The notes beneath the pieces are model-generated. The model saw only the letters and a list, made by a program, of their open reading frames with translations, had not been told where the DNA came from and made no database searches. The translations under genes and the position numbers were made by a program. From the IMG/VR virus record IMGVR_UViG_3300043418_000226: 64,000 bases of DNA; one strand, written 5' to 3'. Every line of letters starts with the position of its first letter. Positions within the stretch are counted from its first letter, which is position 1. This DNA comes from a virus. Lineage: Duplodnaviria; Heunggongvirae; Uroviricota; Caudoviricetes. This document shows positions 1 through 64,000 of the stretch, one piece after another.

Positions 1-577
1 AATCCATAGTTACGGTTTTACTTCTTGTAATTGAACCTAACGTTTTTAATGGTGATAACGACTGATTAAAAAACGCGGTGTTTGAACTTGTGTAAGTCGC
101 GTTTCCTAAATTAGCACCGGTTGAGGTTGATGATAATGTCGAATAACTGTTACCAACGGTTAATGTTGAATTTCCATTGTTATTGTACCAATATCCACCA
201 GTTGTAATTGTATTTAAATTCATTACTTGTTGTACATTATAGAATTTAATAATGATACCTCCATTTTTTTGAATAGCACTTTTAGATTCATTTGAACCAC
301 TAACTTTATATGTCTCAAAAAGAAACTTTTTTGCTTCGTTCAAATGTCTTTCAAGAAAAACTCTTTCTCCAGGACGTAAAATGATTCCTGAACCTATGGA
401 CATTCCGTCCATTTCAAGTTTTGCCAATATTTTATTTTGTGTGGGATTGTGAAGTTCGATTTCGAACTCATCACCGTTGTTAAGATAAACGGTGTCATTG
501 TGTTGTTTTAGTCTTTGTTTACCTTTGGTAACAAATGATTGGGGACGAGCATTAGCCGTCCAGATTGATTGTTTCAT
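1..577 (-). CDS. hypothetical protein, 3' end truncated by window edge (N-terminal ~192 aa present)
   Basis: Open minus-strand frame from ATG at 577-575 running past position 1 without a stop; absent from the ORF track only because it is incomplete; Asn/Ser/Thr-rich, fibre-like composition. Confidence 0.5.
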   Translation of the reverse strand, partial: MKQSIWTANARPQSFVTKGKQRLKQHNDTVYLNNGDEFEIELHNPTQNKILAKLEMDGMSIGSGIILRPGERVFLERHLNEAKKFLFETYKVSGSNESKSAIQKNGGIIIKFYNVQQVMNLNTITTGGYWYNNNGNSTLTVGNSYSTLSSTSTGANLGNATYTSSNTAFFNQSLSPLKTLGSITRSKTVTMD

Positions 578-700
578 TTCCTTATATTTTTTTTTGTATT
601 TGAACTCGAATTCGTTGGTATCAATTCCAACTCAAATGCCACATGGACACTTCGACCTCAATCACAAGGTTAATAATAAGTATACGAAACTTTTTAAAAA

Positions 701-1171
701 TTATAAAGTGTAAACGTCAAGTTCTAACTCAGTAGTGATTAAATTATTTTCCCCAACATAAACAATAACGTTAACTACGTCACCAACAGTTATTAATCCT
801 TTACCCTCTTCATTACTAATTGATAAGTTATTTTCCCAATCTAATGGTATTGTAACTTCTTTAGTAACTGGATCATCAGAACCTTCGGGATATAATGTCA
901 TTTCCACATCGATAGATTCCGGACCCTTTATACTGTGTAATGAAATATTTTTTATCCCCCAACTTCTATGTTCCTGTTCAATAACATACGTTACATTAAT
1001 CTTTTTTGTCCAACTATCCACATCATCAATCGTCATACTATCGTATCTTTGATTAGAATTTGAACTGAATGATACCGAAATTTCTCTTGAGTAGGTGTTA
1101 TCTTCTTGTTCTAATAATATTGTTTTTTTTACTCTATCTAATTGATTCTCAGTAAGTTTAAATTTTGCCAT
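701..1171 (-). CDS. hypothetical protein with conserved N-terminal leader (MAKFKLTENQLDRVKKTILLEQ)
   Basis: 156-aa ORF; N-terminal ~21 aa match the leader motif shared with four other proteins in this window (leader finding); TAA stop. Confidence 0.6.
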   Translation of the reverse strand: MAKFKLTENQLDRVKKTILLEQEDNTYSREISVSFSSNSNQRYDSMTIDDVDSWTKKINVTYVIEQEHRSWGIKNISLHSIKGPESIDVEMTLYPEGSDDPVTKEVTIPLDWENNLSISNEEGKGLITVGDVVNVIVYVGENNLITTELELDVYTL

Positions 1172-1260
1172 AATACGTAATGTCTGTTAGTTATCTATAA
1201 ATACAGCATAAATATAAATAAAAAATTTGGCGGTGTCAAATAATTGATTATATTTGTGGA

Positions 1261-1500
1261 ATGAAAAAGTTATTATACATCCTTTTGATTGGGGTACCGA
1301 CGTTATTGTTTTCACAAACAAAAAAAACCTTTAAATCCGGTGATGTGGATGAAAAGGTTAATTTTAGATTAGATTCTTTATCTAAAAAATATAAAAAAGA
1401 TGTTTTGAGTTACATAGTAAAAACATCTAATGGTAAAACAATTCGTCAAATTGCGTATATTAAGAAAAACGAACTAATTTACGAAGAACTCGTGAATTAA
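1261..1500 (+). CDS. small secreted protein (signal peptide)
   Basis: 79-aa ORF with N-terminal MKKLLYILLIGVPTLLFSQ signal-like segment. Confidence 0.45.
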   Translation: MKKLLYILLIGVPTLLFSQTKKTFKSGDVDEKVNFRLDSLSKKYKKDVLSYIVKTSNGKTIRQIAYIKKNELIYEELVN

Positions 1501-2567
1501 CATTTCCCAACAATCTGATATCCAGTTTGACCAACTGGCGACATTACAATTACTGAACTGTCGTCAATTGCTTTGTCAAAGTTCAATAATGAACCCCCAC
1601 TAACAATATTATATAAAACAAAAGTTTTTGTTCCTGCGTCTGCCATTTGTTTTAACATGGCAGCACCTTCTGAAACTTCTCTACCCATTCCTTTTAATTG
1701 TTCAGGTGTTGGAACTTTAGTTGGGTCGACTAATATTTTTTTCATTATATCGTCATAACCTTGTGCCTCAATGGTAACTAATTGACCACCAGATACCGAT
1801 GGTGAACCATTTAATTTGGTTAATTGTGCCACATATAATGGTACGTATTTGAATGTTGTGTATTTGTGAGGTGCAGTTGCAACATAACCCGTATCTTTGG
1901 TTATTTGATTTTTAGAGTTAGAAATCACCATTCTATCGGGTATAGTTCCTGTTGCGATGGATAATTGACCCTTACCTTCTAATTTAACGTTTGTGGTAAC
2001 GTAATTGTTTTCAGGTTTACCTTGTTTACCTTCACCATTGATGTTTAATCCACATATGTTATTACCTGCACCCGATTCTCCACCACTTACAACTAATCCA
2101 ATAGTAACATATTGATATTTGGTATATTCAGGATTGTCACTTCCTTTTGTTTGGTCCCACTCAGGTCCTTGTGGTCCTAAATTTTTAATTTGAAGTGTCA
2201 CCTTTTCACCTAATTTACTCTTAATGTAATTTACTGCCGATTGTCCTCGTTTAAGTGATAGTTCTCCTGGTTTTAATCCAACACCCCTATTTGGAACTTT
2301 TGATTCTGAAGACGTTACAACGACATCATACTCCACATTTGGACTTTTTGAAACTATTGAATTAATTTCGTTAATCGCAATATCTATTTGTTCTGTGGTA
2401 GTTAACTGGAACTGTCCACTTTTGAATGAATTCGTTATATTATATTGTTTTATTGGTTTTACCTGAGCAATTGGTTTGGTCGGTGCCGCTGGAGTTACGA
2501 CTTGTTCTTCCAATATTTTGTCAATAACATTTTTAATCTGTATTTCTGTTAAAACGATAGTTCTCAT
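1497..2567 (-). CDS. hypothetical protein (possible virion protein) with N-terminal leader MRTIVLTEIQIKNVIDKILEEQ
   Basis: 356-aa ORF; leader motif ending ILEEQ; Gly/Thr-rich; convergent with the downstream + strand gene. Confidence 0.65.
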   Translation of the reverse strand: MRTIVLTEIQIKNVIDKILEEQVVTPAAPTKPIAQVKPIKQYNITNSFKSGQFQLTTTEQIDIAINEINSIVSKSPNVEYDVVVTSSESKVPNRGVGLKPGELSLKRGQSAVNYIKSKLGEKVTLQIKNLGPQGPEWDQTKGSDNPEYTKYQYVTIGLVVSGGESGAGNNICGLNINGEGKQGKPENNYVTTNVKLEGKGQLSIATGTIPDRMVISNSKNQITKDTGYVATAPHKYTTFKYVPLYVAQLTKLNGSPSVSGGQLVTIEAQGYDDIMKKILVDPTKVPTPEQLKGMGREVSEGAAMLKQMADAGTKTFVLYNIVSGGSLLNFDKAIDDSSVIVMSPVGQTGYQIVGKC

Positions 2568-2646
2568 TATTTCTTTTTTTATAAATATCTAAATAAAGTA
2601 TATCGAATATTTATTGTTAAATAAACTTACAAATTAAATAAAAATT

Positions 2647-3489
2647 ATGTTACTTAAATTAGGATCACAAGGGGAAGACGTAAAAAAACTACAAGTTAAA
2701 TTAGGTGTTGACCCAATTGGTAATTTTGGACCAAAAACGGAAAGTGCAGTTAAAAAATGGCAATTGGATAATGGATTAACTGCCGATGGAATAGTTGGAG
2801 ATGGCACTTGGAGTAAATTGTTTAGTGAGAGTACGGTATCTGCACCGAGAGTTATTACAGAACCCGCACCGGTTTCTACTGTGGGTGGTCTTAAATTAGA
2901 AAAACTAAGAGGTCACATTCCGGATTCCGTTATAGCACAAATTCCAGATACTGCTTCTAAATTCCAAATAAACACACCATTAAGATTGGCACATTTCTTA
3001 GCCCAATGTGGACACGAATCGGGAGGTTTTAGGGCAACCCAAGAAAATTTAAATTATTCAGCAAAAGGGTTGAATGGGATTTTTAAGAAATACTTCCCAA
3101 CTGAATCTGCAGCGACTCCATATGCGAGACAACCTGAGAAAATTGCGTCTAAAGTTTATGCGAATAGAATGGGAAATGGTGCCGAGTCCACAAAAGAAGG
3201 GTATAAATTCAGAGGCCGAGGATATATTCAATTAACCGGAAAAGATAACTATACATTATTCGGTAAATCAATAAATGAAGACATATGTTCGAATCCTGAT
3301 AAAGTTGCCGTTAATTATGCATTATTATCCGCGGCTTGGTTCTTCAATAAAAATGGATTACATAAAATTGCAGATGAGGGGTCGAGTGATGTTGTTGTTA
3401 CAAAAATAACAAAACGTGTAAATGGCGGTACAATTGGGTTACCGGATAGAATAAAACACTTTAAAGAGTATTTTGCATTATTATCATAA
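2647..3489 (+). CDS. endolysin: N-terminal peptidoglycan-binding domain plus GH19 chitinase-like lysozyme domain
   Basis: PG_binding_1-like repeats (LQVKLGV..DGxFGPKT, LTADGIVGDGTW) followed by LAHFLAQCGHESGGF / GRGYIQLTG motifs typical of family 19 phage lysins. Confidence 0.8.
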   Translation: MLLKLGSQGEDVKKLQVKLGVDPIGNFGPKTESAVKKWQLDNGLTADGIVGDGTWSKLFSESTVSAPRVITEPAPVSTVGGLKLEKLRGHIPDSVIAQIPDTASKFQINTPLRLAHFLAQCGHESGGFRATQENLNYSAKGLNGIFKKYFPTESAATPYARQPEKIASKVYANRMGNGAESTKEGYKFRGRGYIQLTGKDNYTLFGKSINEDICSNPDKVAVNYALLSAAWFFNKNGLHKIADEGSSDVVVTKITKRVNGGTIGLPDRIKHFKEYFALLS

Positions 3490-3517
3490 AAAAAGGGAGT
3501 TTATACTCCCTTTTTTA
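3488..3517. terminator. bidirectional intrinsic terminator between convergent genes
   Basis: hairpin GGGAGT-TTAT-ACTCCC flanked by an A-run and a T-run. Confidence 0.6.
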
Positions 3518-5174
3518 TTTCTTTAATATCTGTATCAGTTTCAGGTTCGAAGTCCGTCATCTGTTTTACTTTTTTACCTTCAATGGGTAGTAGTTTTTGA
3601 CTTAATTTTTCTTCCCAAGTTCGTTCACTTACAAAATAGCCTTCAGCCTCACCTCCACCATGTAGCGTTGGGTTGTCAGTTACAACGTAAAATGTTACAT
3701 TATGACTTGAGTGGTAAGGGATAATACTATAATAGGTTCCCTCATCATCTTTTGCCGCTATCATTTTACCTTCACTAAAGGAGTCGTTTAATAATGACCC
3801 GTTTACGGTTACCCAATTAAATTTAGTTATATCGTAGATACCATATTCTTTAGTTCTCTTATTTTGATAAATTCTTATTTTGTTGTTAGTGACGTTAGTT
3901 CTAACAAGTTCATAATCATTTTTCATGAAATCATCCACCAAATAACCAATACCTGATTTACCTAATATTTTTAATTTCCTATCAAGTTTATTAAGATATC
4001 CTGGTGTTGCAATAATCGTATTTAAAAGTTCAGAACTTGAAACCCTTGTAAACGCATCTGCTACCGTCATCATATCGATATATTTAGTTTTCAATTCATT
4101 ACTCATTGATTTCCAAGATTTAACGGTGTTAATTGTACCACCATTATCAATGTATTGTTCTTTAACTTCATCAGTTTGTCTTGCAAATTCATTCGGACTT
4201 CCCAATATTTCATTAATCGTATCAGTAATCGTTGCATTTTCTAATTCTTCATCAGACATTTCGCGATAACTAATAAGGTTTCTATGGTTAGCAAGTTTAG
4301 GATAAATTGCAACAACTTCTTGCCAAGAGTACGTATTATCACCATCATTAAGCATCGACGTAATTCTATATGAACCGCTATCATCTATTTGAAGAGCACT
4401 CATGTAGAATTTACTTTCTTTTGGATCTTCGGATAACGGGTTTCTACTTTCGTCAATTACAAAATAAAATGTTCTTTGATGTCTAGTTCTGTAGTTACCA
4501 TATAGATTACCACCTTGACCATATAGGTAATTTCCATCGGCATCCCGTTCAGTTACATCACTACCTCTCCATGTCACACACCAAGGTGCCGAAACATTTG
4601 TGTGATATTGGGAATTTCTGTTGTATTTTAACCATGCCTGTTTATGGATAGTTTGATAATAGTAACCCATTCTAATTACTTGAGTTTGATTTAGAATTGA
4701 GTACACCCTAAAACCGTCTTCGTTAATGATAGCATTATCAGATTCCCACATTGCCTTCGAGGCCTCAATTTTAGATTCGGTTGGTTGATTACCGTTTTCC
4801 TCAAAAACTTTATTAATATTCACTTTAGGGGCGTCTTCCCCACCGTCAACATCACCACCCATTTTAAAACCACTATATGTTTTTAAAAAGTCTAAAATTT
4901 CTTTAAGGGTAAATTTTGTAATATCCTTTAAGTCATTAATGTTAAATTTTCTAAACCCGTGATTTCCGTCGTGACGAGCCAAAAAAGTAACAACTCCCGG
5001 TCTGTCTTCGGTGATATTAGGTTTTATGACACTATGTTTATTGTAAATTTCTTCACCTTGTTCCGGTGTAAGTTCTGGATATTCTAATCTCCATTTTGTC
5101 ATTAGTGCGTTGAATAAAGTTTTGTTTTTAACTTCTTCTACTAACATATCGTAAACTATATCGTTGATTCTCAT
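3501..5174 (-). CDS. hypothetical protein (557 aa)
   Basis: long uninterrupted ORF, TAA stop; no motif recognised. Confidence 0.7.
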   Translation of the reverse strand: MRINDIVYDMLVEEVKNKTLFNALMTKWRLEYPELTPEQGEEIYNKHSVIKPNITEDRPGVVTFLARHDGNHGFRKFNINDLKDITKFTLKEILDFLKTYSGFKMGGDVDGGEDAPKVNINKVFEENGNQPTESKIEASKAMWESDNAIINEDGFRVYSILNQTQVIRMGYYYQTIHKQAWLKYNRNSQYHTNVSAPWCVTWRGSDVTERDADGNYLYGQGGNLYGNYRTRHQRTFYFVIDESRNPLSEDPKESKFYMSALQIDDSGSYRITSMLNDGDNTYSWQEVVAIYPKLANHRNLISYREMSDEELENATITDTINEILGSPNEFARQTDEVKEQYIDNGGTINTVKSWKSMSNELKTKYIDMMTVADAFTRVSSSELLNTIIATPGYLNKLDRKLKILGKSGIGYLVDDFMKNDYELVRTNVTNNKIRIYQNKRTKEYGIYDITKFNWVTVNGSLLNDSFSEGKMIAAKDDEGTYYSIIPYHSSHNVTFYVVTDNPTLHGGGEAEGYFVSERTWEEKLSQKLLPIEGKKVKQMTDFEPETDTDIKEIKKGV

Positions 5175-5254
5175 AATAAATAAATATACTATAAATATCT
5201 TTATTTTGGTAGATTTACTTATGAGATAAAACTATGTATATTTAAAGAAAAAAG

Positions 5255-5824
5255 ATGTCACAGGAACCACTACTGAAGATAGGTTATTATTCAATATACG
5301 AGATTAGAACCCCTAAAGGTAAAAAATATATGGTGGATAGTGGTAAAACTATTTTCCTTGAAAGATTTAAAAAGTATATAATAAATCCATATCGAGACAC
5401 TAAGGAGTTCATGTCTTTGGATAAGGCTAAAGAATATGTTAAAACAAAACTTTCTAAACGTAAAAAAGATAAAGAGAAGAAATTAAGTAAAATACCGAAG
5501 TCTTTATATCTTGTATTAATAAAGGAGGAGTCGACCGGTATCACTATAGTTAAAGTCGGCATCACCGCTAAAAGATTTATAATGAGACGTTTCAGTAAGG
5601 CATATGGTTATGAAGGATATGTGGTGGAAACAATATTGAGGAGAATTGAAACTCCACATGCTGAGAAATTTGAGAGTGATATTAAATCGATATTAAATAA
5701 AAAAAGGTCCGTAAAAAAATACAGACCTGTTTTAAAATCATTTTCAGGATATTCTGAATGTTTTGATTATTCGTGTTTGGAGGAGATAGTTACTGTTTTT
5801 GACCAAATATCATCCAAAGGTTAA
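5255..5824 (+). CDS. hypothetical protein, possibly T5orf172/GIY-YIG-related domain
   Basis: 189-aa ORF; KIGYYSIYEI and VKVGITAKRF segments weakly resemble the T5orf172 fold; weak call. Confidence 0.4.
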   Translation: MSQEPLLKIGYYSIYEIRTPKGKKYMVDSGKTIFLERFKKYIINPYRDTKEFMSLDKAKEYVKTKLSKRKKDKEKKLSKIPKSLYLVLIKEESTGITIVKVGITAKRFIMRRFSKAYGYEGYVVETILRRIETPHAEKFESDIKSILNKKRSVKKYRPVLKSFSGYSECFDYSCLEEIVTVFDQISSKG

Positions 5825-6213
5825 CTACAAGATGGTCCCCATCCGAATACATCCATCAACTTACCCCATAAGTCACGTCCCATGTAACCAAGTTCGATTA
5901 ATTTTTTTGCCGATTTACAACCAATCATACCATCGGCATCCAAACCATTATTTTGTTGGAAAATTGCCAACGCCGATTTTGATTTATCACCCCATGCACC
6001 GTCTGCACCAATCATGATGATGGGGGCCTTTGGATTTAATGTAAAGTCAGAACCGTTCCACGTTCCTCTTATGTTTTTCTTTTTAAAATAGTCATTAAGT
6101 GCAATTTGCACGTAATGCACATCTTCAGGTGAATCGGTGTCACCATATTGTTCATTAATTTGTTTATCAATGATTTTTTTAATTTGACTTTCTGTAAAAA
6201 TGTATTTTTTCAT
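5821..6213 (-). CDS. peptidoglycan-binding domain protein with N-terminal leader MKKYIFTESQIKKIIDKQINEQ
   Basis: C-terminal DGAWGDKSKSALAIFQQNNGLDADGMIGCKSAKKL matches the PG_binding_1 pattern; leader motif at the N-terminus. Confidence 0.65.
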   Translation of the reverse strand: MKKYIFTESQIKKIIDKQINEQYGDTDSPEDVHYVQIALNDYFKKKNIRGTWNGSDFTLNPKAPIIMIGADGAWGDKSKSALAIFQQNNGLDADGMIGCKSAKKLIELGYMGRDLWGKLMDVFGWGPSCS

Positions 6214-6224
6214 GTTAATAAATA

Positions 6225-6911
6225 TTAGATTTCTTGAATGAAGTTTGAAATGTACCCCGACATTCTTTCCGACCTCATGTTAAATGTGTTTATTTCTTCT
6301 TTTGTAAGGTTTGTCGGATGTAAATAATCAAGCCCAATTGAACCAATTAAAGAATCCGTTGACATATCGAAAATACCTTTAGAAACCGCAGAAACAGTAC
6401 CAACCGATTCAAGGGCCGCTTTTAAACCAAATGTCGAAATTTCGGGATTTGAAATATCGGATATGTAAATTGTGTTACCTATCATTTGTTGTTCAATTGA
6501 ACGACTAAAAAGTGAAACAGGAAGATTATTAAATGTCATACCAATCGATGAAACTCCAAGTCTTGAAACTTCATGCATAACTGAGAATTTTTGAATTGAT
6601 TTATTCGTATGTAGGAAGTGACCTCCGTTATGTATAATTGTTATCCACGCTCTATCTGCGTTAAATTTTTCTCTAATATATTCTAACTCTTCCGTAATAA
6701 TTGCTGACTGTTCTAATTCCTTTTTAACCGGATCGATGACGACCGGTTCCGAATGGTTACCTAATTTTGACTTTACATATTCAACACCCGCAGGTCCTAA
6801 TAAGGCCGTAATTAAAGTAACTATAACTGTTCCGAGTAATTCTATTGTGTGTTGTTCCATAGTATAGTTTATAAATACCTTACCGTTAAATAAAGTAATA
6901 AAAAATATCAC
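6225..6911 (-). CDS. hypothetical protein (228 aa)
   Basis: complete ORF; N-terminal hydrophobic segment. Confidence 0.6.
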   Translation of the reverse strand: MIFFITLFNGKVFINYTMEQHTIELLGTVIVTLITALLGPAGVEYVKSKLGNHSEPVVIDPVKKELEQSAIITEELEYIREKFNADRAWITIIHNGGHFLHTNKSIQKFSVMHEVSRLGVSSIGMTFNNLPVSLFSRSIEQQMIGNTIYISDISNPEISTFGLKAALESVGTVSAVSKGIFDMSTDSLIGSIGLDYLHPTNLTKEEINTFNMRSERMSGYISNFIQEI

Positions 6912-7065
6912 ATCTATACAGTCAAAAACGTAAATAATGTCAGATTTTAAGATTTAAGTTTAAAACATAACGAAAATTATGTGTGATTTTTTTCTAATCT
7001 ATTTTTATTTGTCGACAATTTGTGTTATACTTTCTGAAACAATAAATTTTTTAAACAAAAAAAAC

Positions 7066-9612
7066 ATGAAAAAAACAAGTATTATGACAATTGTGTTAAT
7101 GTTACTATCGGTAGTATCATTTGCACAAATTAAGGGTCGAGTCATCGATCAAACAACTAAAGAAACCTTACCGGGTGTTAACATTATAACAACTAAAGGT
7201 GGGGTTACCACTGGTCTTGATGGTACGTTTACATTAAAAACCTCAAAATCGGGCGATAATTTAAAGGTTTCATATGTTGGATATAAAACAATCGATGTTA
7301 CCGCAAAGAATGACATTCTAATTGAAATGTTACCAACATCAACTGGTTTAAAAGAAGTCGTGGTCATGTCGTCATACGGTATTGATAGAAAGACCCCTGC
7401 AGCGATATCGTCAATTTCTACGAAGTTTGCAATTGAGAATTTAGGTTCACAAGAATTACCTGAATTATTAAAAATAACCCCGTCAGCGTTTATTACAAAA
7501 AGTGGTGGTGGATATGGGGATTCTCGTATTAACATTAGAGGATTTGATAATAAAAATATCGCGGTGTTAATCAATGGAGTACCTGTAAACGACATGGAAA
7601 GTGGTACAGTATACTTTTCAAATTGGGCAGGTATTGGAAATTCATTAAAACAAATGCAAGTTCAGAGAGGTCTTGGAGCATCTAAATTGGCTATCCAATC
7701 AGTTGGGGGTACGATGAATATTATTACTAAAACTACCGACATCGAAAAAGGTGGTTCAATTGAACAATCGACAACAGATTACGGACTCTCTAAAACAGTT
7801 TTATCGTTATCAACTGGTAACACTAAAAAGGGAGCATTAAGTTTTGTTGGTTCAGCAACTCAAGGTAATGGTTATATTGAGGGTACTAACACTAAAGCCT
7901 TTTCATATTTCTTATCATACTCTAAGGATTTCGGCACTAAACATAAAATTCAATTTACCGCAATTGGTGCACCTCAAGAACATGGACAAAGAACAACTCG
8001 TTTGACACCCGCAGAGTATACTCAATATGGTTTAAAATATAATAAAGATATCTACACAGTTAACGGTGAACAACATAACATTGCAACTAACTATTATCAT
8101 AAACCTATTTTTAGTTTAAATCATTATTGGACTATTTCACCTAAAACAACTTTAACCACATCAGCATATGGTTCGATTGGTCATGGTGGTGGTAGTGGTG
8201 CCATCGGTTCATATGCCACGGGTACTTTAAGAGATGCGGACGGACATTTAATTTTAGATAACCAAGTTACTATCAACGCAACATCGACTACCGGTTCAAA
8301 ATATGGTATCCGTAATTCAATTAATAATCACACATGGTACGGAGTATTATCGACATTAAATCATGATTTAACTGAAAATTTAAACTTAACTGTAGGTGTA
8401 GATGCTAGATCATATAAGGGAACTCACTTCCGTGAAATGAGAGATTTAATTGGTGGTTCATACTATAAAGATTTGTTTAACACACACGCAACTGTCGATG
8501 CAAATGCGAGTGATTATATTAACGTAACTAAAATTACACCTGCGGATAATAGAGTGGCTTATGACAATGATGGTTTAGTTAATTACGGAGGAACATTCGG
8601 ACAATTGGAATACTCTAAAGATAAATTATCTGCGTTTATTCAAGGAGCAATTTCTCAAACTCAATATCAAAGAGCTGATAGATACTACACAAATCAAGTA
8701 GAACATTTATCTGAAAAAGTTAACATCACAGGATATAACTACAAAGGAGGATTCAACTATAATATTGACAATAGTAATAACGTTTTTGTTAATGCCGGTC
8801 AATATAGTAGAGCACCTTATTTTTCGTTTATTTTTAATGGAGCGTCACCATCGTCGGCAACTGCGATTAATAGTGGTAATACCGTAAACACTAACATTAA
8901 AAACGAAGAAGCAACGGCATATGAAGTTGGTTATGGTTTTAGAAGTAGAGCGTTCCGTTTTAAGGTAAACGCATATTACACAGATTTTGCCAATCGTTCA
9001 TTAACGTCTCCATTATTAACAAATGCTGATGGTACTCAATACAGAGCATTAATAACCGGACAAGGAGCGTTACATAAAGGTATTGAATTAGAAGCGGCAT
9101 TTAAAGTTACTACTGATTTAGACATCAACGGATTTGCATCTTTTGGTGATTGGAAATGGAAAGGGAACGCTTCGGCAATTATCAGAGACGAAATTAAAAA
9201 TACAGACGTAAAAACATCGATATATTCCGACGGTTTATATGTTGGAGATCAACCTCAAACACAAGTAGGTGCGTACGTTAGATATCAAATTACAAAAGGA
9301 CTAGACGTTTCAGGAACGTATACGTTTAATGATAAATATTACGCATACTACGACCCCACATCTAGAACAACGTCAACTGTTACTGCACAACCATACAAAT
9401 TAGATGCGTTTGGTGTAACGGATGCGCGTGTTGGATATAAATTTAAAATTGGTAAGTATGAGACATATGCACAATATCAGGTTTATAATTTATTTAACGA
9501 AGATTATTGGGTAGAGGCTAACGATGCCGGTGGAACCGCAGTCGGAACATTAGGTTCAGGTTTCAAGGGTTGGGGTAGAAACTCTAACTTTAGTTTGAAG
9601 ATTAATTTCTAA
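7066..9612 (+). CDS. TonB-dependent outer-membrane receptor (CarboxypepD_reg + plug + beta-barrel; SusC/RagA-like)
   Basis: signal peptide MKKTSIMTIVLMLLSVVSFAQ; KGRVID..LPGVNI N-terminal domain; plug-like SSYGIDRKTPAAIS; many predicted beta strands; C-terminal aromatic residue (F); start moved to the ATG at 7066 in the tracked frame. Confidence 0.8.
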   Translation: MKKTSIMTIVLMLLSVVSFAQIKGRVIDQTTKETLPGVNIITTKGGVTTGLDGTFTLKTSKSGDNLKVSYVGYKTIDVTAKNDILIEMLPTSTGLKEVVVMSSYGIDRKTPAAISSISTKFAIENLGSQELPELLKITPSAFITKSGGGYGDSRINIRGFDNKNIAVLINGVPVNDMESGTVYFSNWAGIGNSLKQMQVQRGLGASKLAIQSVGGTMNIITKTTDIEKGGSIEQSTTDYGLSKTVLSLSTGNTKKGALSFVGSATQGNGYIEGTNTKAFSYFLSYSKDFGTKHKIQFTAIGAPQEHGQRTTRLTPAEYTQYGLKYNKDIYTVNGEQHNIATNYYHKPIFSLNHYWTISPKTTLTTSAYGSIGHGGGSGAIGSYATGTLRDADGHLILDNQVTINATSTTGSKYGIRNSINNHTWYGVLSTLNHDLTENLNLTVGVDARSYKGTHFREMRDLIGGSYYKDLFNTHATVDANASDYINVTKITPADNRVAYDNDGLVNYGGTFGQLEYSKDKLSAFIQGAISQTQYQRADRYYTNQVEHLSEKVNITGYNYKGGFNYNIDNSNNVFVNAGQYSRAPYFSFIFNGASPSSATAINSGNTVNTNIKNEEATAYEVGYGFRSRAFRFKVNAYYTDFANRSLTSPLLTNADGTQYRALITGQGALHKGIELEAAFKVTTDLDINGFASFGDWKWKGNASAIIRDEIKNTDVKTSIYSDGLYVGDQPQTQVGAYVRYQITKGLDVSGTYTFNDKYYAYYDPTSRTTSTVTAQPYKLDAFGVTDARVGYKFKIGKYETYAQYQVYNLFNEDYWVEANDAGGTAVGTLGSGFKGWGRNSNFSLKINF

Positions 9613-9629
9613 AAAAGTTGAATAATAAT

Positions 9630-9663
9630 TAAAGGGAGATTTTACAGTCTCCCTTTTTTTTTG
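9630..9663 (+). terminator. intrinsic terminator
   Basis: GGGAGAT-TTTACAG-TCTCCC hairpin followed by a T9 run. Confidence 0.65.
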
Positions 9664-9674
9664 TATATTATAGT

Positions 9675-10229
9675 ATGAGTTTAATTATTAATTTCTTTGG
9701 TGGTCCAGGTATTGGTAAGTCCACACAATCGGCAGGTTTATTTACTAAAATGAAAAAGTCACACATGGATGTGGAATTAACGTATGAATTCCCAAAAATT
9801 GTTGCATGGGAAGAAAACTATTCAGCAATTAAGGACCAATTCTATATTACCGCGAATCAACATAGGAACATAAGTAGATTGTATAATAAGGTGAAATATA
9901 TAATTGTTGATTCTCCAATTATATTAGGTATGGTTTATAAAGATAGGTACAGTCTTGAACCAGAGTATCCTGCAATGTTTTATGATGAAACATTTGACAC
10001 TTTTGTTGTGACACTATTTAAGAAGTACGATAGTCTTAATATACTATTAACCAGAAACGATGCAACATATGATGAGAACGGTAGGTTCCAAAATTTACAA
10101 GAATCTAAAAAAATTGATGAAGACATTAAACAAAAACTTATCACTCACGATATACCTTTTGTTGAATTTAACGTTCATAATAATACTGCTTCGGATATAT
10201 TTAATTATATAAAACAAAACAATTTATGA
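9675..10229 (+). CDS. P-loop NTPase, putative nucleoside/nucleotide kinase
   Basis: Walker A GGPGIGKST at the N-terminus; 184 aa; TGA stop overlaps the next start (ATGA). Confidence 0.6.
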   Translation: MSLIINFFGGPGIGKSTQSAGLFTKMKKSHMDVELTYEFPKIVAWEENYSAIKDQFYITANQHRNISRLYNKVKYIIVDSPIILGMVYKDRYSLEPEYPAMFYDETFDTFVVTLFKKYDSLNILLTRNDATYDENGRFQNLQESKKIDEDIKQKLITHDIPFVEFNVHNNTASDIFNYIKQNNL

Positions 10230-10861
10230 AAAAATTATTAATGATGTCCGTTATTATACTAATTAGTATAACGTCAAACGGTCAAGATATCGTTGTCTTA
10301 AAACATACGAATTACACTTCAAATTATAGTAAAACAAAATTATATCCAGTGATGGTTGAGTGGTGGATTACTAAAGAAAAAATAGGTTGTCCCACTCCAA
10401 TGAAAAGGAAAGATAACTTTAAACCTGATGTGCAATTGAAGGAATTTACCGATATTGCATCAGATTACGTCAATAGTGGTTTAGATAGAGGACATATGAT
10501 GCCAGCTGCTGAGAATCTTTGTCAAACATCTGAAATTCAAGACGAATGTTTTTATTTTTCTAATATGGCAGCACAATACCATAGTTTAAATGCTGGTGAT
10601 TGGAAATCGTTAGAAACATTGGAAAGACAAATCTCAATGGAAAAAGATTCGGTACACGTATGGTGTGGTAATGTTGGTGAATTAAAAAAAGTTGGAAGAG
10701 TGTCGGTACCTAAAACATGTTGGAAGGTGGTATATATTTCTAAAACAAAAGAATTTATGTCATATATTTTCGAAAATACTCCTGACAAACCGACAGGATT
10801 AAATTCACATAAAGTTGAATTAATTGATATTGAAAAATTAACAGGATTAAAATTTAAATAA
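10226..10861 (+). CDS. secreted DNA/RNA non-specific endonuclease (Serratia NucA/ββα-Me family)
   Basis: signal peptide; DRGHMMPAAE matches the DRGH catalytic motif of Endonuclease_NS. Confidence 0.75.
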   Translation: MKKLLMMSVIILISITSNGQDIVVLKHTNYTSNYSKTKLYPVMVEWWITKEKIGCPTPMKRKDNFKPDVQLKEFTDIASDYVNSGLDRGHMMPAAENLCQTSEIQDECFYFSNMAAQYHSLNAGDWKSLETLERQISMEKDSVHVWCGNVGELKKVGRVSVPKTCWKVVYISKTKEFMSYIFENTPDKPTGLNSHKVELIDIEKLTGLKFK

Positions 10862-11070
10862 TGTTTGCGAGAGACTTTGTAAATTACGAAGATAAATTAT
10901 ACTGGATTTATCGAAAGGTAAGGAAATCGGACGTTAAAGAAGGAATGATTACCGAATTAAAAGATTTTTGGTTTTGTGATATTGTTATAAAAAATAGAAA
11001 CGACCAAGACGAATTTTTATTTTTTATGAGAGAATGTACTGAGGCTGAAATTATTACAGAACCTTCTTGA
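10861..11070 (+). CDS. hypothetical small protein
   Basis: 69-aa ORF with start coupled to the upstream stop (TAATG). Confidence 0.35.
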   Translation: MFARDFVNYEDKLYWIYRKVRKSDVKEGMITELKDFWFCDIVIKNRNDQDEFLFFMRECTEAEIITEPS

Positions 11071-11452
11071 TAAATTTTATACATTCACTTGTATATTTTA
11101 TTTCATTGCGTTTTGCTTGTCTTTCATATGGGTGAGTTGAATATGAATAGGTATTAAAATACTCCCAATATTTCTTCATTGATTGTAAATAGTGGGAGTA
11201 TTCGTGTATTATAGTGGAGACAACATCTTCTAACGTTTTACAATTAATATTATAGAGAACAATTCGATTTTCTTCCGAGTAATAACTACCCATAGTAAAT
11301 TGTTCGGTTTCGTCTTTTCTAAAATAGACCCTAACTGACATCTTTGGTTGACATTTTCTTCGGTTATTTATCCCCATATTTTCCCTACACCACCTCATTG
11401 CCACAATAGCATACCGTCTTTTTAATTCAATATCGACAATTTTTTTAGTCAT
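11054..11452 (-). CDS. hypothetical protein with HExxH (IIHEYSHYLQ) zinc-metallopeptidase-like motif
   Basis: 132-aa ORF; single HExxH motif. Confidence 0.5.
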   Translation of the reverse strand: MTKKIVDIELKRRYAIVAMRWCRENMGINNRRKCQPKMSVRVYFRKDETEQFTMGSYYSEENRIVLYNINCKTLEDVVSTIIHEYSHYLQSMKKYWEYFNTYSYSTHPYERQAKRNEIKYTSECIKFIKKVL

Positions 11453-11804
11453 TATTGTTTTTATCGGTTTTTATCGTTCTAGTTGTTTTTTTAATCGGTT
11501 TGGTAAATTCGTTAATTGCCTCAAAGTTATTGGAAATGTCCTTTAAAATTGCCGCAAATTCGTAATTTTCCGATTCCTCATTTTTTTTCCATAAAACCAC
11601 AATAAAACTAATTAATTCTTCATCAGTTAGATTTACACTAACCCTAATTGAATTTTTCATCAATTTAAAGACCATGTAGATTAAACTTGTTTTTTTTTCC
11701 TGGGGAAGGGTAAAGTAGTTCTCAACGGATACGTTGGATAGAATTGTCTCGGTAACATTTTCTAAAAATGAAATAAAAGACGGATGATTTACGTTTACTT
11801 TCAT
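11445..11804 (-). CDS. hypothetical protein
   Basis: 119-aa ORF overlapping the downstream start by 8 nt. Confidence 0.5.
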   Translation of the reverse strand: MKVNVNHPSFISFLENVTETILSNVSVENYFTLPQEKKTSLIYMVFKLMKNSIRVSVNLTDEELISFIVVLWKKNEESENYEFAAILKDISNNFEAINEFTKPIKKTTRTIKTDKNNND

Positions 11805-11903
11805 GTTCTTTTCGTTTTTAATAAATAGTTTAAGGTACGATATTGAAACAAAAAAAAGGGAATAAATAATCTTTATTCCCCATTTATATAGTTATCCTAT
11901 TGA

Positions 11904-12263
11904 TTATTTAGCCCATTTACCTCTAATAACAATCTGTGCGATAATGTTATATACCGATAAATCTTGATATGTGTCTTCTACTGCTTCACCAACGGTATCA
12001 GGGTTACCTAATAACACCAATTGCTTCAATCTCTGAATCTTATCGTTCATTCTAAACCAAAGTCCTGTCTGAGATAATTTAAGTTCTTCGGGTGTCTCTA
12101 AACGAGTTCCTACGGATATGTTATCCGGTCCGTAGTTCATCTGTTTTCTACAGAAGATTTCATACTGTTCTTTTAGGATTTTTTTAAATTCTCTTGTGGT
12201 TTCAGGATATTTATCCTCACACATTTTAACCGGGTCAATTGATTGGTCTTTATTTTCTGTCAT
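11904..12263 (-). CDS. hypothetical protein (possibly DUF1599-like)
   Basis: 119-aa ORF; GLWFRMNDKIQRL segment; weak. Confidence 0.5.
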   Translation of the reverse strand: MTENKDQSIDPVKMCEDKYPETTREFKKILKEQYEIFCRKQMNYGPDNISVGTRLETPEELKLSQTGLWFRMNDKIQRLKQLVLLGNPDTVGEAVEDTYQDLSVYNIIAQIVIRGKWAK

Positions 12264-12335
12264 AATTTATGTATTTTTTAATAATATAATTAATTTTTTT
12301 TGTATTACAAAATATTTATCTAAAAACATATTAAC

Positions 12336-12584
12336 ATGGCATCAGAAGCATCTAAAGAATTACAGGCACTCGGTGGGGATACTCACTCAGAAATGCCCAA
12401 ACATAAACAACTAATACGTATGTTATCATTTAGAGTTGTACCCGCATACTATAAGGAGATTGAGAAAGTGGCCAATCACCAAAAAGTAACGGTATCTAAA
12501 TTGATAAGAAGTTACATTAAAGAAGGTATGAAAAGAGACAAAGAAATCTCAAACCAAGAGGATCAAGATTTCAGAGTAGATTAA
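12336..12584 (+). CDS. hypothetical small protein
   Basis: 82-aa ORF convergent with the GMP-reductase-like gene. Confidence 0.4.
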   Translation: MASEASKELQALGGDTHSEMPKHKQLIRMLSFRVVPAYYKEIEKVANHQKVTVSKLIRSYIKEGMKRDKEISNQEDQDFRVD

Positions 12585-13628
12585 TTACTTTTGAAACCTA
12601 TTCAATGAATTTTCAGATATGAAATTATAATTAACCTTACCGATAAATTCAGGTAGGGTTTTTTTATTGGTATAACTCATTGCCGATTTAAGATAATGGG
12701 TAAAATTCTCAACCCAACCTTCTAATGTGTATTCTACTTGGTGTCTTCTAACAACTCCCTCAGATGTGGTTAATTCTTCTTTTCCCCATGACTTTTGAAC
12801 TTCTTTGGTACTCATACCTCTAAAGTTTTTATACAACGGTATATCGACTTTAAATGATTCTTTAGCTACGTCTGAATATTGGTTGATGATTTCACCGTTT
12901 TCTTTGGTTGTTTGACCAGCACTTTCTAATGCTTTGTTCAAAATTGAACCTAACATAACGTAATCCGCACCCAAAGCTAATGCTTTGATAACATCCGAAT
13001 ATTTTTTAAATCCACCATCGGCAACTATTTTAGTATCAAACCTTCCAACTTTATTACACTCCTCAATTAAAGAACCCATGGGATAACCAATACCGGTATT
13101 TTGTGTTGTTAAACAACCACCACCATTTCCGATTCCGATTCTAACGTAGTCTACATTTATACTACAAAAAAGTTCAAACGTTTCTGGATTGGCAACGTTA
13201 CCTACCATTAAAACTAATCGTTCCCCATAAATTCGTTTTGCCTCTTTCGAGGCATCATATAGTTCACCCATATGTCCATTGGCCACATCAATTAATGCGA
13301 ACATTTGTTCATTTTCAGATATTTTAGGTCTCGATTCAATGAATATTTTTTTAAAATCAATTAAACTATAGGACAGGAATAAATTGGTATCGACGTAATC
13401 ATAATCGGGATTTTTTATCCTTGGTAAGATGGGTGTTATCCCCACCTTATTAAAATGAATAAAGTTATTTTCATTTATAACGGTATCCATTGGTGCGGTC
13501 ATCAACGGTAATTTTTCACCAATATAATAAGGATTAATCTCACTTCTTGAACTGATATTAGTAATTATTTCAGGTTGAATAAGGATATCATCGAAGTCGA
13601 ACAGATTTTTTGGGTTTCTTTTAGTCAT
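12585..13628 (-). CDS. GMP reductase / IMP dehydrogenase family enzyme
   Basis: GIGNGGGCLTTQNTGIGYPMGS resembles the GIGPGSICTT active-site loop; IDVANGH and VGNVANPE barrel motifs. Confidence 0.75.
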   Translation of the reverse strand: MTKRNPKNLFDFDDILIQPEIITNISSRSEINPYYIGEKLPLMTAPMDTVINENNFIHFNKVGITPILPRIKNPDYDYVDTNLFLSYSLIDFKKIFIESRPKISENEQMFALIDVANGHMGELYDASKEAKRIYGERLVLMVGNVANPETFELFCSINVDYVRIGIGNGGGCLTTQNTGIGYPMGSLIEECNKVGRFDTKIVADGGFKKYSDVIKALALGADYVMLGSILNKALESAGQTTKENGEIINQYSDVAKESFKVDIPLYKNFRGMSTKEVQKSWGKEELTTSEGVVRRHQVEYTLEGWVENFTHYLKSAMSYTNKKTLPEFIGKVNYNFISENSLNRFQK

Positions 13629-13706
13629 AAGTTTTAATTTTACTCATCAAAGATATATAATAAATTTTAATAAACCAAATCTAAGATAGTATGTATTTAT
13701 ATTAGT

Positions 13707-14036
13707 ATGGAAAGTAACATTATCTCCGAAAATCTAATCAAAAAAGAATTAGAAAAAATATTAATCGAACAGGCGTCAAAGGTGTCTAGACAAGATTTTA
13801 GTCGAGTTCAATTTAAAATTGACGAATTACAAAATTCTTTAAATGAAACAGTAAAAGAATTGAGGAAATTAAATGAATCGATTCCTGGTGGTCTTAAAAC
13901 TGTTACTAATGGTAGAATTAATGGAATATCCCTATCTTTATCAAATGCACAAAAATTGGTGACTCAATTAAAAGATAAAGTAAAACAATATAAAAAATCT
14001 ATCTATAGTCAACAAATAGAAGAAAAGAAAAAGTAG
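13707..14036 (+). CDS. hypothetical coiled-coil protein with N-terminal leader-like MESNIISENLIKKELEKILIEQ
   Basis: 109-aa ORF ending in TAG; leader motif variant. Confidence 0.55.
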   Translation: MESNIISENLIKKELEKILIEQASKVSRQDFSRVQFKIDELQNSLNETVKELRKLNESIPGGLKTVTNGRINGISLSLSNAQKLVTQLKDKVKQYKKSIYSQQIEEKKK

Positions 14037-14390
14037 TTATTGTTTCTTCATGTTTAACAACATTTCTTTTCCCTCATCTGTTAAAAAAAACGTTTCTTCC
14101 GTGTCGTCATCCTCATAAGAGTTTAAAAGTCCCTTTTCTTTTAAATCCCCTAATATCGTACCTGCAATGATTTTATTTAATACTGTGGTAAATTCTTCCT
14201 CAGTAAAAAGTTCATCATGTTCCATATCTAAGTCACCTTTAATGAATTTCGACGTTAATTCATCTAAAATAAATTTTCTTGCCGTTTCAGTATTACTTAA
14301 TTCGTAATCGATAAAAAAATTACTATCAACTAAAATTTCAATTATTTCGTCAGTTCTTTTAACAACTATAGGTTGGTATATTTTTTCCAT
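14037..14390 (-). CDS. hypothetical acidic protein
   Basis: 117-aa ORF, TAA stop. Confidence 0.55.
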   Translation of the reverse strand: MEKIYQPIVVKRTDEIIEILVDSNFFIDYELSNTETARKFILDELTSKFIKGDLDMEHDELFTEEEFTTVLNKIIAGTILGDLKEKGLLNSYEDDDTEETFFLTDEGKEMLLNMKKQ

Positions 14391-14503
14391 TTTTTAATTT
14401 AATAATATTTTTGGTAAAGATACGATGTTTTTTTAATTAAAAAAATAAATTGTTGAAAATGTCACTAAAAATAACTATATTGTACCATATAATTAATATA
14501 AAA

Positions 14504-15754
14504 ATGGGTAATAAGAAAATTTTCGTACAAATCGCGTCCTATAGAGATCCGCAATTAATTCCAACAATAAAAGATTGTATTAAAAATGCAAAATATCCTG
14601 AGAATTTGGTTTTCTCAATTGCATGGCAACATTCGGAAGAAGATATTTGGGATAATCTTGATGAATTTAAAAACGATGAACGTTTTAGAATTGTGGACAT
14701 TAACTATAAAGACTCTAAAGGGGCATGTTGGGCAAGAAATCAATTACAACAACAATATAAAGACGAAGAATATACACTTCAATTAGATTCCCATCATCGT
14801 TTTATTGAAAATTGGGATGAGGAATGTATTCAAATGTATAGTGGGTTACAAGAAAAGGGACATAAAAAACCACTATTAACGGGTTATATGTCTTCATTTG
14901 ATCCTGAAAATGATCCGGCAGGTAGAACGTTACAACCATGGAAAATGAACTTCGATAGATTCATTCCTGAAGGTGCAATATTCTTCTTACCCGCAACTAT
15001 TGATGACTACCAAAAAAGAACTGAACCAATTCCCGCAAGATTTTATTCGGCACATTTCTGTTTCACATCTGGACAATTTACCGTTGAGGTTCCACATGAC
15101 CCCGAATATTATTTCCATGGGGAAGAGATTTCAATTGCGGTTAGAGCATATACCCATGGTTATGATTTATTTCATCCACATAAAGTAATTGTTTGGCACG
15201 AATATACCAGAAAGGGTAGAAAAAAACAATGGGATGACGACGATAAATGGGTCACTAAGAACGTTGAGTGTCACAAACGTAATAGAAAATTATTTGAAAT
15301 GGATGGTGAAGTGAAAGACATCGACTTTGGTGTTTACGATTTTGGAAACGAAAGGACATTGGAGGATTATGAGAGATATGCAGGGATTTCATTTAAAAAG
15401 AGGGCCGTTCAAAAATATACAATAGATAACAATTTAGCACCAAATCCACCATTGTATGGTGACGAATTAGATGGGTCATTTTTAAAGATTTTCAAACATT
15501 GTATTGACATTGGGTACGATAAAATACCTGAGAATGATTATGAGTTTTTTGTGGTGGCGTTTCACGATGAGAATGACGAAACGTTATATAGACTTGATGC
15601 GGACGTAAATGAGGTGAATAGAATTAAAAATGACCCCGATGGTTACGGTAAAATTTGGAGAGAATTTACCGTGGAAAAAACACCTAAGTATTGGGTTGTT
15701 TGGCCATTTAGTACATCTAAGGGATGGGGAGATAGAATAACAGGTAATTTGTAA
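14504..15754 (+). CDS. glycosyltransferase, GlcNAc-transferase-like (GT-A fold)
   Basis: IFVQIASYRDPQLIPTIKDC N-terminal signature typical of the GlcNAc-transferase family; start moved to the internal MGNKK at 14504. Confidence 0.6.
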   Translation: MGNKKIFVQIASYRDPQLIPTIKDCIKNAKYPENLVFSIAWQHSEEDIWDNLDEFKNDERFRIVDINYKDSKGACWARNQLQQQYKDEEYTLQLDSHHRFIENWDEECIQMYSGLQEKGHKKPLLTGYMSSFDPENDPAGRTLQPWKMNFDRFIPEGAIFFLPATIDDYQKRTEPIPARFYSAHFCFTSGQFTVEVPHDPEYYFHGEEISIAVRAYTHGYDLFHPHKVIVWHEYTRKGRKKQWDDDDKWVTKNVECHKRNRKLFEMDGEVKDIDFGVYDFGNERTLEDYERYAGISFKKRAVQKYTIDNNLAPNPPLYGDELDGSFLKIFKHCIDIGYDKIPENDYEFFVVAFHDENDETLYRLDADVNEVNRIKNDPDGYGKIWREFTVEKTPKYWVVWPFSTSKGWGDRITGNL

Positions 15755-15772
15755 ATAAAGTATATATTATTA

Positions 15773-16540
15773 ATGAAAATATGTTTTGCAACAGAAGTAA
15801 CATATCCAAATTATGTTAATAGAATAAAAACGACTTCATTGGGGTCGTTTTTAAGTAAGGGGTTAGATAAAGCAGGTGTAAGTTATTACATATCAACTAA
15901 CCTACCAAATAATTTAAGTGAGTATAAGGATAACGATTCAATTAAGGTTTTTGATATTGAGGATTTAAGAAAAGACAAACCGATGTCAATCAAACACGAA
16001 TTATTACCTGAAGACCCGACTGGAATTTATCCATCGAAGTATCCGTGGAATTTAAGGAGATTTATTATTGAGAAGGCAGCAATGGACGGATTCGACTTTA
16101 TAATTTACGTAGATGCAGATAATACAATTAATTTAAATGTTAATCTTGAGGACATATTAACCTCATTTAAGTCTAATTACGAACCAAATACCGTACAAAC
16201 CAATTCGGCCGTTTTTAAGTACAGTAACGGAACTCCTCATGATGTTTTTCAATATCACGATGAATATAAAAAACTTTTTAATTTTAAATTTGATGTTGAT
16301 GACTATGACACGTTGGATGGACCTGTTCAAGTATTCATAGGTGAAACTAATGAGTCAATTTTAAAGTTTACTTCTAATTGGCATAAGTTTGCCGAATTTG
16401 GATACGAGAAAGAATTTGGATTTGGTTACGATAACAATAAACATGGTAATTTATCATTTGTGATACCTTTATCGGGGTTTAAATTAAAATGGAGGTCATA
16501 CCCATTTTTCCAAGACCATAGACCTGAAGATAGATATTAA
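15773..16540 (+). CDS. hypothetical protein in glycosylation cluster
   Basis: 255-aa ORF co-oriented and tightly spaced with the glycosyltransferase and methyltransferase genes. Confidence 0.55.
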   Translation: MKICFATEVTYPNYVNRIKTTSLGSFLSKGLDKAGVSYYISTNLPNNLSEYKDNDSIKVFDIEDLRKDKPMSIKHELLPEDPTGIYPSKYPWNLRRFIIEKAAMDGFDFIIYVDADNTINLNVNLEDILTSFKSNYEPNTVQTNSAVFKYSNGTPHDVFQYHDEYKKLFNFKFDVDDYDTLDGPVQVFIGETNESILKFTSNWHKFAEFGYEKEFGFGYDNNKHGNLSFVIPLSGFKLKWRSYPFFQDHRPEDRY

Positions 16541-16542
16541 TT

Positions 16543-17100
16543 ATGGAAAATAATATTGAACATTACTTTATAAAACATCTAACGGATAAGTTTGAAAGTA
16601 AGTATCATGAAGTTTACAATACCGTACTAGGACCGATAAGAAATGATGAAATAACATTGTTAGAAATTGGATTAGGAACGATAACTCATGGGCCTTCAAA
16701 TATGATTAGTTGGAAAGAACAATATATCGATTATAAACCAGGAGCATCATTAAGAGCATTTAAAGACTATTTTCAAAAAGGATTAATTTATGGTATGGAC
16801 ATTCAACATGATTGTATGTTTAATGAAGATAGGATTGACACCTTTCTATGTGATTCGAGAGAAAAAAAACAATGTGACGATAAGTTAAACGAAATGAAAT
16901 TTGACGTTATAATCGACGATGGTGATCACTCATCTGAAGGTCAGATAAAAACGTTTCTAAATTTATTTGGGAGAGTTAAAAGTGGTGGTTATTATTTTAT
17001 TGAAGATGTGGCATTTTTAGAGGACATTAAGTCATATTTTGAATCCACAACATACGATTATGAATTCCATAACAGATTATTAGTAATAAAAAAAATATAA
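16543..17100 (+). CDS. class I SAM-dependent methyltransferase
   Basis: motif I LLEIGLGT and DVIIDDGDH. Confidence 0.65.
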   Translation: MENNIEHYFIKHLTDKFESKYHEVYNTVLGPIRNDEITLLEIGLGTITHGPSNMISWKEQYIDYKPGASLRAFKDYFQKGLIYGMDIQHDCMFNEDRIDTFLCDSREKKQCDDKLNEMKFDVIIDDGDHSSEGQIKTFLNLFGRVKSGGYYFIEDVAFLEDIKSYFESTTYDYEFHNRLLVIKKI

Positions 17101-17750
17101 TGATATCATTAAAAAAAATACTACGCCACATAAATGATAAGGAGGGATTTACCTTTGTTTCGGTAGGTGCAAATGATGGAATATTTGTTGACGAGGTTTT
17201 CCAATCTAATTTATTAAATGTTAATTGGAAATGTTTTTTTATTGAACCAGTCAAAGAAACATTTGATAGATTGATAAAAAATTACGATGAACATTACCCG
17301 AATAATTGTTTTGTTTTTGAGAACTATGCGATACATACTGAAGACGGAGAAGGTTATTTAGTTACTAATAAAATTGATGATTCAAGGGGAATGTGTTCAT
17401 TTTTTAGAGAAGAAAGTGCTGAAACTGAAAAATTCAAAGTCACAAAAAAAACATTTAAAAGTTTTGTTTTAAAAAATAATATCGATAAAATTGATTTCTT
17501 AAAAATTGATTGTGAAGGTATGGATAATGAAATAATATTACAATGTTTTGAATGTGGAATAATGCCGGATTTAATTTTATTTGAGGATATTTCATTAGAC
17601 ATTAGTGAATCGAAAATTAGGGACATACATTATTTAATTAAAGAATTAAATAAAAGAGACGATTACGTGTTAATGGAGGACATTCCTGAATATCAATACG
17701 AAGAATCGAATAAATTAATCATTAAAAAAGAACTCTTAAAATATGTTTAG
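17100..17750 (+). CDS. FkbM-family methyltransferase
   Basis: FVSVGANDGIF matches the FkbM VGANxG signature; ends in TAG, overlapping the next start (ATGTTTAG). Confidence 0.7.
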   Translation: MISLKKILRHINDKEGFTFVSVGANDGIFVDEVFQSNLLNVNWKCFFIEPVKETFDRLIKNYDEHYPNNCFVFENYAIHTEDGEGYLVTNKIDDSRGMCSFFREESAETEKFKVTKKTFKSFVLKNNIDKIDFLKIDCEGMDNEIILQCFECGIMPDLILFEDISLDISESKIRDIHYLIKELNKRDDYVLMEDIPEYQYEESNKLIIKKELLKYV

Positions 17751-19260
17751 TATACTTGGTAATGTTTTTGCCGACAAGGGATTTTATATAAATCTACCGT
17801 CATCTACGGATAGGAAAGAAAATATTGAGAAGTTAATTAGTCAATTTAATATCGAAGGCTTAAGTAGGTTCGATGCGTTAACTGACGAAATGATTCAATA
17901 TTCATGCACCAAAAGTCATTTAGGTATTTTTGAAGAATCGTCTAAGAATGGTTTAGAAGTTATTTTTGTGGCCGAAGATGATATCGATATAAATGAAATA
18001 TGTTACGCACCATATAGTAAAGAAGACATAACGTTTAAAGATGTAATATCAAAAATTCACGAAGATTTAAAAAACGTGGAGTGGGACGTGTTATTATTTG
18101 GTTGTAATCCAAAAACTCATTTAATACCTGTAACAGATAACTTAGCAATTAATCATCAAAGTACAGGTGCGTGGGGTTATATTATTAAAAAAAGAGCGTA
18201 CGAATATATTCTACAAAATTTAAACTATAAAAAAGATTTAATTGCAATTGATGATTTTTTACCGTTATTAAATAGTAAAGGATTTGTTACGTTATGTACG
18301 ATACCGTTAGTTATAAATCATGCGATAGGGTTCGAATCTACATTACAACCTAGAGGTCCGGTTAACTACGATGCTTGGATTATTGGGAATTACCATAAAT
18401 TTCTTTATGACCATTATCAGGATAATTTTACCGAAAGGAGAGTTGAGAAAGAAGTTACGGTTGTAATTGCCGGTCATTTCGTTGAAAACTACATGTTTCA
18501 TTTAAATTACTTACTTCATAGTTTACCTCACGATTTGAAAAAATGTAAATTTTTAATTCATTACGATGAAAACCCTGAGTTTGACACAAACACTGAGAAA
18601 TTTAAACTAAATGCATATTTTAGAGATGTTAGAAGTGATTTGAACGTTACCATATCATATGGATTCGGTGGGTTAATTTCAACCATCGAAACAACAATGA
18701 ACGAGGTTAAAACTCCATACTTTATATTTTTAGAACATGATTGGGTTTTTTTAGAAAAGGATAATATCAAATTTATAAATTTGATTGAGGCATTTAACAA
18801 TCATAATTTTATAAATGCGGTGTGGTTCGCTAAGGACGATAATACGATGAGAGGGTTTGAAATTGCTCGTGACATCGATGACGTAACTACCCCTTTTGAA
18901 AGGGAAATAAGGGTAAATGAAGTGGATTTAGTGACAACTTGTAGATGGTCAAATAATCCGGTAATGTTTAGGTTAACAAAAATGAAAGAGTGGTTCTATG
19001 AAATCATCAAAAATGAACATGTTGGAAAAACACATCAAGGTCAATTTAATGTTGAGGAGACAATAATACCTTATTACAGAACAGAAATAAGTGAAAATAA
19101 ATGGGAATCCATTAGAGATAATTGGGGGACCTTTCTATATGGTGATTTAAATGAGGGACCCTATGTCGGTCACACTGATGCATCAAGAAGATATCAAGGT
19201 ATTGCGAAATCAATGCCAGAAATAAATGGAGAAAATTACATCAAAAACAATCCAATATAA
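17743..19260 (+). CDS. multidomain glycosyltransferase (GT25-like N-terminus)
   Basis: N-terminal YINLPSSTDRKENIEKL resembles the GT25 LPS-glycosyltransferase start; 505 aa. Confidence 0.6.
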   Translation: MFSILGNVFADKGFYINLPSSTDRKENIEKLISQFNIEGLSRFDALTDEMIQYSCTKSHLGIFEESSKNGLEVIFVAEDDIDINEICYAPYSKEDITFKDVISKIHEDLKNVEWDVLLFGCNPKTHLIPVTDNLAINHQSTGAWGYIIKKRAYEYILQNLNYKKDLIAIDDFLPLLNSKGFVTLCTIPLVINHAIGFESTLQPRGPVNYDAWIIGNYHKFLYDHYQDNFTERRVEKEVTVVIAGHFVENYMFHLNYLLHSLPHDLKKCKFLIHYDENPEFDTNTEKFKLNAYFRDVRSDLNVTISYGFGGLISTIETTMNEVKTPYFIFLEHDWVFLEKDNIKFINLIEAFNNHNFINAVWFAKDDNTMRGFEIARDIDDVTTPFEREIRVNEVDLVTTCRWSNNPVMFRLTKMKEWFYEIIKNEHVGKTHQGQFNVEETIIPYYRTEISENKWESIRDNWGTFLYGDLNEGPYVGHTDASRRYQGIAKSMPEINGENYIKNNPI

Positions 19261-19261
19261 A

Positions 19262-21613
19262 ATGAAAAAATTATTAAATAACATATTAACCTTCGATAAT
19301 AAAAAAATAGATCCATCAATTATTAATAATGACCAAGTTAAAAATTTGGTTTACTATCTTTTAAATGTTATTGAAAATAAAATAGACGGTGATGTTGTGG
19401 AATTCGGATGTTACGTGGGTGAGTCAAGCAAATACCTAACTAAGACATTATTGGAGACTGAAAGCACAAAAAAACTTTACGTATACGATTCGTTCGAAGG
19501 TTTACCCCCACTTTCTAAATGGGAAGAAAACACAGGTTGGAAAGCGGGAACCTTGAAAAGTACTGAGGAGATATTGATTTCCAATTTTACCAATAACAAT
19601 TTACCATCACCAATTATACATAAAGATTGGTTCAAAGATGTACCGGAAGATAAGATACCAGAAAAAATATCATTTGCGTTTTTGGATGGAGATTTTTACG
19701 ATTCAATTTATGATAGTTTGATGAAAGTTTTTGACAAAGTAACCGATGGTGGGTATATATGTTTCCACGATTATCAGAGAGACGATTTACCGGGTGTCAG
19801 GGCAGCAATTGAAGATGTGTTTAAAGAAAAGAATGTAGAATATACCGTTGAGGAAGTTTGTGGTCAATTAGGTGTTTATCGAAAAAACATGTTACTTGAA
19901 AATAAGTTACCTCAAAGACCTAAAGTTGAGAGAAAGTACGGAGGTACAACGATTGTAACGGGTATATGGGATATCAAAAGACATGAGTTAAGTGTTGGGT
20001 GGAATAGAAGTTTTAATCACTATTTGGACCACTTATCTAAGTTAATGAGGGTAGATGATAATATGATTATTTTCATCGAAGAAAAATATAGAAGTTTTGT
20101 TGAGGAACGTAGGAGTGACGATAACACTCTAATCGTTGTAAGGGAATTGGATTGGTTTAAACAAAATAGTGGAATGTTCGATAAAATTCAAAATATTCGT
20201 AACAATCCTGAATGGTTTAATCAATCAGGGTGGTTGGTCGATAGTACACAAGCAAAATTAGAATTGTATAATCCTATTGTTATGTCAAAAGTATTTTTAC
20301 TTAATGACGCGTCAATTATGGATCCGTTTAATTCTTCACATTTAGTTTGGGTCGATGGGGCAATTACTAATACCGTACATGAAGGTTATTTTTGGCACGA
20401 TAAGGTAATTCAAAACATTGAAAAATATTTCAATAAGTTTAGTTTTGTGTGTTTCCCATACGACGGTAAAGTCGAAATCCATGGATTTAGATATGAGGAT
20501 ATTTGTCACTATTCTGAAGGTGAAGTTAATAAAGTTGCTAGAGGTGGAATATTCGGTGGACCGAAACATCTTTTTAGTAAAATAAACGAAATTTATTATG
20601 AACTATTAAACACTACATTATCGAACGGTTTAATGGGTACAGAAGAGAGTATTTTTACTATTATGACATACAAATACCCTGAACTAATTCAATATTTTGA
20701 GATTGAGGGTACGGGATTATTAGGTACGTTCTTTGAGAACTTAAAGAATAACACACTCCAACCTAAACAAGAGAAATCTGAAACAGTAAGAGTAAATCCA
20801 CATAATAGAGATAACGTTGCACTTTATGTTTTAACTTACAATTCACCGAAACAATTTGAAAAACTTTGTATGTCATTTGAGATATACGATAAAAATTTCT
20901 TAGATAAGCCATTAAAATTTTTAATTAACAATTCATTAGATAAGGGTACCGATAATGAATACGGTAACTTATGTGAAAAATATGGATTTACTCAAATTAA
21001 AAAAGATAATATAGGTATATGTGGAGGTAGACAATTCGTTGCGGAACATTCAGAAGAAAATGGGTTCGATTATCATTTCTTTTTTGAAGACGATATGTTT
21101 TTTTACTTGGGAGAAGAACAATTCTGTAAATCAGGTTTTATGAGAAAAATACCTAACTTTTATAATAAAATGTTAGATATTGCTTGGATTGAAAATTTTG
21201 ATTTTCTTAAATGGAATTATAGTGAATTTTTTGGTACCAATTCAAAACAATGGGTTTGGCATAACGTACCGGCAGATGTTAGGGCCCGTTTATTTCCCGA
21301 TAAACCCGTTAAAATCACTAGTGACCATAATTACGCACCTAATATGAATTTTAAAAATATAAAAACGTTAAATGGGTTACCATATGCAACGGGTGAAATC
21401 TATTACTGTAATTGGCCTCAAGTTGTTTCTAAAGAAGGTAATAAAAAAATGTTTTTAGATGTTAAATGGAACCATCCATACGAACAAACATGGATGTCGT
21501 ATATTTTCCAAGAAACTTTAAAAGGAAATATAATACCGGGGTTATTATTGGCATCACCAACCGAACATAATCGTTTCGATTATTATCCTGGTCACGAAAG
21601 AAGAGAAAATTAA
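19262..21613 (+). CDS. fusion of TylF/MycF-like O-methyltransferase and glycosyltransferase-like domains
   Basis: GDVVEFGCYVGESSKYL, LYVYDSFEGLP and FLDGDFYDSIY resemble macrocin-O-methyltransferase; about 500 aa of further domains; start moved to MKKLLNN at 19262. Confidence 0.65.
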   Translation: MKKLLNNILTFDNKKIDPSIINNDQVKNLVYYLLNVIENKIDGDVVEFGCYVGESSKYLTKTLLETESTKKLYVYDSFEGLPPLSKWEENTGWKAGTLKSTEEILISNFTNNNLPSPIIHKDWFKDVPEDKIPEKISFAFLDGDFYDSIYDSLMKVFDKVTDGGYICFHDYQRDDLPGVRAAIEDVFKEKNVEYTVEEVCGQLGVYRKNMLLENKLPQRPKVERKYGGTTIVTGIWDIKRHELSVGWNRSFNHYLDHLSKLMRVDDNMIIFIEEKYRSFVEERRSDDNTLIVVRELDWFKQNSGMFDKIQNIRNNPEWFNQSGWLVDSTQAKLELYNPIVMSKVFLLNDASIMDPFNSSHLVWVDGAITNTVHEGYFWHDKVIQNIEKYFNKFSFVCFPYDGKVEIHGFRYEDICHYSEGEVNKVARGGIFGGPKHLFSKINEIYYELLNTTLSNGLMGTEESIFTIMTYKYPELIQYFEIEGTGLLGTFFENLKNNTLQPKQEKSETVRVNPHNRDNVALYVLTYNSPKQFEKLCMSFEIYDKNFLDKPLKFLINNSLDKGTDNEYGNLCEKYGFTQIKKDNIGICGGRQFVAEHSEENGFDYHFFFEDDMFFYLGEEQFCKSGFMRKIPNFYNKMLDIAWIENFDFLKWNYSEFFGTNSKQWVWHNVPADVRARLFPDKPVKITSDHNYAPNMNFKNIKTLNGLPYATGEIYYCNWPQVVSKEGNKKMFLDVKWNHPYEQTWMSYIFQETLKGNIIPGLLLASPTEHNRFDYYPGHERREN

Positions 21614-21629
21614 AATATTTTATTAAAAT

Positions 21630-21660
21630 AAAAACCTCCCAAATTAGGAGGTTTTTTTAT
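21630..21660 (+). terminator. intrinsic terminator
   Basis: CCTCCC-AAATTA-GGAGGT hairpin plus T7. Confidence 0.6.
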
Positions 21661-21792
21661 TGTCTTTTTCTTCGGGTTTTTGTAAACCTTTTTTCGTTTC
21701 GGCGGTTTTTAAATTATAATCTTTAGTTGCGGTTTTGTGCTTCTCAAGGATTCTCTTTTTTTCCTCTTCCGACATTTTTAATATACTCATAA

Positions 21793-22092
21793 TTAAATCG
21801 TTGTTTTATTTATTATTATTTTGGATTCGTCTAATTTTAATTTTAATTTATTACATTTTTCATATTCTTCGGTATCTTCAAATATTCGAATTGCCGCTTC
21901 TAACACTTCGATATATAATTCCAAATCATTATCATATGTTAGAATGGTACATGTATTATTATAATCATTTAACACTTCATTGTCAATGGATGTTAGAAAA
22001 TTATAAATCATAGATAATTCTTCATCATCTATTTGTTCCGTATATAATATTCTTGTAGTTTGAACTAAAAAATTTATTAATATATTTGTCAT
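21793..22092 (-). CDS. hypothetical protein
   Basis: 99-aa ORF; ATGA-type overlap with the upstream gene. Confidence 0.45.
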   Translation of the reverse strand: MTNILINFLVQTTRILYTEQIDDEELSMIYNFLTSIDNEVLNDYNNTCTILTYDNDLELYIEVLEAAIRIFEDTEEYEKCNKLKLKLDESKIIINKTTI

Positions 22093-22412
22093 ATTTTTTC
22101 ATTTAATATTTTATCTAATATTTTGAAACATTCTAAAAATCCGTCCGATTCGACCTCTTCCCTATTCATTTTCGATTCTTGAGCTGGTCCAAAAACAATA
22201 CCATTATGTAATGAAATTGAAAAAACCCATTGATAAGGGTTATACATTTCTGTAGTTAAAAAAACACCTTCTTTATCAAAGAATCTATATAATTTTTTAG
22301 TATCGTAATATTCTAACGTTGAGACGCTAATGACTCCAACGTTAGGAAACATAACGTTTGTAAATTTCTTAAAAGAAGTCGGATACAAATATTCAATAAC
22401 ATACCAATCCAT
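22089..22412 (-). CDS. hypothetical protein
   Basis: 107-aa ORF, TGA stop. Confidence 0.5.
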   Translation of the reverse strand: MDWYVIEYLYPTSFKKFTNVMFPNVGVISVSTLEYYDTKKLYRFFDKEGVFLTTEMYNPYQWVFSISLHNGIVFGPAQESKMNREEVESDGFLECFKILDKILNEKI

Positions 22413-22500
22413 GATATTAGTAATTATACGTTTTTATTTCTAATTTGTATATAAAAGGTAATATTTTTGTTTTTTATAAAAAAACAACATAATTAACGGT

Positions 22501-22740
22501 ATGAACATACTTGAATTTTATTATAACGATGAAACAAGAATACTTTACATTGAATTTTCAACAGATATTGATGGTGATGATTTTTATAGAATCCTTAAAT
22601 TAGTATTCGAAGAGGTTGAGAAATTCTCGCCCGATATTGTTACCGAAGTTGAAATGGAAGATATTGATGAAGATTTTGTCAAAGACCTAATTACCCAGTA
22701 TTTATTAGAGAACGATGCTCCTGAGGAGATGAGTTTGTAA
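22501..22740 (+). CDS. hypothetical acidic protein
   Basis: 79-aa ORF. Confidence 0.45.
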   Translation: MNILEFYYNDETRILYIEFSTDIDGDDFYRILKLVFEEVEKFSPDIVTEVEMEDIDEDFVKDLITQYLLENDAPEEMSL

Positions 22741-22752
22741 TATTTAAACTAT

Positions 22753-23121
22753 ATGGCATTTTTAACCGACGAACAAAAAGATAAACTTAACAAATTTGTA
22801 AAATTTGTTAAAAAACAATTGGAACTTGAGTCAGTTCCCACTATATCCATTCAAAATAACAGAGACGGTCTTAAAACTACTGCAAACTATGATTACACTA
22901 AAGATGTTAAAGTTATTAAAGTTAATGCTAGAAACCGCGCGTTAGTTGATGTGATGAGGAGTATTGCACATGAGATGGTACATCACAAACAATTTGAACA
23001 GGGTCGTTTAAACGGACCAAAACCACCGGATATTGGTGGCGAAATAGAAGATGAAGCAAACGCAAAGGCCGGACAATACATTAAAATGTTTTCAAGAATC
23101 GACCCATCTATTTACGATTAA
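22753..23121 (+). CDS. HExxH zinc-metallopeptidase-like protein (SprT-like?)
   Basis: SIAHEMVHHKQ motif. Confidence 0.55.
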   Translation: MAFLTDEQKDKLNKFVKFVKKQLELESVPTISIQNNRDGLKTTANYDYTKDVKVIKVNARNRALVDVMRSIAHEMVHHKQFEQGRLNGPKPPDIGGEIEDEANAKAGQYIKMFSRIDPSIYD

Positions 23122-23697
23122 CTACCTCATAAATCTTAAAACAACCTTAATATCAACAGCTTTGGACCTTGTTCCGTCAGATAGATATAAATCAGTACTA
23201 ATAATTGGACTAACAAGAGTTAGTACATTAGGTGGCATGACACCGATTGCGTTTGATTCGTAAGTGTAAGTTGTTGAACCACCATTCGTTTGATTTATTA
23301 CATTTAATAAATTCCTATTCTCATTGACATTTACCCAAAATGGGTCGTGTGTTGGTCTAAGTGAACCGTTTATGTTAGTAAAATCACAATATAGATAACG
23401 ATTGTTATCATCAAACTCCCATACTGTTTTATTTCTAACGAATCTCCTATCTAAAGCGGTAACATTAAAATTCTGTTTCATTAGAATGTGTCCACTAACA
23501 AATGATTGATTGTTAAATGAATTAATACAAATTGTATCATTTTTAACAATCGAAATATTGGAAATCGAACTAATAACAACAATATCATAATCCGTAAAAA
23601 TCCATTTTCCTCCAGTAAATCTTGGAACACTTACCTCATCATATTTTTCACATCCCATTAATAGGGGTAGAAACAACAGAACTATTAACTTTTTCAT
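23122..23697 (-). CDS. lipoprotein
   Basis: MKKLIVLLFLPLLMGC signal peptide with lipobox; ends in TAG. Confidence 0.6.
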   Translation of the reverse strand: MKKLIVLLFLPLLMGCEKYDEVSVPRFTGGKWIFTDYDIVVISSISNISIVKNDTICINSFNNQSFVSGHILMKQNFNVTALDRRFVRNKTVWEFDDNNRYLYCDFTNINGSLRPTHDPFWVNVNENRNLLNVINQTNGGSTTYTYESNAIGVMPPNVLTLVSPIISTDLYLSDGTRSKAVDIKVVLRFMR

Positions 23698-23786
23698 GTT
23701 ATTATAGGTTTATAATTTTGACAAAAATACGTATTTTTTAATATAAAAAAACAAAATTCAAAGATTTTTTTTTGTATTTATAAAGT

Positions 23787-24050
23787 ATGAGATTAGTTAT
23801 ATCAGAAAAACAATTACAGTTATTACTTTCAAAACAAAATAATAACCAAGAAATAGAAGAACAAGACGCTGCAGATGCTGAACCGTCGGCAGGTACGTCA
23901 TCAAACCAATCAGGGGGAGAAGGTTATCCTGAAGTGGGTAAATGGGAAAGTGGTATTGAGAGGGGACCCGCTAATCAAGTAGGCGTGACTAAATGGTCAG
24001 ACGTGGTTGGAAGTAAATTACAAAGAGGTAAATCAAATCCTATCAAATAA
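23787..24050 (+). CDS. hypothetical protein with leader-like N-terminus MRLVISEKQLQLLLSKQNNNQE
   Basis: 87-aa ORF. Confidence 0.45.
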   Translation: MRLVISEKQLQLLLSKQNNNQEIEEQDAADAEPSAGTSSNQSGGEGYPEVGKWESGIERGPANQVGVTKWSDVVGSKLQRGKSNPIK

Positions 24051-24075
24051 AGAATTCTCGGATATTTATACAGTA

Positions 24076-25233
24076 ATGGAAAAATTATTATTATCGAATA
24101 ATGGAATGTATCTCATGTCTAATGAGTCTATATATTGTGTTGCGGAAGAAAAATCATATTCTATAGAGGAGTTTGATGTGATGAGATGGTTAGACGTTCT
24201 CAGTGAAAATACTCAATTTTCAATTAAAAATAAGTTAGTTGAAATTAACGAATTGGCATCATATCATAGAAAAGTCACATATCAATTAATGGAATCATTT
24301 AGTGAAGATTTAAAAATTTCATTAATGATGGAATACGAAAGTAAATTTGGGAACATGTTACTTTCTGAAGATGTATTATTAATTGAAAGTTGGTTTAATG
24401 ACGCATATAGTTGGACTAAAGATAAAATATCTAAAACAGGTAATTGGATTACAGATAAGGTAAAAGATTTAGGCACCTTTGGGATTAAAACAGGTAAAGA
24501 TTTTATGACGTGTATCACAAGTGGGTCATGTTCACCTTTATTTGAAGATTTTAGAGAAATGTTATACAGCCCCGTCGGAATTGCAATTGAAACGTTTTTA
24601 GCCGCAACGGGTATCGGTCAAATCGGTCCGATAGTTGCTTGGGGTATGATGTTATTATATGACGGATATTTGTTAATAACGGGTGCGAGTAATGGTAGTT
24701 GGTTAAATTTAATATTTGACATTTTAGGTGTTGGTTTAGGTTCCTTCGCTAAAGGTGCAAGAGCAGCTTTCGGTGGGGCGTCTGCTGTTCAAAAAACCGC
24801 TGGAAAGGGTGTTGCCGAAGTTGTAGGTGAAGGATTAAAAAATCCAAGAACCGCAGAGATAATGGTGAAACTAAAGAATTTAATTTCTAAAGGTTTAGGT
24901 AAATTAATGGGACCAATACAAACAGCGGCGAAATTCTTATCTGAAAAATTAGGACTTAAATGGGTGAGTAAAGTTTTAGATAGTATTTCGGGTCAAATTG
25001 CAAAACTTTTAGAAGCGTTTGGCGTTAAAGCGGTGAAGGGCACAACTAAGGCCGGGGTTAAAAGTGGAATTAAAACGGGTACAATGGCACAAGGATTTGT
25101 TTCCGCTGCCGAAACAAAAACAGGTAGAAATTTGGCAAATAAAGTTGCCAGTACATTTGGACAAAATCCATATGACGATATTATGAATGCAAATAAAAAA
25201 TACGGTGTTGATTACTCCGGAGTTGAACTATAA
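24076..25233 (+). CDS. hypothetical membrane protein, Gly-rich
   Basis: long ORF (tracked from 24007); start probably MEKLLL at 24076 to avoid overlap; several Gly-rich hydrophobic segments. Confidence 0.55.
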   Translation: MEKLLLSNNGMYLMSNESIYCVAEEKSYSIEEFDVMRWLDVLSENTQFSIKNKLVEINELASYHRKVTYQLMESFSEDLKISLMMEYESKFGNMLLSEDVLLIESWFNDAYSWTKDKISKTGNWITDKVKDLGTFGIKTGKDFMTCITSGSCSPLFEDFREMLYSPVGIAIETFLAATGIGQIGPIVAWGMMLLYDGYLLITGASNGSWLNLIFDILGVGLGSFAKGARAAFGGASAVQKTAGKGVAEVVGEGLKNPRTAEIMVKLKNLISKGLGKLMGPIQTAAKFLSEKLGLKWVSKVLDSISGQIAKLLEAFGVKAVKGTTKAGVKSGIKTGTMAQGFVSAAETKTGRNLANKVASTFGQNPYDDIMNANKKYGVDYSGVEL

Positions 25234-25243
25234 AAATTAAAAA

Positions 25244-27052
25244 ATGGAAAAAGACTTAGATAAATTTAAATTATTATTTAATTACGACCCGTCAAAGACT
25301 CTTAATGAAAACATTAATGAGACTAAAACTATGGAAGTTGACGAACAAATAACAAAAATTGCAGGTGAAGAGTTAGGTGCTCTTAAATCGGCATTTGAAG
25401 ATGCATTTAAATCTTCAAAGGATGCCTTATCTGTGGAAATTAAAAGTGCTGACGGTGCCGTTATGGGTGCCAGAAACGCCGATGAGATTCTATCTGCACT
25501 TAAAGATGGTAGAATTACCCCAAAAACATTAGGTCAAGTTAACACTGGTTTACTTAAATCGGCAACAACTCCTGAAAATGTTATTAATTCTATTATTCAT
25601 AACCCAAAATTTGACCAGGCATTTTTAAAGAAATACGGACAATACGTTAATGACGAACAAGCATTAATGGCTCAATTAAAACAAAAATACCCTGAAGAAG
25701 TTGCACAAAAAATGATTGACCGTGTAAAAGGTAACGGCGCAAAAATTGGTAAAGAAGTGGAAGCAGGAGCATCGAAAACCTCAAGTTCAGTAGAAGTAAA
25801 AGGACCAAATGGTGAATTAATTAAGACTCAAGGAGAAGCAACGACCGTTATCCAACAAACTAATATTAATAACGCAACTTACGCAACCGCAACTGAAACT
25901 AATAAAGCAGTTCAAGCATCTAAAGAGGTTGTTCCTGAGGCCAAAGTTGTTGCAACTGAGGCGGAGCAAGTTGTTAAAGAAATGGGACCTACTAAATGGG
26001 AAAAATTTAAAAAAGTTGCAAGAAGATTAAAGCCAAAATATCTAATAATGTTAGGTTTAGCGGGATTAACAGGTTGGTTATTATATAAATTCTTTTCAAG
26101 TGATTCACCAAAACCTAAGAAAGATCTATTCCCAAGTTGTCTTGACGATGTTATAGATGATAACGGAACAACAATCCAAGTGACCAAATCTGGTGATCCA
26201 GTTGTTAAAGTTACAAAAACAGGAAACGCTGATTATGATAGTAGAGGTGGTTTATTATTCTTTAATAATAACCGTGTTTTCTTGGGTAATCAAAAAAGAA
26301 GAGGTTCTTGGTCATGTGCAGGTGGTGGTGTTGAATTATCTGAACAAGGTGATGGCAATAAAAGTACAGGTGTAGGGGGTATTACAATTAAATGGGACGG
26401 TGATAGTAAACCGGTAACCCCAATTAAAACTGGAGATGATAATCAAAAAATAAAGTCACCAAAATATCACGATTGTTCAAATAAAGATTTTCCACTTGAG
26501 TTTGGGTGTATTTCTCCAAAAGTTGCAGAAGTTCAAGGATGTTTAGGTGTTACACCACAGAAAGGATATTTTGGACCAAAAACACTTAAGGCGTTAACGG
26601 ATTATAGTTATGATACTAAAGATGGTTTAACAAAGGAAATGTACGACAAGATAATTGCGGCATGTCATGCACCTACAGTTACAGGTTCAACTACAGGTGA
26701 TACAACTACAATTACCGGTACGACAACAGGCAGTACGGCAACAATAACAGGTACCACAACTACGTCACCAAACGCACCTATTACTCCGCCTGAAACTCCT
26801 GAAAATGCTCAATTTAGTATTAAAAGACTAAAAGAGTTATTAGCAAGTAAAAATCTAAAGAAAATGAGGAAAGGTACCATTGTAAAATGGAAAGGGCCCG
26901 AGTTAGGTGGAGACGATTATTTTATTTTAAATAAGTACTTAACTGATAATGGTTATATTCAAAAAACACAAAGAGAAACAGGTGATAGAGACGATGAGGA
27001 TATCACAATGAAGTACAAGTGGAAAAAAGAAGAACCAACTACTGAGGTTTAA
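25244..27052 (+). CDS. hypothetical protein with TM helix, Thr-rich linker and PG-binding-like domain
   Basis: KYLIMLGLAGLTGWLLYKFF TM segment; GYFGPKTLKALTDY PG-binding-like segment; TGSTTGDTTTITG linker. Confidence 0.65.
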   Translation: MEKDLDKFKLLFNYDPSKTLNENINETKTMEVDEQITKIAGEELGALKSAFEDAFKSSKDALSVEIKSADGAVMGARNADEILSALKDGRITPKTLGQVNTGLLKSATTPENVINSIIHNPKFDQAFLKKYGQYVNDEQALMAQLKQKYPEEVAQKMIDRVKGNGAKIGKEVEAGASKTSSSVEVKGPNGELIKTQGEATTVIQQTNINNATYATATETNKAVQASKEVVPEAKVVATEAEQVVKEMGPTKWEKFKKVARRLKPKYLIMLGLAGLTGWLLYKFFSSDSPKPKKDLFPSCLDDVIDDNGTTIQVTKSGDPVVKVTKTGNADYDSRGGLLFFNNNRVFLGNQKRRGSWSCAGGGVELSEQGDGNKSTGVGGITIKWDGDSKPVTPIKTGDDNQKIKSPKYHDCSNKDFPLEFGCISPKVAEVQGCLGVTPQKGYFGPKTLKALTDYSYDTKDGLTKEMYDKIIAACHAPTVTGSTTGDTTTITGTTTGSTATITGTTTTSPNAPITPPETPENAQFSIKRLKELLASKNLKKMRKGTIVKWKGPELGGDDYFILNKYLTDNGYIQKTQRETGDRDDEDITMKYKWKKEEPTTEV

Positions 27053-27065
27053 AAAATAAATAAAA

Positions 27066-27102
27066 AAAAGAGTTAGAAATTGAATCTAACTCTTTTTTTT
27101 GT
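27066..27102 (+). terminator. intrinsic terminator
   Basis: AGAGTTAGA-AATTGAA-TCTAACTCT hairpin plus T8. Confidence 0.65.
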
Positions 27103-27240
27103 GATATTTATTAAGGAGTTTAATGGTTTGGTCACCATTAAGTGATAATACTTTATAAACGAAAAGGAGGTGTTCTAAATCTCGACGAAGGGGTCCTAAA
27201 GACCTCTTTGTTCGTTTAGGTACTTTCATACTAATATATT

Positions 27241-27268
27241 AAAAAAGGTCCCCTAAAGGACCTTTTTG
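27241..27268. terminator. terminator hairpin just 3' of the tmRNA
   Basis: AAAAAA-GGTCCCCTAAAGGACC-TTTTT. Confidence 0.5.
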
Positions 27269-27270
27269 TT

Positions 27271-27679
27271 TGGTGGAGATGGAGGGATTCGAACCCTCGT
27301 GTTGTTCGCAACACCATAAATGGACTACACGTTTATTCAATTAATTCACAACTGACAAATATTTGGTTCCTATTTTTACATCGTTACCAATAACTGTGTC
27401 GGGTTCACTTGTGTTGGAGTAGACCCCTGAACGAGACTCCTAATACATCTTCGGGTGGTATTACACCTTGAGAACTTCTGTTGCTAGGTTATATGTTCAT
27501 CGACCCCATGTAGGTTCGTCTTAGACTACTGCTACGTTAGAAGTTGCAAGTAAACCTGCAATTTCCATGTTGTTGTAAACGTTGCCGTTTGAAATTTACC
27601 ATCGTGTATTAAAGTCATAGATGATGTTTGACTACGTGCCCACTTACAATATAAACGCCAGTCAATTCCAGTCATCCCC
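27271..27679 (-). ncRNA. ssrA: tmRNA (transfer-messenger RNA)
   Basis: 5' GGGGAUGACUGGAAUUGACUGG and 3' GGUUCGAAUCCCUCCAUCUCCACCA tRNA-like ends with a G3:U70 wobble and encoded CCA; about 409 nt; sits between a minus-strand promoter (27696-27703) and a terminator; candidate tag frame GNVYNNMEIAGLLATSNVAVV-TAA. Confidence 0.8.
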
Positions 27680-27689
27680 ATATTGTAAT

Positions 27690-27730
27690 CTTTTACAAAG
27701 ATAAATAAAAAAAGGTTAAAAACCTAATTT
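27690..27730 (-). promoter_or_regulatory. Bacteroidetes-type promoter (-7 TAtcTTTG) driving the tmRNA
   Basis: + strand TTTTACAAAGATAAATAAAA; reverse complement gives TATCTTTG. Confidence 0.6.
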
Positions 27731-27758
27731 TAACCATTAATTTTTTTAATTAAGACAA

Positions 27759-28016
27759 TTACTTCTTTTTTGGAGTTGCCTTTGTTGTTGCTTTCTTTGT
27801 TGCAGGTTTTTCAGTTGTTTTCTTAGGTGTTGTTTTTTTTACCTTAGATTTAATTTCTTTTACCGCTTCTTTAACGATTTCAACTTCAGCTTTAACTTCA
27901 GTTTCTAATTCTTGGATGGCAATTACCTTTTCCGCTACGGTACCTTTACCGAAAAGTGACTTAATAAGATCAATGATTTTTTTCATGGTTTTTTTTGTTT
28001 TATATATAAATATCAA
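27759..28016 (-). CDS. lysine-rich histone H1-like DNA-binding protein
   Basis: C-terminal KKTTPKKTTEKPATKKATTKATPKKK tail. Confidence 0.6.
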   Translation of the reverse strand: MIFIYKTKKTMKKIIDLIKSLFGKGTVAEKVIAIQELETEVKAEVEIVKEAVKEIKSKVKKTTPKKTTEKPATKKATTKATPKKK

Positions 28017-28033
28017 TTATTACTCAAAAATTA

Positions 28034-28714
28034 TTAAATGGACAATGGTAACTGTTTGTCATAGAGTGCCTCAAAGAAAAGTTTGTTCTTTTCCCACTTC
28101 TTATTTGTTGCACCAACTGACTTATGTGTTAAATTAATCTTGGTAGTTAATCCAATTTTTACCCCCTCTAAAAAGTTCTCAACACAGAATGAAATATCAT
28201 AAAAGTGAAACCCATTAAATTCTTCGTTGAATTCTTTCTTTATACGTCCTTTATGAACCATGAAGAATAATCCATCCACTATTACCACATCTTTAAGAAC
28301 ATCGTTGTAAACACTCTTAGAATAATGATTAACGTGTCTTTTACCTTCGTGTATGTGTCCAACAACTCCAAACATATTTTCTCGACTTGTCCACCAACAA
28401 CCACTGGTTAATTTATCGGTACCCGCAATTCCAATGATACCGTAATCGGGATGTTTATCAAATAACTTAACGATTTTAGGTGTTATATTTGACGTTTCTA
28501 AAATCAAATCATCATGCATGAACACAACAATGTCATTTTGTGATTCTTTTAATCCTTTATTGTAGATTTGTGTAAGTGATTCCAATCCGTCATTTTCATA
28601 AATTAGAATTTGAGTTTTTGGGTGTGAAAACATCTTACTTACGTGTTTTAAATAATCATCACAAATTGTTCGTGTTGATATAACCACAGTTACCGGTGTG
28701 TTAGTCTTGGACAT
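28034..28714 (-). CDS. glycosyltransferase family 2-like
   Basis: VTVVISTRT and DIVVFMHDDL GT-A motifs. Confidence 0.6.
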   Translation of the reverse strand: MSKTNTPVTVVISTRTICDDYLKHVSKMFSHPKTQILIYENDGLESLTQIYNKGLKESQNDIVVFMHDDLILETSNITPKIVKLFDKHPDYGIIGIAGTDKLTSGCWWTSRENMFGVVGHIHEGKRHVNHYSKSVYNDVLKDVVIVDGLFFMVHKGRIKKEFNEEFNGFHFYDISFCVENFLEGVKIGLTTKINLTHKSVGATNKKWEKNKLFFEALYDKQLPLSI

Positions 28715-36882: not shown

Positions 36883-37413
36883 TCACCATTTCTTATTTTT
36901 AATAAAATTATTTCTATATTCATCTATCGCACCGATTACTTCATTTTCATATCTTGAATGAACATATTGGTGGTGTGTTGGGCATAACGGTATTAAATTT
37001 TTTGGCTCGTTATTATTATGATTTTTATCATAATGATGAACGGTAACTATTTTATTTTCACCGCAAATGACACATTCTTTGTTATGATAGTTGAAACAAG
37101 TGCTTCTATAACTGTCATCTTTCCAATTGGGATTTGCCGTCCCACTTCTAAAATAAGTGTTAGAACAAGAATATGAACAAGTTGTTTTTTCTTCTTTATT
37201 ACCTACTTTTGTTTCAAATTGATTACCACAAATAGGACATTTTTTTAATACTTTCTCATATTTTGATGGTTTTGATTTAAGATGGTCAATGTTTATTTTA
37301 TTTTCAATTACGAAGTTTTTAAATTTTAATTGGGTTCTACCATTATAATACCCGTATATTTTTTTAATTGCTTCTGACTTTGTTTTTGATGTTTTTATTA
37401 TTTCTCTTTCCAT
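36883..37413 (-). CDS. HNH homing endonuclease
   Basis: Cys-rich zinc-finger region and HHYDKNHNNNEPKNLIPLCPTHHQYVH HNH motif. Confidence 0.75.
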   Translation of the reverse strand: MEREIIKTSKTKSEAIKKIYGYYNGRTQLKFKNFVIENKINIDHLKSKPSKYEKVLKKCPICGNQFETKVGNKEEKTTCSYSCSNTYFRSGTANPNWKDDSYRSTCFNYHNKECVICGENKIVTVHHYDKNHNNNEPKNLIPLCPTHHQYVHSRYENEVIGAIDEYRNNFIKNKKW

Positions 37414-37476
37414 AATAATAAATACATTAAAATGTCGTAAAAGTAAAGTTTGACCAAAACTTTTATTTACGATTTG

Positions 37477-37548
37477 TCAGGGTAGTAAGAGTTGAACTTA
37501 CCGCTTCCTGCGTCCAAGGCAGGCTTCTCACCCCGAGAATATACCCTG
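37477..37548 (-). tRNA. tRNA-Pro(TGG): tRNA-Pro (UGG)
   Basis: acceptor CAGGGTA/TACCCTG, stem CCTGC/GCAGG, loop CT-TGG-AC. Confidence 0.8.
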
Positions 37549-37556
37549 TTTTTATG

Positions 37557-37630
37557 TGATCCCATCAGGAGTCGAACCTGAAACCTACACATTAGAAGTG
37601 TGTTGCTCTATCCAATTGAGCTATGGAACC
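37557..37630 (-). tRNA. tRNA-Arg(TCT): tRNA-Arg (UCU)
   Basis: D-arm GCTCAATTGGATAGAGC, loop CT-TCT-AA. Confidence 0.8.
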
Positions 37631-37676
37631 AAATACACTTCCTCTTATACGCGAGTATAGTGTGAACTAAGCTTCG

Positions 37677-37761
37677 TACCGGAGGTGGGACTCGAACCCA
37701 CACGAGGATTTCTCCCCAACAGAGTTTAAGCCTGTCATGTCTACCATTCCATCACCCCGGC
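37677..37761 (-). tRNA. tRNA-Leu(TAA): tRNA-Leu (UAA)
   Basis: acceptor GCCGGGG/CTCCGGT, loop CT-TAA-AC, long variable arm. Confidence 0.8.
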
Positions 37762-37821
37762 GATTATTTCCACAATATCAAAGAACTACGATACAAATGT
37801 AATGCAAAAATTCTAATAAAA

Positions 37822-37860
37822 CAAAAAACCCGAACATTTTTTAATTTGTTCGGGTTTGTA
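37822..37860. terminator. bidirectional terminator hairpin
   Basis: AAAAAA-CCCGAACA..TGTTCGGG-TTT. Confidence 0.5.
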
Positions 37861-38046
37861 TAATGATTTAATTAAATTTTAAGTCATAGTATCCGAACAC
37901 AAATTACTAGGTTGCACACCTCTTCCGTTCCCATTATATAACGGGTTTAAACTAAGTGATATGTTATTTATATTCTTCATCTTCCTAATAAGTATATAGA
38001 AATATACAAAAGTTTTATTTAAAAACAAAATATATTTCAATTTTTT

Positions 38047-38253
38047 TTAATATTTTCCTAATCTAAAGTAAGGAATGTACGTTTTTCCTCTCCTTGTTTT
38101 TTGTTTAAGGCTTGGATATTTTTGAAAATAGTATTTCTTTGGTTGATTTTGGTGAATCCACAATCTTCGTTCGTATATTGTTAATATTGTCGGCACCACC
38201 AAACAACTACTCATTAACACCATAACAATTAATAATGCAATTAATTTTTTCAT
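38047..38253 (-). CDS. small putative membrane or lipoprotein
   Basis: 68-aa ORF with hydrophobic N-terminus and SSC motif. Confidence 0.35.
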   Translation of the reverse strand: MKKLIALLIVMVLMSSCLVVPTILTIYERRLWIHQNQPKKYYFQKYPSLKQKTRRGKTYIPYFRLGKY

Positions 38254-38268
38254 TTTACAAAACGTTAG

Positions 38269-38340
38269 TAGCCCTGCCGGGAGTCGAACCCGACTTTCCA
38301 GGATGAAAACCTGGCGACCTAACCGATAGTCGACAGGGCC
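38269..38340 (-). tRNA. tRNA-Glu(TTC): tRNA-Glu (UUC)
   Basis: acceptor GGCCCTG/CAGGGCT, stem CCAGG/CCTGG, loop TT-TTC-AT. Confidence 0.75.
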
Positions 38341-38544
38341 AATTCGGGACCAGATTAGGTATCTCTTTATGTCCCTACTTTTTCAATCGTTTGAGTTTCA
38401 TATTAACGTCCGGAAACTCCTTCGGTAAGGAACAGGACTGGATAGTTTTAACCGTCAACTCCAGAAGGGAATGATTTACATTACTTTAAGTTTTACGTCT
38501 ATAAAGTTAACTCACAAACGGGAGCAATATAAAAAGACGACCTG

Positions 38545-38631
38545 TAATCAGAACAGGATTCGAACCTGTGTGTGGTGAACCGTGTAATTACTTACACGTC
38601 TTACCATGCGTTTCCACTCCGCCATCCAATT
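38545..38631 (-). tRNA. class-II-like tRNA (87 nt), anticodon unresolved
   Basis: acceptor AATTGGA/TCTGATT, D-arm GCG-GAGTGGAAA-CGC, T-arm ACAGGTTCGAATCCTGT, central hairpin CGTGT-AAGTAATT-ACACG with an 8-nt loop. Confidence 0.4.
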
Positions 38632-38906
38632 AAATAAGCCCGTCTTTCCGAGCTGTCATCGTTTCGTAAATTTTCCTCATAGGTAAACATCTAACGACAA
38701 TATGTTAATTGTCTCCTCATTTTTTGGTACCTACAGTGATTTCTCACTCAAAAAACTTAAAGGTCAACATAAAATGTTTAAATCTAAATTCCGAACCACT
38801 TAGTTTGTTCCTGTAAAAATTAACTTAACACAATTAAATGTGCTGTTCCGTAATTGTCACAAAGAGTAATTTAGATACTAAATCACCCTAAATGTCGTCG
38901 AATTGC

Positions 38907-38991
38907 GGAGGATGTAGGATTCGAACCTACGGTACCTTGCAGTACAACAGTTTTCAAGACTGCCGCGATCGACCACTCTGCCAATCCTCCA
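38907..38991 (-). tRNA. tRNA-Ser(TGA): tRNA-Ser (UGA)
   Basis: acceptor GGAGGAT/ATCCTCC, loop CT-TGA-AA, long variable arm. Confidence 0.8.
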
Positions 38992-39199
38992 ATTGTCCCC
39001 GATGAGATTATTTCGAGGTAGATATCCACAGTTTTTCGTCTTGAAAAACCCAACGCGTCTTACCGCTTAAAAAGTCAAACATACTCGGTGGTTTTGTTAC
39101 GACCATATTTCCGAGACCCCCTCTATAAAATCGTGGAAGGACACAACTACATCATTATTTCGAACGATGCTAAATCATTGAGTATCTCTAACTCATTTG

Positions 39200-39272
39200 C
39201 GGGACTGACGGGAGTTGAACCCGCTCCGTGCGCCGTGACAGGGCGACATCTTAACCGTTTGACCTCAATCCC
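39200..39272 (-). tRNA. tRNA-Asp(GTC): tRNA-Asp (GUC)
   Basis: 73 nt; acceptor GGGATTG/CAGTCCC, loop CT-GTC-AC. Confidence 0.75.
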
Positions 39273-39374
39273 ATTAAAAAAAGAATCTCGACCACCATTT
39301 CAGTATTTCTACGTGCTTTCAACTTGATATGAACGTTACAACAAGTTGGTGGAGTCAGCCTCTACTAAGATTCT

Positions 39375-39415
39375 TTTTACAAAGATAATAATTTATTTTT
39401 AATAAACAAAATTAT
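39375..39415 (-). promoter_or_regulatory. Bacteroidetes-type promoter module
   Basis: CTTTTTACAAAGATAATAATTTATTTTTAATAAACAAAATTA; reverse complement gives TTTG, a 19-nt spacer, then TATCTTTG. Confidence 0.65.
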
Positions 39416-39427
39416 TTCACTTTATTT

Positions 39428-39522
39428 GTTGATTAAGACCAGATTCGAACCGTCAACCTGTTTCCCCTTTCTACGTTAATACCATATACTCCGTTCTACT
39501 GTGCCCTCTACACTATAATCAA
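39428..39522 (-). other. tRNA-like element (95 nt) with perfect 7-bp acceptor pairing
   Basis: TTGATTA/TAATCAA termini, D-stem GTG/CAC, T-loop TTCGAAT; the anticodon region does not fold canonically. Confidence 0.35.
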
Positions 39523-39571
39523 TCGGAAGTTTCGAACCTTCCATACATAAGGTAATTAATCTTATGTTTTG

Positions 39572-39644
39572 AGCCTCCTATCGGGCTCGAACCAATGACA
39601 TCAACATTACAAATGTTGCGCTCTACCAACTGAGCTAAGGAGGC
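39572..39644 (-). tRNA. tRNA-Thr(TGT): tRNA-Thr (UGU)
   Basis: acceptor GCCTCCT/AGGAGGC, stem CAACA/TGTTG, loop TT-TGT-AA. Confidence 0.8.
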
Positions 39645-39797
39645 GGTTAAAGATAATGTTGGAGTACCATCTCGCTCCAATCTTAAGTGCTTCTTCAGTT
39701 TTACATGGCCACGGCACATTCCTTTTCAGGCGGTGATAATTCACGATTCCATTCTAGATTGTCGACATCCGTTGAATGGGTGAACCCATTATCTTAG

Positions 39798-39869
39798 TTG
39801 CGGGGGCCGGATTCGAACCGACGACCTAAAGGTTATGAGCCTTCCGAGCTACCACTGCTCTACCCCGCT
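39798..39869 (-). tRNA. tRNA-Met(CAT): tRNA-Met (CAU), possible initiator (1:72 mismatch)
   Basis: D-arm GAGC-AGTGGTA-GCTC, loop CT-CAT-AA, A1/A72 unpaired. Confidence 0.7.
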
Positions 39870-39943
39870 ATATATTTTTATGAACGTTACAATTTGAGAT
39901 GGGGTCCCGACGGTTTTACAGATATTCCAACCTTCTCTAATTG

Positions 39944-39985
39944 TTTTACAAAGATATAAATTATTTTTTAATAAACAAAAAAAAT
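39944..39985 (-). promoter_or_regulatory. Bacteroidetes-type promoter module
   Basis: GTTTTACAAAGATATAAATTATTTTTTAATAAACAAAAAAAA. Confidence 0.65.
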
Positions 39986-40016
39986 ATGAAAAATAATTTT
40001 AAAATCTTTTTTTTAG

Positions 40017-40091
40017 TTGCGAGATCGGGACTTGAACCCGAAACCTCGGCTTATGAGACCGATGAGATAACCATTTTCTACGCATCTCGCA
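40017..40091 (-). tRNA. tRNA-Met(CAT): tRNA with anticodon CAU (third CAU tRNA; Met or Ile2)
   Basis: acceptor TGCGAGA/TCTCGCA, stem TCGGT/GCCGA, loop CT-CAT-AA; D-arm irregular. Confidence 0.6.
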
Positions 40092-40098
40092 ATTTGTG

Positions 40099-40172
40099 TG
40101 TGAAAGGTGGGACTCGAACCCACAATCGCCTGAACCACAATCAGGTGCTTTACCATTTCAGCTACAATCACC
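40099..40172 (-). tRNA. tRNA-His(GTG): tRNA-His (GUG)
   Basis: extra 5' G(-1), stem CCTGA/TCAGG, loop TT-GTG-GT. Confidence 0.7.
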
Positions 40173-40179
40173 ATGTATA

Positions 40180-40374
40180 TTATAAAGAATCTATGATATC
40201 CTTAAACCTACCATTTCTATAATCTTCTTGCATTTGTTTAATTCTCTCATCTCTTTTCTCTATACTTTTTTTAATCATTTCAATTTTTTCAGGACTCGGG
40301 TTGGAATCAATTGTGTAAACCACTCCCATTCTGTCCAATTCTTTTATTAATTCTTTTGTTTCGAGTTTTTTCAT
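40180..40374 (-). CDS. hypothetical small protein
   Basis: 64-aa ORF between tRNAs. Confidence 0.4.
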   Translation of the reverse strand: MKKLETKELIKELDRMGVVYTIDSNPSPEKIEMIKKSIEKRDERIKQMQEDYRNGRFKDIIDSL

Positions 40375-40389
40375 AACATTTATTTTTAG

Positions 40390-40459
40390 AGGTTAAGATT
40401 GGAATCGAACCAACTCCGTGAGATTTGCAGTCACACCGGCCTCCACGACCAACTTAACC
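40390..40459 (-). tRNA. tRNA-Cys(GCA): tRNA-Cys (GCA)
   Basis: acceptor GGTTAAG/CTTAACC, loop CT-GCA-AA, U73 discriminator. Confidence 0.7.
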
Positions 40460-40507
40460 ATTTTTTCGTACGAAAAAGTGCGTTTGATTACACTTTTCCT
40501 GACGTAG

Positions 40508-40579
40508 AGGTCCCATAAGGATTCGAACCTTAACTTTAACATTCGTAGTGTTAGGTGCTATCCGTTACACCATAAGACC
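40508..40579 (-). tRNA. tRNA-Arg(ACG): tRNA-Arg (ACG)
   Basis: stem TAACA/TGTTA, loop CT-ACG-AA, T-arm TAAGGTTCGAATCCTTA. Confidence 0.75.
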
Positions 40580-40607
40580 CTTTACTGTTTACCGTTTACA
40601 GTAAACA

Positions 40608-41069
40608 TTATTTACCCAACGAATCTTTATTTGAAATCGTTATTGGATTTAAACCAACAAAGTCTTTGATAATTTTTCTAACTTCGTTATTACTTGTCCA
40701 AACAATACTGTGTTCAGATTCGGGATTATATTCACCTTCAACCATATAAACCACTATAGTATTTGGTTCTAAAGTTAGGAATCCATGTGCTTTATCATTT
40801 TTAATTAACACTGCATTAGAATCGTCAATAACTTCAAATTCAGTTTCTCCGGTTTCAATATTGACAGCAAAATCGACAATCTTACCCTGAACGACTTTAA
40901 TGTATTTTGTTTGTGGTGGGTTCGTTTGATAATGTAACCCCCTAAAGGTGTATTCTTTATCATTAATACTAACTGAACATTGATCCCACTTCATACCTAA
41001 TTCGGTCGTTGATAATGGGGTGTACGACCCTCGGCTATCCTTAAACGTTTTATGTTCTATTTTTTCCAT
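40608..41069 (-). CDS. dTDP-4-dehydrorhamnose 3,5-epimerase (RmlC)-like cupin
   Basis: FRGLHYQTNPPQTKYIKVVQGKIVDFAVNI and NDKAHGFLTLEPNTIVVY align with the RmlC signature. Confidence 0.7.
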   Translation of the reverse strand: MEKIEHKTFKDSRGSYTPLSTTELGMKWDQCSVSINDKEYTFRGLHYQTNPPQTKYIKVVQGKIVDFAVNIETGETEFEVIDDSNAVLIKNDKAHGFLTLEPNTIVVYMVEGEYNPESEHSIVWTSNNEVRKIIKDFVGLNPITISNKDSLGK

Positions 41070-41275
41070 TGTGTTTTTCTATTATGTTTCCAAGTTCGAT
41101 ACATTCTCATTTGAAAACTCATTATACATTTATTTGGGTTCTTATACCCTCTACGATATCTTGGATAGAAATTATATCCTTCATCCCAATATGGGTCGAA
41201 TTTATCGTTTGTTACTATTTTATACTCTTTGTTGTGAGTTGTCGTTTGACTTACTTTGTTTTTGAACGGTTTCAT
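41057..41275 (-). CDS. hypothetical small protein
   Basis: 72-aa ORF. Confidence 0.35.
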   Translation of the reverse strand: MKPFKNKVSQTTTHNKEYKIVTNDKFDPYWDEGYNFYPRYRRGYKNPNKCIMSFQMRMYRTWKHNRKTQWKK

Positions 41276-41334
41276 ATATTAGGGATTTAACCTAATGCAT
41301 GTCGAATTGTATTTTCATAGTTTTTATTTATTTG

Positions 41335-41403
41335 CACAAATTGAAAGAATCGAACTTTCTCCTATGGTTTTGGAGACCATTTGGCTACCTTAGCCCAACT
41401 TGT
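41335..41403 (-). tRNA. tRNA-Trp(CCA): tRNA-Trp (CCA)
   Basis: acceptor ACAAGTT/AATTTGT, stem ATGGT/ACCAT, loop CT-CCA-AA. Confidence 0.75.
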
Positions 41404-41408
41404 ATTGG

Positions 41409-41480
41409 TACTGCGACGGGGAATCGAACCCCGGCCTCATCATGGAAAGTGATACGTGTTAACCTCTTCACTACCGCAGC
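41409..41480 (-). tRNA. tRNA-Glu(TTC): tRNA with anticodon UUC (Glu-like, atypical C37)
   Basis: acceptor GCTGCGG/TCGCAGT, loop CT-TTC-CA, T-arm CGGGGTTCGATTCCCCG. Confidence 0.55.
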
Positions 41481-41486
41481 ATATTG

Positions 41487-41561
41487 TGACCCCGAATGGA
41501 TTCGAACCATTGACTCCATCATTAAAAGTGATGTGCTCTAAACCAACTGAGCTACGAGGTC
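41487..41561 (-). tRNA. tRNA-Lys(TTT): tRNA-Lys (UUU)
   Basis: acceptor GACCTCG/CGGGGTC, loop CT-TTT-AA. Confidence 0.8.
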
Positions 41562-41565
41562 ATTG

Positions 41566-41638
41566 TGGGCCCTACAGGAATCGAACCTGTTCCTCTAGTT
41601 CTTCAGACTAGCGTACGCACCAGCTATACCAAAGGCCC
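41566..41638 (-). tRNA. tRNA-Phe(GAA): tRNA-Phe (GAA)
   Basis: acceptor GGGCCTT/AGGGCCC, stem CTAGT/ACTAG, loop CT-GAA-GA. Confidence 0.8.
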
Positions 41639-41645
41639 ATTATTG

Positions 41646-41717
41646 TGTTTACGGCTGGATTCGAACCAACGACAGCTGACGTATCAGGTCAGAACTCTAC
41701 CACTGAGTTACGTAAAC
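41646..41717 (-). tRNA. tRNA-Ile(GAT): tRNA-Ile (GAU)
   Basis: acceptor GTTTACG/CGTAAAC, stem CTGAC/GTCAG, loop CT-GAT-AC. Confidence 0.8.
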
Positions 41718-41751
41718 AATTTATTCACCAAAATTTCAAAGAACCATTTTG

Positions 41752-41824
41752 TGGACCGTCCCGGCCTCGAACCGGGGACTCGACAGTGCAAGTGTCGTGT
41801 GTTAACCATCTATACCAACAGCCC
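41752..41824 (-). tRNA. tRNA-Ala(TGC): tRNA-Ala (UGC)
   Basis: stem CGACA/TGTCG, loop CT-TGC-AC, T-arm CCCGGTTCGAGGCCGGG. Confidence 0.8.
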
Positions 41825-41827
41825 AAA

Positions 41828-41866
41828 ACAAAAAACCCTGAGATTTTGAAGTCTCAGGGTTTTAAT
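41828..41866 (-). terminator. strong intrinsic terminator hairpin immediately upstream of the tRNA array
   Basis: CCCTGAGA-TTTTGAAG-TCTCAGGG flanked by A7 on the + strand, giving a T-run on the minus strand. Confidence 0.55.
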
Positions 41867-42067
41867 ATTATTAGTTAAATTACTTGTTAACTTAATTCAT
41901 CAATTCCGAGACTATTGGACATAATACGCTCATCCGCCCATTTTGAACAGATTGTAAACGACATTGTATGTGTAAATTGTTTCATCGAAATTTAATTTTA
42001 TATTTTGTTTTTCTTTTAACCGAAAAAAAACATCTGTTAGTGTGTTATCACCACTTCAATCTTAATT

Positions 42068-42110
42068 CTTGTACAAAGATAACAATAAGTATTGTAATAA
42101 ACAAGAAAAA
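42068..42110 (-). promoter_or_regulatory. Bacteroidetes-type promoter module
   Basis: CTTGTACAAAGATAACAATAAGTATTGTAATAAACAAG. Confidence 0.55.
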
Positions 42111-42169
42111 AACAAAAAAAATAAAAAAAAATTTTATAAACTAGTTCTTACGAACTGATATTTATCATT

Positions 42170-42706
42170 ATGACAAAGAAAAAATTAGGTATCTCTCCCC
42201 TATTTTTTTTGTATATTGTTATGGTTTGTTCGTTAGCGTCTCTCTCGTTTATGACTATGGAACCTGAAACTGTATACATATCCGGGGTTGAGAATAAAAT
42301 CAAAATCGGTAAATTAACTAACAACAGAAACTTATCTTTTGGGGTTAAAAACATTTTCCAAGAAATTTTAGAAGAACAGGAATATTCAATTACGGACGAC
42401 CCTCAAAGAGCCGACCTAATTTTTAATGCTGAAATTTTATATTTTGACGTGAATAGAACCAAAAGAAATGTATCGGTTTTCCATTCTGATGTGGAAGAGA
42501 CTTTAGTAATCATGAGAGGTGTACTATCCGATAAAAACGGTAAAAAAATTAGAGAAGGGGTTGCTCAAGAATCGAGTTCTGAAATTTCCACATCAACTTT
42601 AATTACCGATGAAGGTAGTGATAAGGTAAATCAACAAGCATTATCATCTGCAATTAAAAAAACAAGTGAATCGCTGATAAATAAAATATTTTTAAAGAAA
42701 AAGTAA
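42170..42706 (+). CDS. hypothetical lipoprotein or secreted protein
   Basis: 178-aa ORF with hydrophobic N-terminus containing a Cys. Confidence 0.5.
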   Translation: MTKKKLGISPLFFLYIVMVCSLASLSFMTMEPETVYISGVENKIKIGKLTNNRNLSFGVKNIFQEILEEQEYSITDDPQRADLIFNAEILYFDVNRTKRNVSVFHSDVEETLVIMRGVLSDKNGKKIREGVAQESSSEISTSTLITDEGSDKVNQQALSSAIKKTSESLINKIFLKKK

Positions 42707-42707
42707 A

Positions 42708-44372
42708 ATGAAAAAATTAATAACGTTTTTAACTCTATTGTTCATATCATCAACATCTTTTGCTCAATTAAACATTGATCAATCAATTGTTACTCCCCCA
42801 CCATATAAAGTTGGTGATACGATAACAGTAAAATATAACATAATAAAAGGGACCACAAACCCAAGGTATATTTGGTTAAGATATCAGTATGACAATAAAT
42901 CATTAACGTATGTATCAACTACCTTCACACAAGGTAGTTCAGTACAAACATATTACACGGGATGGAATAATTACAATTTTACACCTTCAACCTCAGACGC
43001 TGAAACTAATTTATATTCACAATATCTTTTATCTCCATGGAAATATACTTCAAATCCCGATTGGAATGTTGGTCAATTAACTTTACAGAGAACCGATGCC
43101 GCAATAGACGGAACATTGGCAACTCAAAAATACATTATTAAAGACAGAGGAATTTACAATAACATTCATAAAATAGACATTGCTTATTCAATTAACGACA
43201 ATTCAACATACATATCTCCAATTACGAGGCCATCAACAAATTTATCAATTACTAACGTAACCGGTAATACGTCTCAATTTAAAGTTAAGGTATTATTCCC
43301 AACTGATTATCCTATTACTAACCATAATGTTCAATTGATGTACATTAAATCCGATGGTAGTGGTGATATCGATTGGACTAAACAACCAATTGCGGTATTG
43401 TCATTGGATGCTAGCGGGGAAGCAACGTTTACTTCTGGTGTTAAAGTTGGAGATACCGTTGGTGTTTTTATTTCACCAACAACACAAAAGTCATTTATGA
43501 ATAACATCGTTACAGTATCAGACGCATATAGAGCGTTTTTAGGTTACGCACAAACAGATATTAGTGGGGCTTCGACATTCTTTACGTATCCAAATTTAGA
43601 AAAGAAGATTGGTTTAGTGTCTAAATCAAGTAACACATTTAGTGAATCCGATTCATATTATATGTTCTCATATATAATGGGAATTAATGTGTCAGATAAG
43701 GCTTCAATTCCCACATCGGCGGCACCTGTTAATCAAATGTATAATTTTAGATGGTATAGTGGTTTATTAAATCAAAGTTGGTTAGATGGGGTAATTAAAA
43801 ACAGTGTTATGGTTACCGCACCTAATCAAGTGGTTACTGCGGTATTCTCTTGGGGAGGTGATTTAGATTGGTCACATTCATCTTCACCTTCAGCAATTGC
43901 GTCAAGTATATCCAACGGTATCTACACTAATAGTTCAAAAATTACATCGGAAATATCGACAAAAACAATGTCAATCGGTTCTTTATCTTATAATAAAACA
44001 GTAAATGAAACGGCTACATTAAGTGTATTATCAAAAATTGAGAATGATAAAATTGTACTTTATGGTAAATTAACTAAAGAAAATTTAGCCGGCTTACAAG
44101 TTGTCATGGATTATGACCAATCTAAATTAAGTTTAGATAATGTGATATTCGATTCGGGTAATACAATTACTAATTTTTCAACACATGAAGGTAATAGGTT
44201 AACGTTTGGTTCAATTGACCAATTAAAAACTGCAAGAATAAAAGTGGGAACACCTTATAAATTAATTTTTACACCAAAATCACCATTAACCAATACCATG
44301 GGATTGTTTTATTTTGTGATGTCAGATGCAGTTGATGCAAATGGTAACAAAATAGATTTAATCATTGAATAA
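42708..44372 (+). CDS. secreted protein; paralogue of the next gene in its C-terminal region
   Basis: signal peptide MKKLITFLTLLFISSTSFAQ; C-terminus (..TNTMGLFYFVMSDAVDANGNKIDLIIE) parallels the next protein (..TNTLGLISISSTDAVNKSGNQLKLTIK). Confidence 0.7.
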   Translation: MKKLITFLTLLFISSTSFAQLNIDQSIVTPPPYKVGDTITVKYNIIKGTTNPRYIWLRYQYDNKSLTYVSTTFTQGSSVQTYYTGWNNYNFTPSTSDAETNLYSQYLLSPWKYTSNPDWNVGQLTLQRTDAAIDGTLATQKYIIKDRGIYNNIHKIDIAYSINDNSTYISPITRPSTNLSITNVTGNTSQFKVKVLFPTDYPITNHNVQLMYIKSDGSGDIDWTKQPIAVLSLDASGEATFTSGVKVGDTVGVFISPTTQKSFMNNIVTVSDAYRAFLGYAQTDISGASTFFTYPNLEKKIGLVSKSSNTFSESDSYYMFSYIMGINVSDKASIPTSAAPVNQMYNFRWYSGLLNQSWLDGVIKNSVMVTAPNQVVTAVFSWGGDLDWSHSSSPSAIASSISNGIYTNSSKITSEISTKTMSIGSLSYNKTVNETATLSVLSKIENDKIVLYGKLTKENLAGLQVVMDYDQSKLSLDNVIFDSGNTITNFSTHEGNRLTFGSIDQLKTARIKVGTPYKLIFTPKSPLTNTMGLFYFVMSDAVDANGNKIDLIIE

Positions 44373-46276
44373 TGAAAAAATTAGTCACAATATTATTATT
44401 GTTAATATCATCAATAACCTACTCCCAAACGGGGGTGGGTTATTTGAATTATACAGTTTACGATATTAGAAATAATCAAGTAGGTGCATACGCTAATTCA
44501 TCTACCGATTTTGTAACTATGTTTGATATAACTAAAGGTGCTAGTGTATATGCAAGTGGGGTTACCACGCCACAAAAGGCATTATATTTTAGTAATGGTT
44601 GGCAACCATCTGGTGTTCCTAATGGAGGTGCGTATACGGGTATTAAAGTGACGGGATATTTCGTGGCGAAAGAAACGGGGATATACACATTTGCAATTGA
44701 TGGGGATGACGGAGTAGATTTTTCTATGGACGGAGTTGTAGTTACATCTTACTACGGTGCTCATGGGTTTGGGGGATATCGTTATGGGACTATATCATTA
44801 GTTGCCGGTAAAACATATTCATTTATGGCCAGATATGAAAACTGGGGAGGCGGATGGGGTCTATATTTACAATGGAAACGACCATCTCAATCAACATATT
44901 CAATCCAATCAGATGAATGTTATTCAACTATACCCGCAGACCCAATTAAAAAAGTTAGTACAAATTTTAATTTTAATAATTTAGACGCTACAAAATTTTC
45001 AATCGGTTCAACTTCGTTGGATGTTAACGGTTTAATTGATATAACATCGAGTTTAGATATTAATAAAATTAACACGGGAAATAAGGCTAATACAACCGGA
45101 GGGCAGGTGGAATGGTGTGTAATTTACCAATATGATTTGACAAATCACAGATATAGAGTTGGTATTGATAGTAGACAAATGACGGTTACCGCAAATACTG
45201 TTAATAAATTAAAATTATTTGATTTATGGGATGGAGACGTGGAGTTTATCTCATATAATCCAAATGGTTGGAGTGAATATTACATTAATACGAATACGGA
45301 GTTTAATTTTACTAATTCAATCTTCTCATCATATATTAGGGACGGGGGAAATTACCACGCTTTAAGGGCAGATTTTTCATATACGACAACGACCGCGTTT
45401 AAAACACAATCAATAACGTTAAATACAACTAATAACCTGTCGACTTTATATAACAGTATAGTAACCGTATCTGACGTATATTTGGCATTTAAAGAATTAT
45501 CAAATGGCGGTTTATTTGGAAATCAAAGTGGTAATGAATTTACATATGGTATCCAATATAAAAACGCAGATATTGACGATAACGGTATATTTGATGAAAA
45601 TGATACATATCGTCTATTACAATATTTAACAGGAACAAAAAACATTGTCGATTCTTTTACATTATCAAATACGGTACGATTAATACCAACCGACAAATAC
45701 AATACAATAGGGAAATCTAATTGGAGTACAATTACTACCCCATTGAATAACGTATATTCATTTGATATAAACACCGGAAAAACAAATGATTTATTAAGTG
45801 TTGCAACCTCCTGGAAAGGTGATGTTAATTTATCACACTCAACATCACCCATTTCAAATGGTACAACAACTATGAGTCTTAAAACAATGAATATTACAGT
45901 TTCAAATGAAGTAAATGCAACTGTAATGACTGAAATTAATAACGGTAAAGTATTTTGTTATATAAATTTTAACCCACTACAACAACAGATAGTTGGGACC
46001 CAATTTAAGGTGGATTATGATAATACCATTTTAAAATTTGTTGGTGTTGAATTTAAAACAAAGGGTTCCCCATTAAACTATGGGACTAATAAAGATACCT
46101 ACATAAATTTAGGTTCATTAATCACAGACGGAAGTACAACATTGGATAATACAACTGAATATAAACTAACATTCGTACCGATAAGTGAAATAACAAACAC
46201 ATTAGGGTTAATATCAATCTCATCTACAGATGCGGTAAATAAAAGTGGTAACCAACTTAAATTAACGATTAAATAA
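44372..46276 (+). CDS. secreted PA14-domain protein
   Basis: signal peptide; YTGIKVTGYFVAKETGIYTFAIDGDDGVDFSMDG...LVAGKTYSF..YENWGGGWGLYLQWKRP matches the PA14 consensus. Confidence 0.75.
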   Translation: MKKLVTILLLLISSITYSQTGVGYLNYTVYDIRNNQVGAYANSSTDFVTMFDITKGASVYASGVTTPQKALYFSNGWQPSGVPNGGAYTGIKVTGYFVAKETGIYTFAIDGDDGVDFSMDGVVVTSYYGAHGFGGYRYGTISLVAGKTYSFMARYENWGGGWGLYLQWKRPSQSTYSIQSDECYSTIPADPIKKVSTNFNFNNLDATKFSIGSTSLDVNGLIDITSSLDINKINTGNKANTTGGQVEWCVIYQYDLTNHRYRVGIDSRQMTVTANTVNKLKLFDLWDGDVEFISYNPNGWSEYYINTNTEFNFTNSIFSSYIRDGGNYHALRADFSYTTTTAFKTQSITLNTTNNLSTLYNSIVTVSDVYLAFKELSNGGLFGNQSGNEFTYGIQYKNADIDDNGIFDENDTYRLLQYLTGTKNIVDSFTLSNTVRLIPTDKYNTIGKSNWSTITTPLNNVYSFDINTGKTNDLLSVATSWKGDVNLSHSTSPISNGTTTMSLKTMNITVSNEVNATVMTEINNGKVFCYINFNPLQQQIVGTQFKVDYDNTILKFVGVEFKTKGSPLNYGTNKDTYINLGSLITDGSTTLDNTTEYKLTFVPISEITNTLGLISISSTDAVNKSGNQLKLTIK

Positions 46277-46629
46277 TGAAAAAAATAACGCTTTTATTAT
46301 TTGTTTTAATGTCATGTTCTAAACCTGAATTAGAAGATGAAATACGACCAATTGTAACTACCAACACTAACATTTTTGAAATAAAAGAAAATACTGTGTC
46401 AGATGGTCAAGATATTACATTTACATTAACTAAAGAGGGGGTTTATACTATAACAATGAAAGACAGTTTACTAAATCAAGTTATCACTCGAGAGAAATTT
46501 TCAGGTAAAATCGGATTAAATAAATTGAAAATATATACAAAATCCATACAGTCCAAGTATTTATATTTAACCTTGGTTGATGATGGGAATAATCAAATTG
46601 GTAAAACCATAATAAACCTAAACAAATAA
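46276..46629 (+). CDS. small lipoprotein
   Basis: MKKITLLLFVLMSC lipobox; paralogue of the next gene. Confidence 0.6.
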   Translation: MKKITLLLFVLMSCSKPELEDEIRPIVTTNTNIFEIKENTVSDGQDITFTLTKEGVYTITMKDSLLNQVITREKFSGKIGLNKLKIYTKSIQSKYLYLTLVDDGNNQIGKTIINLNK

Positions 46630-46636
46630 TAAAAAA

Positions 46637-47014
46637 ATGAAAAAAATACTCTCTCTCGTATTAATCATGACAACCCTATGGGGATGTTCTAAAGATGATA
46701 TTTTACCCGAACCTCAACCGGTTTCGGTAAGTCCTGAATTAACTATAAAAAATTCAGTAGGAATAAAATTACAAACCTCGTTTGTTACGTCGGACGTATC
46801 TATGAACGTTAAAACTGAATTCGAGGGACCAGTTACGATTAAAATTTTTGACATTTCAAACAAAGTAGTTTCTAAGGAAGAATTGTCGGTAAAATCGGGT
46901 GATAACATACTTAAAGTATATACCTCAGTATTGCCACCATCCGCATATAGAATTGGTTTATATGGTGCAAATGGTCAAATATTGGGAATAACAGATTTCA
47001 ATAAAATAAACTAA
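46637..47014 (+). CDS. small lipoprotein with T9SS-CTD-like beta-sandwich tail
   Basis: LWGC lipobox; PVTIKIFDISNKVV..LPPSAYRIGLYGANGQILG resembles a Por-secretion C-terminal domain. Confidence 0.6.
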   Translation: MKKILSLVLIMTTLWGCSKDDILPEPQPVSVSPELTIKNSVGIKLQTSFVTSDVSMNVKTEFEGPVTIKIFDISNKVVSKEELSVKSGDNILKVYTSVLPPSAYRIGLYGANGQILGITDFNKIN

Positions 47015-47034
47015 AAAAATTAAATACAAAAACA

Positions 47035-47358
47035 ATGGCAGAAGAACAAGAAGGAACAATGAGTGGGTTGAAAAAAACCATAATCGGTACGTTAGGTACT
47101 GTCGTAACCGCAGGTGGTGTATGGGCAGCGAGTTTATTAGGTGGTGGAGACAAAGAAGCTGCACCTGTACAACAAGCCGCACCCGTAATTAACATTACTA
47201 ACTCGAATCAACAAGCACAACAACAATCACCAGGTAAAACTGTAATAATCGAAAGAGGTGGTAACAGTTCATCTGAGGCTAAACATTCTGAACCGGCAAA
47301 ACCCGTTGTTAAGAAAAAAGAAGCTGACGAATTCAAAGAGAAACCGGCTCAGTGGTAA
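47035..47358 (+). CDS. hypothetical membrane-anchored low-complexity protein
   Basis: TM segment followed by a QQAQQQ / KKKE low-complexity region. Confidence 0.5.
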   Translation: MAEEQEGTMSGLKKTIIGTLGTVVTAGGVWAASLLGGGDKEAAPVQQAAPVINITNSNQQAQQQSPGKTVIIERGGNSSSEAKHSEPAKPVVKKKEADEFKEKPAQW

Positions 47359-47388
47359 TAAATTATAGTATAAAAAATTAAAACAAAA

Positions 47389-48018
47389 ATGGCAAAAGAA
47401 GAACAACCTAGTGGGTTTAAAGATTTATTAAACTCGATGATGAAACGTAGATGGTATATATCTGCAATGGTGTTAGGTGGGTTTATGATAATTATCGGGG
47501 GTATTTTCGGCGCAATTACCACTAATACCGCAGCATCGGCAGAATGGAAAGAACTTCTATTATTAATGTTAGGTGCATTTATTGGTTCTTATGGTAAAAT
47601 CATTGACTATTGGTTTAGTGATACCGATAAAGATAAGATGTTAGTTCAAAAAATGGACGAAGAAGATGGTATTTCATTAAGTAATACTGCTGATGGTCCA
47701 AATACACCAACTGTACCTATGTCAATCGAACCTTTAGTTTTATCAACAAATGAGGTTGTAAATGAGGTTGTAAATGAGGTTGTAAATGAGGTTGTAAATG
47801 AGGTTGTAAAAGCTAAAAAAGTGGGTGTTGAAATTGACGAAGATGGTGACGGTGTTATGGACGGATTAGATTTTGATGGTGACGGTGTTATTGATGAATA
47901 CTTTACTCATAGACAATGTGAACACGTTTGGGGTGACTTGGATGGTGACGGTGAAGAAGAATGTTTAAAATGTGGTAAAATCAAAGATGAGGCCGCAGAA
48001 ATAAACATGGAAGGTTAA
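47389..48018 (+). CDS. membrane protein with (NEVV)5 repeat and Asp-rich Ca-binding-like DxDGDG motifs
   Basis: two TM helices; tandem 12-bp repeat 47749-47808; EIDEDGDGVMDGLDFDGDGVIDEY; paired CxxC cysteines. Confidence 0.6.
   Translation: MAKEEQPSGFKDLLNSMMKRRWYISAMVLGGFMIIIGGIFGAITTNTAASAEWKELLLLMLGAFIGSYGKIIDYWFSDTDKDKMLVQKMDEEDGISLSNTADGPNTPTVPMSIEPLVLSTNEVVNEVVNEVVNEVVNEVVKAKKVGVEIDEDGDGVMDGLDFDGDGVIDEYFTHRQCEHVWGDLDGDGEEECLKCGKIKDEAAEINMEG
47749..47808 (+). repeat. tandem repeat, 5 x 12 bp (AATGAGGTTGTA)
   Basis: perfect copies, in-frame within the CDS. Confidence 0.9.
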
Positions 48019-48045
48019 ATAAATTAAAAGTTAAAAAGATAAATT

Positions 48046-48294
48046 ATGACATTTAAAGAATGGGTCATTGAAATTTTCAAAGACGAAAGAGGTTCAATTT
48101 CGGTTAAACCGGTAATTGCATTTATGGGAGCATTATTCTTATGTGTAACAATGATATTAAATTCATTTTCACATGCGGAATTTGCACCGTCACCTGAATT
48201 GGTAAATGCGGTGATGATTATCACAGGTATTGGTATGGGTGCTGACACCATAGACAAATTCTCTCACAAAAAGACAGAAGAGATGGAAGGTTAA
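48046..48294 (+). CDS. small two-TM membrane protein (holin-like)
   Basis: 82 aa, two hydrophobic helices, charged C-terminus. Confidence 0.4.
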   Translation: MTFKEWVIEIFKDERGSISVKPVIAFMGALFLCVTMILNSFSHAEFAPSPELVNAVMIITGIGMGADTIDKFSHKKTEEMEG

Positions 48295-48354
48295 CCTTTT
48301 AAAGGGAGGACTCTCTCTTCCCTTTTTATAAACGGTACATTAAAAAAAAAATAT

Positions 48355-48591
48355 ATGACAATAAATTTTAAAAAAATCGGTAACGTACTTGCAATGGGAT
48401 ATGTATATTTCGTATTCCTTTTTGTAATATCAGCATTAGGATTTCAATTATTCTTTATCTATCTCACTTTTTCCGGTCAAGATGAAAAAGCAAGTAGAAT
48501 ATCAAATCAAATTATGTGGAAAATTGATGGTACGTTTAAGAATAATCCCGATAATATATGGTACGAGGGGCCATTAGAAAGTAAAAAATGA
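48355..48591 (+). CDS. small membrane protein
   Basis: 78 aa with TM segment; TGA stop overlaps the next start. Confidence 0.4.
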   Translation: MTINFKKIGNVLAMGYVYFVFLFVISALGFQLFFIYLTFSGQDEKASRISNQIMWKIDGTFKNNPDNIWYEGPLESKK

Positions 48592-48794
48592 AAAATTGGT
48601 TTTTTAAGTACGAACAAGTAATTTTGTTCTACTCGGTGGTAATCTATATGGTTACTTTTACGTTTGTTTTTGATGAACAATTACGTAAAACTGAATGGAT
48701 GAGTTTAATTTGGGTTGCACAATTCTTTGGATTCGCAACATTAATTGGTCTTAGAGGTATTAAAAAGGGTTGGAAATGGCCTAAAAGGTATTAA
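48588..48794 (+). CDS. small membrane protein
   Basis: 68 aa, two hydrophobic segments. Confidence 0.4.
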   Translation: MKNWFFKYEQVILFYSVVIYMVTFTFVFDEQLRKTEWMSLIWVAQFFGFATLIGLRGIKKGWKWPKRY

Positions 48795-48804
48795 AATAAA
48801 AAAA

Positions 48805-49527
48805 ATGAAAAGAATATTACTACTATTAGGTATTGGTTTATTAATCGGTACAACAAGTAATGCACAAACAATAGGTAAAACTAAAACTGAAGATTTTAAA
48901 GCATCTTTCGAAACTAAAATCGATATTTCACAATTTATGGATTATGATGGGAAACAAATCCCAATTCAAATTCTAAAAGCAGGAATATCAGATGAGGTTT
49001 ACGAAATGTATCCTGAATTAAAAGAAAAAAGGGTAGGTTTAGGTGTTGCTAATATAACGATGGAATATTTGGAAAATTTAAATCGTTTTATTTTTACCGA
49101 AGACAAGACCGAATTAAAAAATCGAATGGTTAAACAATTCCAGGCGTCTCAAGCTGGAATATCTGAAGATAAATTAGATGGTCGTGGTAAAATCAGATTG
49201 GCACATTATTTTGTGACCGTTGAATGTTATGACTATTCTATATCGGAAGATGAAACTATTAATTTAAAAGACGGTATAAAAGATAATATGGTAACACGTA
49301 TCGGACTACAAGTTAGGTTTACTGACGCAGAAACAGGTGTTGTTTTTGGGGCATCTGGTTTAGGTGAGGCCAGAACTAATAGAGAGTTAACGTTGTTAAG
49401 TGACGCAACTATCGACCCGATAAAATTTAATCAATCAACTATAAGTATTTCAACCAAAAAAGCGTTAGATATTGCGTGTGCCAGAATTTTAGATAGAATG
49501 ATTAAAAAAGGAATTTTTACAAAATAA
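48805..49527 (+). CDS. secreted hypothetical protein
   Basis: signal peptide MKRILLLLGIGLLIGTTSNAQ; start moved to 48805. Confidence 0.6.
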   Translation: MKRILLLLGIGLLIGTTSNAQTIGKTKTEDFKASFETKIDISQFMDYDGKQIPIQILKAGISDEVYEMYPELKEKRVGLGVANITMEYLENLNRFIFTEDKTELKNRMVKQFQASQAGISEDKLDGRGKIRLAHYFVTVECYDYSISEDETINLKDGIKDNMVTRIGLQVRFTDAETGVVFGASGLGEARTNRELTLLSDATIDPIKFNQSTISISTKKALDIACARILDRMIKKGIFTK

Positions 49528-49531
49528 AATT

Positions 49532-49771
49532 ATGATTAAAATTATAGGTTCAGTACAATCATTTCATAATAATGAAAATCCTGAAGATTTTTTTCGTTGT
49601 GACGGGTCAATATTATTAATTAATGAGTATCCATTTTTATTTTCCTCAATTGGGACGACATTTGGTGGAGACGGCGAAACAACGTTTCAGATTCCAAATA
49701 ACTTGGAACAGGAAATACCTGACGTTGAATATTGGATATGTTATAATGGAGATTCTCCGAGAAATGGGTAG
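49532..49771 (+). CDS. phage tail-collar-domain protein
   Basis: FRCDGSILLINEYPFLFSSIGTTFGGDGETTFQIPN matches the Phage_Tail_Collar consensus (CDG..L....Y..LF..IGttyGGdG.ttF.lPdl); TAG stop. Confidence 0.65.
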   Translation: MIKIIGSVQSFHNNENPEDFFRCDGSILLINEYPFLFSSIGTTFGGDGETTFQIPNNLEQEIPDVEYWICYNGDSPRNG

Positions 49772-49964
49772 GGATAAATTTATATTTTTAGGTATATTAT
49801 TTATTGTTGTAGGTTGTTCACCCATTCAAAAAGGACTGTCCAATAATCAACAAATTGAAGGTATAAATATCCCTATTTGGTCACCTAACATGGGGATGAT
49901 TATGGAATCAAAAATATATTACATTAAAAATAAAAAATATAAGAAAATAAAAACCCATAAATGA
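49764..49964 (+). CDS. small putative lipoprotein
   Basis: MGRDKFIFLGILFIVVGCS lipobox-like; internal start within tracked ORF 49623..49964. Confidence 0.35.
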   Translation: MGRDKFIFLGILFIVVGCSPIQKGLSNNQQIEGINIPIWSPNMGMIMESKIYYIKNKKYKKIKTHK

Positions 49965-51352
49965 AAAAAAATATATTTTTTCTCTTAATTATTTTTTCAT
50001 TTATGTTTACACAAAAAGTAAACGCACAAACTTTTACACAAACATTCATTGATAAGTGTACCGGTGAAGTAAAGACCGCCATTACCACGTATGTAAATGG
50101 TAACGCTGTCGTTTCATTCTATAATCAAACAAAAACATTTACACCTTTGGAGGTTCAAACAGGTGTTTTACAATCTTGGTTACAAACAACCTATTTAACA
50201 TATTCAACAATGGGATGTCCAACTACAAATACAGTTGTGCAACAGACAATTACAACTCAAGTTGCACAAGCAGTTGCAGCATCCGCGTCTCAAGCTGCCA
50301 GCACCGCTGCCAGCACCGCAGCAAGTGCTGCTGCAAGTGCTGCAAGTAATTCAGCATCTTCCGCCGCTAGTAACTCAGCTTCGTCAGCGGCAAGTAGTTC
50401 CGCATCTTCCGCCGCCAGTAGCTCGTCATCGGCAGCAAGTAGTTCAACACCCCCACCTTCGAACAGTTCGTCATCTTCAAATAACTCATCAACATCCACT
50501 GAAAATAAATCAAGTGGAGGTTCGTCATCTTCGGAATCTAAAAGTGAAAGTAAATCTGAATCTAAAAGTGAAAGTAAATCTGAATCTAAAAGTGAAGATA
50601 AAAAGGAAGAACAAAAATCCGAAGAGAAAAAATCCGAAGAAAAGAAAGAAGAAAAGAAAGAAGAAAAGAAAGAAGAAAAGAAAAAACAACAAAATCTAAA
50701 TCCAATGTTGCTGGCTTCGGATTTAACCACTGCACAGTCGGCTGACGGTAGATATTCCATGGCATTAACTATGGGTATTTCTAAATCATCTTTAATGGGT
50801 GATAAATCATTTAGTTTAAATGGAATGATTTACTCTACAATGGATCAATTTGCAATATCTTCAAGTGCAACTGTTATGGATTTAAATGATAAGGGACAAT
50901 TAAGTTCAATAAACAGTTATTCATTTACCGCTGCGTATTTAAAAGGAACATGGATGGGATTAATGGGATATACTTGGATTAAACCTCACCCAAAATTAGG
51001 TACATTTGGATATAACATAGGTGCCATTACATTATTAACGGAAGGTACTACACAATCGTACGACCTAAGTGTATCAACATCAACAGTTGTATTTTGGACA
51101 AAACCGTTTCAATACAGTAAAAAATTATCAATATCTCCCCAAATATTTACTATGTATTCACCAATAGCCTTTAACACTTTTACGGGTGTAACCACTGTAG
51201 GTAGAGATTTTGGATTTTTAGTTGGTACTTCTATTGATTATAAAATAACTAAAAGATTTGGGTTCTCGTTTAATTATAAACTCAACATGAACACTCAACC
51301 CGGTTCACCGTTCCTTAGTAATTTCTTAGTTGGATCGAGAGTTATGCTTTAA
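49961..51352 (+). CDS. secreted low-complexity protein (Ala/Ser-rich and SESK/EEKK repeats) with beta-rich C-terminal domain
   Basis: signal peptide MKKNIFFLLIIFSFMFTQKVNAQ; repeats 50536-50694. Confidence 0.65.
   Translation: MKKNIFFLLIIFSFMFTQKVNAQTFTQTFIDKCTGEVKTAITTYVNGNAVVSFYNQTKTFTPLEVQTGVLQSWLQTTYLTYSTMGCPTTNTVVQQTITTQVAQAVAASASQAASTAASTAASAAASAASNSASSAASNSASSAASSSASSAASSSSSAASSSTPPPSNSSSSSNNSSTSTENKSSGGSSSSESKSESKSESKSESKSESKSEDKKEEQKSEEKKSEEKKEEKKEEKKEEKKKQQNLNPMLLASDLTTAQSADGRYSMALTMGISKSSLMGDKSFSLNGMIYSTMDQFAISSSATVMDLNDKGQLSSINSYSFTAAYLKGTWMGLMGYTWIKPHPKLGTFGYNIGAITLLTEGTTQSYDLSVSTSTVVFWTKPFQYSKKLSISPQIFTMYSPIAFNTFTGVTTVGRDFGFLVGTSIDYKITKRFGFSFNYKLNMNTQPGSPFLSNFLVGSRVML
50536..50694 (+). 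repeat. coding tandem repeats (24-bp unit TCTAAAAGTGAAAGTAAATCTGAA about 2.7 copies, then GAAGAAAAGAAA about 4 copies)
   Basis: direct repeats visible in the sequence. Confidence 0.8.
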
Positions 51353-51701
51353 TAAATTCTCGGTCGATACATAATGGTTTAATATGTTGCCTTACATTTT
51401 TTCTAAAAGAAGGTGTAATTGAAAACTTTGAAATTGTAAAACCAAAAGTTGAACATAATAATAGAATACCTATAAATAAATTTACCATAATAATTGTGTT
51501 TTTTTTATATAACTATTAAAATAATACAATAAAAATGTTGAATTACCAAGAAAAATTGGATTTTATTAATAAGTTGACAAAGGTTCTTTATATAATACAA
51601 TTTTTATATATTAAATAAAAAATCCTCGAAGTAGAAACCCCGAGGATATGACAAAAAATGATAAATGTATCTCTCTCCTGATACAAATAAAACATACAAA
51701 A

Positions 51702-52070
51702 TTATTTTTTAATAGTCAACGATTCAAATAAAATTTTTATTTCTGAACATTTTTCATAATCTTCAATACTTTCGAAAAATGGTAAAATGTCTCTTGTTAA
51801 TACAATAGTATCCGTTTTACTAAACTTAAATTCAGTGTCCCATTCCAATCCGCGTATAATCGCCTGAATGTATAAACTTAGAACTCTTTTTTTATTATTT
51901 TCAAAACCTTTAAAAACCTCAATAATATTTTCATAAATTGATTTTTTATTAATATCATAAAAATCGGTAAAGTCTTCGTACTTACCTTTTATGTACATGG
52001 TTTTAAATGGTGTTCTGGTTTTACTGTCGTAGGCCATTGATTTTTTAGTTGTTATACTTTTATTTTCCAC
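51702..52070 (-). CDS. hypothetical protein
   Basis: 122-aa ORF. Confidence 0.5.
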   Translation of the reverse strand: MENKSITTKKSMAYDSKTRTPFKTMYIKGKYEDFTDFYDINKKSIYENIIEVFKGFENNKKRVLSLYIQAIIRGLEWDTEFKFSKTDTIVLTRDILPFFESIEDYEKCSEIKILFESLTIKK

Positions 52071-52533
52071 TTCTATCCCATTTAGCTTTACGTAATTCAG
52101 GTGACATATGAAACTTTTCTTCTATTATATGAGGAATGGTGACTCTTATACAATTTTGAGGTAATCGACAATTCATTAAATAATTATTGATATAACCCAT
52201 CATATTTGAACTACCAATCGGATTTGCGGAGTGTACCAACACTTCGGGCAAAGGTATATTAGTGTCTAAACTTAAGTTAACCATAAATTTACAACAGTCC
52301 ATTCCTGTTTTTTCTTCGATGTTTTTGTAATCTAACAAATAATTGTTTTTAACGTTAGTGTAATATTCGTACATTGCTTGGTCACCTAAATCATGGTCTA
52401 AAGATATTAAATCAATACCATCTAATCCATATTCATTTATTGCGTCAACGAACTCTTCATAATTTCTCACTACTGTCCAACCTTCTTCAGTTGGAGTTCT
52501 AACGTCATCAAGGTATAATTTTATTTTACTCAT
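52060..52533 (-). CDS. hypothetical protein adjacent to RNA ligase
   Basis: 157-aa ORF overlapping neighbours. Confidence 0.55.
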   Translation of the reverse strand: MSKIKLYLDDVRTPTEEGWTVVRNYEEFVDAINEYGLDGIDLISLDHDLGDQAMYEYYTNVKNNYLLDYKNIEEKTGMDCCKFMVNLSLDTNIPLPEVLVHSANPIGSSNMMGYINNYLMNCRLPQNCIRVTIPHIIEEKFHMSPELRKAKWDRSGK

Positions 52534-53566
52534 CTTTTTTAAATGGTTTTGAATATGTTGGGTAAATTGAATTCCAAATCATCTCATTTAATTGATTTGA
52601 ATAAGAATCTAACCTTTTAAATAAAAATGATTTATTTGGATTATTTTTTATTTTCTCCGCAAATTCTTTTTTATTTATTAATTCTTTAAATTCCTCTTCT
52701 ACCTCGATTTTAATTAAATCAAATTTATCTTGTAAATTAGAAACGGTATTTTTTACCCAATCATAAAATTCATCCGGTACCTTATCTAATATATCATCTA
52801 ACGGTTTACCATCTTTCAAATATTCCCAAATATCTCTATTTGATATATTAGTTAAAATGTGATGAAGTCGACAATATTCGTCGCCTTTAATCTTCATTCT
52901 AAAACCATTTTTAAATCTAATTACAAATCCCTCTTTACTATCACTAATGTCTTTTTTAATGACCGTAAAATCAGTTATCCCGTCGTATTTCTTAACCAAT
53001 TCAAATCCAAGTTCTTCATACGATTCATTGTGGATATTATATTCGTAACCTTCAGTAACATCTGAAGTTGAATTCGTTTGAATTGAACCCAGTAAAACTA
53101 ATTTTTCATCATCGCCATAGTTAACCACGATTCTATTTTGAGGGTAAATTATTTCAAATAGATATGTACAATCACTCGGTAGATATTTGTATTTGTATTT
53201 TTTTAATATCTCAGTTGCCTTAATTGATTGTTCAGAAATGAATGAACCTCTAGTTGCCATTATCCATTCGTCTTTGTAGTTGAATAGGATACCTAAAGAA
53301 CCATCCATTTTTTCATAGACATCAAATGTTTCGTTAGGTATGTTAATGTCCTCATGTTCCTCGTAATTGAAAAATTTACCGAATGGTCTGGCAATAACTT
53401 TTCCTTCCGAATTTGTAACAAGTCCGCGACATTGCAAAGTAATTTCATCCCAAAGTTTTTCATATTGTACCTTTGGTGAATAATTCCAAATGGTTAAATC
53501 TAAAGTTGGGTGAACTTGTTTATGTAATAAACCTTCGTTATAATATTTTTCTAATGTTTCTAACAC
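52526..53566 (-). CDS. ATP-dependent RNA ligase (Rnl2-like nucleotidyltransferase)
   Basis: motif I YEKMDGSLG (KxDG) about 95 aa from the N-terminus; size and layout as in Rnl2/DraRnl; tracked start is GTG. Confidence 0.65.
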   Translation of the reverse strand: MLETLEKYYNEGLLHKQVHPTLDLTIWNYSPKVQYEKLWDEITLQCRGLVTNSEGKVIARPFGKFFNYEEHEDINIPNETFDVYEKMDGSLGILFNYKDEWIMATRGSFISEQSIKATEILKKYKYKYLPSDCTYLFEIIYPQNRIVVNYGDDEKLVLLGSIQTNSTSDVTEGYEYNIHNESYEELGFELVKKYDGITDFTVIKKDISDSKEGFVIRFKNGFRMKIKGDEYCRLHHILTNISNRDIWEYLKDGKPLDDILDKVPDEFYDWVKNTVSNLQDKFDLIKIEVEEEFKELINKKEFAEKIKNNPNKSFLFKRLDSYSNQLNEMIWNSIYPTYSKPFKKDE

Positions 53567-53814
53567 TTATATTTTTTTATAAATTCCCACAGTATAAAGC
53601 CACCTGCCCCACTGTAATGACAAATATAAACCATTTAAACCTTTTTTCCAAATTTTTCTATGAAATGATGGTGAATTTGTTTCAAAATATAAATGGACAC
53701 TCGGTATAACATGAAATGCCCATGTTTCCGTAAATAAGTGAGAATATAGTTTCATCTTTAAAAAAGATTTGGTATTTGAAGTAATATTAATGTATGACTT
53801 AATAAATCGACTCA

Positions 53815-54240
53815 TTACAATTTAACGTGGAATCTGTTTTTCATCTCCGTTAATTTCTCATTGGGGACACCGTGAATATTCTCACCACCATGTCTATTTT
53901 CAACTATAATAGTATGAACTCTATATCCGTATCTTTCGGCAATTGTAAAATATGGTTCCATTTCCCACTCTTGTGTAAATGTATTGGCAACAATAATTTT
54001 GAAACTTTCCAATTTCATTCTTTCAGCACATCTTTGTTGACAATTATTATGTGCTTCCTTTAATTTAGATGCATCAAATACGTACTCCCCTTTACCATTT
54101 AAAAAATAGTCATCTGCGGAAATTACATCACCGGTATTGCCCGATGGGTGTGTTAATAATACTTCAGCTAATGTTGTTTTACCTGAACCAGGAACACCTC
54201 TAACTAATATAAGATCTCCTTTATATTCTTTTTTGTTCAT
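53815..54240 (-). CDS. polynucleotide 5'-kinase (P-loop, AAA_33/PNK-like)
   Basis: ILVRGVPGSGKTTLAE Walker A; 141 aa; adjacent to the RNA ligase. Confidence 0.7.
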   Translation of the reverse strand: MNKKEYKGDLILVRGVPGSGKTTLAEVLLTHPSGNTGDVISADDYFLNGKGEYVFDASKLKEAHNNCQQRCAERMKLESFKIIVANTFTQEWEMEPYFTIAERYGYRVHTIIVENRHGGENIHGVPNEKLTEMKNRFHVKL

Positions 54241-54521
54241 ACGATTCTATATTTTTGTATAAATACTATATGATTAAAATGTCAGTTATTATGTAATTTT
54301 TACTTTTTAATCGTATTTTTTTTTCTCTTTGTTTTTTGTTTTGGTTTTACCAACGGAACGTAATCGAATTCTGTTTCTCCGGGTTCGATAATGTTGGTTT
54401 TTATTTTAGTAAATTTATCCTTAATATATTGAATAAAAAAAATAATAGATGTTGTCATTGGGTTAGATGTGTAGTTAACAATTAATAAAAATTGGGCCGA
54501 AGTAAATTCGACCCGATATCT

Positions 54522-54701
54522 TTATTTTACAGACGTTGTGTCTGAGGTGATTTCAGCGGTTGTTGAATCAGTGGCGGAAACTGCGGTTGAGTCAAGATTA
54601 GATGCTGTTGAGTCGTTTGTTTCTTTTGAGGTAGACCCGTTACCACATGATGTTAATGCAACTGTTGCGATAACACCTAAAGCTAAAATATATTTTTTCA
54701 T
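54522..54701 (-). CDS. small Ser/Thr-rich lipoprotein
   Basis: MKKYILALGVIATVALTSC lipobox. Confidence 0.45.
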   Translation of the reverse strand: MKKYILALGVIATVALTSCGNGSTSKETNDSTASNLDSTAVSATDSTTAEITSDTTSVK

Positions 54702-54744
54702 AATTAAAAGATAGTGAAAAAATTCCATAAAAAAAAATATTTTA

Positions 54745-54772
54745 AATAAAAAACCCCAACGAGTTGTCGGGG
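54745..54772 (-). terminator. intrinsic terminator (minus strand)
   Basis: CCCCGACAACTCGTTGGGG hairpin then T-run on the minus strand. Confidence 0.6.
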
Positions 54773-54889
54773 TTTAAGGTCATTAAGTGGGTTCAACACC
54801 ACTCACTTTAAAACGAAAAGGTAATCGACAAAGAGTACCCATGAAGATATAAATATATATAACTTAGGGTAAAAGTCAACTATTTATTG

Positions 54890-56902
54890 TTATTTTTTTA
54901 AAATTTCCAATTTTTCGTTTTTAAATTTTAAAGTAATCGATTGATTTTCAACAATATTACCTTTTAAAATCTCTTCACTTAAGAAATCTTCACATAAATT
55001 CTGAATAATTCTTTTCAGTGGTCTTGCGCCATATTCCTCTTGTGAGTTAAGTTGAAATATTCTATCAATCACTGTTTTATCGAATTTAATTGAATATCCT
55101 TTATCAACCAATCTTTTATTTAATTTTTCAACTTCAATGTTGATAATTTTTTTCAATGTTTCTTCATTTAAAGAATTGAAAAGTATGATATCATCAATAC
55201 GATTTAAAAATTCGGGATTGAATTGTTGTTTTAATGATTTTTGTATCATTGTTTTTCTTACTTCATATTCTTGTAATTGACTTGATGTCGTTGAAAACCC
55301 AACCCCATTACCAAAATCAGAAACTTTTTTGGCTCCGACATTTGATGTCATAATGATAAGACAATTGGTAAAATTAATTTTTCTACCAAATGAATCTGTT
55401 AAATGACCTTCATCTAAAATTTGGAGTAATATATTAAACACGTCTTTGTGTGCTTTTTCAATTTCATCAAATAAGATTACAGAGAAAGGGTTGTTTTTAA
55501 CTTTTTCAGTTAATTGACCTCCTTCATCGTAACCAACAAATCCCGGAGGTGAACCAATTAATTTAGAAACGTTATGTCGGTCCATGTATTCACTCATATC
55601 TACACGAATAATTTTGTCGGGGTCACCAAATAACGTGTTTGCCAAAGATTTGGCCAAGTGTGTTTTACCTACACCGGTTGAGCCTAAGAATATGAAGGAT
55701 CCAATTGGTTTATTCGCATCTTTAATACCGACCCTATTTCTTCTAATTGCCTTTGAGATAGTTGAAATTGCATCGTCTTGACCAATTACTTTTTGACCTA
55801 AAATTGTTTCCATATTCAATAATTTAGTAGTTTCTTTACTATCAAGTTTATGAATAGGAACACCGGTCATATCAGAAATAATCGAATATACATCATCGAT
55901 TGTAACGGGTATTTTATTTACTTTTTGTTTTTCGGACCATTTTAGTTTTTCATCTTCGAGTTTAACTACAATCTTTTTCTCGTCATCTCTAAGTTTCGCG
56001 GCTTGTTCGTAGTTTTGACTTTTAACTACCAATAATTTCTTTTCCCTTACATCCTCAATTTGTTTTTTTAATTTTTCAATTGATTCAGGAACCCTCATTG
56101 ATACTCTTTTTTCTGACCCAAGTTCATCCAATACATCAATCGCTTTATCGGGAAATTGTCTATCGGTTATATAACGACTCGATAGTTTGACAATATTATC
56201 AATTACACCGTCCTCATATTGAACTCTATGGTAATCTTGGTAGGAATCTTTAAGGTTATTAAGAATGTCCACCGTTTCTTCTAATGTAGGTTCATTTAAA
56301 ATAACTTTTTGAAATCTTCTAACCAATGCGGCATCTTTCTCAATATGTTTTTTAAATTCATCCAAAGTCGTTGCACCAATACATTGGATTTCTCCACGAG
56401 CAAGTGCAGGTTTAAGAATATTTGCGGCATCCATTGCACCACTTGAGTTACCTGCACCAACCATAGTATGTAGTTCATCAATGAATACAATTACGTTCGG
56501 TGCTTCAAGTAATTCATTTAGAATCGCCTTTATTCTCTCCTCAAATTGTCCACGATATTTTGTACCTGCAACTAAAGATGTTAAATCTAACGACATAATT
56601 CGTTTATCTAATAAATTAGTTGGGCAATCTCCTTTCACTATCATTAATGCGAGTTTTTCAACTAATGCAGATTTACCTACACCGGCATCCCCTACAATTA
56701 CCGCATTATTTTTCTTTTTACGTGATAGAATTTGTGCAATTCTTTTCACTTCTTTATCCCTACCAACAATAGGGTCAATTTTACCATCCTCCGCAAGTTT
56801 TATTAAATCTCGTGAGAAATTATCTAAAATTGGTGTTGTTGAACCTTTACGTCCCTTTTTGGGTGTTGAGGTTGGTCCGTCTTCAAAAAAGTCTACTGCC
56901 AT
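54890..56902 (-). CDS. ClpA/ClpB/ClpC-family AAA+ unfoldase (two NBDs, no N-domain)
   Basis: GDAGVGKSA and GSTGVGKTHLAK Walker A motifs, FIDELH and ILFDEIEKAH Walker B motifs, sensor and arginine-finger regions. Confidence 0.85.
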   Translation of the reverse strand: MAVDFFEDGPTSTPKKGRKGSTTPILDNFSRDLIKLAEDGKIDPIVGRDKEVKRIAQILSRKKKNNAVIVGDAGVGKSALVEKLALMIVKGDCPTNLLDKRIMSLDLTSLVAGTKYRGQFEERIKAILNELLEAPNVIVFIDELHTMVGAGNSSGAMDAANILKPALARGEIQCIGATTLDEFKKHIEKDAALVRRFQKVILNEPTLEETVDILNNLKDSYQDYHRVQYEDGVIDNIVKLSSRYITDRQFPDKAIDVLDELGSEKRVSMRVPESIEKLKKQIEDVREKKLLVVKSQNYEQAAKLRDDEKKIVVKLEDEKLKWSEKQKVNKIPVTIDDVYSIISDMTGVPIHKLDSKETTKLLNMETILGQKVIGQDDAISTISKAIRRNRVGIKDANKPIGSFIFLGSTGVGKTHLAKSLANTLFGDPDKIIRVDMSEYMDRHNVSKLIGSPPGFVGYDEGGQLTEKVKNNPFSVILFDEIEKAHKDVFNILLQILDEGHLTDSFGRKINFTNCLIIMTSNVGAKKVSDFGNGVGFSTTSSQLQEYEVRKTMIQKSLKQQFNPEFLNRIDDIILFNSLNEETLKKIINIEVEKLNKRLVDKGYSIKFDKTVIDRIFQLNSQEEYGARPLKRIIQNLCEDFLSEEILKGNIVENQSITLKFKNEKLEILKK

Positions 56903-57089
56903 CTTTATATGTTTTATTGTTTACAAAAGTAATACATTTTATTCTAATAACCAAATTTTATTTTAGTTTTAGATTTTTAAATGAATTTACGGTACAAATA
57001 TATAACAAAGAAATTAATTACAAAATATAATGGGGTTTTTTATTTGATATTTATTGATTATATTGTATTATAAATTAAAAAAAGACATT

Positions 57090-57335
57090 ATGGCAATTAT
57101 TTCAGAATCAATCAATGGAAAAATGATAGACATTATCATTAACTCCTCTAATTTAAAATCGGCATCTTTTAACACTGAAAGTGAGGATTTAACAGTAGTT
57201 TTTAACAACGGCTCTATTTATGAGTATGATAAAGTCCCTTGGACTAAGTTTACCAAATTTAGGTTAGCTGAATCCCAAGGAAAATATTTCAATGAAAATA
57301 TTGCAAAAACCCACAAATTTAAAAAAGTAGGATGA
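57090..57335 (+). CDS. KTSC-domain protein
   Basis: DLTVVFNNGSIYEYDKVPWTKFTKFRLAESQGKYFNENI matches the KTSC pattern; start moved to MAIIS. Confidence 0.6.
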   Translation: MAIISESINGKMIDIIINSSNLKSASFNTESEDLTVVFNNGSIYEYDKVPWTKFTKFRLAESQGKYFNENIAKTHKFKKVG

Positions 57336-58090
57336 GTTTATTCGAAGAATTAATTGAAGACAGGTCGGAAGACAAAAAAATTGTAAAATCTTTTAAAGTT
57401 AAAGATTCATTATCCGGTGATATATTTGATAAATCGGGTAAGACATATAACATGAGAGAAGAAATAAGAAAGTCACTTTTAAAAATTGCCGATGATTTTA
57501 TTGAAACTCTTGGTGTTGAATTTTTTATTCATGACGTAATCTTAACTGGTTCCCTTTCTAATTTTAATTGGTCCAATTATTCTGACGTTGATTTACATAT
57601 ATTAATAGATTATAAAGAAACGGATTATGATTTGAGTTTATTAAAAGAATTTTTTGATGCTAAAAAAAATGTTTGGAATGAGAAACATAATATTGTAATA
57701 AAAGGGTTCGATGTTGAAATATATGTCCAAGATGTTGATGAACCTCACGTATCTTCGGGTGTTTATTCTATACTAAACAATAAGTGGTTAATTGAACCAG
57801 AACCAACTAAACCTAATATTGATGACCGTTTAATTATTCAAAAAGGTGAAGAATATACAACAAAAATAGATAATTTAATAAAAAGAAACGAAAAAGGTGA
57901 CGATGTGTTGAAAGACATTGATAACCTTAGATTAAAACTAAAAACTTTTAGACAAAGTGGTTTAGATGCCGGTGGAGAGTATTCTTATGAAAATTTAACC
58001 TTTAAATTATTAAGAAGAAACGGTGATATTGAAAGACTATTACAATTAAAATCAAAAATAACGGATAAGAAATTGTCCATAACACAATAA
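57332..58090 (+). CDS. Pol-beta-superfamily nucleotidyltransferase
   Basis: ILTGSLSNFNWSNYSDVDLHILID fits the hGS..x(9-13)..DhD NTase motif. Confidence 0.55.
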   Translation: MSLFEELIEDRSEDKKIVKSFKVKDSLSGDIFDKSGKTYNMREEIRKSLLKIADDFIETLGVEFFIHDVILTGSLSNFNWSNYSDVDLHILIDYKETDYDLSLLKEFFDAKKNVWNEKHNIVIKGFDVEIYVQDVDEPHVSSGVYSILNNKWLIEPEPTKPNIDDRLIIQKGEEYTTKIDNLIKRNEKGDDVLKDIDNLRLKLKTFRQSGLDAGGEYSYENLTFKLLRRNGDIERLLQLKSKITDKKLSITQ

Positions 58091-58160
58091 AGAACCTAAT
58101 TTTTTTCTATATATCAATGTATTTATAGGATAAGAATAAGTATATCTAACAATCAACAAA

Positions 58161-59144
58161 ATGGCAGATTTAAAACCCCTTGGTAGTGAAAAGCTTAACG
58201 GAGACGACAAATTAAAAAGAATTCTCGAGCTAACCTACTTTAATAACAACAATAAAAAAACAACCACAACGTCTAATGCGGAATTAGTAAGTGAATCTAA
58301 AACCGGTGGAATATACGGTATCGTTAAAGAAAAAGATGCATATTATGTAAAAAGAGGTTTAAATGAAAGTTCTCTTGATTATATTGGTGGTATGTTTATG
58401 AAAAACAAAAATAGATTTTCTTCATATGGTGAGGCTCTTAAAAGACTTGACTTACTAAAAGGTCAGGAAGAATTACAAGAAGCCACAAAATATGTTTTAA
58501 AACCTAGTAAACCGAAAGAGGAGGCACCAATGGCGGAACCAACAATGGACGCACCTGTTGCCGCACCAACTGATGAGTTACCCGCAATTGAGGATTTACC
58601 TTCTGATGATATGTCAACTGACGAATTACCTTCTGATGATATGTCAACTGACGGTGAAGAGGCACCAAGTAAACGTTCTGATTATATGGCTGAAGTTCAG
58701 AAATATTCAGGTAAATTGGGTCAAGAATTAAGAGATTTACATGATAGAATGGAAAGCGATGATATTAAGTATGTTCTTAATATGATAATTTCCGCTGTTG
58801 ACTTAGACAAATTAGACTTAGATGATATTGAAGAGATTGCTAAAAAATTCGAACGTGAAGAAGAGGAACCATCTGAGGAACCAACTTCAGGTGAAGAAGA
58901 AGTACCTTCAGACGAACCAACTTCAGGTGAAGACGAGGATTTAGGTGAAGATGCTATGTCAGCATTAGATGAGTTTATAAACACCCCAATTCAATCTGAC
59001 GAAATTGACATGTCAAACTATGATTTAGGTCAGGAAGTAAGTGAAGAAGACGATAGTAAAGATTCATATGAGATTGATATCGACGAAATCAAAAATGATA
59101 TTAACAACAGTATTAGTAGTACATTAAGTAAATACTTTAAGTAA
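58161..59144 (+). CDS. acidic repeat protein (scaffold-like?)
   Basis: pI very low; 30-bp direct repeat 58596-58655 (LPSDDMSTDE x2) and EEPTSGE repeats. Confidence 0.6.
   Translation: MADLKPLGSEKLNGDDKLKRILELTYFNNNNKKTTTTSNAELVSESKTGGIYGIVKEKDAYYVKRGLNESSLDYIGGMFMKNKNRFSSYGEALKRLDLLKGQEELQEATKYVLKPSKPKEEAPMAEPTMDAPVAAPTDELPAIEDLPSDDMSTDELPSDDMSTDGEEAPSKRSDYMAEVQKYSGKLGQELRDLHDRMESDDIKYVLNMIISAVDLDKLDLDDIEEIAKKFEREEEEPSEEPTSGEEEVPSDEPTSGEDEDLGEDAMSALDEFINTPIQSDEIDMSNYDLGQEVSEEDDSKDSYEIDIDEIKNDINNSISSTLSKYFK
58596..58655 (+). repeat. 2 x 30-bp direct repeat within the CDS
   Basis: TTACCTTCTGATGATATGTCAACTGACGAA duplicated. Confidence 0.85.
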
Positions 59145-59145
59145 A

Positions 59146-59544
59146 ATGCATTTAATCTATGTCAATGAAATCGGGGCCGATTATAAAGGTCAAAAACAGT
59201 ATGAATTTATTTTCAGTACTAAAACCGAAATCGATATGGATGAGTGGTTCACAATACCCGCTTCGGCATCATCACAACCAAAGTCACCCGAGATAGAATA
59301 TATCGATATGGTTGGGTTGTTAAAAAATACCGACTTACATTTAGAATTAATTCAAGACTCCGATTATTTCGGAGTTATTGATGCTGTAGACGGTGTGATT
59401 TCAATGGCGTGGGAAAAATTTAACTATGACTCTGAAGAAGAGAGGTTAACATTTAAATTTGGAGAATCATTTGAGTCCGTAACAAAAAAATTAAAATATA
59501 GAGGTCTCCCCTTAATTAACGAAGAAATTAAAACAAACGAATAA
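59146..59544 (+). CDS. hypothetical protein
   Basis: 132-aa ORF. Confidence 0.55.
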   Translation: MHLIYVNEIGADYKGQKQYEFIFSTKTEIDMDEWFTIPASASSQPKSPEIEYIDMVGLLKNTDLHLELIQDSDYFGVIDAVDGVISMAWEKFNYDSEEERLTFKFGESFESVTKKLKYRGLPLINEEIKTNE

Positions 59545-60335
59545 TGAACAGAACAGAATTAGTCGAAAAATTATTAAAAGAAGGATTTTCTGAAAAAACA
59601 TTGGTTAAATTTACCGATAAACAACTTAATACATTATCTGAAAGAGTTTTAGGTGAACAATCAACCGGAACGTTAAAAGTTGCTAAGGGTTCTCCACAAG
59701 AGAAAGCGGCAATGGCACAAAAACAGGCGTTTGTTGCTTACGAAGGTGAGATGAAAGAAGAAAAACCATCTGCCGGATTAAGTAAAGAAAAGAAAAGTGA
59801 AATCGTTAAGAAAGCCAAAAAAGGAGAAGACCTTGGTAAAAAAGGTAAGGGTTTTGAAAAGATTGTAGATAATGCAAAGAAAAGTGGATCAAAAAATCCT
59901 GAGTCGGTTGCAGCAGCTGCAATGTGGAAAAACGTAAAGAGAGAAAGTGTTGAGGAAAAAGAAATGAGAGAATGGGTTGACCAATTAATGGAAACCACCT
60001 ATCATTCATTCACATCTAAAGGTGAAATAATGGAAATGATTCAAGTAAAATTAAATGAATCAGAAACGATGACTCCAATGCCGGTATCTAAACCAACTAA
60101 AGGACATAATGGTGTGCCGGAATTCATGACACATGAAGGTGAACAAAATGAACAACAAACTGCACCGTCACCAAGTACTAGACCAACTGAGACCCCAACA
60201 AAACCAGGTACTAAACCAGAAAAACCAAAAAGAGAGAATCCTTTCGAACCTAAACACACACCGAAACCTAAGGCTAAGTTACCTGAATTCATGAAATTTG
60301 ACCAAATAGGTATTAAATTAAAAGAATCAAAATAA
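59544..60335 (+). CDS. Lys/Glu-rich hypothetical protein with internal leader-like motif (FTDKQLNTLSERVLGEQ)
   Basis: 263-aa ORF. Confidence 0.6.
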   Translation: MNRTELVEKLLKEGFSEKTLVKFTDKQLNTLSERVLGEQSTGTLKVAKGSPQEKAAMAQKQAFVAYEGEMKEEKPSAGLSKEKKSEIVKKAKKGEDLGKKGKGFEKIVDNAKKSGSKNPESVAAAAMWKNVKRESVEEKEMREWVDQLMETTYHSFTSKGEIMEMIQVKLNESETMTPMPVSKPTKGHNGVPEFMTHEGEQNEQQTAPSPSTRPTETPTKPGTKPEKPKRENPFEPKHTPKPKAKLPEFMKFDQIGIKLKESK

Positions 60336-60337
60336 TT

Positions 60338-61660
60338 ATGCTAACTAAAAAAAAGTTATTATCTTTGCTTAAAGAAAATTTAACAGAGATGCCAATAGAC
60401 TACGGACAGAGCCCAGAAAGGATGAATCCTGACTTGGAGAGAAAGTTAGCCGATAAGGAACACCCTTATAAGGATAATCCAGCAATACCACAGGAAAAAC
60501 CTGAAGGTATAACATCAAATTTCGAAGAATTAATTTCTTCTCAGAGATTTATGGATGTTGTTCAAAAAGTAAAAAACTACACCGGACAAGAAGGTAACGT
60601 TACCGACGGAAACGGATTTTCTCAACTTACCGCATCTATGATGGGAGCAATGAGACAAGTTTTAGAATTTGAAGCTCAACATAAAGACATGTTAGAAAAC
60701 CTTGCAGTTGAATTGGTAAAAAAAGAATTATCGATTCCTGAAGGGATGTTACAATATGACGCTAAATTAGTTGGTATTGGAGAAATTGGAAATGAAGGTT
60801 TTTCTAATCAAGAAGAAAACCCAACTGAAGAAGAAATTGAACAGGAATTCGGTGTTGACGGTGAAGAGGCTGCAGAAGACGTGGAGAACTTTATTGACGC
60901 ATTTGAAAAGTTTAACGATGAGGTTGCAAAAAGAAGAGTAATTAACGCACTTATACAAGGGTCTTCAAAGAAAGGTCATTATATGTTTGAATTGGTTAAT
61001 GCTAGATTAACACAGATGGACCCTAACATTGTTAGATTATACGGTGTTTTAATGTCAGTTAACGATTTATTATATTGGATGTTCCCTGATGAAGCCATGT
61101 TAGGTGGTGGTGGCGGTGGTGCCGAAAAGGCGGGTAAAGAAGAAATTAACACAGAAACTGACCCACCAACAATAATTGCACGTGGGGTATTTTTTCCTGT
61201 CCTTATTCACGAATTAATTAAAGGTACAATGGAAATCATTGCAACTAAAGGTTTACCGAATGATAAGAAATCGGCAGATATGGTTATGGGAGTAACAGAT
61301 AACTTACCTTCTGAAATTTGGGACTTAAGATTAGGACCGGTAATTTGGGAAAAGTTTGTGGATGCGTATCCTGATAAATTATTCAGAGACGATGCTAGAC
61401 ATATTCAAAATTATTTATTTTCAAGATTTTCTCAATTAGACACTAAAGAGTTCTTAAAGGTTACTAATTTAATTTTAAAAGGTAGTCCATTAGGTAAACA
61501 AATCATCGAAAAAATGGTAAGTGAAATTGAGGAACATTTAAGAAATGAAGATTGGGAAGAAGAACAATACAATATGGAAGTCGGAGATGACGATGACGAC
61601 GAAAACGATGGGTTAGACGATTTATTCTCACAATTAGGTATCGATAGACCAAGGGATTAA
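60338..61660 (+). CDS. hypothetical acidic protein (440 aa)
   Basis: complete ORF; Gly run; acidic C-terminus. Confidence 0.65.
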   Translation: MLTKKKLLSLLKENLTEMPIDYGQSPERMNPDLERKLADKEHPYKDNPAIPQEKPEGITSNFEELISSQRFMDVVQKVKNYTGQEGNVTDGNGFSQLTASMMGAMRQVLEFEAQHKDMLENLAVELVKKELSIPEGMLQYDAKLVGIGEIGNEGFSNQEENPTEEEIEQEFGVDGEEAAEDVENFIDAFEKFNDEVAKRRVINALIQGSSKKGHYMFELVNARLTQMDPNIVRLYGVLMSVNDLLYWMFPDEAMLGGGGGGAEKAGKEEINTETDPPTIIARGVFFPVLIHELIKGTMEIIATKGLPNDKKSADMVMGVTDNLPSEIWDLRLGPVIWEKFVDAYPDKLFRDDARHIQNYLFSRFSQLDTKEFLKVTNLILKGSPLGKQIIEKMVSEIEEHLRNEDWEEEQYNMEVGDDDDDENDGLDDLFSQLGIDRPRD

Positions 61661-61683
61661 GTTCAAAACATATAGAAATAATA

Positions 61684-61713
61684 GAAAGACGGTTTTTTAA
61701 CCGTCTTTTTTTG
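61684..61713 (+). terminator. intrinsic terminator
   Basis: AGACGGTT-TTTT-AACCGTCT plus T7. Confidence 0.65.
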
Positions 61714-61724
61714 TATTTATATAT

Positions 61725-63497
61725 ATGAACAGTAAATTAGCCCAACTTACGGAGTACGCTCGAATTATGAAAGATGCTCCATATGCGTTAAAGACATACT
61801 TAACAACGTATGACAATACACAGAAGCAATATGTTCCGTTAGAACTATTTCCTGACCAAGTACAATTAATTCAGGACTACGAAAAGTATAACGAAAACAT
61901 TACAAGAAAATACAGACAGGCCGGAGTTTCGACGGTAACTGCGGCATGGATATCAAAAAAATTACAAACGGCGAAAGATACAGAACCTGAAAGGGTTCTT
62001 ATTATTGCCAATAAACGTGATACTGCCATTGAGATGGCCAATAAGGTTCGTCACTTCTTAGAACAATGGCCTGAATGGATTAACGTTGGATTCTCACCGG
62101 ATAAAAACTCAGAGAGTAGATTTAGATTAAATAATGGTTGTGAAGTTAAAGCCGTTGCAACATCACCAGATGCGTTACGTGGTTTTACACCAACGATACT
62201 TGTATTTGATGAGGCGGCTTATATTGATGCAGGTGAAGATTTTTGGGCGGCATCCATGGCATCGTTATCAACAGGTGGTAAAATTATTCTTATTTCAACA
62301 CCCAACGGTTATGACCCAATTTATTATGGCGTTTATGACCAAGCATTGAGAGGTGTGAACGATTTTCACATTACCGATTTAAGATGGTTTAAAGACCCAC
62401 GTTATACTAAAGATTTAAGATGGGTGAAATGTAATGACATTGTTCATTATATGTTAAATAGAGAACAGTACGACGATAACGACATCGTTATGACAGACTT
62501 TAATATAGAAAAGTATAATGAATACTTAGATGACGGTTATAAACCTTTATCATCTTGGTTTGAGTCAATGTCTAAGAAATTCAAATATGATAGACGTATG
62601 ATTTCTCAGGAGTTAGAATGTGACTTCTTAGGTTCAGGGGATTCTGTTATACCCGGAGAAACTCAGGCGAACATTGCAAAGAATATGATTCGTTTACCAA
62701 AGGAAAAATATATGCAAGGTACGTTTTGGCATTGGAAAGAACCTATTAAAGGTCATCGTTATATTATGGGGGTTGACGTTAGTAGAGGGGATAGTGAGGA
62801 TTTCTCTTCGATTAATATAGTGGATTTCGATGATAGGGAACAGGTTGCTGAATATATCGGTAAAATACCTCCTGACGATTTGGCGGCAGTGGCGTACAAA
62901 TGGGGAATACTATATGAAGCATTTATCGTTATTGATATTACCGGTGGTATGGGTGTTGCAACATCAAGGAAATTACAAGAGATGAATTATAAGAATCTTT
63001 ATATTGATGGTGTTAATACCAAAAACATATGGGAATATAATTCTAAAGCAATGGAAAAAATACCCGGTCTTAATTTCAATAACAAAAGAACACAAATTGT
63101 TGCTGCTTTTGAAGAACAATTAAGAAAGGGATTTATTGTAAGGTCGAGTAGGTTATTAGGCGAACTAAACACATTTGTTTATCTTAATGGAAGACCTGAC
63201 CACATGAAAGGTCAACATGATGATGCAATTATGAGTATGTCAATGGCGTTATATGCTGGTGATATGTGTTTCAATCAGTTAGAAAAAAATGAAAACGCTA
63301 ATAAAGCAATGTTAGAATCTTGGACAATGTCCGAGAGAACATATGAAACAAGCAAAACATTTTATTCTTACGGCACATCATTTGACCCGATAGGTTCAAT
63401 GCAAACTGATGATAACTTATATCATGGAAATAACACGACCCAAGTTCCAAAACAAAGTTATCAAGAATATTCGTGGTTATTTGGTAAATCTAAATAA
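61725..63497 (+). CDS. terL: terminase large subunit
   Basis: ATPase Walker-B-like ILVFDEAAYID; nuclease-domain MGVDVSRGDSEDFSSINIV and HDDAIMSMSMA motifs; 590 aa. Confidence 0.8.
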   Translation: MNSKLAQLTEYARIMKDAPYALKTYLTTYDNTQKQYVPLELFPDQVQLIQDYEKYNENITRKYRQAGVSTVTAAWISKKLQTAKDTEPERVLIIANKRDTAIEMANKVRHFLEQWPEWINVGFSPDKNSESRFRLNNGCEVKAVATSPDALRGFTPTILVFDEAAYIDAGEDFWAASMASLSTGGKIILISTPNGYDPIYYGVYDQALRGVNDFHITDLRWFKDPRYTKDLRWVKCNDIVHYMLNREQYDDNDIVMTDFNIEKYNEYLDDGYKPLSSWFESMSKKFKYDRRMISQELECDFLGSGDSVIPGETQANIAKNMIRLPKEKYMQGTFWHWKEPIKGHRYIMGVDVSRGDSEDFSSINIVDFDDREQVAEYIGKIPPDDLAAVAYKWGILYEAFIVIDITGGMGVATSRKLQEMNYKNLYIDGVNTKNIWEYNSKAMEKIPGLNFNNKRTQIVAAFEEQLRKGFIVRSSRLLGELNTFVYLNGRPDHMKGQHDDAIMSMSMALYAGDMCFNQLEKNENANKAMLESWTMSERTYETSKTFYSYGTSFDPIGSMQTDDNLYHGNNTTQVPKQSYQEYSWLFGKSK

Positions 63498-63550
63498 TCT
63501 TTCCTATTCCATAATTTTACATTATATTATAAAGAAAAGTATTTATATAC

Positions 63551-64000
63551 ATGGCAAATCAAAATTTTACAGTATTTCAGAAGTTAACAAGGATGTTTGG
63601 ATATCCTGGTCAAGTAAGACCACAACAGGCACCATCATTCAATTTTAACAGAGATGAATTACTCAAAACAGACAGTAAAGAGGAGTTTGAAAAGGCAATG
63701 TTACAAGCCCAACAAAGTCAATACATTGCAGACAAATGGGCAAAGCTCGACCAATCATTATATAATCAATCGGTTTATTATGAACCAAATAGATTGGCAG
63801 CATATTATGACTATGAATCAATGGAGTTTACTCCTGAGATATCAGCGGCCTTAGACATCTATGCTGAGGAATCAACAACATTATCAGAAAAAGGTGAAAT
63901 ATTAACTGTATTTTCAGAGTCAGATAGAATTAAAACTATTCTTGAAGATTTATTTTTAAATAAATTAGACATAAATACCAACCTACAAATGTGGGCTAGA
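63551..64000 (+). CDS. hypothetical protein, 5' partial (possibly portal by position after terL)
   Basis: ATG at 63551; open to the window end; MANQNFTVFQKL... Confidence 0.45.
   Translation, partial: MANQNFTVFQKLTRMFGYPGQVRPQQAPSFNFNRDELLKTDSKEEFEKAMLQAQQSQYIADKWAKLDQSLYNQSVYYEPNRLAAYYDYESMEFTPEISAALDIYAEESTTLSEKGEILTVFSESDRIKTILEDLFLNKLDINTNLQMWAR

What the first reader, a model, noticed from the sequence alone, without database searches (positions are those of the whole stretch)
701..24050. Shared ~21-aa N-terminal leader ending (L/I)-x-E-Q in at least five proteins: candidate prohead-protease propeptide or capsid-targeting signal
Five N-termini are clearly related though the proteins are otherwise unrelated. 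They are MAKFKLTENQLDRVKKTILLEQ (701-1171), MRTIVLTEIQIKNVIDKILEEQ (1497-2567), MKKYIFTESQIKKIIDKQINEQ (5821-6213), MESNIISENLIKKELEKILIEQ (13707-14036) and MRLVISEKQLQLLLSKQNNNQE (23787-24050). An internal copy (FTDKQLNTLSERVLGEQ) occurs in the protein at 59544-60335. The conserved end ...(I/L)-x-E followed by Q matches the T4 gp21-type prohead protease cleavage rule (L/I-x-E, cut after E). That fits capsid-targeting sequences of internal head proteins. One carrier is a peptidoglycan-binding protein, which would fit an ejected cell-wall-binding protein packaged in the head.
Basis: partly seen in the sequence, partly recalled or inferred. Interest (0 to 1): 0.7.

Follow-up and report, generated by a model that had tools for sequence, protein, structure and literature searches.

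The report
Shared cleavable leader on phage proteins
Several unrelated proteins of an uncultured ~319-kb freshwater phage begin with the same ~22-residue helix ending in (I/L/V)-x-Glu-Gln, most likely a capsid-targeting tag removed by the phage's T4-type head protease, and it marks a large, unreported set of mostly cell-wall-directed cargo proteins.

Summary
All six peptides exist as described. Four N-termini (genes 701, 1497, 5821, 13707) are related in register. They hold 4 of the window's 10 [LI]xEQ motifs, all starting at residue 19. The fifth (23787) shows the same layout once its 387 homologues are aligned. The internal copy (59544) is conserved in its orthologues.

The window belongs to the freshwater 'bS21 phages', about 300-kb T4-like myoviruses predicted to infect Bacteroidetes. 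A Peptidase_S77 (T4 gp21) prohead protease lies 3 kb past the window end. The clade's capsid protein carries an invariant ...YLINE|A site.

Orthologues of the 1497 protein carry either this leader ('type A') or a second one ('type B', ..EEKNRILNLHESATKxQYLxE|Q). Type B heads 1,512 protein clusters, almost always at residue 1, and is absent from 185,579 cellular genomes.

The few cargo proteins with a recognisable domain are nearly all peptidoglycan-directed: OmpA-like, PG_binding, LysM, YkuD, Tlde1, TseH.

A cultured relative, Flavobacterium phage immuto, has its own shared leaders, most of which contain an (L/I)-x-E.

Best reading: a T4 capsid-targeting-sequence-like propeptide, a new variant of a known kind. 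Cleavage and packaging are inferred, not shown.

The parts
1106..1171 (-). Type A leader (MAKFKLTENQLDRVKKTILLEQ) of gene 701-1171. The body is an unannotated 134-aa protein.
   Evidence: The sequence is as stated. LLEQ starts at residue 19. The loci-trained HMM gives 12.8 bits, E = 1e-3. It shares 9 of 21 residues in register with 1497. The gene is absent from the syntenic position in L165, so it is an accessory insertion.
2502..2567 (-). Type A leader (MRTIVLTEIQIKNVIDKILEEQ) of gene 1497-2567. The body is an OmpA-like peptidoglycan-binding domain plus a second beta-rich domain.
   Evidence: The protein has 97 homologues that carry either a type A or a type B leader. In the AlphaFold model, residues 8-21 form a helix, 22-35 are disordered and the domains after that are well folded, with mean pLDDT 86. 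Foldseek matches OmpA, PorE, OprF, MotB, Pal and TagL.
6148..6213 (-). Type A leader (MKKYIFTESQIKKIIDKQINEQ) of gene 5821-6213. The body carries a PG_binding_1 domain.
   Evidence: Pfam PF01471 hits at E = 3.8e-6. The HMM built from orthologues of the 1497 protein gives 29.2 bits, E = 5e-8. The positional counterparts in L003, L005 and L076/L077 keep the leader on diverged bodies: PG_binding_1, weak LysM, or unannotated.
13707..13772 (+). Divergent type A leader (MESNIISENLIKKELEKILIEQ) of gene 13707-14036. The body is a coiled-coil protein.
   Evidence: LIEQ starts at residue 19. It shares 8 of 21 residues in register with both 1497 and 5821. GTATTTATA lies 5 nt upstream. No HMM recovers it.
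23787..23864 (+). Type A-like leader, 26 aa including an insertion (MRLVISEKQLQLLLSKQNNNQEIEEQ), of the conserved 87-aa core gene 23787-24050.
   Evidence: The protein has 387 homologues. Their alignment conserves the ISEKQLKLIL core and the (I/L/V)xEQ end, while the spacer between them and the linker after them vary. GTATTTATA lies 4 nt upstream.
59604..59660 (+). Internal leader-like segment (VKFTDKQLNTLSERVLGEQ, residues 21-39) of the head-module gene 59544-60335.
   Evidence: The segment is conserved at the same position in orthologues from L116, L124, L132, L145 and L157. It scores 25.1 bits. LGEQ starts at residue 36.
21644..21790 (-). 48-aa mini-ORF that carries only a type-B-like leader (MSEEEKKRILEKHKTATKDYNL...).
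   Evidence: The type B HMM gives 24.9 bits, E = 1.2e-5. This shows that both leader classes occur in this genome.
1196..1204 (-). GTATTTATA upstream motif of gene 701. Further copies lie at 13693-13701 (+) and 23774-23782 (+). The shorter TATTTATA lies at 2580-2587 (-), upstream of gene 1497.
   Evidence: The motif occurs 9 times against 2.3 expected. It also precedes the genes for TerL, portal, the 58161 protein, the protease and the scaffold. TATTTATA lies within 45 nt upstream of 45 of 91 leader genes and of 27% of other genes.
61725..63497 (+). Large terminase. It marks the start of the T4-type head module, which runs on past the window end to the portal, bS21, the S77 protease, the scaffold and the capsid protein.
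   Evidence: The protein hits phrog_2 at E = 3.6e-39. The gene order in L001 and L094 shows the rest of the module.
63551..64000 (+). Portal gene (Portal_T4), cut off by the window end. The S77 protease lies about 2.9 kb further on, at L001 8622-9305.

Best explanation
The leader is a capsid-targeting propeptide of the T4 'CTS' kind.

Proposed mechanism:
1. Late in infection the leader-bearing genes are expressed together with the head genes.
2. The N-terminal amphipathic helix, held on a disordered linker, binds the scaffolding core of the assembling prohead and so carries the attached cargo inside.
3. The S77 (gp21-type) prohead protease then cuts after the Glu of the conserved (I/L/V)-x-E|Q.
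4. The leader is discarded. The mature cargo stays in the head and leaves through the tail at the next infection.

The phage clade uses at least two interchangeable leader classes. Type A is about 22 aa. Type B is about 30 aa and contains both L-H-E and YL..E.

What is shown and what is inferred:
- Shown: the leaders are homologous, modular, strictly N-terminal and specific to phages.
- Shown: they end in a gp21-type motif.
- Shown: the genome has a gp21-type protease and a T4-type head module.
- Inferred: binding to the core, cleavage, packaging and ejection.
For: 1. Protease. L001 is 100% identical to window 58242-64000 and encodes, in order, portal, a 246-aa protein, bS21, a 141-aa protein and a 227-aa Peptidase_S77. 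That protease matches T4 gp21 (PDB 5JBL) at E = 5.7e-13, and ELNHP and GISSRG are present. It is 37-43% identical to the gp21 of cyanophages and KVP40.
2. Cleavage rule. T4 gp21 cuts after L/I-X-E (PMC9026906). Of 40 unique type A leaders, 38 have [LIVM]xE at their end and 30 have hxEQ starting at residues 19-21. All 39 type B leaders have the invariant L-H-E, and most also end in YL..E.
3. Capsid protein site. The clade's capsid protein has an invariant ...ENQAS(Y/F/H)LINE|A followed by variable residues, upstream of the region that aligns with mature T4 gp23*. Some type B leaders end literally in YLINEQ. The scaffold protein starts M(T/S)EK(S/T)ILEQ|A.
4. Modularity. The OmpA-like protein family carries either type A or type B. 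In the fetched loci the leaders head 17 BLAST-level body clusters. Type B heads 1,512 clusters at 50% identity. In almost all of the top 150 the match starts within the first 13 residues (one starts at residue 32). Tandem B+A leaders occur in P0317 and P0333.
5. Structure. The leader is a helix at residues 8-21, followed by a disordered linker at 22-35, ahead of the folded cargo.
6. Precedent. T4 IPI, IPII and IPIII are unrelated proteins that share only a CTS ending in I-x-E|A.
7. Cultured relative. Flavobacterium phage immuto also has an S77 protease and has three leader families of its own. Two of them end in (L/I)-x-E. Two small proteins whose N-termini resemble these leaders by eye (gp069, gp072) are encoded inside its head module.
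8. Expression. The upstream motif is shared with the terminase, portal, protease and scaffold genes.
9. Further cargo. Just outside the window, the same genome has a weakly GNAT-like protein with a leader, reminiscent of the packaged T4 enzyme Alt.
Against: - There is no proteomic or biochemical evidence. The clade is uncultured.
- The leader has no detectable sequence similarity to the T4 CTS (MKTYQEFIAE) and is two to three times longer.
- A conserved Gln at P1' is not part of the T4 rule.
- Some leaders lack a strict L/I at P3: YLTLEQ, and V or M at P3.
- (L/I)xE is a short motif, expected by chance in roughly 20% of windows of this size (my estimate from composition, not from a tool result).
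- The cargo is mainly peptidoglycan-binding or -modifying and would act in the periplasm, whereas T4 internal proteins enter the cytoplasm.
- Leader genes flank the endolysin gene in the window and sit beside baseplate-hub genes in L094. Both positions fit the rival explanations. T4 ipII and ipIII also adjoin the endolysin gene e.
Confidence: 0.58

Rival explanations
1. The leader is a virion-loading signal for the tail or baseplate rather than for the capsid. The helix would dock cell-wall-active cargo onto the baseplate hub or inside the tail tube, as T6SS effectors are loaded onto Hcp or VgrG, for delivery into the periplasm on contraction. The leader would not need to be cleaved.
For: The annotated cargo includes T6SS-effector-type domains (Tlde1, TseH, YkuD) and peptidoglycan anchors (OmpA-like, PG_binding). 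One leader family, cluster 1, lies next to a gene I read as a gp5/VgrG-like hub, on the basis of a sequence motif only, since Pfam found nothing (L094 16102-19555). The periplasm is the natural site of action for such cargo.
Against: This reading gives no reason for the strongly conserved (I/L/V)-x-E-Q boundary or for its resemblance to the capsid protein site YLINE|A. In immuto, leader-like small proteins are encoded inside the head module, not the tail module. I know of no precedent for a 22-aa N-terminal tail-loading tag in phages.
Confidence: 0.15
2. The leader serves a role at lysis or in the infected cell's envelope. The cationic amphipathic helix would bind the membrane or a holin, so that proteins with no signal peptide reach the peptidoglycan at the end of infection.
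For: In the window the leader genes flank the GH19 endolysin (2647-3489) and follow a membrane protein (6225-6860). This arrangement is conserved in L003, L005, L076 and L077. The cargo is cell-wall-directed. Late expression fits equally well.
Against: The endolysin itself has no leader. In the type B loci the GH19 endolysin was not found near the leader genes. Type B leaders are not cationic: the consensus has net charge 0. Non-wall cargo also exists: a weakly GNAT-like protein, coiled-coil proteins, and a core 87-aa protein. T4 IP genes also adjoin the endolysin gene. The hydrophobic moment is modest, 0.13-0.31.
Confidence: 0.1
3. There is no common function. The resemblance would be a generic helix N-cap (h-T/S-E-x-Q-h) plus an amphipathic helix, together with A-rich start regions favoured for translation in Bacteroidetes.
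For: The leave-one-out HMM recovers only 2 of the 6 seeds. The iterated HMM drifts onto an HNH/HTH endonuclease family. There are weak hits to the LTXXQ proteins Spy and CpxP. MKK starts are common in the window.
Against: The [LI]xEQ motif is fixed at one position. The four N-termini form a clique in the in-register test. The cross-family HMM hit has E = 5e-8. Leaders are swapped between orthologues. Type B scores 60-88 bits on 420 or more clusters.
Confidence: 0.04
4. The leader is a host-recognised secretion leader, for example a double-glycine bacteriocin-type leader processed by a C39 peptidase ABC exporter. The first 16 residues resemble, from my own knowledge, the pediocin leader MKKIEKLTEKEMANIIGG.
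For: The only support is that superficial resemblance: an N-terminal amphipathic helix with L-T/S-E-x-x-L-x-x-I.
Against: No Gly-Gly, Gly-Ala or Gly-Ser occurs at the boundary. No NCBIfam leader model hits even at E <= 1. The type B core occurs only once in 185,579 species genomes, and that hit is a 2.5-kb phage fragment binned into a MAG.
Confidence: 0.02

Closest known systems
T4 capsid targeting sequence (CTS) of internal proteins IPI, IPII and IPIII (and the Alt propeptide), removed by the prohead protease gp21
   Same: A short N-terminal tag is shared by otherwise unrelated proteins and ends in (L/I)-x-E. The genome encodes an S77 protease within a T4-type head module (TerL, Portal_T4, protease, scaffold, gp23-like capsid protein). 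The cargo genes are variable accessory genes. Some of them sit next to the endolysin gene, as ipII and ipIII do in T4.
   Different: There is no sequence similarity to MKTYQEFIAE. The leader is 22-33 aa instead of 10-19 aa, and it is a predicted helix on a disordered linker. Gln, not Ala, follows the Glu. At least two or three leader classes coexist and are swapped between orthologues. The cargo is mainly peptidoglycan-directed rather than anti-restriction. Nothing has been shown experimentally.
Propeptides of head and ejection proteins of the giant phages phiKZ, 201phi2-1 and SPN3US, cut by gp175/gp245-type proteases
   Same: These are large phages in which many head proteins are processed after Glu at a minimal motif, by a homologue of gp21. 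Their propeptides can hold several cleavage sites (PMC9026906). Compare the L-H-E plus YL..E of type B and the tandem B+A leaders.
   Different: The motif in those phages is S/A-X-E. As far as I know their propeptides are not a single conserved, portable sequence shared between unrelated proteins. The head module here is much closer to that of T4.
Head-packaged ejection proteins with cell-wall activity (T7 gp16 transglycosylase domain; P22 gp7/16/20 periplasmic conduit)
   Same: These are proteins carried in the capsid that act in, or span, the periplasm at infection (PMC8402733 abstract; the T7 gp16 example rests on general knowledge).
   Different: Those phages are podoviruses, and their ejection proteins have no shared cleavable leader and no S77 protease. 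No T4-like myovirus is known to package peptidoglycan-binding proteins in its head.
Double-glycine (bacteriocin-type) leader peptides
   Same: Both are N-terminal amphipathic helices of 15-25 aa with a similar hydrophobic spacing.
   Different: There is no Gly-Gly cleavage site, no model hit and no occurrence in cellular genomes.

Membership tests
T4-type capsid-targeting propeptide (gp21/S77 substrate) | The genome encodes a Peptidase_S77 (gp21-type) prohead protease | tested here: met
   L001 8622-9305 lies on a contig 100% identical to window 58242-64000. The product hits PF03420 and PDB 5JBL at E = 5.7e-13, with His (ELNHP) and Ser (GISSRG) present at the aligned positions.
T4-type capsid-targeting propeptide (gp21/S77 substrate) | The tag is at the extreme N-terminus of otherwise unrelated proteins | tested here: met
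   There are 17 body clusters in the fetched loci. Type B starts within the first 13 residues in almost all of the top 150 of 1,512 clusters, with one at residue 32. One internal copy (59544) is an exception.
T4-type capsid-targeting propeptide (gp21/S77 substrate) | The tag ends in the gp21 cleavage motif (L/I)-x-E | tested here: met
   All six window copies end in [LI]xEQ. Of 40 type A leaders, 38 have [LIVM]xE and 30 have strict [LI]xE. All 39 type B leaders have L-H-E. A minority have V, M or T at P3.
T4-type capsid-targeting propeptide (gp21/S77 substrate) | Sequence homology to the T4 CTS (MKTYQEFIAE / MKTFKEF...ITE) | tested here: not met
   Direct comparison with ipI, ipII and ipIII taken from NC_000866 shows only the shared MK start and the terminal I-x-E. 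The relation is one of function or analogy, not detectable homology.
T4-type capsid-targeting propeptide (gp21/S77 substrate) | The tag is removed by the protease, and the mature protein is present inside capsids | not testable with these tools
   This needs virion proteomics or in vitro cleavage. The phage collection holds no isolate of this clade.
T4-type capsid-targeting propeptide (gp21/S77 substrate) | Late expression together with the head genes | tested here: inconclusive
   The (G)TATTTATA motif is shared with the TerL, portal, protease and scaffold genes. It precedes 45 of 91 leader genes against 27% of other genes. The motif's function is not established.
Double-glycine bacteriocin-type leader | A Gly-Gly/Ala/Ser cleavage site, and recognition by cellular C39 exporters (so presence on cellular proteins) | tested here: not met
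   No Gly occurs at the boundary. No NCBIfam hit appears at E <= 1. There is one hit in 185,579 genomes, and it is a phage fragment.
Sec/lipoprotein signal peptide | A hydrophobic core of 10 or more residues after a basic N-region | tested here: not met
   The leaders are amphipathic and charged throughout. True signal peptides in the same window (for example 1261, 42708, 44372) form a separate cluster in the N-terminal comparison.
LTXXQ (CpxP/Spy) family | A match to the family model above its cut-off | tested here: not met
   Only the 48-aa type-B-like ORF gives a weak hit: 18.5 bits against a cut-off of 174.

The most novel reading that the evidence does not exclude
T4-like jumbo phages of Bacteroidetes use a family of portable, interchangeable leader peptides to load a very large and fast-evolving arsenal of cell-wall-binding and cell-wall-modifying proteins into the virion. 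This arsenal includes domains otherwise known as T6SS effectors (Tlde1, TseH, YkuD). The proteins would be delivered into the periplasm of the next host at infection. That would make the phage an effector-injecting machine, with a sequence code that allows the injected proteome to be read directly from metagenomes.
Probability: 0.3. Interest if true: 0.8.

Novelty: new variant of a known kind. Interest (0 to 1): 0.66.

Why it matters
If the leader is a capsid-targeting propeptide, three things follow.
- It gives a sequence-only way to list the packaged or ejected proteins of an abundant, uncultured clade of roughly 300-kb freshwater phages, and of related cultured Flavobacterium phages. At present that needs virion proteomics.
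- The scale is far beyond the three or four CTS proteins of T4: 1,512 clusters for one leader class.
- The dominance of peptidoglycan-directed cargo would point to an unrecognised step of infection, either anchoring to or remodelling the wall from the periplasmic side.

Portable leaders would also be candidate tags for packaging foreign proteins into phages of Bacteroidetes, as the T4 CTS is used in E. coli.

The paper that describes this clade (PMC9723584) does not mention the leaders. None of the 21 papers in the library that use the term 'capsid targeting sequence' appears, from title and abstract, to concern uncultured or Bacteroidetes phages.

Tried and rejected
- A megablast of the head region against 50,697 phage records found no match. 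A tblastn of the 1497 protein against the same records also found none. No isolate of this clade is held.
- Single-protein scans of IMG/VR with the 1497 and 701 proteins found nothing. Only the alignment-based scan worked.
- A BLAST of the fetched loci found no orthologues of 701, 13707, 23787 or 59544.
- The leave-one-out HMM built from the six seeds was too weak to decide anything. I replaced it with orthologue-trained HMMs, the position test and the in-register identity test.
The 43-aa version returned only proteins of 75 aa or less, so it could not serve as a census. The census came from the representatives search.
- Pfam and PHROGs gave nothing for most cargo bodies.
- The iterated type A HMM drifted onto an HNH/HTH endonuclease family, which I excluded (cluster 2).
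- The double-glycine leader and the Spy/CpxP LTXXQ family were considered and rejected.
- Read-through of the TAG stop of gene 13707 by the phage's CTA-anticodon tRNA would add only 6 residues.
- I could not test whether leader class co-varies with the scaffold or protease, because no fetched contig holds both regions.
- Type A could not be given a database-wide census. The single representatives job went to type B, which carries more information.

Full report
WHAT THE WINDOW IS

The window is 32% G+C. It holds 25 standard tRNA genes, a tRNA with a CTA anticodon and a tmRNA. It also holds a GH19/PG_binding endolysin, a ClpB-like ATPase, a large terminase and the start of a T4-type portal.

Two public contigs overlap the window at 100% identity.
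- L163 comes from a 318,764-bp JGI contig and covers window 1-12567.
- L001 covers window 58242-64000 and runs 3.8 kb past the window end.

The gene order beyond the window is portal, a 246-aa protein, ribosomal protein bS21 on the reverse strand, a 141-aa protein, a Peptidase_S77 protease, an acidic scaffold protein and a gp23-like capsid protein.

This is the signature of the 'bS21-encoding phages' of Chen et al. 2022 (PMC9723584). Those phages are 293-331 kb with 31-34% G+C. They come from freshwater lakes, are predicted to infect Bacteroidetes and are inferred to be myoviruses. The paper does not mention N-terminal leaders, peptidoglycan or propeptides.

The nearest isolates share only about 28% terminase identity. 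They are Microcystis phage Mel-JY01 and Flavobacterium phage immuto.

THE OBSERVATION

All six peptides are present as described.

A leave-one-out HMM built from the six seeds recognises only 5821 and 1497. I therefore used tests that do not depend on the seeds.

1. An HMM made only from the N-termini of orthologues of the 1497 protein in other phages hits the unrelated 5821 protein at 29.2 bits, E = 5e-8. The next best hit in the six-frame translation scores 6.9 bits.
2. An HMM iterated on 160 related IMG/VR loci, with no window sequence in it, scores 5821 at 33.9 bits, the 59544 internal copy at 25.1, 1497 at 24.5 and 701 at 12.8 (E = 1e-3). The best background score is 6.3.
3. In the 90 non-overlapping ORFs of the window, [LI]xEQ occurs only 10 times. 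Four occurrences start exactly at residue 19 (701, 1497, 5821, 13707), one at residue 23 (23787) and one at residue 36 (59544). About 0.05 are expected at any one position.
4. In an all-against-all, in-register comparison of residues 2-22, the six pairs among 701, 1497, 5821 and 13707 share 6-10 identities. The only other pairs with 8 or more identities are signal peptides.
5. Gene 23787 fails the HMMs. Its family of 387 homologues conserves MKLxISEKQLKLIL, then a variable 5-8 residues, then (I/L/V)xEQ, then a variable linker and a conserved body. This is the same layout with an insertion.

The internal copy in 59544 is conserved at the same position in its orthologues.

Conservation acts on the peptide rather than the DNA. 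The 1497 and 5821 leaders are 46/66 identical in nucleotides and 11/22 in residues.

One caveat remains: h-T/S-E-x-Q-h is a generic helix N-cap, and loose profiles drift onto unrelated helices, such as the HNH/HTH family.

WHAT ELSE TURNED UP

The 1497 protein has 97 homologues. Their bodies align throughout, but their N-termini fall into two classes.
- Type A is the window's leader, MKTIILTExQVKNVIxxxLxEQ.
- Type B is unrelated: MIKQTWNISEEEKNRILNLHESATKNQYLIxEQ.

Both classes are followed by a variable linker.

In the related loci each class heads several unrelated proteins, and both classes occur in the same genomes. The window itself has a 48-aa ORF at 21644-21790 (-) with a type-B-like leader, scoring 24.9 bits. 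A third class, MKKEILSEELNAMKYLLGYKRGVVISEQ, was seen in L030-L034.

Ten kilobases beyond the window start, the same genome has two more leader genes. One of them is weakly GNAT-like.

A profile of type B was searched against 1.84 billion cluster representatives.
- It finds 1,512 proteins at E <= 0.001 and 420 at E <= 1e-10.
- In almost all of the best 150 the match starts within the first 13 residues (one starts at residue 32).
- Those proteins are 32-472 aa long and fall into 38 BLAST-level body groups.
- Two proteins carry a type B leader followed by a type A-like segment.

The type B core was found only once in 185,579 species-representative cellular genomes. That single hit is a 2.5-kb fragment of this same phage locus binned into a MAG.

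THE CARGO

The AlphaFold model of the 1497 protein has mean pLDDT 86. It shows a detached helix at residues 8-21 and a disordered stretch at 22-35. After that come an OmpA-like domain and a second beta-rich domain. Foldseek matches the OmpA-like domain to OmpA, PorE, OprF, MotB, Pal and TagL.

The 5821 protein has a PG_binding_1 domain.

In the related loci the cargo includes another OmpA-family protein, PG_binding_1, a weak LysM and a TseH-like protein. It also includes a membrane protein rich in Gly and Ala.

Of 113 type B proteins scanned, few have any Pfam hit. The hits are PG_binding_1 (5 proteins) and DUF6861 (2), plus single hits to PG_binding_3, OmpA, YkuD, Tlde1, TseH, Annexin and New_glue.

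The annotatable cargo is therefore overwhelmingly directed at peptidoglycan. None of these proteins has a signal peptide.

MECHANISM

Evidence in favour:
- The protease is present and is a clear gp21 homologue. It matches PDB 5JBL at E = 5.7e-13, and His and Ser are present at the aligned ELNHP and GISSRG positions.
- T4 gp21 cuts after L/I-X-E. The first 10 residues of IPIII suffice for packaging. The T-even internal proteins share only this CTS (PMC9026906 and PMC3012670). Read directly from the T4 record, ipII and ipIII begin MKTYQEFIAE|A, and ipI reads MKTFKEF...STITE|A.
- Here, 38 of 40 unique type A leaders end in [LIVM]xE, and 30 of them have hxEQ starting at residues 19-21. Every type B leader has the invariant L-H-E, and most also end in YL..E.
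- The clade's capsid protein has an invariant ...ENQAS(Y/F/H)LINE|A followed by variable residues. This lies just upstream of the segment that aligns with mature T4 gp23*. Several type B leaders end in the same YLINE.
- The scaffold protein begins M(T/S)EK(S/T)ILEQ|A.
- The sequence diverges sharply right after the Glu-Gln, and the model is disordered there. This is what a cleavage site at a module boundary looks like.
- Many leader genes carry the (G)TATTTATA motif that also precedes the terminase, portal, protease and scaffold genes.

The cultured Flavobacterium phage immuto also has an S77 protease and a T4-type head module. It lacks types A and B but has its own shared leaders.
- MENFDLKKFLVENKLTxNSKLLxE| is found on four proteins.
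- MKKSQLRxIIKEEL is found on three proteins.
- MKKQILSEQFxRMQxLAGIITE|S is found on two proteins.
- Two small proteins encoded between the portal and capsid genes have N-termini that resemble these leaders by eye: gp072 (MKKSQIVKAVQEVLEEM) and gp069 (MENNFDIHKWQAKFLKESTIQEQ). T4 has its prohead-core genes 67 and 68 in that position.

The phenomenon is therefore general among T4-like phages of Flavobacteria, and it can be tested in culture.

WHAT REMAINS INFERRED, AND THE RIVALS

Binding to the prohead core, cleavage, packaging and ejection have not been observed. I see four rivals.

1. Loading through the tail or baseplate. The peptidoglycan-directed cargo would act in the periplasm, whereas T4 internal proteins enter the cytoplasm. 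The cargo includes T6SS-effector-type domains. One leader family lies beside a gene I read as a gp5-like hub, from a sequence motif only. This is a serious rival, at about 0.15. It does not explain the conserved protease-type boundary or the head-module position of the immuto leader genes.
2. A role at lysis or in the cell envelope, at about 0.1. The flanking endolysin suggests it, and that arrangement is conserved in L003, L005, L076 and L077. However, the endolysin itself has no leader, and the adjacency is absent from the type B loci. Type B is not cationic. T4 ipII and ipIII also sit next to the endolysin gene e.
3. Pure chance or a generic helix. This is excluded.
4. A host secretion leader of the double-glycine type. 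This is excluded by the boundary sequence, by the absence of model hits and by the absence from cellular genomes.

COMPARISON AND NOVELTY

The system works like the T4 CTS with gp21. It meets that system's structural criteria: the protease, an N-terminal portable tag, and an (L/I)-x-E end. It shows no sequence homology to the T4 CTS.

It also differs in several respects.
- The leader is 22-33 aa long.
- It is a helix held on a linker.
- Gln sits at P1'.
- Several interchangeable classes exist.
- There are hundreds of cargo families.
- The cargo is centred on the cell wall.

I file it as a new variant of a known kind. I found no report of it in the searchable literature.

I score interest at 0.66. 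The idea is not surprising to a T4 specialist. The scale and the cargo are unexpected, and the leader offers a sequence-only read-out of the packaged proteome of an abundant uncultured phage group. A cultured relative exists in which the hypothesis can be tested directly.

Noticed in passing
window 61713-61721, 63539-63547, 58119-58127, 13693-13701, 23774-23782 (+); 1196-1204, 6870-6878, 54258-54266 (-); also L001 upstream of 8622 and 9391: GTATTTATA occurs 9 times against 2.3 expected and lies 3-34 nt upstream of the start codons of structural or late genes. In four genes only 3-5 nt separate it from the ATG. This implies either leaderless mRNAs or a translation signal rather than a classical -10 element. 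It may bear on the proposal that the phage bS21 selects late phage transcripts (PMC9723584).
   Followed up: partly
window 30846-30919 (-), 27271-27679 (-), and 29579-41824: The phage encodes a tRNA with a CTA (amber-reading) anticodon, a tmRNA and 25 further tRNAs. TAG ends only 4 of 78 ORFs, one of them the leader gene 13707. Read-through there would add only 6 residues.
   Followed up: partly
window 6979-9612 (+): This is a phage-encoded TonB-dependent receptor / SusC-like outer-membrane protein (CarbopepD_reg_2, Plug and TonB_dep_Rec_b-barrel, by the precomputed Pfam hits on L163). It is an unusual auxiliary gene for a phage.
   Followed up: no
L001 7861-8052 (-), about 2.1 kb beyond the window end: A ribosomal protein bS21 gene lies on the reverse strand between the portal and the protease. 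It identifies the clade described by Chen et al. 2022.
   Followed up: yes
window 59544-59603 (+): The first 20 residues of the 59544 protein (MNRTELVEKLLKEGFSEKTL) look like a helix-extended-helix (SAP/HeH-like) motif ahead of the leader-like segment. This N-terminus is conserved in the orthologues.
   Followed up: no
L039 2157-2843, L053 2482-3168, L070 2749-3429 and others: In many type B loci an HNH endonuclease with an N-terminal HTH is inserted immediately upstream of the OmpA-like leader gene. Its N-terminus (MKKIIPTEEELKNILKMYNEDLLGS) mimics the type A leader and contaminated the iterated HMM.
   Followed up: partly
P0317 and P0333: These proteins carry a type B leader followed directly by a type A-like segment (…YLSE|QQTT.YIIQLTESDLKKTINKVLLRED…). 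The leader modules can therefore be concatenated.
   Followed up: no
window 54890-56902 (-): This is a 670-aa ClpB/ClpA-like AAA+ ATPase (phrog_4871, E = 4e-243) encoded just upstream of the head module.
   Followed up: no
L166-L169 (Flavobacterium phage immuto, NC_055915), e.g. record 1803, 103806, 117631, 118632; 102294, 102880, 113188; 25061, 111675: This cultured T4-like phage has three leader families of its own that are shared by unrelated proteins. gp077 is annotated as a cob(I)alamin adenosyltransferase and carries one of these leaders.
   Followed up: partly

Follow-up and report, generated by a model that had tools for sequence, protein, structure and literature searches.

A gene at positions 7066-9612 (plus strand) of the window, by which we mean the whole 64-kb stretch of DNA analyzed, encodes a full-length TonB-dependent transporter (TBDT). 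We consider it probable that this is a genuine, functional nutrient-uptake auxiliary gene of a phage, and that its carriers are freshwater jumbo phages of approximately 190 to 330 kb, infecting low-GC Bacteroidota, a family that has long kept the TBDT. The observations comprise the domain architecture of the protein, its phage context, its conservation, purifying selection, the phylogenetic nesting of its cellular relatives and a recurrent linkage to nuclease genes.

The TBDT gene lies in phage DNA

Our reading covered 64 kb of a contig of approximately 319 kb, together with 10-kb flanks of the other contigs. The TBDT gene sits roughly 7 to 10 kb inside this contig, with phage genes on either side. 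The window also holds TerL (Terminase_6N and PHROG 2), an RNA ligase, a ClpB-like protein, tmRNA with SmpB, about 27 tRNAs and a GOLLD RNA. Pfam matches identified a GH19 plus PG_binding endolysin (2647-3489), a T5orf172 protein (5255-5824), a small PG_binding protein (5821-6213) and a GMP-reductase/IMPDH-family gene (12585-13628). An earlier note on this DNA had described the flanks as a secreted nuclease, small ORFs and the endolysin, which Pfam and the reading of signal peptides confirmed.

The identical TBDT protein was found on contigs of 318,764 and 319,332 bp, and a contig of 320,270 bp carries an 84%-identical orthologue with matching gene order. Locus L026 carries a 70%-identical orthologue, again in the same gene order, with flanking proteins 24 to 78% identical to those of the window; synteny with the window was seen at L003, L026 and L041. 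At least 15 other contexts of phage-like character hold homologues with 66 to 84% identity; besides L003 and L026, these include L006, L015-L025, L029, L034, L038, L040, L041 and L043. Megablast of window positions 1-25000 against 50,697 phage records gave zero matches, so the phage has no close cultured relative. The TBDT segment is phage DNA and not a host flank. The proposal that it might mark a host-derived island was rejected, because the gene lies inside the ~319-kb contig with phage genes on both sides and is partly syntenic in many related jumbo-phage contigs.

The protein has the complete architecture of a TBDT

The TBDT is 848 aa long; the 849 aa given previously for this ORF, which is real, included the stop codon. 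The window contains an ORF at 6979-9612 (plus strand), but alignment with approximately 120 homologues placed the real start at the ATG at 7066 (MKKTS...) and ruled out a start at 6979. An antisense ORF at 7149-7595 was regarded as spurious. Pfam domains, whose matches exceed the gathering scores, the AlphaFold2 (AF2) fold and the phage genes on both sides bear out the claim of a full-length TBDT inside phage DNA, and sequence, Pfam and the AF2 model together recovered each element that had been reported: signal peptide, CarboxypepD_reg-like N-terminal domain, plug, barrel and final Phe.

All of these elements are on the plus strand. The Sec signal peptide (7066-7128; residues 1 to 21), read from the sequence, is MKKTSIMTIVLMLLSVVSFAQ, with predicted cleavage between ...SFAQ and IKG, and the junction ..SF[AG]Q/I.G[KR] is kept across the aligned homologues. 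It is followed by a CarboxypepD_reg-like N-terminal extension domain (7129-7341; residues 22 to 92; PF13715), for which the CarbopepD_reg_2 match spans residues 22 to 100 (E 1.7e-14). A sequence search of the PDB returned a sole match, 6ytc, which is the isolated N-terminal domain of a TonB-dependent receptor. The next element, LKEVVVM (7348-7368; residues 95 to 101), is one that we take to be the TonB box from its position and its similarity to the "(D/K)EVVV" motif of Bacteroidota. Almost no variation in L(K/D)EVxV (residues 95 to 100) was seen among the 86 clade members or the 34 outgroup sequences; of the clade members, E97 is kept in 84 of 86, V98 in 85 and V100 in 75. The motif may bind TonB. 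An invariant DRKTP then opens the plug, with R108, K109, T110 and P111 each found in 86 of 86 members. The plug domain (7387-7746; residues 108 to 227; PF07715) is matched over residues 108 to 216 (E 1.4e-12), and the 22-strand beta-barrel (7747-9609; residues 228 to 848; PF00593) is matched by TonB_dep_Rec_b-barrel over residues 316 to 809 (E 9e-23). The C terminus reads ...SLKINF, and the terminal Phe is kept in nearly all the homologues shown. No lipobox cysteine was found in the 848 residues, which read as a complete transporter.

The predicted fold resembles small-molecule TBDTs, and the protein is not SusC type

The AF2 model (mean pLDDT 81, pTM 0.80) comprises an N-terminal domain folded as a beta-sandwich, a plug and a 22-strand barrel, to which DSSP assigned 22 strands, 11 long loops and 10 short turns. 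Foldseek matched this model to solved TBDTs with E values of 1e-38 to 1e-30, the best being PqqU, Fiu, FhuA, FecA and YncD. These share the plug and the 22-strand barrel (target-normalized TM-scores of 0.69 to 0.83), but they are only 12 to 16% identical to the phage protein and do not have its CarboxypepD_reg-like N-terminal domain. As modeled, the fold is thus nearest to those of small-molecule TBDTs, and no substrate of these solved transporters can be transferred to the phage protein.

The family check suggested earlier held for PF00593 and PF07715 but not for TIGR04056. In the NCBIfam scan neither TIGR04056 nor any equivalog or subfamily model scored above its cut-off, and the only matches were weak and subthreshold, to the TIGR01786, TIGR01779, BtuB and MxcH models. 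No SusD family was found in any phage or bacterial locus examined. Lacking both a TIGR04056 match and a SusD partner, the phage TBDT is not SusC type; the SusC/RagA trait that it does have, the CarboxypepD_reg-like extension, is common to many non-SusC Bacteroidota TBDTs. The predicted fold and the missing SusD partner suggest that the substrate is small and is not a glycan.

Phage copies are under purifying selection

Pairwise dN/dS (NG86) was 0.08 to 0.17 between phage copies and 0.13 to 0.21 between bacterial copies, and purifying selection on the phage copies is therefore as strong as on the cellular orthologues. By region, omega was 0.01 to 0.07 in the plug, about 0 to 0.14 at the TonB box and DRKTP, 0.05 to 0.11 in the strands and 0.08 to 0.24 in the extracellular loops, a range that gives no sign of diversifying selection in the loops. 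The plug is the most conserved part of the protein: identity between phage copies is highest there (87%) and falls to 77% in the strands and 69% in the loops, of which L3, L8 and L11 are more alike (75 to 85%). The TBDT has diverged in parallel with the flanking phage genes.

Bacterial orthologues are nested within the phage radiation

The bacterial members of the TBDT clade represent only one chromosomal locus, found in freshwater Bacteroidota metagenome-assembled genomes (MAGs). They are 67 to 70% identical to the phage protein and are nested within the phage radiation (neighbor joining, bootstrap 200/200), and a bacterial outgroup is approximately 49 to 50% identical. The orthologue locus is conserved and under purifying selection, which supports its value to a cell. 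Its neighbors (Aminotran_4, 3keto-disac_hyd/DUF1080 and GFO_IDH) offered no clue to a substrate, and the 49%-identical outgroup locus has PGI and a second TBDT in tandem. Phage and bacterial loci share no neighbor genes in either direction. Synonymous divergence between phage and bacterial copies exceeds 1, indicating that the transfer is ancient. The GC content is 35% for the TBDT gene, 33% for the phage and 34 to 35% for the bacteria. A bacterial chromosomal gene nested in phage diversity makes this a candidate case of transporter donation from phage to host.

Exported nucleases recur beside the TBDT gene

In the window, the TBDT gene is followed by a P-loop nucleoside/nucleotide-kinase-like protein of 184 aa (9675-10229, plus strand), which matches AAA_28 (E 1.6e-9) and PHROG 2107, "thymidylate kinase" (E 7e-15); a PDB search with this protein returned nothing informative. 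The stop of this gene overlaps the start of a gene for an exported nonspecific DNA/RNA endonuclease of 211 aa (10226-10861, plus strand; Endonuclease_NS, E 8.5e-35), which has a DRGH active-site motif and a type I signal peptide, MKKLLMMSVIILISITSNGQ, cleaved before D. AAA_28 is also the NadR ribosylnicotinamide-kinase fold, and uptake of an NAD precursor was considered but is not supported: the window holds no PnuC or NMNAT, and PHROGs groups the kinase with thymidylate kinases.

Of approximately 20 phage loci, 8 have a signal-peptide-bearing Endonuclease_NS beside the TBDT gene. The nuclease gene follows within 130 bp at L020/L021/L039, L029/L030, L034, L038 and L040, and a kinase-like gene stands between the two in the window, L003 and L026. 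The linked loci represent three or more TBDT subclades, and their upstream neighbors differ. All the nucleases examined, those of the window, L003, L026, L029 and L020, have both the signal peptide and DRGH. No nuclease was found near the bacterial orthologues or at the 49%-identical outgroup locus. Since some 12 of the 20 phage loci have no adjacent nuclease, the link to nucleic acids may simply reflect ancestral gene order.

Nutrient uptake and competing explanations

Of the three roles that had been raised for the gene, nutrient uptake has the most support. Homologues keep the TonB box, the plug and the beta-signal, dN/dS is approximately 0.1 and the plug is the most constrained region; from these features we infer import. 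The gene has two marks of an auxiliary metabolic gene, namely, cellular transporter homologues (67 to 68% and ~50% identical) and selection that is kept in the phages. In the infected cell, where it is presumably expressed, the TBDT would be exported by Sec and cleaved after ..SFAQ, and the host BAM machinery would insert it into the outer membrane by way of its C-terminal ...KINF signal. Energy would come from host TonB-ExbBD through the L(K/D)EVxV TonB box behind the N-terminal domain; no phage TonB or ExbBD was found in the stretches examined. The transporter would then take in a nutrient whose supply limits how fast so large a genome can be replicated, which would be its benefit to the phage. 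Because relatives keep the channel under strong selection, often beside an exported nuclease, the phage most likely re-equips the host surface for nutrient uptake. The most specific lead to a substrate is the breakdown products of nucleic acids, suggested by the repeated linkage to exported nucleases and by the nucleotide-kinase-like gene of this phage.

A narrower form of the uptake hypothesis follows this lead: the nuclease would cut environmental or periplasmic nucleic acid, the TBDT would import oligonucleotides, and kinases and the GMP-reductase-like enzyme would feed the phage nucleotide pool; such a system would parallel, in a phage, the ddb locus with which Bacteroidales utilize DNA. 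We regard this as possible but rather unlikely. It is favored by the recurrence of nuclease adjacency across TBDT subclades with differing upstream neighbors, by the signal peptide and DRGH of the examined nucleases, by the GMP-reductase/IMPDH-family gene nearby and by an analogue in Bacteroidota, the ddbABCDEF locus, which pairs secreted nucleases with a TBDT for exogenous DNA (PMC12478041). On the other hand, no DdbD-like (DUF5689) lid protein is among the Pfam matches of the neighbors, the nuclease is missing beside the bacterial and outgroup genes and from most of the phage loci, and a periplasmic nuclease could instead target incoming foreign DNA. Similarly tentative is the extended proposal that the TBDT and exported nuclease, with the kinase in some phages, form a two- or three-gene scavenging module kept vertically in freshwater Bacteroidota jumbo phages. 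Through it, the infected cell might draw on nucleic acid from its surroundings or its periplasm when building genomes of ~320 kb in phosphorus-poor lakes, and the phage lineage rather than the bacteria might be the evolutionary reservoir of this TBDT family and its donor to a Chitinophagaceae-like bacterial genus.

The gene could alternatively manipulate receptors, with the phage TBDT replacing, diluting or mimicking a host TBDT to which this phage or its competitors adsorb, so that superinfection is excluded or progeny are spared from binding debris. TBDTs are well known as receptors for phages, with FhuA-T5 pb5 and Llp structures among the fold matches, a candidate host lineage has a 67 to 70% identical orthologue and lysis-related genes lie in the same region. 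Nevertheless, an extra receptor leaves the native one in place, a passive decoy would not need the constraint that is strongest at the TonB box and plug, and the extracellular loops are not hypervariable. To our knowledge, TBDT-directed exclusion factors are small lipoproteins such as T5 Llp and not entire transporters, and the phage TBDT is unlike them in being neither a small lipoprotein nor a small membrane protein. We therefore judge this role improbable. Far less probable still, and largely refuted, is the explanation that the segment is host chromosome beside a prophage, a recent passenger gene with no phage role or an assembly chimera. Bacterial MAGs do hold homologues at 67 to 68% identity, and the GC content of the gene fits phage and bacteria alike. 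Against this, phage genes flank the TBDT on both sides in the window and in the 10-kb flanks, independent contigs of 318.8, 319.3 and 320.3 kb agree in gene order around it, the bacterial and phage loci have no neighbors in common, the TBDT diverges in step with its phage neighbors and the transfer is old. In addition, with dN/dS at ~0.1 over so deep a phage radiation, the gene cannot be a passenger in decay.

Relation to known systems

It had been stated that phages do not normally encode TonB receptors. This requires qualification, as a marine megaphage (PMC9723777) and phages of ammonia oxidizers (bioRxiv 10.64898/2026.05.02.722434) have TBDTs. [quoted passage not shown] 2021, PMC9723777). 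As in the present phage, these are full-size TBDTs in very large phages, interpreted as auxiliary genes for uptake. Within the BFVD viral structure library, a full-length match to the TBDT fold was obtained only for the protein of Mar_Mega_1, A0A8D9FQQ5 (E 1e-36). Our TBDT is 13% identical to A0A8D9FQQ5 and approximately 30% identical to that of LR745206 over the 42% of its length covered by a partial tblastn match, low values that indicate independent acquisitions of different TBDT families. It also differs from that of Mar_Mega_1 in not being SusC type and in that conservation, selection, partial synteny and a nuclease link are documented here. The TBDTs of ammonia-oxidizer phages and prophages were interpreted as auxiliary genes for iron/heme uptake that might additionally serve as receptors (bioRxiv 10.64898/2026.05.02.722434). 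Those phages are largely temperate, infect Proteobacteria and carry siderophore/heme families, whereas the present TBDT has no siderophore/heme equivalog above the cut-off and has a Bacteroidota-type N-terminal domain. Papers on freshwater megaphages (PMC6802176), gut Jug phages (PMC12880540) and a Tenacibaculum phage (PMC10013915) make no mention of phage TBDTs. Phage TBDTs were thus known earlier in passing, and the present one is a well-supported addition.

The ddbABCDEF locus of Bacteroides thetaiotaomicron uses exported nucleases with a TBDT for DNA utilization, and one of these nucleases has a type I signal peptide and is presumed periplasmic (PMC12478041). It shares with the phage locus the phylum Bacteroidota and the pairing of exported nuclease and TBDT. 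The two differ in that ddb is cellular and has six genes, including the DdbD lid protein and lipoprotein nucleases, whereas the phage locus has at most the TBDT, one Endonuclease_NS and the kinase-like gene. Cyanophages carry nutrient-acquisition auxiliary genes (pstS and phoA), and psbA has been exchanged between host and phage. Like the phage TBDT, these genes are of host type, are under purifying selection and have phage and host sequences mixed in their trees. The TBDT differs from them in being an outer-membrane beta-barrel dependent on BAM and TonB, in the phylum of its host and in having no known link to starvation regulation.

The cost of outer-membrane beta-barrel transporters and their reliance on host machinery make them unusual viral cargo. 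Strong constraint across an abundant lake jumbo-phage family turns the phage TBDT from an annotation curiosity into a selected trait and implies that the nutrient-uptake surface of infected Bacteroidota cells is altered by a virus. Should the link to the nuclease prove functional, it would provide a route by which viruses recycle dissolved DNA and phosphorus in lakes.

Sequences flanking the TBDT gene

The gene upstream of the TBDT is divergent, with no SusD there, and the AT-rich intergenic region together with the 5' leader of the TBDT gene (6912-7065, plus strand) ends in ...AAATTTTTTAAACAAAAAAAAC-ATG. When the window and the bacterial and phage loci were scanned with Rfam, none of the TBDT copies had a riboswitch upstream, and a ligand could not be inferred in this way. 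A sigma-70 scan scored no higher than shuffled sequence. A shared phage promoter was also considered and rejected, as the TTTTTTAAAC motif is limited to the TBDT leader and just one of its three occurrences in the window precedes a gene. A leader with a similar TTTT(T)AAAC/A-rich character stands ahead of the phage and bacterial orthologues. Between the TBDT and the next gene is a terminator-like hairpin (9631-9666), an 11-bp stem followed by a T-run, identified as a consensus pattern match only. In eight other phage loci, an intrinsic-terminator hairpin lies directly upstream of the TBDT gene, which suggests that the gene is its own transcription unit.

A complete TonB-dependent transporter is encoded in phage DNA

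Alignment with about 120 homologues placed the start of the TonB-dependent outer-membrane transporter (TBDT) gene at ATG 7066 (MKKTSIM...), within a mechanical open reading frame at 6979-9612 (+), giving a protein of 848 residues. Its N-terminus reads as a Sec signal peptide of typical form (..VVSFAQ/IKG) and its C-terminal end is ...SLKINF. Pfam models for CarbopepD_reg_2 (residues 22-100), Plug (108-216) and TonB_dep_Rec_b-barrel (316-809) matched above their gathering scores; barrel and plug matches were those that the earlier note had proposed seeking (PF00593 and PF07715). An AlphaFold2 model, built from an alignment of 57 sequences (mean pLDDT 81, pTM 0.80), is made up of a 22-strand barrel, a plug and a small beta-sandwich. 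Foldseek matched the model to solved TBDTs with E values of 1e-38 to 1e-30; sequence identity to the top matches (PqqU, Fiu, FhuA, FecA and YncD) was only 12-16%. The description of a full-length TBDT with signal peptide, N-terminal domain, plug, barrel and terminal Phe was therefore upheld.

The DNA around the TBDT gene is phage DNA. Sequence was read across the window and locus flanks of up to 10 kb. The window (GC about 33%) carries a large terminase, a GH19 and PG_binding endolysin (2647-3489), a T5orf172 protein, a small PG_binding protein, an Endonuclease_NS gene and a GMP-reductase/IMPDH-family gene. It also encodes several glycosyltransferases and methyltransferases, SmpB, SPFH and PA14 proteins, a ClpB-like ATPase and an RNA ligase of the T4 type, along with tmRNA, GOLLD RNA, 26 tRNAs by ARAGORN, among them one whose anticodon is CTA, and two more tRNAs by Rfam. 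Two contigs carry the identical TBDT protein (100%): one of 318,764 bp, in which its gene sits about 18 kb from one end, and one of 319,332 bp. An orthologue of 84% identity lies on a 320,270-bp contig (locus L003; coverage 118x) with the gene order of the window (endolysin ... T5orf172, PG_binding, TBDT, AAA_28, nuclease). This order is also kept around an orthologue of 70% identity at L026, where flanking proteins are 24-78% identical to those of the window, so that TBDT divergence tracks backbone divergence. The gene upstream of the window TBDT (6225-6911) has a homologue at another syntenic locus, L041. Additional copies of 66-84% identity occur in other phage-like contexts. The TBDT of L006, which lies on a 329-kb contig, was seen on 18 contigs, of which 9 exceed 200 kb. 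Further phage-like loci comprise seven IMG/VR contigs and L022 to L025, L029, L034, L038, L040 and L043. In these contexts, L006 included, the TBDT gene has among its neighbours genes for a ClpB-like ATPase, GroEL, Mom, an aminoacyl-tRNA synthetase and endolysin, alongside tmRNA, tRNA arrays and numerous small ORFs.

The earlier note had allowed that the gene might instead mark a host-derived island or flank. Neighbour genes of the bacterial orthologues were absent from all examined phage loci, and the converse was equally true. Because no neighbour gene is common to phage and bacterial loci, and given the phage genes in the window and the shared gene order, we rejected this reading for the window and the flanks of up to 10 kb that were read; the core claim, a full-length TBDT encoded within phage DNA, is supported by the domains and by the phage genes around them.

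The transporter is conserved under purifying selection

The homologue alignment showed that all phage copies keep the signal-peptide junction, the invariant DRKTP motif, the C-terminal Phe and L(K/D)EVxV, a putative TonB box that follows the N-terminal domain and precedes the plug. By the Nei-Gojobori method, dN/dS was 0.08-0.17 between phage copies and 0.13-0.21 among bacterial orthologues. Omega was 0.01-0.07 in the plug, about 0-0.14 in the TonB-box segment, 0.05-0.11 in barrel strands and 0.08-0.24 in extracellular loops, all approximate values since synonymous sites are close to saturation in many pairs. Identity between phage TBDTs was 87% in the plug, 77% in strands, 69% in loops and 55% in periplasmic turns. 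Judged by sequence, these values are those of a working transporter. They do not match a decaying passenger gene, nor are they what is expected of a surface decoy in an arms race. We consider it very probable that the TBDT is bona fide, functional and phage encoded.

Phage TBDTs have been described before: a "SusC" in the marine megaphage Mar_Mega_1 and in LR745206 was interpreted as a carbohydrate-uptake auxiliary gene (PMC9723777), and phages of ammonia oxidisers are reported to carry six TBDTs (bioRxiv 10.64898/2026.05.02.722434). PHROG 5687 (unknown function) matched residues 96-848. The Mar_Mega_1 protein was the only full-length match in the BFVD viral structure library and shares 13% identity with the window TBDT. 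Searches of GenBank phages by tblastn gave only partial or distant hits: two short, unannotated human-faecal contigs ("Bacteriophage sp.") at 37% identity and huge phages at about 30%. The phage-encoded TBDT is therefore a known but rare kind, of which the window family is a separate acquisition. What is new is how widely the TBDT is conserved in a jumbo-phage family, together with the evidence of selection, the linkage to a nuclease and a bacterial TBDT gene nested within phage diversity.

A bacterial TBDT gene is nested within phage diversity

Database searching placed the query in a tight clade (63-100% identity; 77 clusters at 90% identity), separated by a gap from bacterial TBDTs of about 50% identity, one of which (P0091) lies in a housekeeping locus adjoining a second TBDT. 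The contexts examined in the tight clade were all phage-like bar one conserved chromosomal locus, ordered Aminotran_4, TBDT and a convergent 3keto-disac_hyd gene, in freshwater Bacteroidota MAGs of 34-35% GC, one labelled Sediminibacterium ginsengisoli (L008-L014, L033, L035, L036 and L042).

In a neighbour-joining tree (distance methods only) rooted on nine outgroup sequences, the bacterial clade grouped with phage L006, L020 and L026, phage L022 joined that group, and phage L019, L023 and L025 branched below all other copies, each in 200 of 200 bootstraps; the phage copies were monophyletic in 0 of 200. Character counts agreed: L019, L023 and L025 alone retain the outgroup state at eight alignment columns, bacteria share six derived states with L006, L020 and L026, and no column favoured bacteria as ancestral with all phages derived. 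The L026 TBDT falls in the bacteria-proximal subclade yet its locus is syntenic with the window, so the simplest reading is long vertical inheritance in phages with one phage-to-bacterium transfer. Alternatively, though less simply, host alleles may have replaced phage alleles in place. Under vertical inheritance with one transfer, the freshwater Bacteroidota gene is a candidate phage-to-bacterium transporter transfer.

Nutrient import is the favored role

An NCBIfam scan gave no match to TIGR04056 (SusC/RagA), a search the earlier note had suggested, and no SusD-like neighbour was present at any locus examined, which ruled out the SusC/RagA type. The only matches, all sub-threshold, were to receptor models for haem/transferrin, B12 and myxochelin, and an Rfam scan found no riboswitch upstream of any copy. 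The fold neighbours of the model are small-molecule importers. Among the roles previously proposed, nutrient uptake was favored, while exclusion or decoy found no support and is less likely; we think import of a nutrient somewhat probable, a judgement in which nucleic-acid scavenging is included as a minor share.

Just past the window TBDT gene, a terminator-like hairpin (about 9631-9656) is followed by a gene for a P-loop kinase-like protein (AAA_28; PHROG "thymidylate kinase"), and this gene overlaps one for an Endonuclease_NS with a type-I signal peptide and a DRGH catalytic motif. Both the secreted nuclease and the endolysin named earlier as neighbours are present. The kinase-like gene also intervenes at L003 and L026, and the nuclease gene is directly 3' of the TBDT gene at L020/L021/L039, L029/L030, L034, L038 and L040. 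Of about 20 phage loci whose downstream sequence was long enough, 8 show this linkage, in at least three TBDT subclades and with differing upstream neighbours. Bacteroidales use exogenous DNA through ddbABCDEF, which pairs secreted nucleases with a TBDT (PMC12478041), and by analogy with this precedent the phage pair might be a minimal DNA-use locus for nucleic-acid scavenging. We regard this as unlikely: the ddb locus includes DdbD, whereas no DdbD-like partner was found near the phage pair, no nuclease gene adjoins the bacterial TBDT orthologues, and inheritance of gene order could account for the adjacency.

Other features of the phage genome

A full-length GOLLD RNA (RF02032) at 29671-30059 (-) scored 273 bits (gathering score 150) over model positions 1-416, one more jumbo-phage home for a large, structured RNA whose function is not known. 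It adjoins tRNA-Met (29579-29664) at the edge of a tRNA array (29579-41824, -) of 26-28 tRNA genes amid small ORFs. The CTA-anticodon tRNA (30846-30919), called "Pyl" by ARAGORN, is a potential amber suppressor; the 71 predicted genes end in TAA (61), TGA (7) and TAG (only 3). A tmRNA (27271-27679, -; tag peptide ATSNVAVV*) and a small ORF matching SmpB (E 2.8e-43) together make a complete trans-translation pair, and in the related phage L006 a tmRNA (8862-9260) closely precedes the TBDT gene. The T4-type RNA ligase (52526-53566, -) lies near small ORFs with cREC_REC (cyclic-phosphate processing receiver) and AAA_33 (polynucleotide-kinase-like) domains; as a group, these genes resemble a repair set for RNA or tRNA. 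A large sugar-modifying block (14450-21613, +; 28034-28714, -) encodes a GlcNAc-type glycosyltransferase, FkbM methyltransferase, GT25, GT2, a dTDP-sugar epimerase-like ORF and a 795-residue fusion of TylF O-methyltransferase, HtrL/YibB and a TAGT-like region, and suggests modification of DNA, virion or host surface glycan. Relatives of the 670-residue ClpB/Hsp104-like double-AAA+ chaperone (54890-56902, -), at L006 (4006-6018), L017 and L024, are 59-61% identical and lie near TBDT and HSP20 genes, and at L023 a GroEL gene is directly 3' of the TBDT gene. An SPFH/Band-7 domain protein of 641 residues (31029-32954, -) is embedded in the tRNA array.

Follow-up and report, generated by a model that had tools for sequence, protein, structure and literature searches.

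A jumbo-phage operon of glycosyltransferases and sugar O-methyltransferases with a conserved bracket and a variable cassette

Soluble viral enzymes that make a methylated glycan on a capsid have been described for PBCV-1, where A064R, which combines two glycosyltransferase domains with a methyltransferase domain, and A061L assemble the rhamnose cap found on the capsid glycan and di-O-methylate it (PMC9614988); we consider this pair a functional analogue of the locus described here. Glycoproteins have also been detected on jumbo-phage virions, as gel staining of XacN1 virions revealed at least two periodic acid-Schiff-positive protein bands (PMC5852040). Other acceptors have been put forward elsewhere. 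For glycosyltransferase (GT) clusters in cyanomyoviruses, the authors favor modification of the host surface (PMC12801897), and genes of the HtrL_YibB family, one domain of which is found in our locus, are otherwise known from lipopolysaccharide or lipooligosaccharide (LOS) outer-core loci (PMC4172580). Phage GT-A enzymes that make multisugar glycans on DNA are known as well, and the genes of such pathways usually lie in clusters (bioRxiv 10.1101/2023.12.21.572611).

The locus lies on a 318,764-bp (318.8-kb) metagenomic contig from a jumbo phage, of which we analyzed a stretch of 64,000 nucleotides (here, the window). The phage origin assumed at the outset is correct, as the window carries TerL, at least 27 tRNAs, a transfer-messenger RNA (tmRNA), and a GOLLD RNA on a contig of this length. 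An earlier note, made from the letters alone, had described six co-directional genes (g1 to g6), and all six are present in a tight operon (14504 to 21613, plus strand) (Table 1). Neighboring genes overlap or are separated by no more than 18 nt, and the six form one transcription-unit-like block. A G+C-containing terminator-like hairpin begins 17 nt past the g6 stop. The promoter-like site is weaker evidence: such sites were not enriched over shuffled sequences, the region is AT rich, and promoters of the Bacteroidota type fall outside the model used in the scan. The neighbors of the operon in the window are nonstructural (e.g., an IMPDH-like gene and small open reading frames [ORFs]), with no recognizable structural genes adjacent. 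The operon encodes five confident GT-A-type domains (one in g1 and two each in g5 and g6), with g2 as a possible sixth, and three sugar O-methyltransferase domains (MycE-like in g3, FkbM in g4, and TylF-like at the N terminus of g6). Transmembrane-like segments were found in none of the six proteins.

Table 1. Positions of the operon domains, candidate control signals, and distal genes in the window
Feature	Position	Strand	Evidence or remark
Promoter-like site TTGAAA-17-TATATT	14453..14481	+	23 nt upstream of g1 start; weak evidence
g1, GT60-like (PF11397) GT-A glycosyltransferase, 416 aa, conserved 5' bracket	14504..15754	+	Pfam E 8.5e-73
g2, 255-aa protein, family unassigned	15773..16540	+	Possible divergent GT-A glycosyltransferase
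g3, MycE/TylE-type class I SAM-dependent sugar O-methyltransferase core, 185 aa	16543..17100	+	Profile match
g4, FkbM-family methyltransferase, 216 aa	17100..17750	+	PF05050 E 1.2e-10; TIGR01444
g5 N-terminal domain, GT25-like GT-A glycosyltransferase	17743..18342	+	PF01755 29.5 bits (cut-off 24)
g5 C-terminal domain, second GT-A-like domain	18445..19260	+	AlphaFold2 model; invariant E331-H332-D333
g6 N-terminal domain, TylF/MycF/SpnH-type sugar O-methyltransferase	19262..19879	+	PF05711 E 1.2e-24
g6 middle domain, HtrL_YibB-like, GT-A-like nucleotide-sugar transferase fold, conserved 3' bracket	19946..20695	+	PF09612 E 3.6e-17
g6 C-terminal domain, GT-A glycosyltransferase, conserved 3' bracket	20813..21613	+	Invariant R602, E621-D622-D623
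Bidirectional intrinsic-terminator-like hairpin closing the operon	21630..21656		10- to 12-pair stem; T-run on both strands
GT2-like glycosyltransferase, overlaps a metallophosphoesterase gene	28034..28714	-	PF13712 E 3.6e-29
RmlC-like NDP-4-keto-6-deoxyhexose epimerase (cupin), 153 aa, within tRNA array	40608..41069	-	PF00908 E 7.5e-24

All GT and methyltransferase (MT) assignments made earlier were borne out by domain, profile, or structure matches. The call of g1 as a GlcNAc-transferase-like GT is backed by a match to the PF11397 "GlcNAc" glycosyltransferase family that far exceeds the cut-off (246 versus 21 bits), and its DxH motif (D95-S96-H97) is invariant across 10 diverse homologs. Characterized members of GT60/PF11397 are polypeptide GlcNAc-transferases, which place the first GlcNAc onto a protein hydroxyl, and we propose that g1 is the initiating transferase of the glycan.

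At the other end of the operon, g6 had been described as a 795-aa TylF-like O-methyltransferase with GT-like domains. This order stands (TylF, HtrL_YibB, and then a C-terminal GT-A domain), but while the listed ORF spans 19226 to 21613 (+), the likeliest start codon is the second ATG, at 19262 and a single base past the g5 stop; this start gives 783 aa, as found for a 96%-identical homolog (P0001). The N-terminal domain matches NovP, SpnH, and MycF in the PDB (E 1e-11), with SpnH also found by Foldseek (E 2.8e-12; TM scores up to 0.83). The middle domain has many invariant columns, and its family, PF09612, was matched by all 31 g6 homologs searched; an AlphaFold2 model searched with Foldseek gave matches to proteins with two GT domains. 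Structural matches of the C-terminal domain include GnT-I, POMGNT1, TarP, and RmlT.

The multidomain, GT25-like description of g5 (17743 to 19260, +) likewise holds, with PF01755 above its cut-off and two GT-A domains in the AlphaFold2 model (pLDDT, 90.4; pTM, 0.88). The N-terminal domain has an invariant E78-D79-D80 and resembles COLGALT1 (9evj), Mimivirus R655 (9crz), and beta-1,4-galactosyltransferase (Foldseek E 1e-9 to 1e-7), and the whole chain resembles the two-GT-domain enzymes LH3, LARGE1, and K4CP. For g3, which has no Pfam match, a three-sequence profile hit the sugar 2''-O-methyltransferases MycE (3ssm; E 1.8e-22) and TylE (8ia9; E 9e-21), so the earlier class I SAM methyltransferase call was right; its motifs are LEIGLG and IIDDGDH. 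The FkbM assignment of g4 is supported by Pfam and by TIGR01444 (67.7 bits; cut-off, 37.7), although no solved relative was found. The remaining protein, g2, had been left as unknown and has no family match in Pfam or NCBIfam and no PDB match. Its R96 and D116 (within DADN) are invariant, which suggests that it is possibly a divergent GT-A glycosyltransferase; hhalign aligned this DxD-like motif to that of GT25 with a probability of just 12%. Homologs of g2 are rare, forming 32 representative clusters among 1.84 billion proteins.

The two distal genes reported earlier, a GT2 and an RmlC-like cupin, are real. The GT2 is syntenic in close relatives (66 to 84% identity), whatever their cassette type, and is at most a putative member of the operon's pathway. 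The RmlC-like protein matches RmlC (E 1.8e-14), ChmJ, EvaD, and NovW in the PDB but scores under the equivalog cut-off of TIGR01221 (66.7 versus 155.75 bits); it is a possible supplier of donor sugar to the operon. The solved relatives nearest to the g6 N-terminal domain (SpnH, NovP, MycF, and CalS11) and to g3 (MycE and TylE) act on 6-deoxyhexoses. Homology thus supports the earlier idea that the genes serve to make methylated deoxy-sugar glycans, through the relatives of two of the three MT domains and the RmlC-type epimerase; the sugar may be a 6-deoxyhexose, and the distal genes are candidate members of the pathway.

The most interesting feature of the locus, which the earlier note missed, is its architecture. 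In all phage relatives examined (46 loci), g1 (50 to 83% identity) and the g6 core (the HtrL-like and GT-A domains, residues 240 to 795; 46 to 78% identity) form a conserved functional pair that brackets the locus, and the genes between them behave as a swappable cassette. The interval ranges from 1.6 to 9.3 kb and is mosaic: we counted 31 architectures in it, and its genes fall into more than 50 families, including carbamoyltransferase, GT10-like, PLOD-GT, GT34+MT, RXYLT1+GT2, DegT aminotransferase, and GT17. Domains are also joined in different ways. Of the 46 loci, 19 have the TylF-like domain joined to the g6 core and 27 lack this domain; an FkbM domain takes its place in locus L032 and in a Jiulongibacter chromosome. 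A g3-type MT is fused to a g5 homolog in P0177, P0241 joins g2 with MT and GT25 domains, and g2, g3, and g5 are combined in a 1,076-aa protein of L021. The same bracket occurs in the cultured jumbo phages XacN1, Xoo-sp13, CM1, and RAS14 (g1 identity, 47 to 50%), and the phages that share the locus infect hosts as far apart as Xanthomonadaceae and, probably, Bacteroidota.

The architecture is shared with bacteria, where the pair is encoded by adjacent genes or as one fused polypeptide (969 aa in Myxococcaceae; 1,184 and 1,484 aa in Vicinamibacterales). The Gemmatimonadaceae pair adjoins Bac_transf (a polyprenyl-phosphate sugar transferase), GT4, and NTP_transf_5 genes, and the Jiulongibacter pair adjoins genes for UDP-glucose dehydrogenase, an epimerase, and a carbamoyltransferase; another homolog has a RiPP-modifying MbnB/TglH gene nearby, encoded on the other strand. 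The polysaccharide-type neighbors suggest that some members of the family, at least, use a polysaccharide or a lipid-linked acceptor.

The best reading of the operon, at somewhat short of an even chance, is that its enzymes O-glycosylate virion proteins in the cytoplasm and that the glycan is variable and O-methylated. We favor it because of the polypeptide transferases of GT60, the soluble toolkit, and the glycoprotein stain of XacN1, and the virion-protein acceptor itself is our inference. In XacN1, the homologous locus (ORF334 to ORF330) lies beside baseplate and giant virion genes; the XacN1 evidence, however, is a gel stain at the level of protein bands rather than glycopeptides, and the XacN1 bracket genes are just 42 to 50% identical to those of our phage, with a different cassette. 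The earlier note had left three roles open, of which the stain supports the one on virions, the host surface stays open, and DNA is disfavored by the cutting of XacN1 DNA.

The main rival, which we consider rather unlikely, is remodeling of host-surface glycans: soluble transferases at the inner membrane face would use host undecaprenyl-linked intermediates (for O-antigen, exopolysaccharide, capsule, or the general O-glycan of Bacteroidota) and so alter the cell surface or a secreted polymer in infected cells. Such a change could block superinfection or stop progeny from sticking to debris. It stays in contention because some bacterial homologs adjoin polysaccharide genes. The LOS outer-core loci with HtrL_YibB genes, the name of GT25 as a lipopolysaccharide family, and the view taken of the cyanomyovirus clusters point the same way, as does the occurrence of O-methylated sugars in Bacteroidota O-glycans. 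Against it, the 288 cassette proteins include no flippase, polymerase, ligase, initiating phosphoglycosyltransferase, or membrane protein, and effectively no transmembrane-like segments. Classical phage seroconversion systems are membrane embedded and belong to temperate phages, whereas our phage shows no sign of lysogeny. Dependence on the lipid-linked intermediate of one host is hard to reconcile with the host range of the locus, and in XacN1, the glycoproteins are on the virions themselves.

Nonvirion targets, namely, host cytoplasmic proteins (taken over or inactivated, as by toxin glycosyltransferases), a soluble small molecule, or a free oligosaccharide, seem improbable. The toolkit is wholly cytoplasmic, the operon sits among nonstructural genes, a bacterial homolog lies near the MbnB/TglH gene, and the MT domains of g3 and g6 have solved relatives that act on glycosylated small molecules (such as macrolides, spinosyn, and novobiocin). 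However, a multistep glycan with an interchangeable cassette typifies exposed, recognized surfaces rather than single-sugar inactivation, aglycone biosynthesis genes accompany none of the 46 phage loci, and the XacN1 glycoproteins point elsewhere.

DNA hypermodification, in which phage pyrimidines, hydroxymethylated or hydroxylated, would carry a methylated oligosaccharide as protection from restriction, much as in multi-GT cytosine glycan pathways, is highly unlikely, given that the contexts examined lack a TET-like or hydroxymethylase gene, XacN1 DNA is cut normally (it was mapped by BssHII, NaeI, and SpeI digests), and the TET-associated glycosyltransferase (TAGT) match of the g6 C-terminal domain is below threshold (18.3 versus 27.5 bits; E 0.0023). 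Specifically, no 5mYOX/TET, C5-methyltransferase, or dNMP hydroxymethylase was found in the window, where Pfam results cover most ORFs of at least 100 aa, or in the flanks of two relatives, likewise annotated with Pfam, although gene inspection covered 64 kb of the 319-kb genome. TAGT matches at E values of ≤0.01 do occur in 13 of 31 g6 homologs (best E, 1.9e-5), the locus lies within ∼6 kb of a DNA polymerase gene in L004 and XacN1, and the R...EDD motifs of the domain agree with those described for DNA-acting GT-A enzymes, but the available text of that source does not mention sugar O-methyltransferases (bioRxiv 10.1101/2023.12.21.572611). The same bracket module also occurs among polysaccharide genes in bacterial chromosomes.

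If virion proteins are indeed the acceptors, the operon would be a soluble cytoplasmic glycan assembly line of a jumbo phage. In the cytoplasm, g1 would start the glycan on phage structural proteins and the g6 core would then extend it, with the cassette enzymes g2 and g5 adding further sugars. At least one of these may be a 6-deoxyhexose, its donor coming from host dTDP-sugar enzymes, perhaps together with the phage RmlC-like epimerase. Methylation by g3, g4, and the g6 N-terminal domain would cap hydroxyls, leaving the virion with a partly hydrophobic glycan coat that differs from strain to strain. Exchange of cassettes would diversify this coat, and such diversification may change adsorption, stability, or recognition.

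The operon holds up under domain analysis much as the earlier note had read it: six co-directional genes (g1 to g6, in order) that include a GlcNAc-transferase-like glycosyltransferase (GT; g1), a class I SAM methyltransferase (MT; g3), an FkbM MT (g4), a GT25-like multidomain protein (g5), and a TylF-like MT fused to GT-like domains (g6), with a GT2 gene and an RmlC-like gene elsewhere in the window. The six ORFs fill the operon with gaps of at most 18 nt or with overlaps, and a terminator-like hairpin lies 3′ of the last stop codon. In a promoter scan, promoter-like site counts were under the shuffle expectation. The start of g6 is probably the ATG at 19262 rather than 19226.

The product of g1 matches PF11397 ("GlcNAc"; CAZy GT60) with an E value of 8.5e-73 (246.3 bits against a cut-off of 21), covering profile positions 95 to 351 of 352. 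Its D95-S96-H97 sequence, a DxH motif that we take to be the GT-A metal-binding motif relevant to GT27/GT60, is invariant in 10 homologs at 44 to 75% identity, including that of the cultured jumbo phage XacN1. In g5, the N-terminal domain scores 29.5 bits against PF01755 (cut-off, 24) in a partial match (positions 69 to 198 of 199), and the AlphaFold2 model (pLDDT, 90.4; pTM, 0.88) shows a second GT-A domain. Foldseek matched the N-terminal domain to COLGALT1, Mimivirus R655, and a bacterial beta-1,4-galactosyltransferase, and the whole chain to the two-GT-domain enzymes LH3, LARGE1, and the chondroitin polymerase K4CP. The DxD-type motifs E78-D79-D80 and E331-H332-D333 are invariant among g5 homologs. 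A tblastn search with g5 found no match among 50,697 phage records, and the g1, g4, and g5 sequences found none in the PDB.

The g6 model (pLDDT, 83.8) has three domains: a TylF MT, an HtrL_YibB-like domain, and a C-terminal GT-A domain. Residues 27 to 218 score 87.5 bits against PF05711 (cut-off, 23); phmmer matches this domain to NovP, SpnH, and MycF at an E value of 1e-11, and its best structural matches are SpnH (Foldseek E value, 2.8e-12; target TM, 0.79 to 0.83), NovP, MycF, and CalS11. The motifs VEFGCYVGES and LDGDFY, conserved to 90% or more across 29 homologs that carry the MT, would by analogy with these enzymes be the SAM and metal sites. Residues 241 to 490 match PF09612 (HtrL_YibB; 63.3 bits against 24.1), as do all 31 homologs of 31. 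As g6 scores far below the YibB equivalog cut-offs (TIGR02192, 65.6 bits against 264.9; NF008462, 34.8 against 342), this middle domain is a relative of Escherichia coli YibB at the domain level only. In the C-terminal domain, E621-D622-D623 is invariant among homologs, and a resemblance to TAGT is subthreshold (18.3 bits against 27.5; 13 of 31 homologs at an E value of ≤0.01, the best 1.9e-5).

Gene g2 belongs to no family in Pfam or NCBIfam. Searched one by one against Pfam, its family members gave single subthreshold matches to GT6, GT2, and GT8 only; profiles of 7 and 16 sequences matched nothing significantly in the PDB, and hhalign comparisons with the g5 and g6 families reached a probability of at most 12%. 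That g2 is a further GT-A glycosyltransferase is only a guess.

For g3, Pfam returned no match; its profile matches MycE (3ssm; E value, 1.8e-22) and TylE (8ia9; E value, 9e-21). The alignment spans residues 199 to 326 of the 419 in MycE, and the 185-aa g3 protein does not have the ∼160-aa N-terminal auxiliary (tetramerization) domain of MycE. Thus, g3 is a core-only relative of MycE/TylE rather than a full member of the family. The FkbM assignment of g4 rests on TIGR01444 (67.7 bits against 37.7) and PF05050 (42.2 against 22.7), and no solved relative of g4 was found. Of the distal genes, one encodes a GT2-like protein (PF13712) and the other a 153-aa RmlC-superfamily epimerase (PF00908, 84.8 bits against 27) that falls short of the TIGR01221 equivalog (66.7 bits; cut-off, 155.75); its PDB matches comprise RmlC and the mono-epimerases ChmJ, EvaD, and NovW.

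With five or six GT domains in the operon, its predicted product is an oligosaccharide. The nearest solved relatives of g3 and of the g6 N-terminal domain methylate 6-deoxyhexoses, either on an aglycone or on TDP: SpnH is the spinosyn rhamnosyl 4′-O-methyltransferase, and CalS11 is the TDP-rhamnose 3′-O-methyltransferase. The operon thus carries one MycE/TylE-type and one MycF/TylF-type MT together. In macrolide pathways, such a pair yields a 2,3-di-O-methyl-6-deoxyhexose, with TylE then TylF (or MycE then MycF) converting 6-deoxyallose to mycinose in two methylation steps, a succession that the two MTs here echo. Considering these relatives, the pairing, and the RmlC/ChmJ-type epimerase in the window, it is reasonable to predict that the glycan would end in a terminal O-methylated 6-deoxyhexose. 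Identity to the solved MTs is only about 18 to 28%, so the identity of the sugar, the regiospecificity, and the methylated positions do not transfer from them. Unlike the macrolide and spinosyn systems, the operon has no aglycone pathway. Since the window showed no RmlA, RmlB, or RmlD, synthesis of the donor would depend on the host.

Homologs of g6 number more than 3,900, all metagenomic and on contigs of up to 324 kb. The comparison took in 58 IMG/VR loci along with other contigs. Of these loci, 46 have both g1 and the core of g6 (residues ∼240 to 795, the HtrL-like and GT-A domains), always arranged alike in order and orientation, with identities of 50 to 83% for g1 and 46 to 78% for the g6 core. 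Between these bracketing genes lie 1.6 to 9.3 kb where the 46 loci differ: genes from more than 50 families occur there, in 31 different orders. Even close relatives that keep the same small flanking genes (u109 and u117 upstream; u107 and u122 downstream) differ in this cassette. Cassettes of relatives carry a NodU/CmcH-type carbamoyltransferase, a GT10 fucosyltransferase-like protein, a PLOD-type GT, a split DegT aminotransferase, an RXYLT1-like protein plus a GT2, a GT34 plus an MT, a GT17, or a Galactosyl_T protein (a faint precomputed match). The TylF domain is itself variable, being fused to g6 in 19 loci and missing in 27; in one locus (L032) and one bacterial homolog, it is replaced by an FkbM domain. 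Three loci (L033 to L035) begin with two tandem g1 copies. None of the six window proteins has a transmembrane-like segment, and among 288 cassette proteins there were four marginal transmembrane matches, one of them an ORF-start artifact and none convincing.

The same bracket occurs in four cultured jumbo phages of Xanthomonadaceae (XacN1, Xoo-sp13, CM1, and RAS14), with g1 at 47 to 50% identity, the g6 core at 42%, and ∼4 kb between them. In XacN1, the counterpart of g1 is ORF334 (49% identity), and that of g6 residues 239 to 795 is ORF330 (42%). This is a true homolog of the bracket, but the cassette consists of a carbamoyltransferase and two unknown ORFs in place of g2 to g5, and ORF330 has no fused MT where g6 has its TylF-type domain. 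The XacN1 locus adjoins a baseplate wedge gene and a gene for a 3313-aa protein. At the DNA level, similarity to cultured phages is confined to a 0.5-kb stretch of g1. The authors of the XacN1 study called GTs only for ORF334 and the unrelated ORF328, leaving ORF330 hypothetical; they found at least two Schiff-positive glycoprotein bands on gels of purified virions and mapped the genome with BssHII, NaeI, and SpeI digests (PMC5852040).

Fusions recur within the module. Genes g2, g3, and g5 form one 1076-aa protein in locus L021, and two further homologous proteins join a g3-like MT to g5 (P0177) or combine g2, an MT, and GT25 (P0241). Some bacteria encode g1 and the g6 core as a single polypeptide: a Myxococcaceae genome has one of 969 aa, and two Vicinamibacterales genomes have versions of 1184 and 1484 aa. 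The two genes adjoin each other in Gemmatimonadota, in Lewinellaceae, and in the isolate Jiulongibacter sediminis. Thus, g1 and the g6 core together make up a functional unit of three GT domains, one that predates, or moves between, phages and bacteria. The J. sediminis JN14-9 chromosome carries a full module, comprising a UDP-glucose dehydrogenase, an epimerase, a short GT60-like gene, g1, a carbamoyltransferase, and an FkbM-HtrL-GT-A protein, followed by an HNH nuclease and a DUF2357/PD-(D/E)XK restriction-like gene. This bacterium offers a culturable system for the pair.

Which molecule receives the glycan is best answered, with some reserve, by O-glycosylation of virion proteins. The characterized members of GT60 are polypeptide GlcNAc-transferases, every protein encoded by the operon is soluble, the locus has no lipid-carrier or export functions, and the module is common to phages of unrelated hosts. 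XacN1 virions, moreover, stain as glycoproteins, a gel result to which ORF330 to ORF334 are not genetically tied. Proteins of the tail-fibre-like block of the window may be virion surface components and hence candidate acceptors.

The main rival, remodeling of host surface glycans, is less favored and on balance unlikely. It draws on the Gemmatimonadaceae pair, which sits beside Bac_transf and GT4 genes, on the J. sediminis pair, which sits beside the UDP-glucose dehydrogenase and epimerase, and on HtrL genes, whose other known setting is LOS loci (PMC4172580). Because bacterial homologs occupy such polysaccharide-type contexts, the acceptor type may vary within GT60/PF11397. Taken together, the bacterial contexts of the pair are heterogeneous, as they also include NTP_transf_5, restriction genes, and, on the opposite strand, a RiPP enzyme, and they single out no acceptor. 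The operon shares with O-antigen, capsule, and LOS outer-core loci the conserved flanks, the mosaic of GT and sugar-modifying genes, and the many architectures, and the GT25 and HtrL_YibB families also occur in LOS loci. Unlike those loci, it has no Wzx, Wzy, ligase, initiating phosphoglycosyltransferase, or membrane protein. Phage serotype conversion by GtrABC likewise needs a membrane flippase, a bactoprenol GT, and an integral-membrane GT, whereas the phage locus lacks membrane proteins.

Transfer to some other cytoplasmic acceptor is improbable. DNA hypermodification is very improbable: phage DNA-glycan clusters (5mYOX or ThyS associated) also use several GT-A enzymes in series and find a weak echo in the TAGT-like C-terminal domain of g6, but that resemblance is below threshold, homologs lie in bacterial polysaccharide contexts, XacN1 DNA is restrictable, and neither the window genes for which there are Pfam results nor the flanking regions of two relatives include a TET/5mYOX, C5-MT, or hydroxymethylase, although DNA-glycan pathways are normally clustered (bioRxiv 10.1101/2023.12.21.572611).

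Virion-protein glycosylation has an instructive parallel in PBCV-1, where A064R (GT, GT, and MT) and A061L build and 2,3-di-O-methylate the terminal rhamnose of the capsid glycan in the cytoplasm and gene variants alter the antigenic type (PMC9614988). Both systems have soluble viral multidomain proteins with two GT domains plus a sugar O-MT and a separate second MT, and the O-methylated 6-deoxyhexose predicted here parallels the 2,3-di-O-methyl-rhamnose cap. The likeness is one of analogy rather than homology, as A064R was absent from the top 50 viral fold matches. The domain order is also permuted (MT-GT-GT here, GT-GT-MT in A064R), the PBCV-1 glycans are N-linked whereas a GT60-like O-glycosylating initiator is proposed here, and PBCV-1 has an algal rather than a bacterial host and no cassette architecture. 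Mycobacteriophage glycosylation systems belong to small temperate siphoviruses of Actinobacteria, and we know of no bracket-and-cassette organization among them. According to the summary in PMC12619734, phage-encoded GT operons of the Che8, Corndog, and Myrna type glycosylate subunits of the capsid and the tail tube, and an HtrL/YibB-like protein has been annotated near GTs in F1-cluster mycobacteriophages (PMC10453261).

The operon belongs to a jumbo phage, as the earlier note had assumed: the 795-aa g6 protein matches residue for residue a protein on the 318,764-bp JGI metagenome contig Ga0485287_000013, where it has the same neighbors, and the window holds TerL, tRNAs, a tmRNA, and a GOLLD RNA. 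Our reading covered 64 kb of this 319-kb genome and the 10-kb flanks of relatives. The window is ∼32% G+C. Its TerL has an identity of no more than 29% to any cultured-phage counterpart, and XacN1 is absent among the best 15 records listed. A SusC-like receptor gene is an unusual auxiliary gene for a phage; together with related low-GC contigs that bin with MAGs of Saprospiraceae, Cytophagaceae, and Bacteroidia, it hints at a Bacteroidota host. The "moraphages" that infect Bacteroidota have four core GT orthogroups (PMC12619734), and on host and GT content membership of this lineage among them is plausible. The window also encodes its own trans-translation pair, a ClpB-type chaperone, and a possible RNA-repair set of ligase, cREC_REC, and AAA_33 genes. 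Among 57 long ORFs, 50 end in TAA, 4 in TGA, and 3, including g4, in TAG; a g4-g5 fusion through TAG readthrough by the amber-suppressor-like tRNA was ruled out, since g5 lies in a different frame.

Features of the window and of related loci
Feature	Sequence	Coordinates	Strand	Remark
SusC-like TonB-dependent outer-membrane receptor	window	6979-9612	+	CarboxypepD_reg, Plug, and beta-barrel domains
IMPDH/GMP-reductase-like gene	window	12585-13628	-	just upstream of operon; beside g1 also in L009, L024, L066
Operon, g1 to g6	window	14504-21613	+	six ORFs
Terminator-like hairpin	window	21630-21656		
tmRNA	window	27271-27679	-	tag ATSNVAVV*
tRNA array	window	29579-41824	-	27-29 tRNA genes, most amino acids; small ORFs and RmlC-like gene interspersed
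tRNA-Met	window	29579-29664	-	directly adjoins GOLLD RNA
GOLLD RNA	window	29671-30059	-	full-length; Rfam RF02032, 273 bits (gathering score, 150); at tRNA-array edge
tRNA, anticodon CTA	window	30846-30919	-	amber-suppressor-like; ARAGORN label Pyl
SPFH/Band-7 protein	window	31029-32954	-	641 aa
SmpB-like protein	window	33798-34229	-	
RmlC-superfamily epimerase	window	40608-41069		
Tail-fibre-like block	window	42170-51352	+	includes Collar-domain ORF
PA14-domain protein	window	44372-46276	+	in tail-fibre-like block
cREC_REC-domain protein	window	52060-52533	-	
Rnl1-type RNA ligase	window	52526-53566	-	
AAA_33 kinase-like protein	window	53815-54240	-	set spans 52060-54240
ClpB-type chaperone	window	54890-56902	-	double AAA+
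TerL (large terminase subunit)	window	61725-63497		
Tandem g1 copies	L033-L035	4071-6579		419 and 418 aa
Full module, J. sediminis JN14-9 chromosome	L080	2943-16771		
GT60-like + HtrL-like fusion, Myxococcaceae/Vicinamibacterales	L128	7995-10904		
GT60-like + HtrL-like fusion, Myxococcaceae/Vicinamibacterales	L100	7351-11805		extends to further GT domains
GT60-like + HtrL-like fusion, Myxococcaceae/Vicinamibacterales	L101	7992-11546		extends to further GT domains

To our knowledge, virus-encoded virion glycosylation is well documented only for chloroviruses, giant viruses, and, recently, a few mycobacteriophages. Earlier reports of phage GT clusters, for example in XacN1, in the moraphages, and in cyanomyoviruses, which carry up to 13 GTs (PMC12801897), left them unresolved. 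In the literature searched, we found no description of the bracket-plus-cassette architecture, of the ORF330 family as a two-GT-domain partner of a GT60-like gene, or of the bacterial g1/g6-core fusions and the recurrent MT-GT fusions. A broader proposal, possible but doubtful at present, is that the g1/g6-core bracket with its swappable middle constitutes a widespread, unrecognized "glycan serotype" locus of jumbo phages, a viral counterpart of O-antigen loci. Each strain would then build its own methylated or carbamoylated virion-protein coat. The locus would be exchanged by recombination at the bracket genes, and its source would be a cytoplasmic protein-glycosylation module that needs no lipid carrier and that would also operate, as a fused three-GT enzyme, across many bacterial phyla.

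The acceptor can be tested in the four cultured carriers, XacN1, Xoo-sp13, CM1, and RAS14. The pairing also places two families that are poorly understood in a working context, with bacterial and phage GT60-like and HtrL/YibB proteins appearing as obligate partners, often fused. For glycoengineering, the cassettes offer compact MT-GT fusion enzymes. If an abundant jumbo lineage does carry variable O-methylated coats, phage surfaces would be under O-antigen-like diversifying selection, and this would bear on adsorption and host range, on particle stability and grazing, and on how the immune system recognizes phages used in therapy.

What the first reader, a model, noticed from the sequence alone, without database searches (positions are those of the whole stretch)
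52526..58090. RNA repair set (Rnl2-like ligase plus polynucleotide kinase) near a KTSC-domain protein and a Pol-beta nucleotidyltransferase
The RNA ligase (KMDG motif I) and the stand-alone P-loop polynucleotide kinase are adjacent. This mirrors the T4 Pnkp/Rnl1 system that repairs host anticodon-nuclease cuts in tRNA. A KTSC domain (LysRS C-terminal-like) protein and a minimal NTase (possible CCA-adding or tRNA-end repair enzyme) follow within 4 kb. Together with the large tRNA array, this suggests active defence of the tRNA pool against host tRNA-targeting toxins such as PrrC, RloC or VapC-like nucleases.
Basis: partly seen in the sequence, partly recalled or inferred. Interest (0 to 1): 0.55.

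Follow-up and report, generated by a model that had tools for sequence, protein, structure and literature searches.

The report
Phage RNA break-repair operon (kinase, ligase, cREC)
A giant phage carries a compact operon for mending cut RNA (a 5' kinase, a T4 Rnl1-type RNA ligase and a predicted cyclic-phosphate-opening "cREC" protein); this gene set has already been described computationally in other phages, and the nearby KTSC and nucleotidyltransferase genes are not part of it.

Summary
The genes are real, but the labels and the grouping need correcting. On the minus strand, between two terminator-like hairpins, a tightly coupled operon (54458-51702) encodes a 52-aa remnant ORF, a 141-aa P-loop kinase, an 82-aa ORF, a 346-aa RNA ligase, a 157-aa cREC protein and a 122-aa ORF.

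- **Ligase:** it is Rnl1-type, not Rnl2-like. All T4 Rnl1 catalytic residues are kept, but its C-terminal domain is not detectably T4-like.
- **Kinase:** it folds most like polynucleotide kinases. Homologues occur fused to Rnl1-like ligases and to HD, 2H and CNPase phosphoesterases.
- **cREC:** This family is predicted, but never shown, to process 2',3'-cyclic phosphates.

Kinase, ligase and cREC stay linked in distant phages despite rearrangement, often together with a calcineurin-like phosphoesterase. Iyer et al. (2021, 2022) already described this constellation.

The KTSC and nucleotidyltransferase genes lie on the other strand, beyond a ClpB/ClpC-like ATPase. They head a run of co-oriented genes leading to terminase and portal. 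They sit near the ligase only within this phage's own lineage, and the nucleotidyltransferase shows no affinity to CCA-adding enzymes.

Verdict: a new member of a known, computationally predicted kind. Interest is moderate to low.

The parts
54494..54514 (-). Terminator-like hairpin after the lipoprotein-like gene; marks the upstream boundary of the repair operon
   Evidence: 8-bp stem (5 G-C pairs) followed by a T-run. A second, stronger hairpin at 54751-54775 follows the Clp gene.
54300..54458 (-). 52-aa ORF, first in the unit. It looks like a truncated remnant of a 116-132-aa membrane protein of relatives (shared EPGETE[LF]DY motif). No predicted role in repair.
   Evidence: called as a gene on the source contig.
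53815..54240 (-). 141-aa stand-alone P-loop kinase; predicted 5'-OH polynucleotide kinase. P-loop G15-T22 lies at 54175-54198; the invariant Asp43 aligns with T4 Pnk Asp35.
   Evidence: PF13671 at 1.3e-14 and phrog_2071 at 1e-39. AF2 model pLDDT 82; best PDB folds are the CthPnkp kinase, Pnkp1 and T4 Pnk. hhalign against T4 Pnk gives 89% probability, E 2e-6. Homologues are fused to ligase, HD, 2H or CNPase domains.
53567..53815 (-). 82-aa ORF of unknown function. Its ATG overlaps the kinase stop (TAATG), and its stop abuts the ligase GTG start.
   Evidence: Conserved at 37-45% (88% in L004) in some relatives and absent in others. No family match.
52526..53566 (-). 346-aa ATP-dependent RNA ligase with an Rnl1-type adenylyltransferase domain. 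Motif I K86-M-D-G lies at 53300-53311.
   Evidence: PF09511 at 2.4e-19, phrog_562 at 1.6e-71, T4 Rnl1 structure 2c5u at 9e-16. hhalign against T4 RnlA gives 99.4% probability, E 2.4e-21 over T4 residues 31-271. Catalytic positions are invariant in 17 relatives.
52060..52533 (-). 157-aa cREC protein (cyclic-phosphate-processing Receiver domain); predicted 3'-end healing enzyme. Its ATG overlaps the ligase stop by 8 nt. Conserved residues are D9-D10 (52504-52509) and D46-H47-D48 (52390-52398).
   Evidence: PF20274 at 1.1e-23 (84.2 bits against a cut-off of 27) and phrog_1479 at 3e-28. Alignment of 16 homologues. Literature prediction in PMC7824862 and PMC9503650.
51702..52070 (-). 122-aa ORF of unknown function, last gene of the unit. 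It overlaps the cREC stop by 11 nt and follows the ligase or cREC in every syntenic relative whose locus reaches that far.
   Evidence: No Pfam, PHROG, NCBIfam or PDB-profile match.
51622..51647 (-). Terminator-like hairpin that closes the operon
   Evidence: 11-bp stem (5 G-C pairs) followed by TTTTTATTT.
54890..56902 (-). Inside the finding's span but NOT part of the repair set: a 670-aa ClpB/ClpC-like double AAA+ ATPase followed by its own terminator-like hairpin
   Evidence: PF07724 at 5e-67, PF10431, phrog_4871 at 4e-243.
57054..57335 (+). Inside the finding's span but NOT part of the repair set: a KTSC-domain protein (the likely start is the ATG at 57090, giving 81 aa)
   Evidence: PF13619 at 8.5e-17. 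The source-contig gene call is 81 aa. It is the first gene of a plus-strand run that ends in terminase and portal.
57332..58090 (+). Inside the finding's span but NOT part of the repair set: a 252-aa minimal Pol-beta-fold nucleotidyltransferase with a helical C-terminal domain; substrate unknown
   Evidence: Motif G73-S74...D85-x-D87 is invariant. phrog_36119 at 5e-43. PDB matches by sequence profile and by fold are all weak. About 3000 homologues, the 120 best at 69% identity or more.

Best explanation
Bases 54458-51702 (minus strand) form one operon of a roughly 319-kb jumbo phage. It encodes an RNA end-healing and sealing pathway. [quoted passage not shown]

Proposed steps:
1. The 141-aa kinase transfers phosphate from an NTP to the 5'-OH end. 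Asp43 acts as the general base and the P-loop Lys21/Thr22 hold the NTP.
2. The cREC protein opens the 2',3'-cyclic phosphate through its Rec-type acidic pocket (D9, D10, D46, D48), and may also remove the phosphate.
3. The Rnl1-type ligase is adenylylated on Lys86 and joins the 3'-OH and 5'-phosphate ends.

What is shown: family membership, intact catalytic residues, operon structure, and repeated genomic linkage and gene fusion of these parts.

What is inferred: every enzymatic activity, the nature of the RNA substrate, and whether cREC alone completes 3'-end healing. A second phosphoesterase may be needed. An MPPED2-like one lies at 28701-29444, and relatives carry a calcineurin-like one inside the cluster.

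The KTSC, nucleotidyltransferase and Clp genes are neighbours by synteny only.
For: **Operon structure**
- Start and stop codons overlap or abut: TAATG; TAA directly followed by GTG; 8-nt and 11-nt overlaps.
- Terminator-like hairpins flank the unit.

**Ligase**
- PF09511 at 2.4e-19 and T4 Rnl1 structures at 9e-16. hhalign gives 99.4% probability.
- R47, K64, F65/F66, K86, D88, G89, E138, E212, G213, K225 and K227 align with T4 R54, K75, F76/F77, K99, D101, G102, E159, E227, G228, K240 and K242. The essential status of most of these T4 residues rests on my own knowledge; PMC6379707 confirms only R54 and K75.
- All are invariant in 17 relatives down to 39% identity, except F66, which is nearly invariant (at least 90%).

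**Kinase**
- Best fold matches are polynucleotide kinases: 4jt2 at 7e-5, 4xrp, 1ly1. hhalign against T4 Pnk gives E 2e-6, with D43 aligned to D35.
- The family has 9,669 clusters at 50% identity.
- Members are fused to Rnl1-like ligases (P0333; also P0273 and P0309 by BLAST to the window ligase or by motifs), HD domains in both orders, a 2H-like domain (by HxT motifs), CNPase, and an N4BP2-like architecture.

**cREC**
- PF20274 at 1.1e-23 with a conserved acidic pocket.

**Linkage that survives rearrangement**
- L032: kinase, ORF, metallophosphoesterase, ligase, cREC.
- L056: ligase, metallophosphoesterase, kinase.
- L040: cREC, metallophosphoesterase, ORF, ligase.
- Proteus phage Mydo: metallophosphoesterase, two ORFs, ligase, cREC-like gp168, kinase, ORF, Sir2.
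- Pseudomonas phage Pyxpy02: HD, ORF, metallophosphoesterase, two ORFs, ligase, kinase.

**Published prediction**
- The same constellation is described in PMC7824862 and PMC9503650.
Against: - No activity has been measured for this kinase subfamily or for any cREC protein. PMC9503650 states that cREC is experimentally uncharacterised.
- Two of the five residues I recall as essential in T4 Pnk are not matched in the alignment: F46 stands at R38 and E120 at R126. R116 aligns with R122.
- Fold-search TM-scores are only about 0.6.
- cREC is missing from roughly a third of the distinct syntenic relatives, which keep kinase and ligase. It is therefore dispensable or replaceable.
- No 2'-phosphotransferase, sirtuin, HAD, 2H or RtcB gene was found among the window's ORFs of 110 aa or more.
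- The ligase C-terminal 90 residues do not align with the T4 Rnl1 domain that confers tRNA specificity, so tRNA as the substrate is an assumption.
Confidence: 0.7

Rival explanations
1. One reading: one five-part tRNA-pool defence module, in which KTSC binds tRNA and the Pol-beta nucleotidyltransferase rebuilds tRNA 3' ends (CCA-adding or RlaP-like) alongside kinase and ligase.
For: All five genes lie within 6 kb, and the block is syntenic in about 40 related contigs. KTSC is discussed as a possible RNA-binding or translation-support domain in jumbo phages (PMC7824862). Ligase-associated Pol-beta nucleotidyltransferases (RlaP) do exist.
Against: - The genes are on the opposite strand, separated from the repair genes by a Clp gene and two hairpins.
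- KTSC and the nucleotidyltransferase head a run of co-oriented genes that continues to terminase and a T4-type portal.
- In distant phages that keep kinase, ligase and cREC together, neither gene lies within 8 kb.
- In Maribacter phage Molly the nucleotidyltransferase homologue has no KTSC (at meaningful significance) or ligase within the 12.7-kb locus.
- No RlaP or CCA-enzyme Pfam family appears among the hits.
- The listed nucleotidyltransferase homologues are 69% identical or more. In shared relatives the nucleotidyltransferase is no more conserved than the ligase (54-71% against 50-66%), so conservation does not mark it as a partner.
Confidence: 0.08
2. The ligase's main role is structural, like the second activity of T4 gp63 in promoting tail-fibre attachment. 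The kinase and cREC would then be unrelated nucleotide-metabolism enzymes.
For: PHROG 562 is labelled 'RNA ligase and tail fiber protein attachment catalyst'. The operon abuts plus-strand genes with PA14 and tail-collar domains.
Against: - Every adenylyltransferase catalytic residue is invariant across the family.
- The kinase and cREC are translationally coupled to the ligase.
- Kinase-ligase fusions exist.
- The PHROG label is inherited from T4 and is not evidence for this protein.
Confidence: 0.07
3. cREC, possibly together with the kinase, acts on soluble nucleotides rather than RNA ends. [quoted passage not shown] The cluster would then partly be a counter-signalling device.
For: Iyer et al. 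propose both roles for cREC, and many jumbo-phage cRECs are fused to Nudix. In Flavobacterium phage immuto the closest cREC (60% identity) is not next to a ligase.
Against: Here cREC overlaps the ligase stop codon, and it recurs next to Rnl1-type ligases in several arrangements. No ADP-ribosyltransferase, Sir2 or Nudix gene is nearby.
Confidence: 0.12
4. The set repairs DNA nicks with 5'-OH and 3'-phosphate ends rather than RNA.
For: From my own knowledge, some bacterial end-healing kinases such as Runella HD-Pnk act on DNA. The HD-Pnk architecture is confirmed in PMC6097658. HD-kinase fusions occur in this kinase family.
Against: The ligase belongs to the RNA-ligase Pfam family and to no DNA-ligase model. 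cREC is predicted to act on ribose 2',3'-cyclic phosphates, which DNA cannot form.
Confidence: 0.04

Closest known systems
Phage ligase / cREC / nucleotide-kinase neighbourhoods described by Iyer, Burroughs, Aravind and colleagues (Viruses 2021, PMC7824862; Viruses 2022, PMC9503650); prototype Proteus phage Mydo / Escherichia phage V5
   Same: The same three families sit side by side: a T4-like (Rnl1-type) RNA ligase, a cREC protein and a small AAA_33 kinase. The Mydo kinase is 39% identical to the window kinase. Mydo gp168 carries the cREC motifs LDDLRDP, DNDLG and TSNP.
   Different: The window has no Sir2, MazG or calcineurin-like phosphoesterase in the cluster. The gene order differs (kinase first). 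Two lineage-specific small ORFs (82 and 122 aa) are embedded. The host phage is a jumbo phage of about 319 kb, probably infecting Bacteroidota; that host is inferred from the nearest isolates, Flavobacterium, Tenacibaculum and Cellulophaga phages.
T4 Pnkp (PseT) plus Rnl1 (RnlA) tRNA repair pathway
   Same: It has the same logic: a 5' kinase, 3' end healing and an Rnl1-type ligase. The ligase adenylyltransferase domain is homologous. The kinase is a remote homologue of the T4 Pnk kinase domain. In T4 the two genes also lie within 1.5 kb of each other.
   Different: The kinase stands alone, with no HAD phosphatase domain. 3' healing is assigned to an unrelated Rec-fold protein. The ligase C-terminal domain is not detectably the T4 tRNA-specificity domain. 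The NCBIfam T4 RnlA equivalog scores 72.6 bits against a cut-off of 242.
Clostridium thermocellum Pnkp / Hen1 and Pnkp1-Rnl-Hen1 bacterial RNA repair systems
   Same: The best structural matches of the kinase model are the CthPnkp and Pnkp1 kinase domains. Relatives of the window's cluster use a binuclear metallophosphoesterase for the phosphatase role, as CthPnkp does (PMC2190708 title and abstract).
   Different: There is no Hen1 methyltransferase and no fused architecture. The window cluster itself lacks the metallophosphoesterase.
Runella slithyformis HD-Pnk end-healing enzyme
   Same: Many homologues of the window kinase (42-50% identity) are fused to an HD phosphoesterase domain in the same N-HD / C-kinase order. 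The HD-Pnk architecture is described in PMC6097658.
   Different: The window kinase has no HD domain. Direct homology to the Runella protein could not be tested: the paper is not held and the genome scan found only HD domains.

Membership tests
Rnl1-type ATP-dependent RNA ligase (T4 RnlA) | Covalent nucleotidyltransferase motifs I, III, IV and V with the lysine nucleophile | tested here: met
   K86-x-D88-G89, E138, E212-G213 and K225-x-K227 align with T4 K99/D101/G102, E159, E227/G228 and K240/K242. All are invariant in 17 relatives.
Rnl1-type ATP-dependent RNA ligase (T4 RnlA) | [quoted passage not shown] | tested here: met
   R47, K64 and F65 align with them and are invariant.
Rnl1-type ATP-dependent RNA ligase (T4 RnlA) | T4 Rnl1-specific C-terminal domain, which defines the clade and confers tRNA specificity (PMC6379707) | tested here: inconclusive
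   The hhalign alignment ends at T4 residue 271 of 374, leaving the window's residues 256-346 unaligned. The NCBIfam equivalog TIGR02308 scores 72.6 bits against a cut-off of 242.
Rnl1-type ATP-dependent RNA ligase (T4 RnlA) | Seals 3'-OH / 5'-phosphate RNA ends | not testable with these tools
   Needs biochemistry.
   PF09414 scores E 0.0053 and 17.4 bits, below its 27-bit cut-off, while PF09511 scores 70.6 bits.
5'-OH polynucleotide kinase (T4 Pnk / CthPnkp kinase-domain clade) | P-loop GxxGxGK[ST] and a catalytic Asp general base (T4 Asp35; residue roles from my own knowledge) | tested here: met
   G15-T22 reads GVPGSGKT. D43 aligns with T4 D35 and is invariant.
5'-OH polynucleotide kinase (T4 Pnk / CthPnkp kinase-domain clade) | Arg residues that contact the substrate phosphate and the NTP (T4 Arg38 and Arg126; residue roles from my own knowledge) | tested here: not met
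   The invariant F46 stands at T4 R38 and a variable residue (E120) at R126. R116 aligns with R122. The subfamily has its own invariant NTFTxxWEM and ENRH motifs.
5'-OH polynucleotide kinase (T4 Pnk / CthPnkp kinase-domain clade) | Fold closest to known polynucleotide kinases | tested here: met
   Of the seven Foldseek PDB hits at E 1e-3 or better, six are CthPnkp (4jt2, 4gp6, 4jst), Pnkp1 (4xrp, 4xru) and T4 Pnk (1ly1); rank 4 is an adenylate kinase. E-values are 7e-5 to 7e-4 and TM about 0.58. Model pLDDT is 82.
5'-OH polynucleotide kinase (T4 Pnk / CthPnkp kinase-domain clade) | Association with RNA ligases and 3'-phosphoesterases | tested here: met
   Fusions to RNA_lig_T4_1 (P0333), HD (P0258, P0326 and others), CNPase (P0289) and a 2H-like domain (P0276). 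Neighbourhoods.
cREC (PF20274, cyclic-phosphate-processing Receiver domain) | Family model above the gathering score, and a conserved Rec-type acidic pocket | tested here: met
   84.2 bits against a cut-off of 27. L8, D9, D10, R12, D46-H47-D48-L49, S102-A103-N104 and N110 are invariant in 16 homologues; P14 is nearly so.
cREC (PF20274, cyclic-phosphate-processing Receiver domain) | Hydrolyses 2',3'-cyclic phosphate ends | not testable with these tools
   This is a prediction only; PMC9503650 states that cREC remains experimentally uncharacterised.
T4 Pnkp bifunctional kinase-phosphatase | HAD-type DxDxT 3'-phosphatase domain fused to the kinase | tested here: not met
   The kinase is 141 aa with a single domain. 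No HAD family was found among the window's ORFs of 110 aa or more.
Sirtuin-centred phage RNA repair neighbourhood, type 2 (PMC9503650) | A Sir2 gene linked to ligase, cREC, kinase and MazG | tested here: not met
   Ligase, cREC and kinase are present. No Sir2 or MazG was found in the window's ORFs. The rest of the 319-kb genome was not examined.
KTSC domain (PF13619) | Family model above the gathering score | tested here: met
   61.1 bits against a cut-off of 25.
CCA-adding enzyme or RlaP ligase-associated nucleotidyltransferase | Match to the family models, or a specific fold match | tested here: not met

The most novel reading that the evidence does not exclude
In this minimal operon, cREC may be the only 3'-end-healing enzyme. 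It would be a Receiver-fold aspartyl phosphoesterase that both opens the 2',3'-cyclic phosphate and removes the phosphate, replacing the HAD domain of T4 Pnkp. The ligase, whose C-terminal domain is not T4-like, may define its own Rnl1-derived clade with a different RNA specificity. Together with the N4BP2/CNPase-like kinase, this would be a three-protein repair pathway built entirely from parts that have never been characterised biochemically.
Probability: 0.3. Interest if true: 0.55.

Novelty: new member of a known kind. Interest (0 to 1): 0.33.

Why it matters
Phage RNA repair is the counter-move to host anticodon nucleases and other RNA-cutting toxins. This operon adds no new principle. 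It is, however, a compact and uncluttered example, with no Sir2, MazG or metallophosphoesterase in the cluster, of a repair set known only from comparative genomics.

That makes it a convenient test bed for two untested predictions:
- that cREC domains process cyclic-phosphate RNA ends;
- that the very large NTFT..WEM/ENRH kinase family (about 9,700 clusters at 50% identity) comprises polynucleotide kinases.

For annotation, the work corrects the ligase type and detaches the KTSC and nucleotidyltransferase genes from the repair story.

Tried and rejected
- **Megablast of 51500-58200 against phage genomes:** no match. The phage has no close sequenced isolate.
- **Single-sequence PDB search with the kinase:** only spurious MS2-coat and phospholipase hits. 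The profile search gave weak P-loop-driven hits. A structure prediction plus fold search was needed.
- **Structure prediction with an alignment that included locus-derived sequences:** It was redone with database proteins only.
- **tblastn of the relatives' cluster metallophosphoesterase and 166-aa ORF against the window:** nothing.
- **Genome-contig scan with an HD-kinase alignment, to reach Runella HD-Pnk:** the patterns came only from the HD domain and recovered only HD proteins. The Munir & Shuman 2017 paper is not held.
- **Rfam scan of 51000-58500 and of the split-ligase loci:** nothing meaningful. The 82-aa ORF region is therefore not a known RNA, and the ligase interruption is not a recognisable group I intron.
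- **Profile of the 122-aa ORF against the PDB:** no hit better than E 0.12.
- **sigma-70 promoter scan:** no more sites than in shuffled sequence (39 against 42.8), so it is uninformative.
- **cREC and the cluster metallophosphoesterase as mutually exclusive alternatives:** considered and rejected, because both occur together in L031-L035, L069, L040 and L077.

Full report
**What is in the sequence**

The window comes from a jumbo phage. The exact kinase protein lies on a JGI metagenome contig of 318,764 bp, whose independent gene calls reproduce the ORFs used here. There is no nucleotide-level match to any sequenced phage. The nearest isolates by protein similarity are Flavobacterium, Tenacibaculum and Cellulophaga phages.

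Reading the minus strand from 56902 down to 51702, the genes are:

| Coordinates | Product |
|---|---|
| 54890-56902 | 670-aa ClpB/ClpC-like AAA+ ATPase |
| 54522-54728 | 68-aa lipoprotein-like ORF |
| 54300-54458 | 52-aa ORF |
| 53815-54240 | 141-aa P-loop kinase |
| 53567-53815 | 82-aa ORF |
| 52526-53566 | 346-aa ligase |
| 52060-52533 | 157-aa protein (cREC) |
| 51702-52070 | 122-aa ORF |

On the plus strand, diverging from the Clp gene, lie a KTSC protein (57054 or 57090 to 57335) and a 252-aa nucleotidyltransferase (57332-58090). They are followed by four unassigned genes, the large terminase (61725-63497) and, on the source contig, a T4-type portal.

**Operon structure**

From the kinase to the 122-aa ORF the genes are translationally coupled:
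- The kinase stop and the 82-aa ORF start share a base (TAATG).
- The 82-aa ORF's TAA is followed directly by the ligase's GTG start.
- The cREC ATG lies 8 nt inside the ligase.
- The 122-aa ORF's GTG lies 11 nt inside cREC.

Terminator-like hairpins with T-runs lie on the minus strand at 54751-54775 (after Clp), 54494-54514 (after the lipoprotein-like gene) and 51622-51647 (after the 122-aa ORF). Seven such sites were found against 2.6 expected from shuffled sequence. The repair genes therefore form their own unit at 54458-51702, distinct from Clp and from the plus-strand genes.

**The ligase**

- It matches PF09511 (RNA_lig_T4_1) at 2.4e-19 and 70.6 bits. The Rnl2-type model PF09414 stays below threshold at 17.4 bits against a cut-off of 27.
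- PDB sequence matches are the three T4 Rnl1 entries, at about 1e-15.
- A profile of 17 relatives aligns with T4 RnlA at 99.4% probability and E 2.4e-21, over T4 residues 31-271.
- R47, K64, F65/F66, K86, D88, G89, E138, E212, G213, K225 and K227 stand at T4 R54, K75, F76/F77, K99, D101, G102, E159, E227, G228, K240 and K242. All are invariant in the family except F66 (at least 90%). T4 K119 is replaced by the invariant R106.
- PMC6379707 states that R54 and K75 are essential and that RNA ligase clades are defined by their appended domains. The essential roles of the other T4 residues rest on my own knowledge of the Shuman laboratory's mutational work.
- The last 90 residues or so do not align with the T4 C-domain that confers tRNA specificity. 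The T4 RnlA equivalog model scores far below its cut-off.

It is therefore an Rnl1-type adenylyltransferase with a C-terminal domain of its own.

**The kinase**

- It matches PF13671 (AAA_33) at 1.3e-14 and phrog_2071 at 1e-39.
- The family is highly conserved. It has its own invariant motifs: the P-loop, A-D43-x-x-F46, NTFTxxWEM and ENRHxxxNxH.
- An AlphaFold model (pLDDT 82) finds mainly polynucleotide kinases among its best PDB folds. These are the C. thermocellum Pnkp kinase (7e-5), Pnkp1 of the Pnkp1-Rnl-Hen1 complex and T4 Pnk, with TM-scores of about 0.58.
- hhalign against the T4 Pnk kinase domain gives 89% probability and E 2e-6. The T4 sequence was verified as 100% identical to T4 pseT.
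- In that alignment K21/T22 match K15/S16 and D43 matches the catalytic D35. T4 R38 and R126 are not matched (F46 and E120), while R116 aligns with R122.
- An exhaustive search finds 9,669 clusters at 50% identity, mostly stand-alone proteins of 130-150 aa.
- The longer members are informative. They include Rnl1-like ligase plus kinase (P0333 by Pfam; P0273 and P0309 by similarity or motifs), HD plus kinase in both orders, a 2H-like domain plus kinase (P0276, with two HxT motifs), kinase plus CNPase (P0289), and an N4BP2-like protein of 2,322 aa with DUF1771.

Repeated fusion to RNA ligases and to 3'-end phosphoesterases is the strongest evidence that the family is a 5'-OH polynucleotide kinase.

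**The 'unassigned' protein**

- It matches PF20274 (cREC_REC) at 1.1e-23.
- Sixteen homologues share an invariant L-D-D-x-R near the N-terminus (followed by a nearly invariant Pro), D-H-D-L in the middle, and S-A-N further on. This is the Receiver-type acidic pocket.
- Iyer et al. defined cRec as a divergent Receiver domain that is never paired with histidine kinases. It is found with RNA ligases and NAD/ADP-ribose systems, and is predicted to resolve 2',3'-cyclic phosphates. They state that it is experimentally uncharacterised.

**Evidence from related loci**

Seventy-nine viral contigs encode relatives of the ligase.

- Within the window's own lineage (50-95% ligase identity) the whole block is syntenic. 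The order is p327, nucleotidyltransferase and KTSC on one strand, then Clp, lipoprotein-like gene, kinase, (82-aa ORF), ligase, (cREC) and the 122-aa ORF on the other. That synteny says little about function.
- More distant contigs are more informative. Clp, KTSC and the nucleotidyltransferase are no longer nearby, yet the repair genes remain together in new orders. They are joined by a calcineurin-like metallophosphoesterase of about 215 aa (phrog_547).
- The arrangements seen are: kinase, ORF, metallophosphoesterase, ligase, cREC (L031-L035, L069); ligase, metallophosphoesterase, kinase (L056-L062, L065); cREC, metallophosphoesterase, ORF, ligase (L040, L077); and metallophosphoesterase, kinase, ligase (L079).
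- In Proteus phage Mydo, a prototype named by Iyer et al., the order is metallophosphoesterase, two ORFs, RNA ligase, gp168 (with cREC motifs), kinase (39% identical), an ORF and Sir2, with MazG further on. In Pseudomonas phage Pyxpy02 it is HD, ORF, metallophosphoesterase, two ORFs, RNA ligase and kinase (50% identical).
- cREC is absent from roughly a third of the distinct syntenic relatives, which have no replacement in the cluster. It is an accessory part.

**Completeness of the pathway**

- The cluster metallophosphoesterase has no homologue in the window.
- Pfam scans of the window's ORFs of 110 aa or more found no Tpt1/KptA, Sir2, HAD, 2H or RtcB.
- There is an MPPED2-like metallophosphoesterase at 28701-29444, matching PDB 3rl4 at 1e-40. 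It sits between the tRNA array and the tmRNA gene.
- That gene and its position next to the tmRNA are conserved in relatives, including on contigs with and without cREC.
- It is a candidate second 3'-end enzyme, but nothing ties it to the ligase.

**KTSC and the nucleotidyltransferase**

- KTSC is a solid Pfam match.
- The nucleotidyltransferase has the invariant G73-S74...D85-x-D87 motif and further conserved acidic residues. Its Pfam matches are all sub-threshold.
- Its best PDB profile hit is the DrrA AMPylation domain at 0.013.
- About 3,000 homologues were found (the 120 best are 69% identical or more), including in Lak megaphages, Maribacter and Synechococcus phages.
- In Maribacter phage Molly the homologue has no KTSC (at meaningful significance) or ligase within the 12.7-kb locus.

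I conclude that the two genes are neighbours of the repair operon, not components of it. The nucleotidyltransferase's substrate cannot be named from these data.

**Mechanism and confidence**

The best-supported reading (confidence 0.7) has three parts:
1. The kinase phosphorylates 5'-OH ends.
2. cREC handles the 2',3'-cyclic phosphate.
3. The ligase seals the break through a Lys86-AMP intermediate.

The kinase's constant pairing with the ligase argues that the lesions have 5'-OH ends. These are the products of metal-independent ribonucleases such as anticodon nucleases. Family membership, intact active sites, operon structure and linkage are shown. All activities, the RNA substrate and the sufficiency of cREC are inferred. 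The 26 tRNA genes, the tmRNA and SmpB elsewhere in the window make tRNA repair biologically sensible but are not evidence for it.

**Novelty**

The ligase, cREC and kinase constellation, with an optional calcineurin-like phosphoesterase, is already in the literature as a computational prediction (PMC7824862, PMC9503650). This locus is a new, pared-down member in an uncultured jumbo phage. Its value lies in being a clean test case for cREC and for the kinase family, not in adding a new principle.

Noticed in passing
window 27271-41824 (minus strand): The phage encodes its own trans-translation kit: a tmRNA (27271-27679, tag ATSNVAVV) and SmpB (33798-34229, PF01668 at 2.8e-43). These lie among 26 tRNA genes, including a CUA-anticodon (amber suppressor-type) tRNA at 30846-30919 and an unusually long 86-nt tRNA-Met at 29579-29664. 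An HNH endonuclease gene (36883-37413) sits inside the array.
   Followed up: partly
window 28701-29444 (-); loci L133-L157: An MPPED2-like binuclear metallophosphoesterase (PDB 3rl4 at 1e-40) lies between the tRNA array and the tmRNA gene. The gene is followed by the tmRNA gene within about 1.8 kb in 9 of the 12 relatives scanned. It occurs on contigs both with and without cREC. It could be an RNA-end or cyclic-nucleotide phosphodiesterase.
   Followed up: partly
L024 3277-7156 (relative of window 54890-56902): In one relative the Clp ATPase gene is split at the second Walker A motif (GSTGVGK | T). The split looks like a naturally split intein: the N-piece ends GVGK-CICGDTE... and then stops, and the C-piece ends ...GILSHN-TYLAKS. 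A free-standing 406-aa ORF lies between the halves.
   Followed up: partly
L071 741-2874 and L079 5407-8121 (relatives of window 52526-53566): In two relatives the ligase gene is interrupted by an insert at about residues 143-150 (1.1 kb in L071, 1.65 kb in L079). In L071, which was examined, the break falls inside motif III (...YLFEIIY | ...QNRIVV) and the insert carries a 279-aa GIY-YIG-type endonuclease gene plus a 70-aa ORF. The downstream half has its own ATG and no Rfam intron was detected. It is either a split gene or an unrecognised intron.
   Followed up: partly
window 54890-56902 (-): The phage encodes a ClpB/ClpC-like double AAA+ ATPase that lacks the usual N-domain. It has a UVR motif in the middle region and a VGF tripeptide in D2 that resembles a ClpP-docking loop. 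It is followed by its own terminator-like hairpin and is highly conserved in the lineage (75-84%).
   Followed up: no
window 6979-9612 (+), 10226-10861 (+), 12585-13628 (-): Unusual cargo for a phage: a full TonB-dependent receptor (plug plus beta-barrel, 877 aa), a DNA/RNA non-specific endonuclease, and a GMP reductase/IMPDH-like enzyme. Several glycosyltransferases and methyltransferases lie at 14450-21613.
   Followed up: no
window 31029-32954 (-); L005 6388-7308, L009 6476-7396, L032 4850-5764: A 641-aa SPFH/Band-7 protein lies in the tRNA region. Relatives carry a separate SPFH-like protein of about 305 aa (judged by eye, not Pfam-tested) plus a small membrane protein just upstream of the kinase. 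The window's 52-aa ORF (54300-54458) looks like a remnant of that membrane protein.
   Followed up: no
L009 7953-9161, L032 7995-9191: Some relatives' ligases carry an insertion of about 45 aa (YYE(Y/E)EL(S/T)DE(K/R)RYNIWFNNNYETGME(R/K)FF...) between motif I and the conserved ATRGS segment. It is absent from the window's ligase.
   Followed up: no
L006, L028, L036, L037 (relatives of window 57054-57335): The KTSC gene is duplicated in tandem in several relatives, with two hits at 51-80% identity.
   Followed up: no
window 49961-51352 (+): A 463-aa protein with a signal-peptide-like start and a long Ser/Ala-rich then Lys/Glu-rich low-complexity middle. Both strands show spurious long ORFs there. 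Its conserved C-terminal half has no family match. It lies between the tail-collar and PA14 genes and the repair operon.
   Followed up: no
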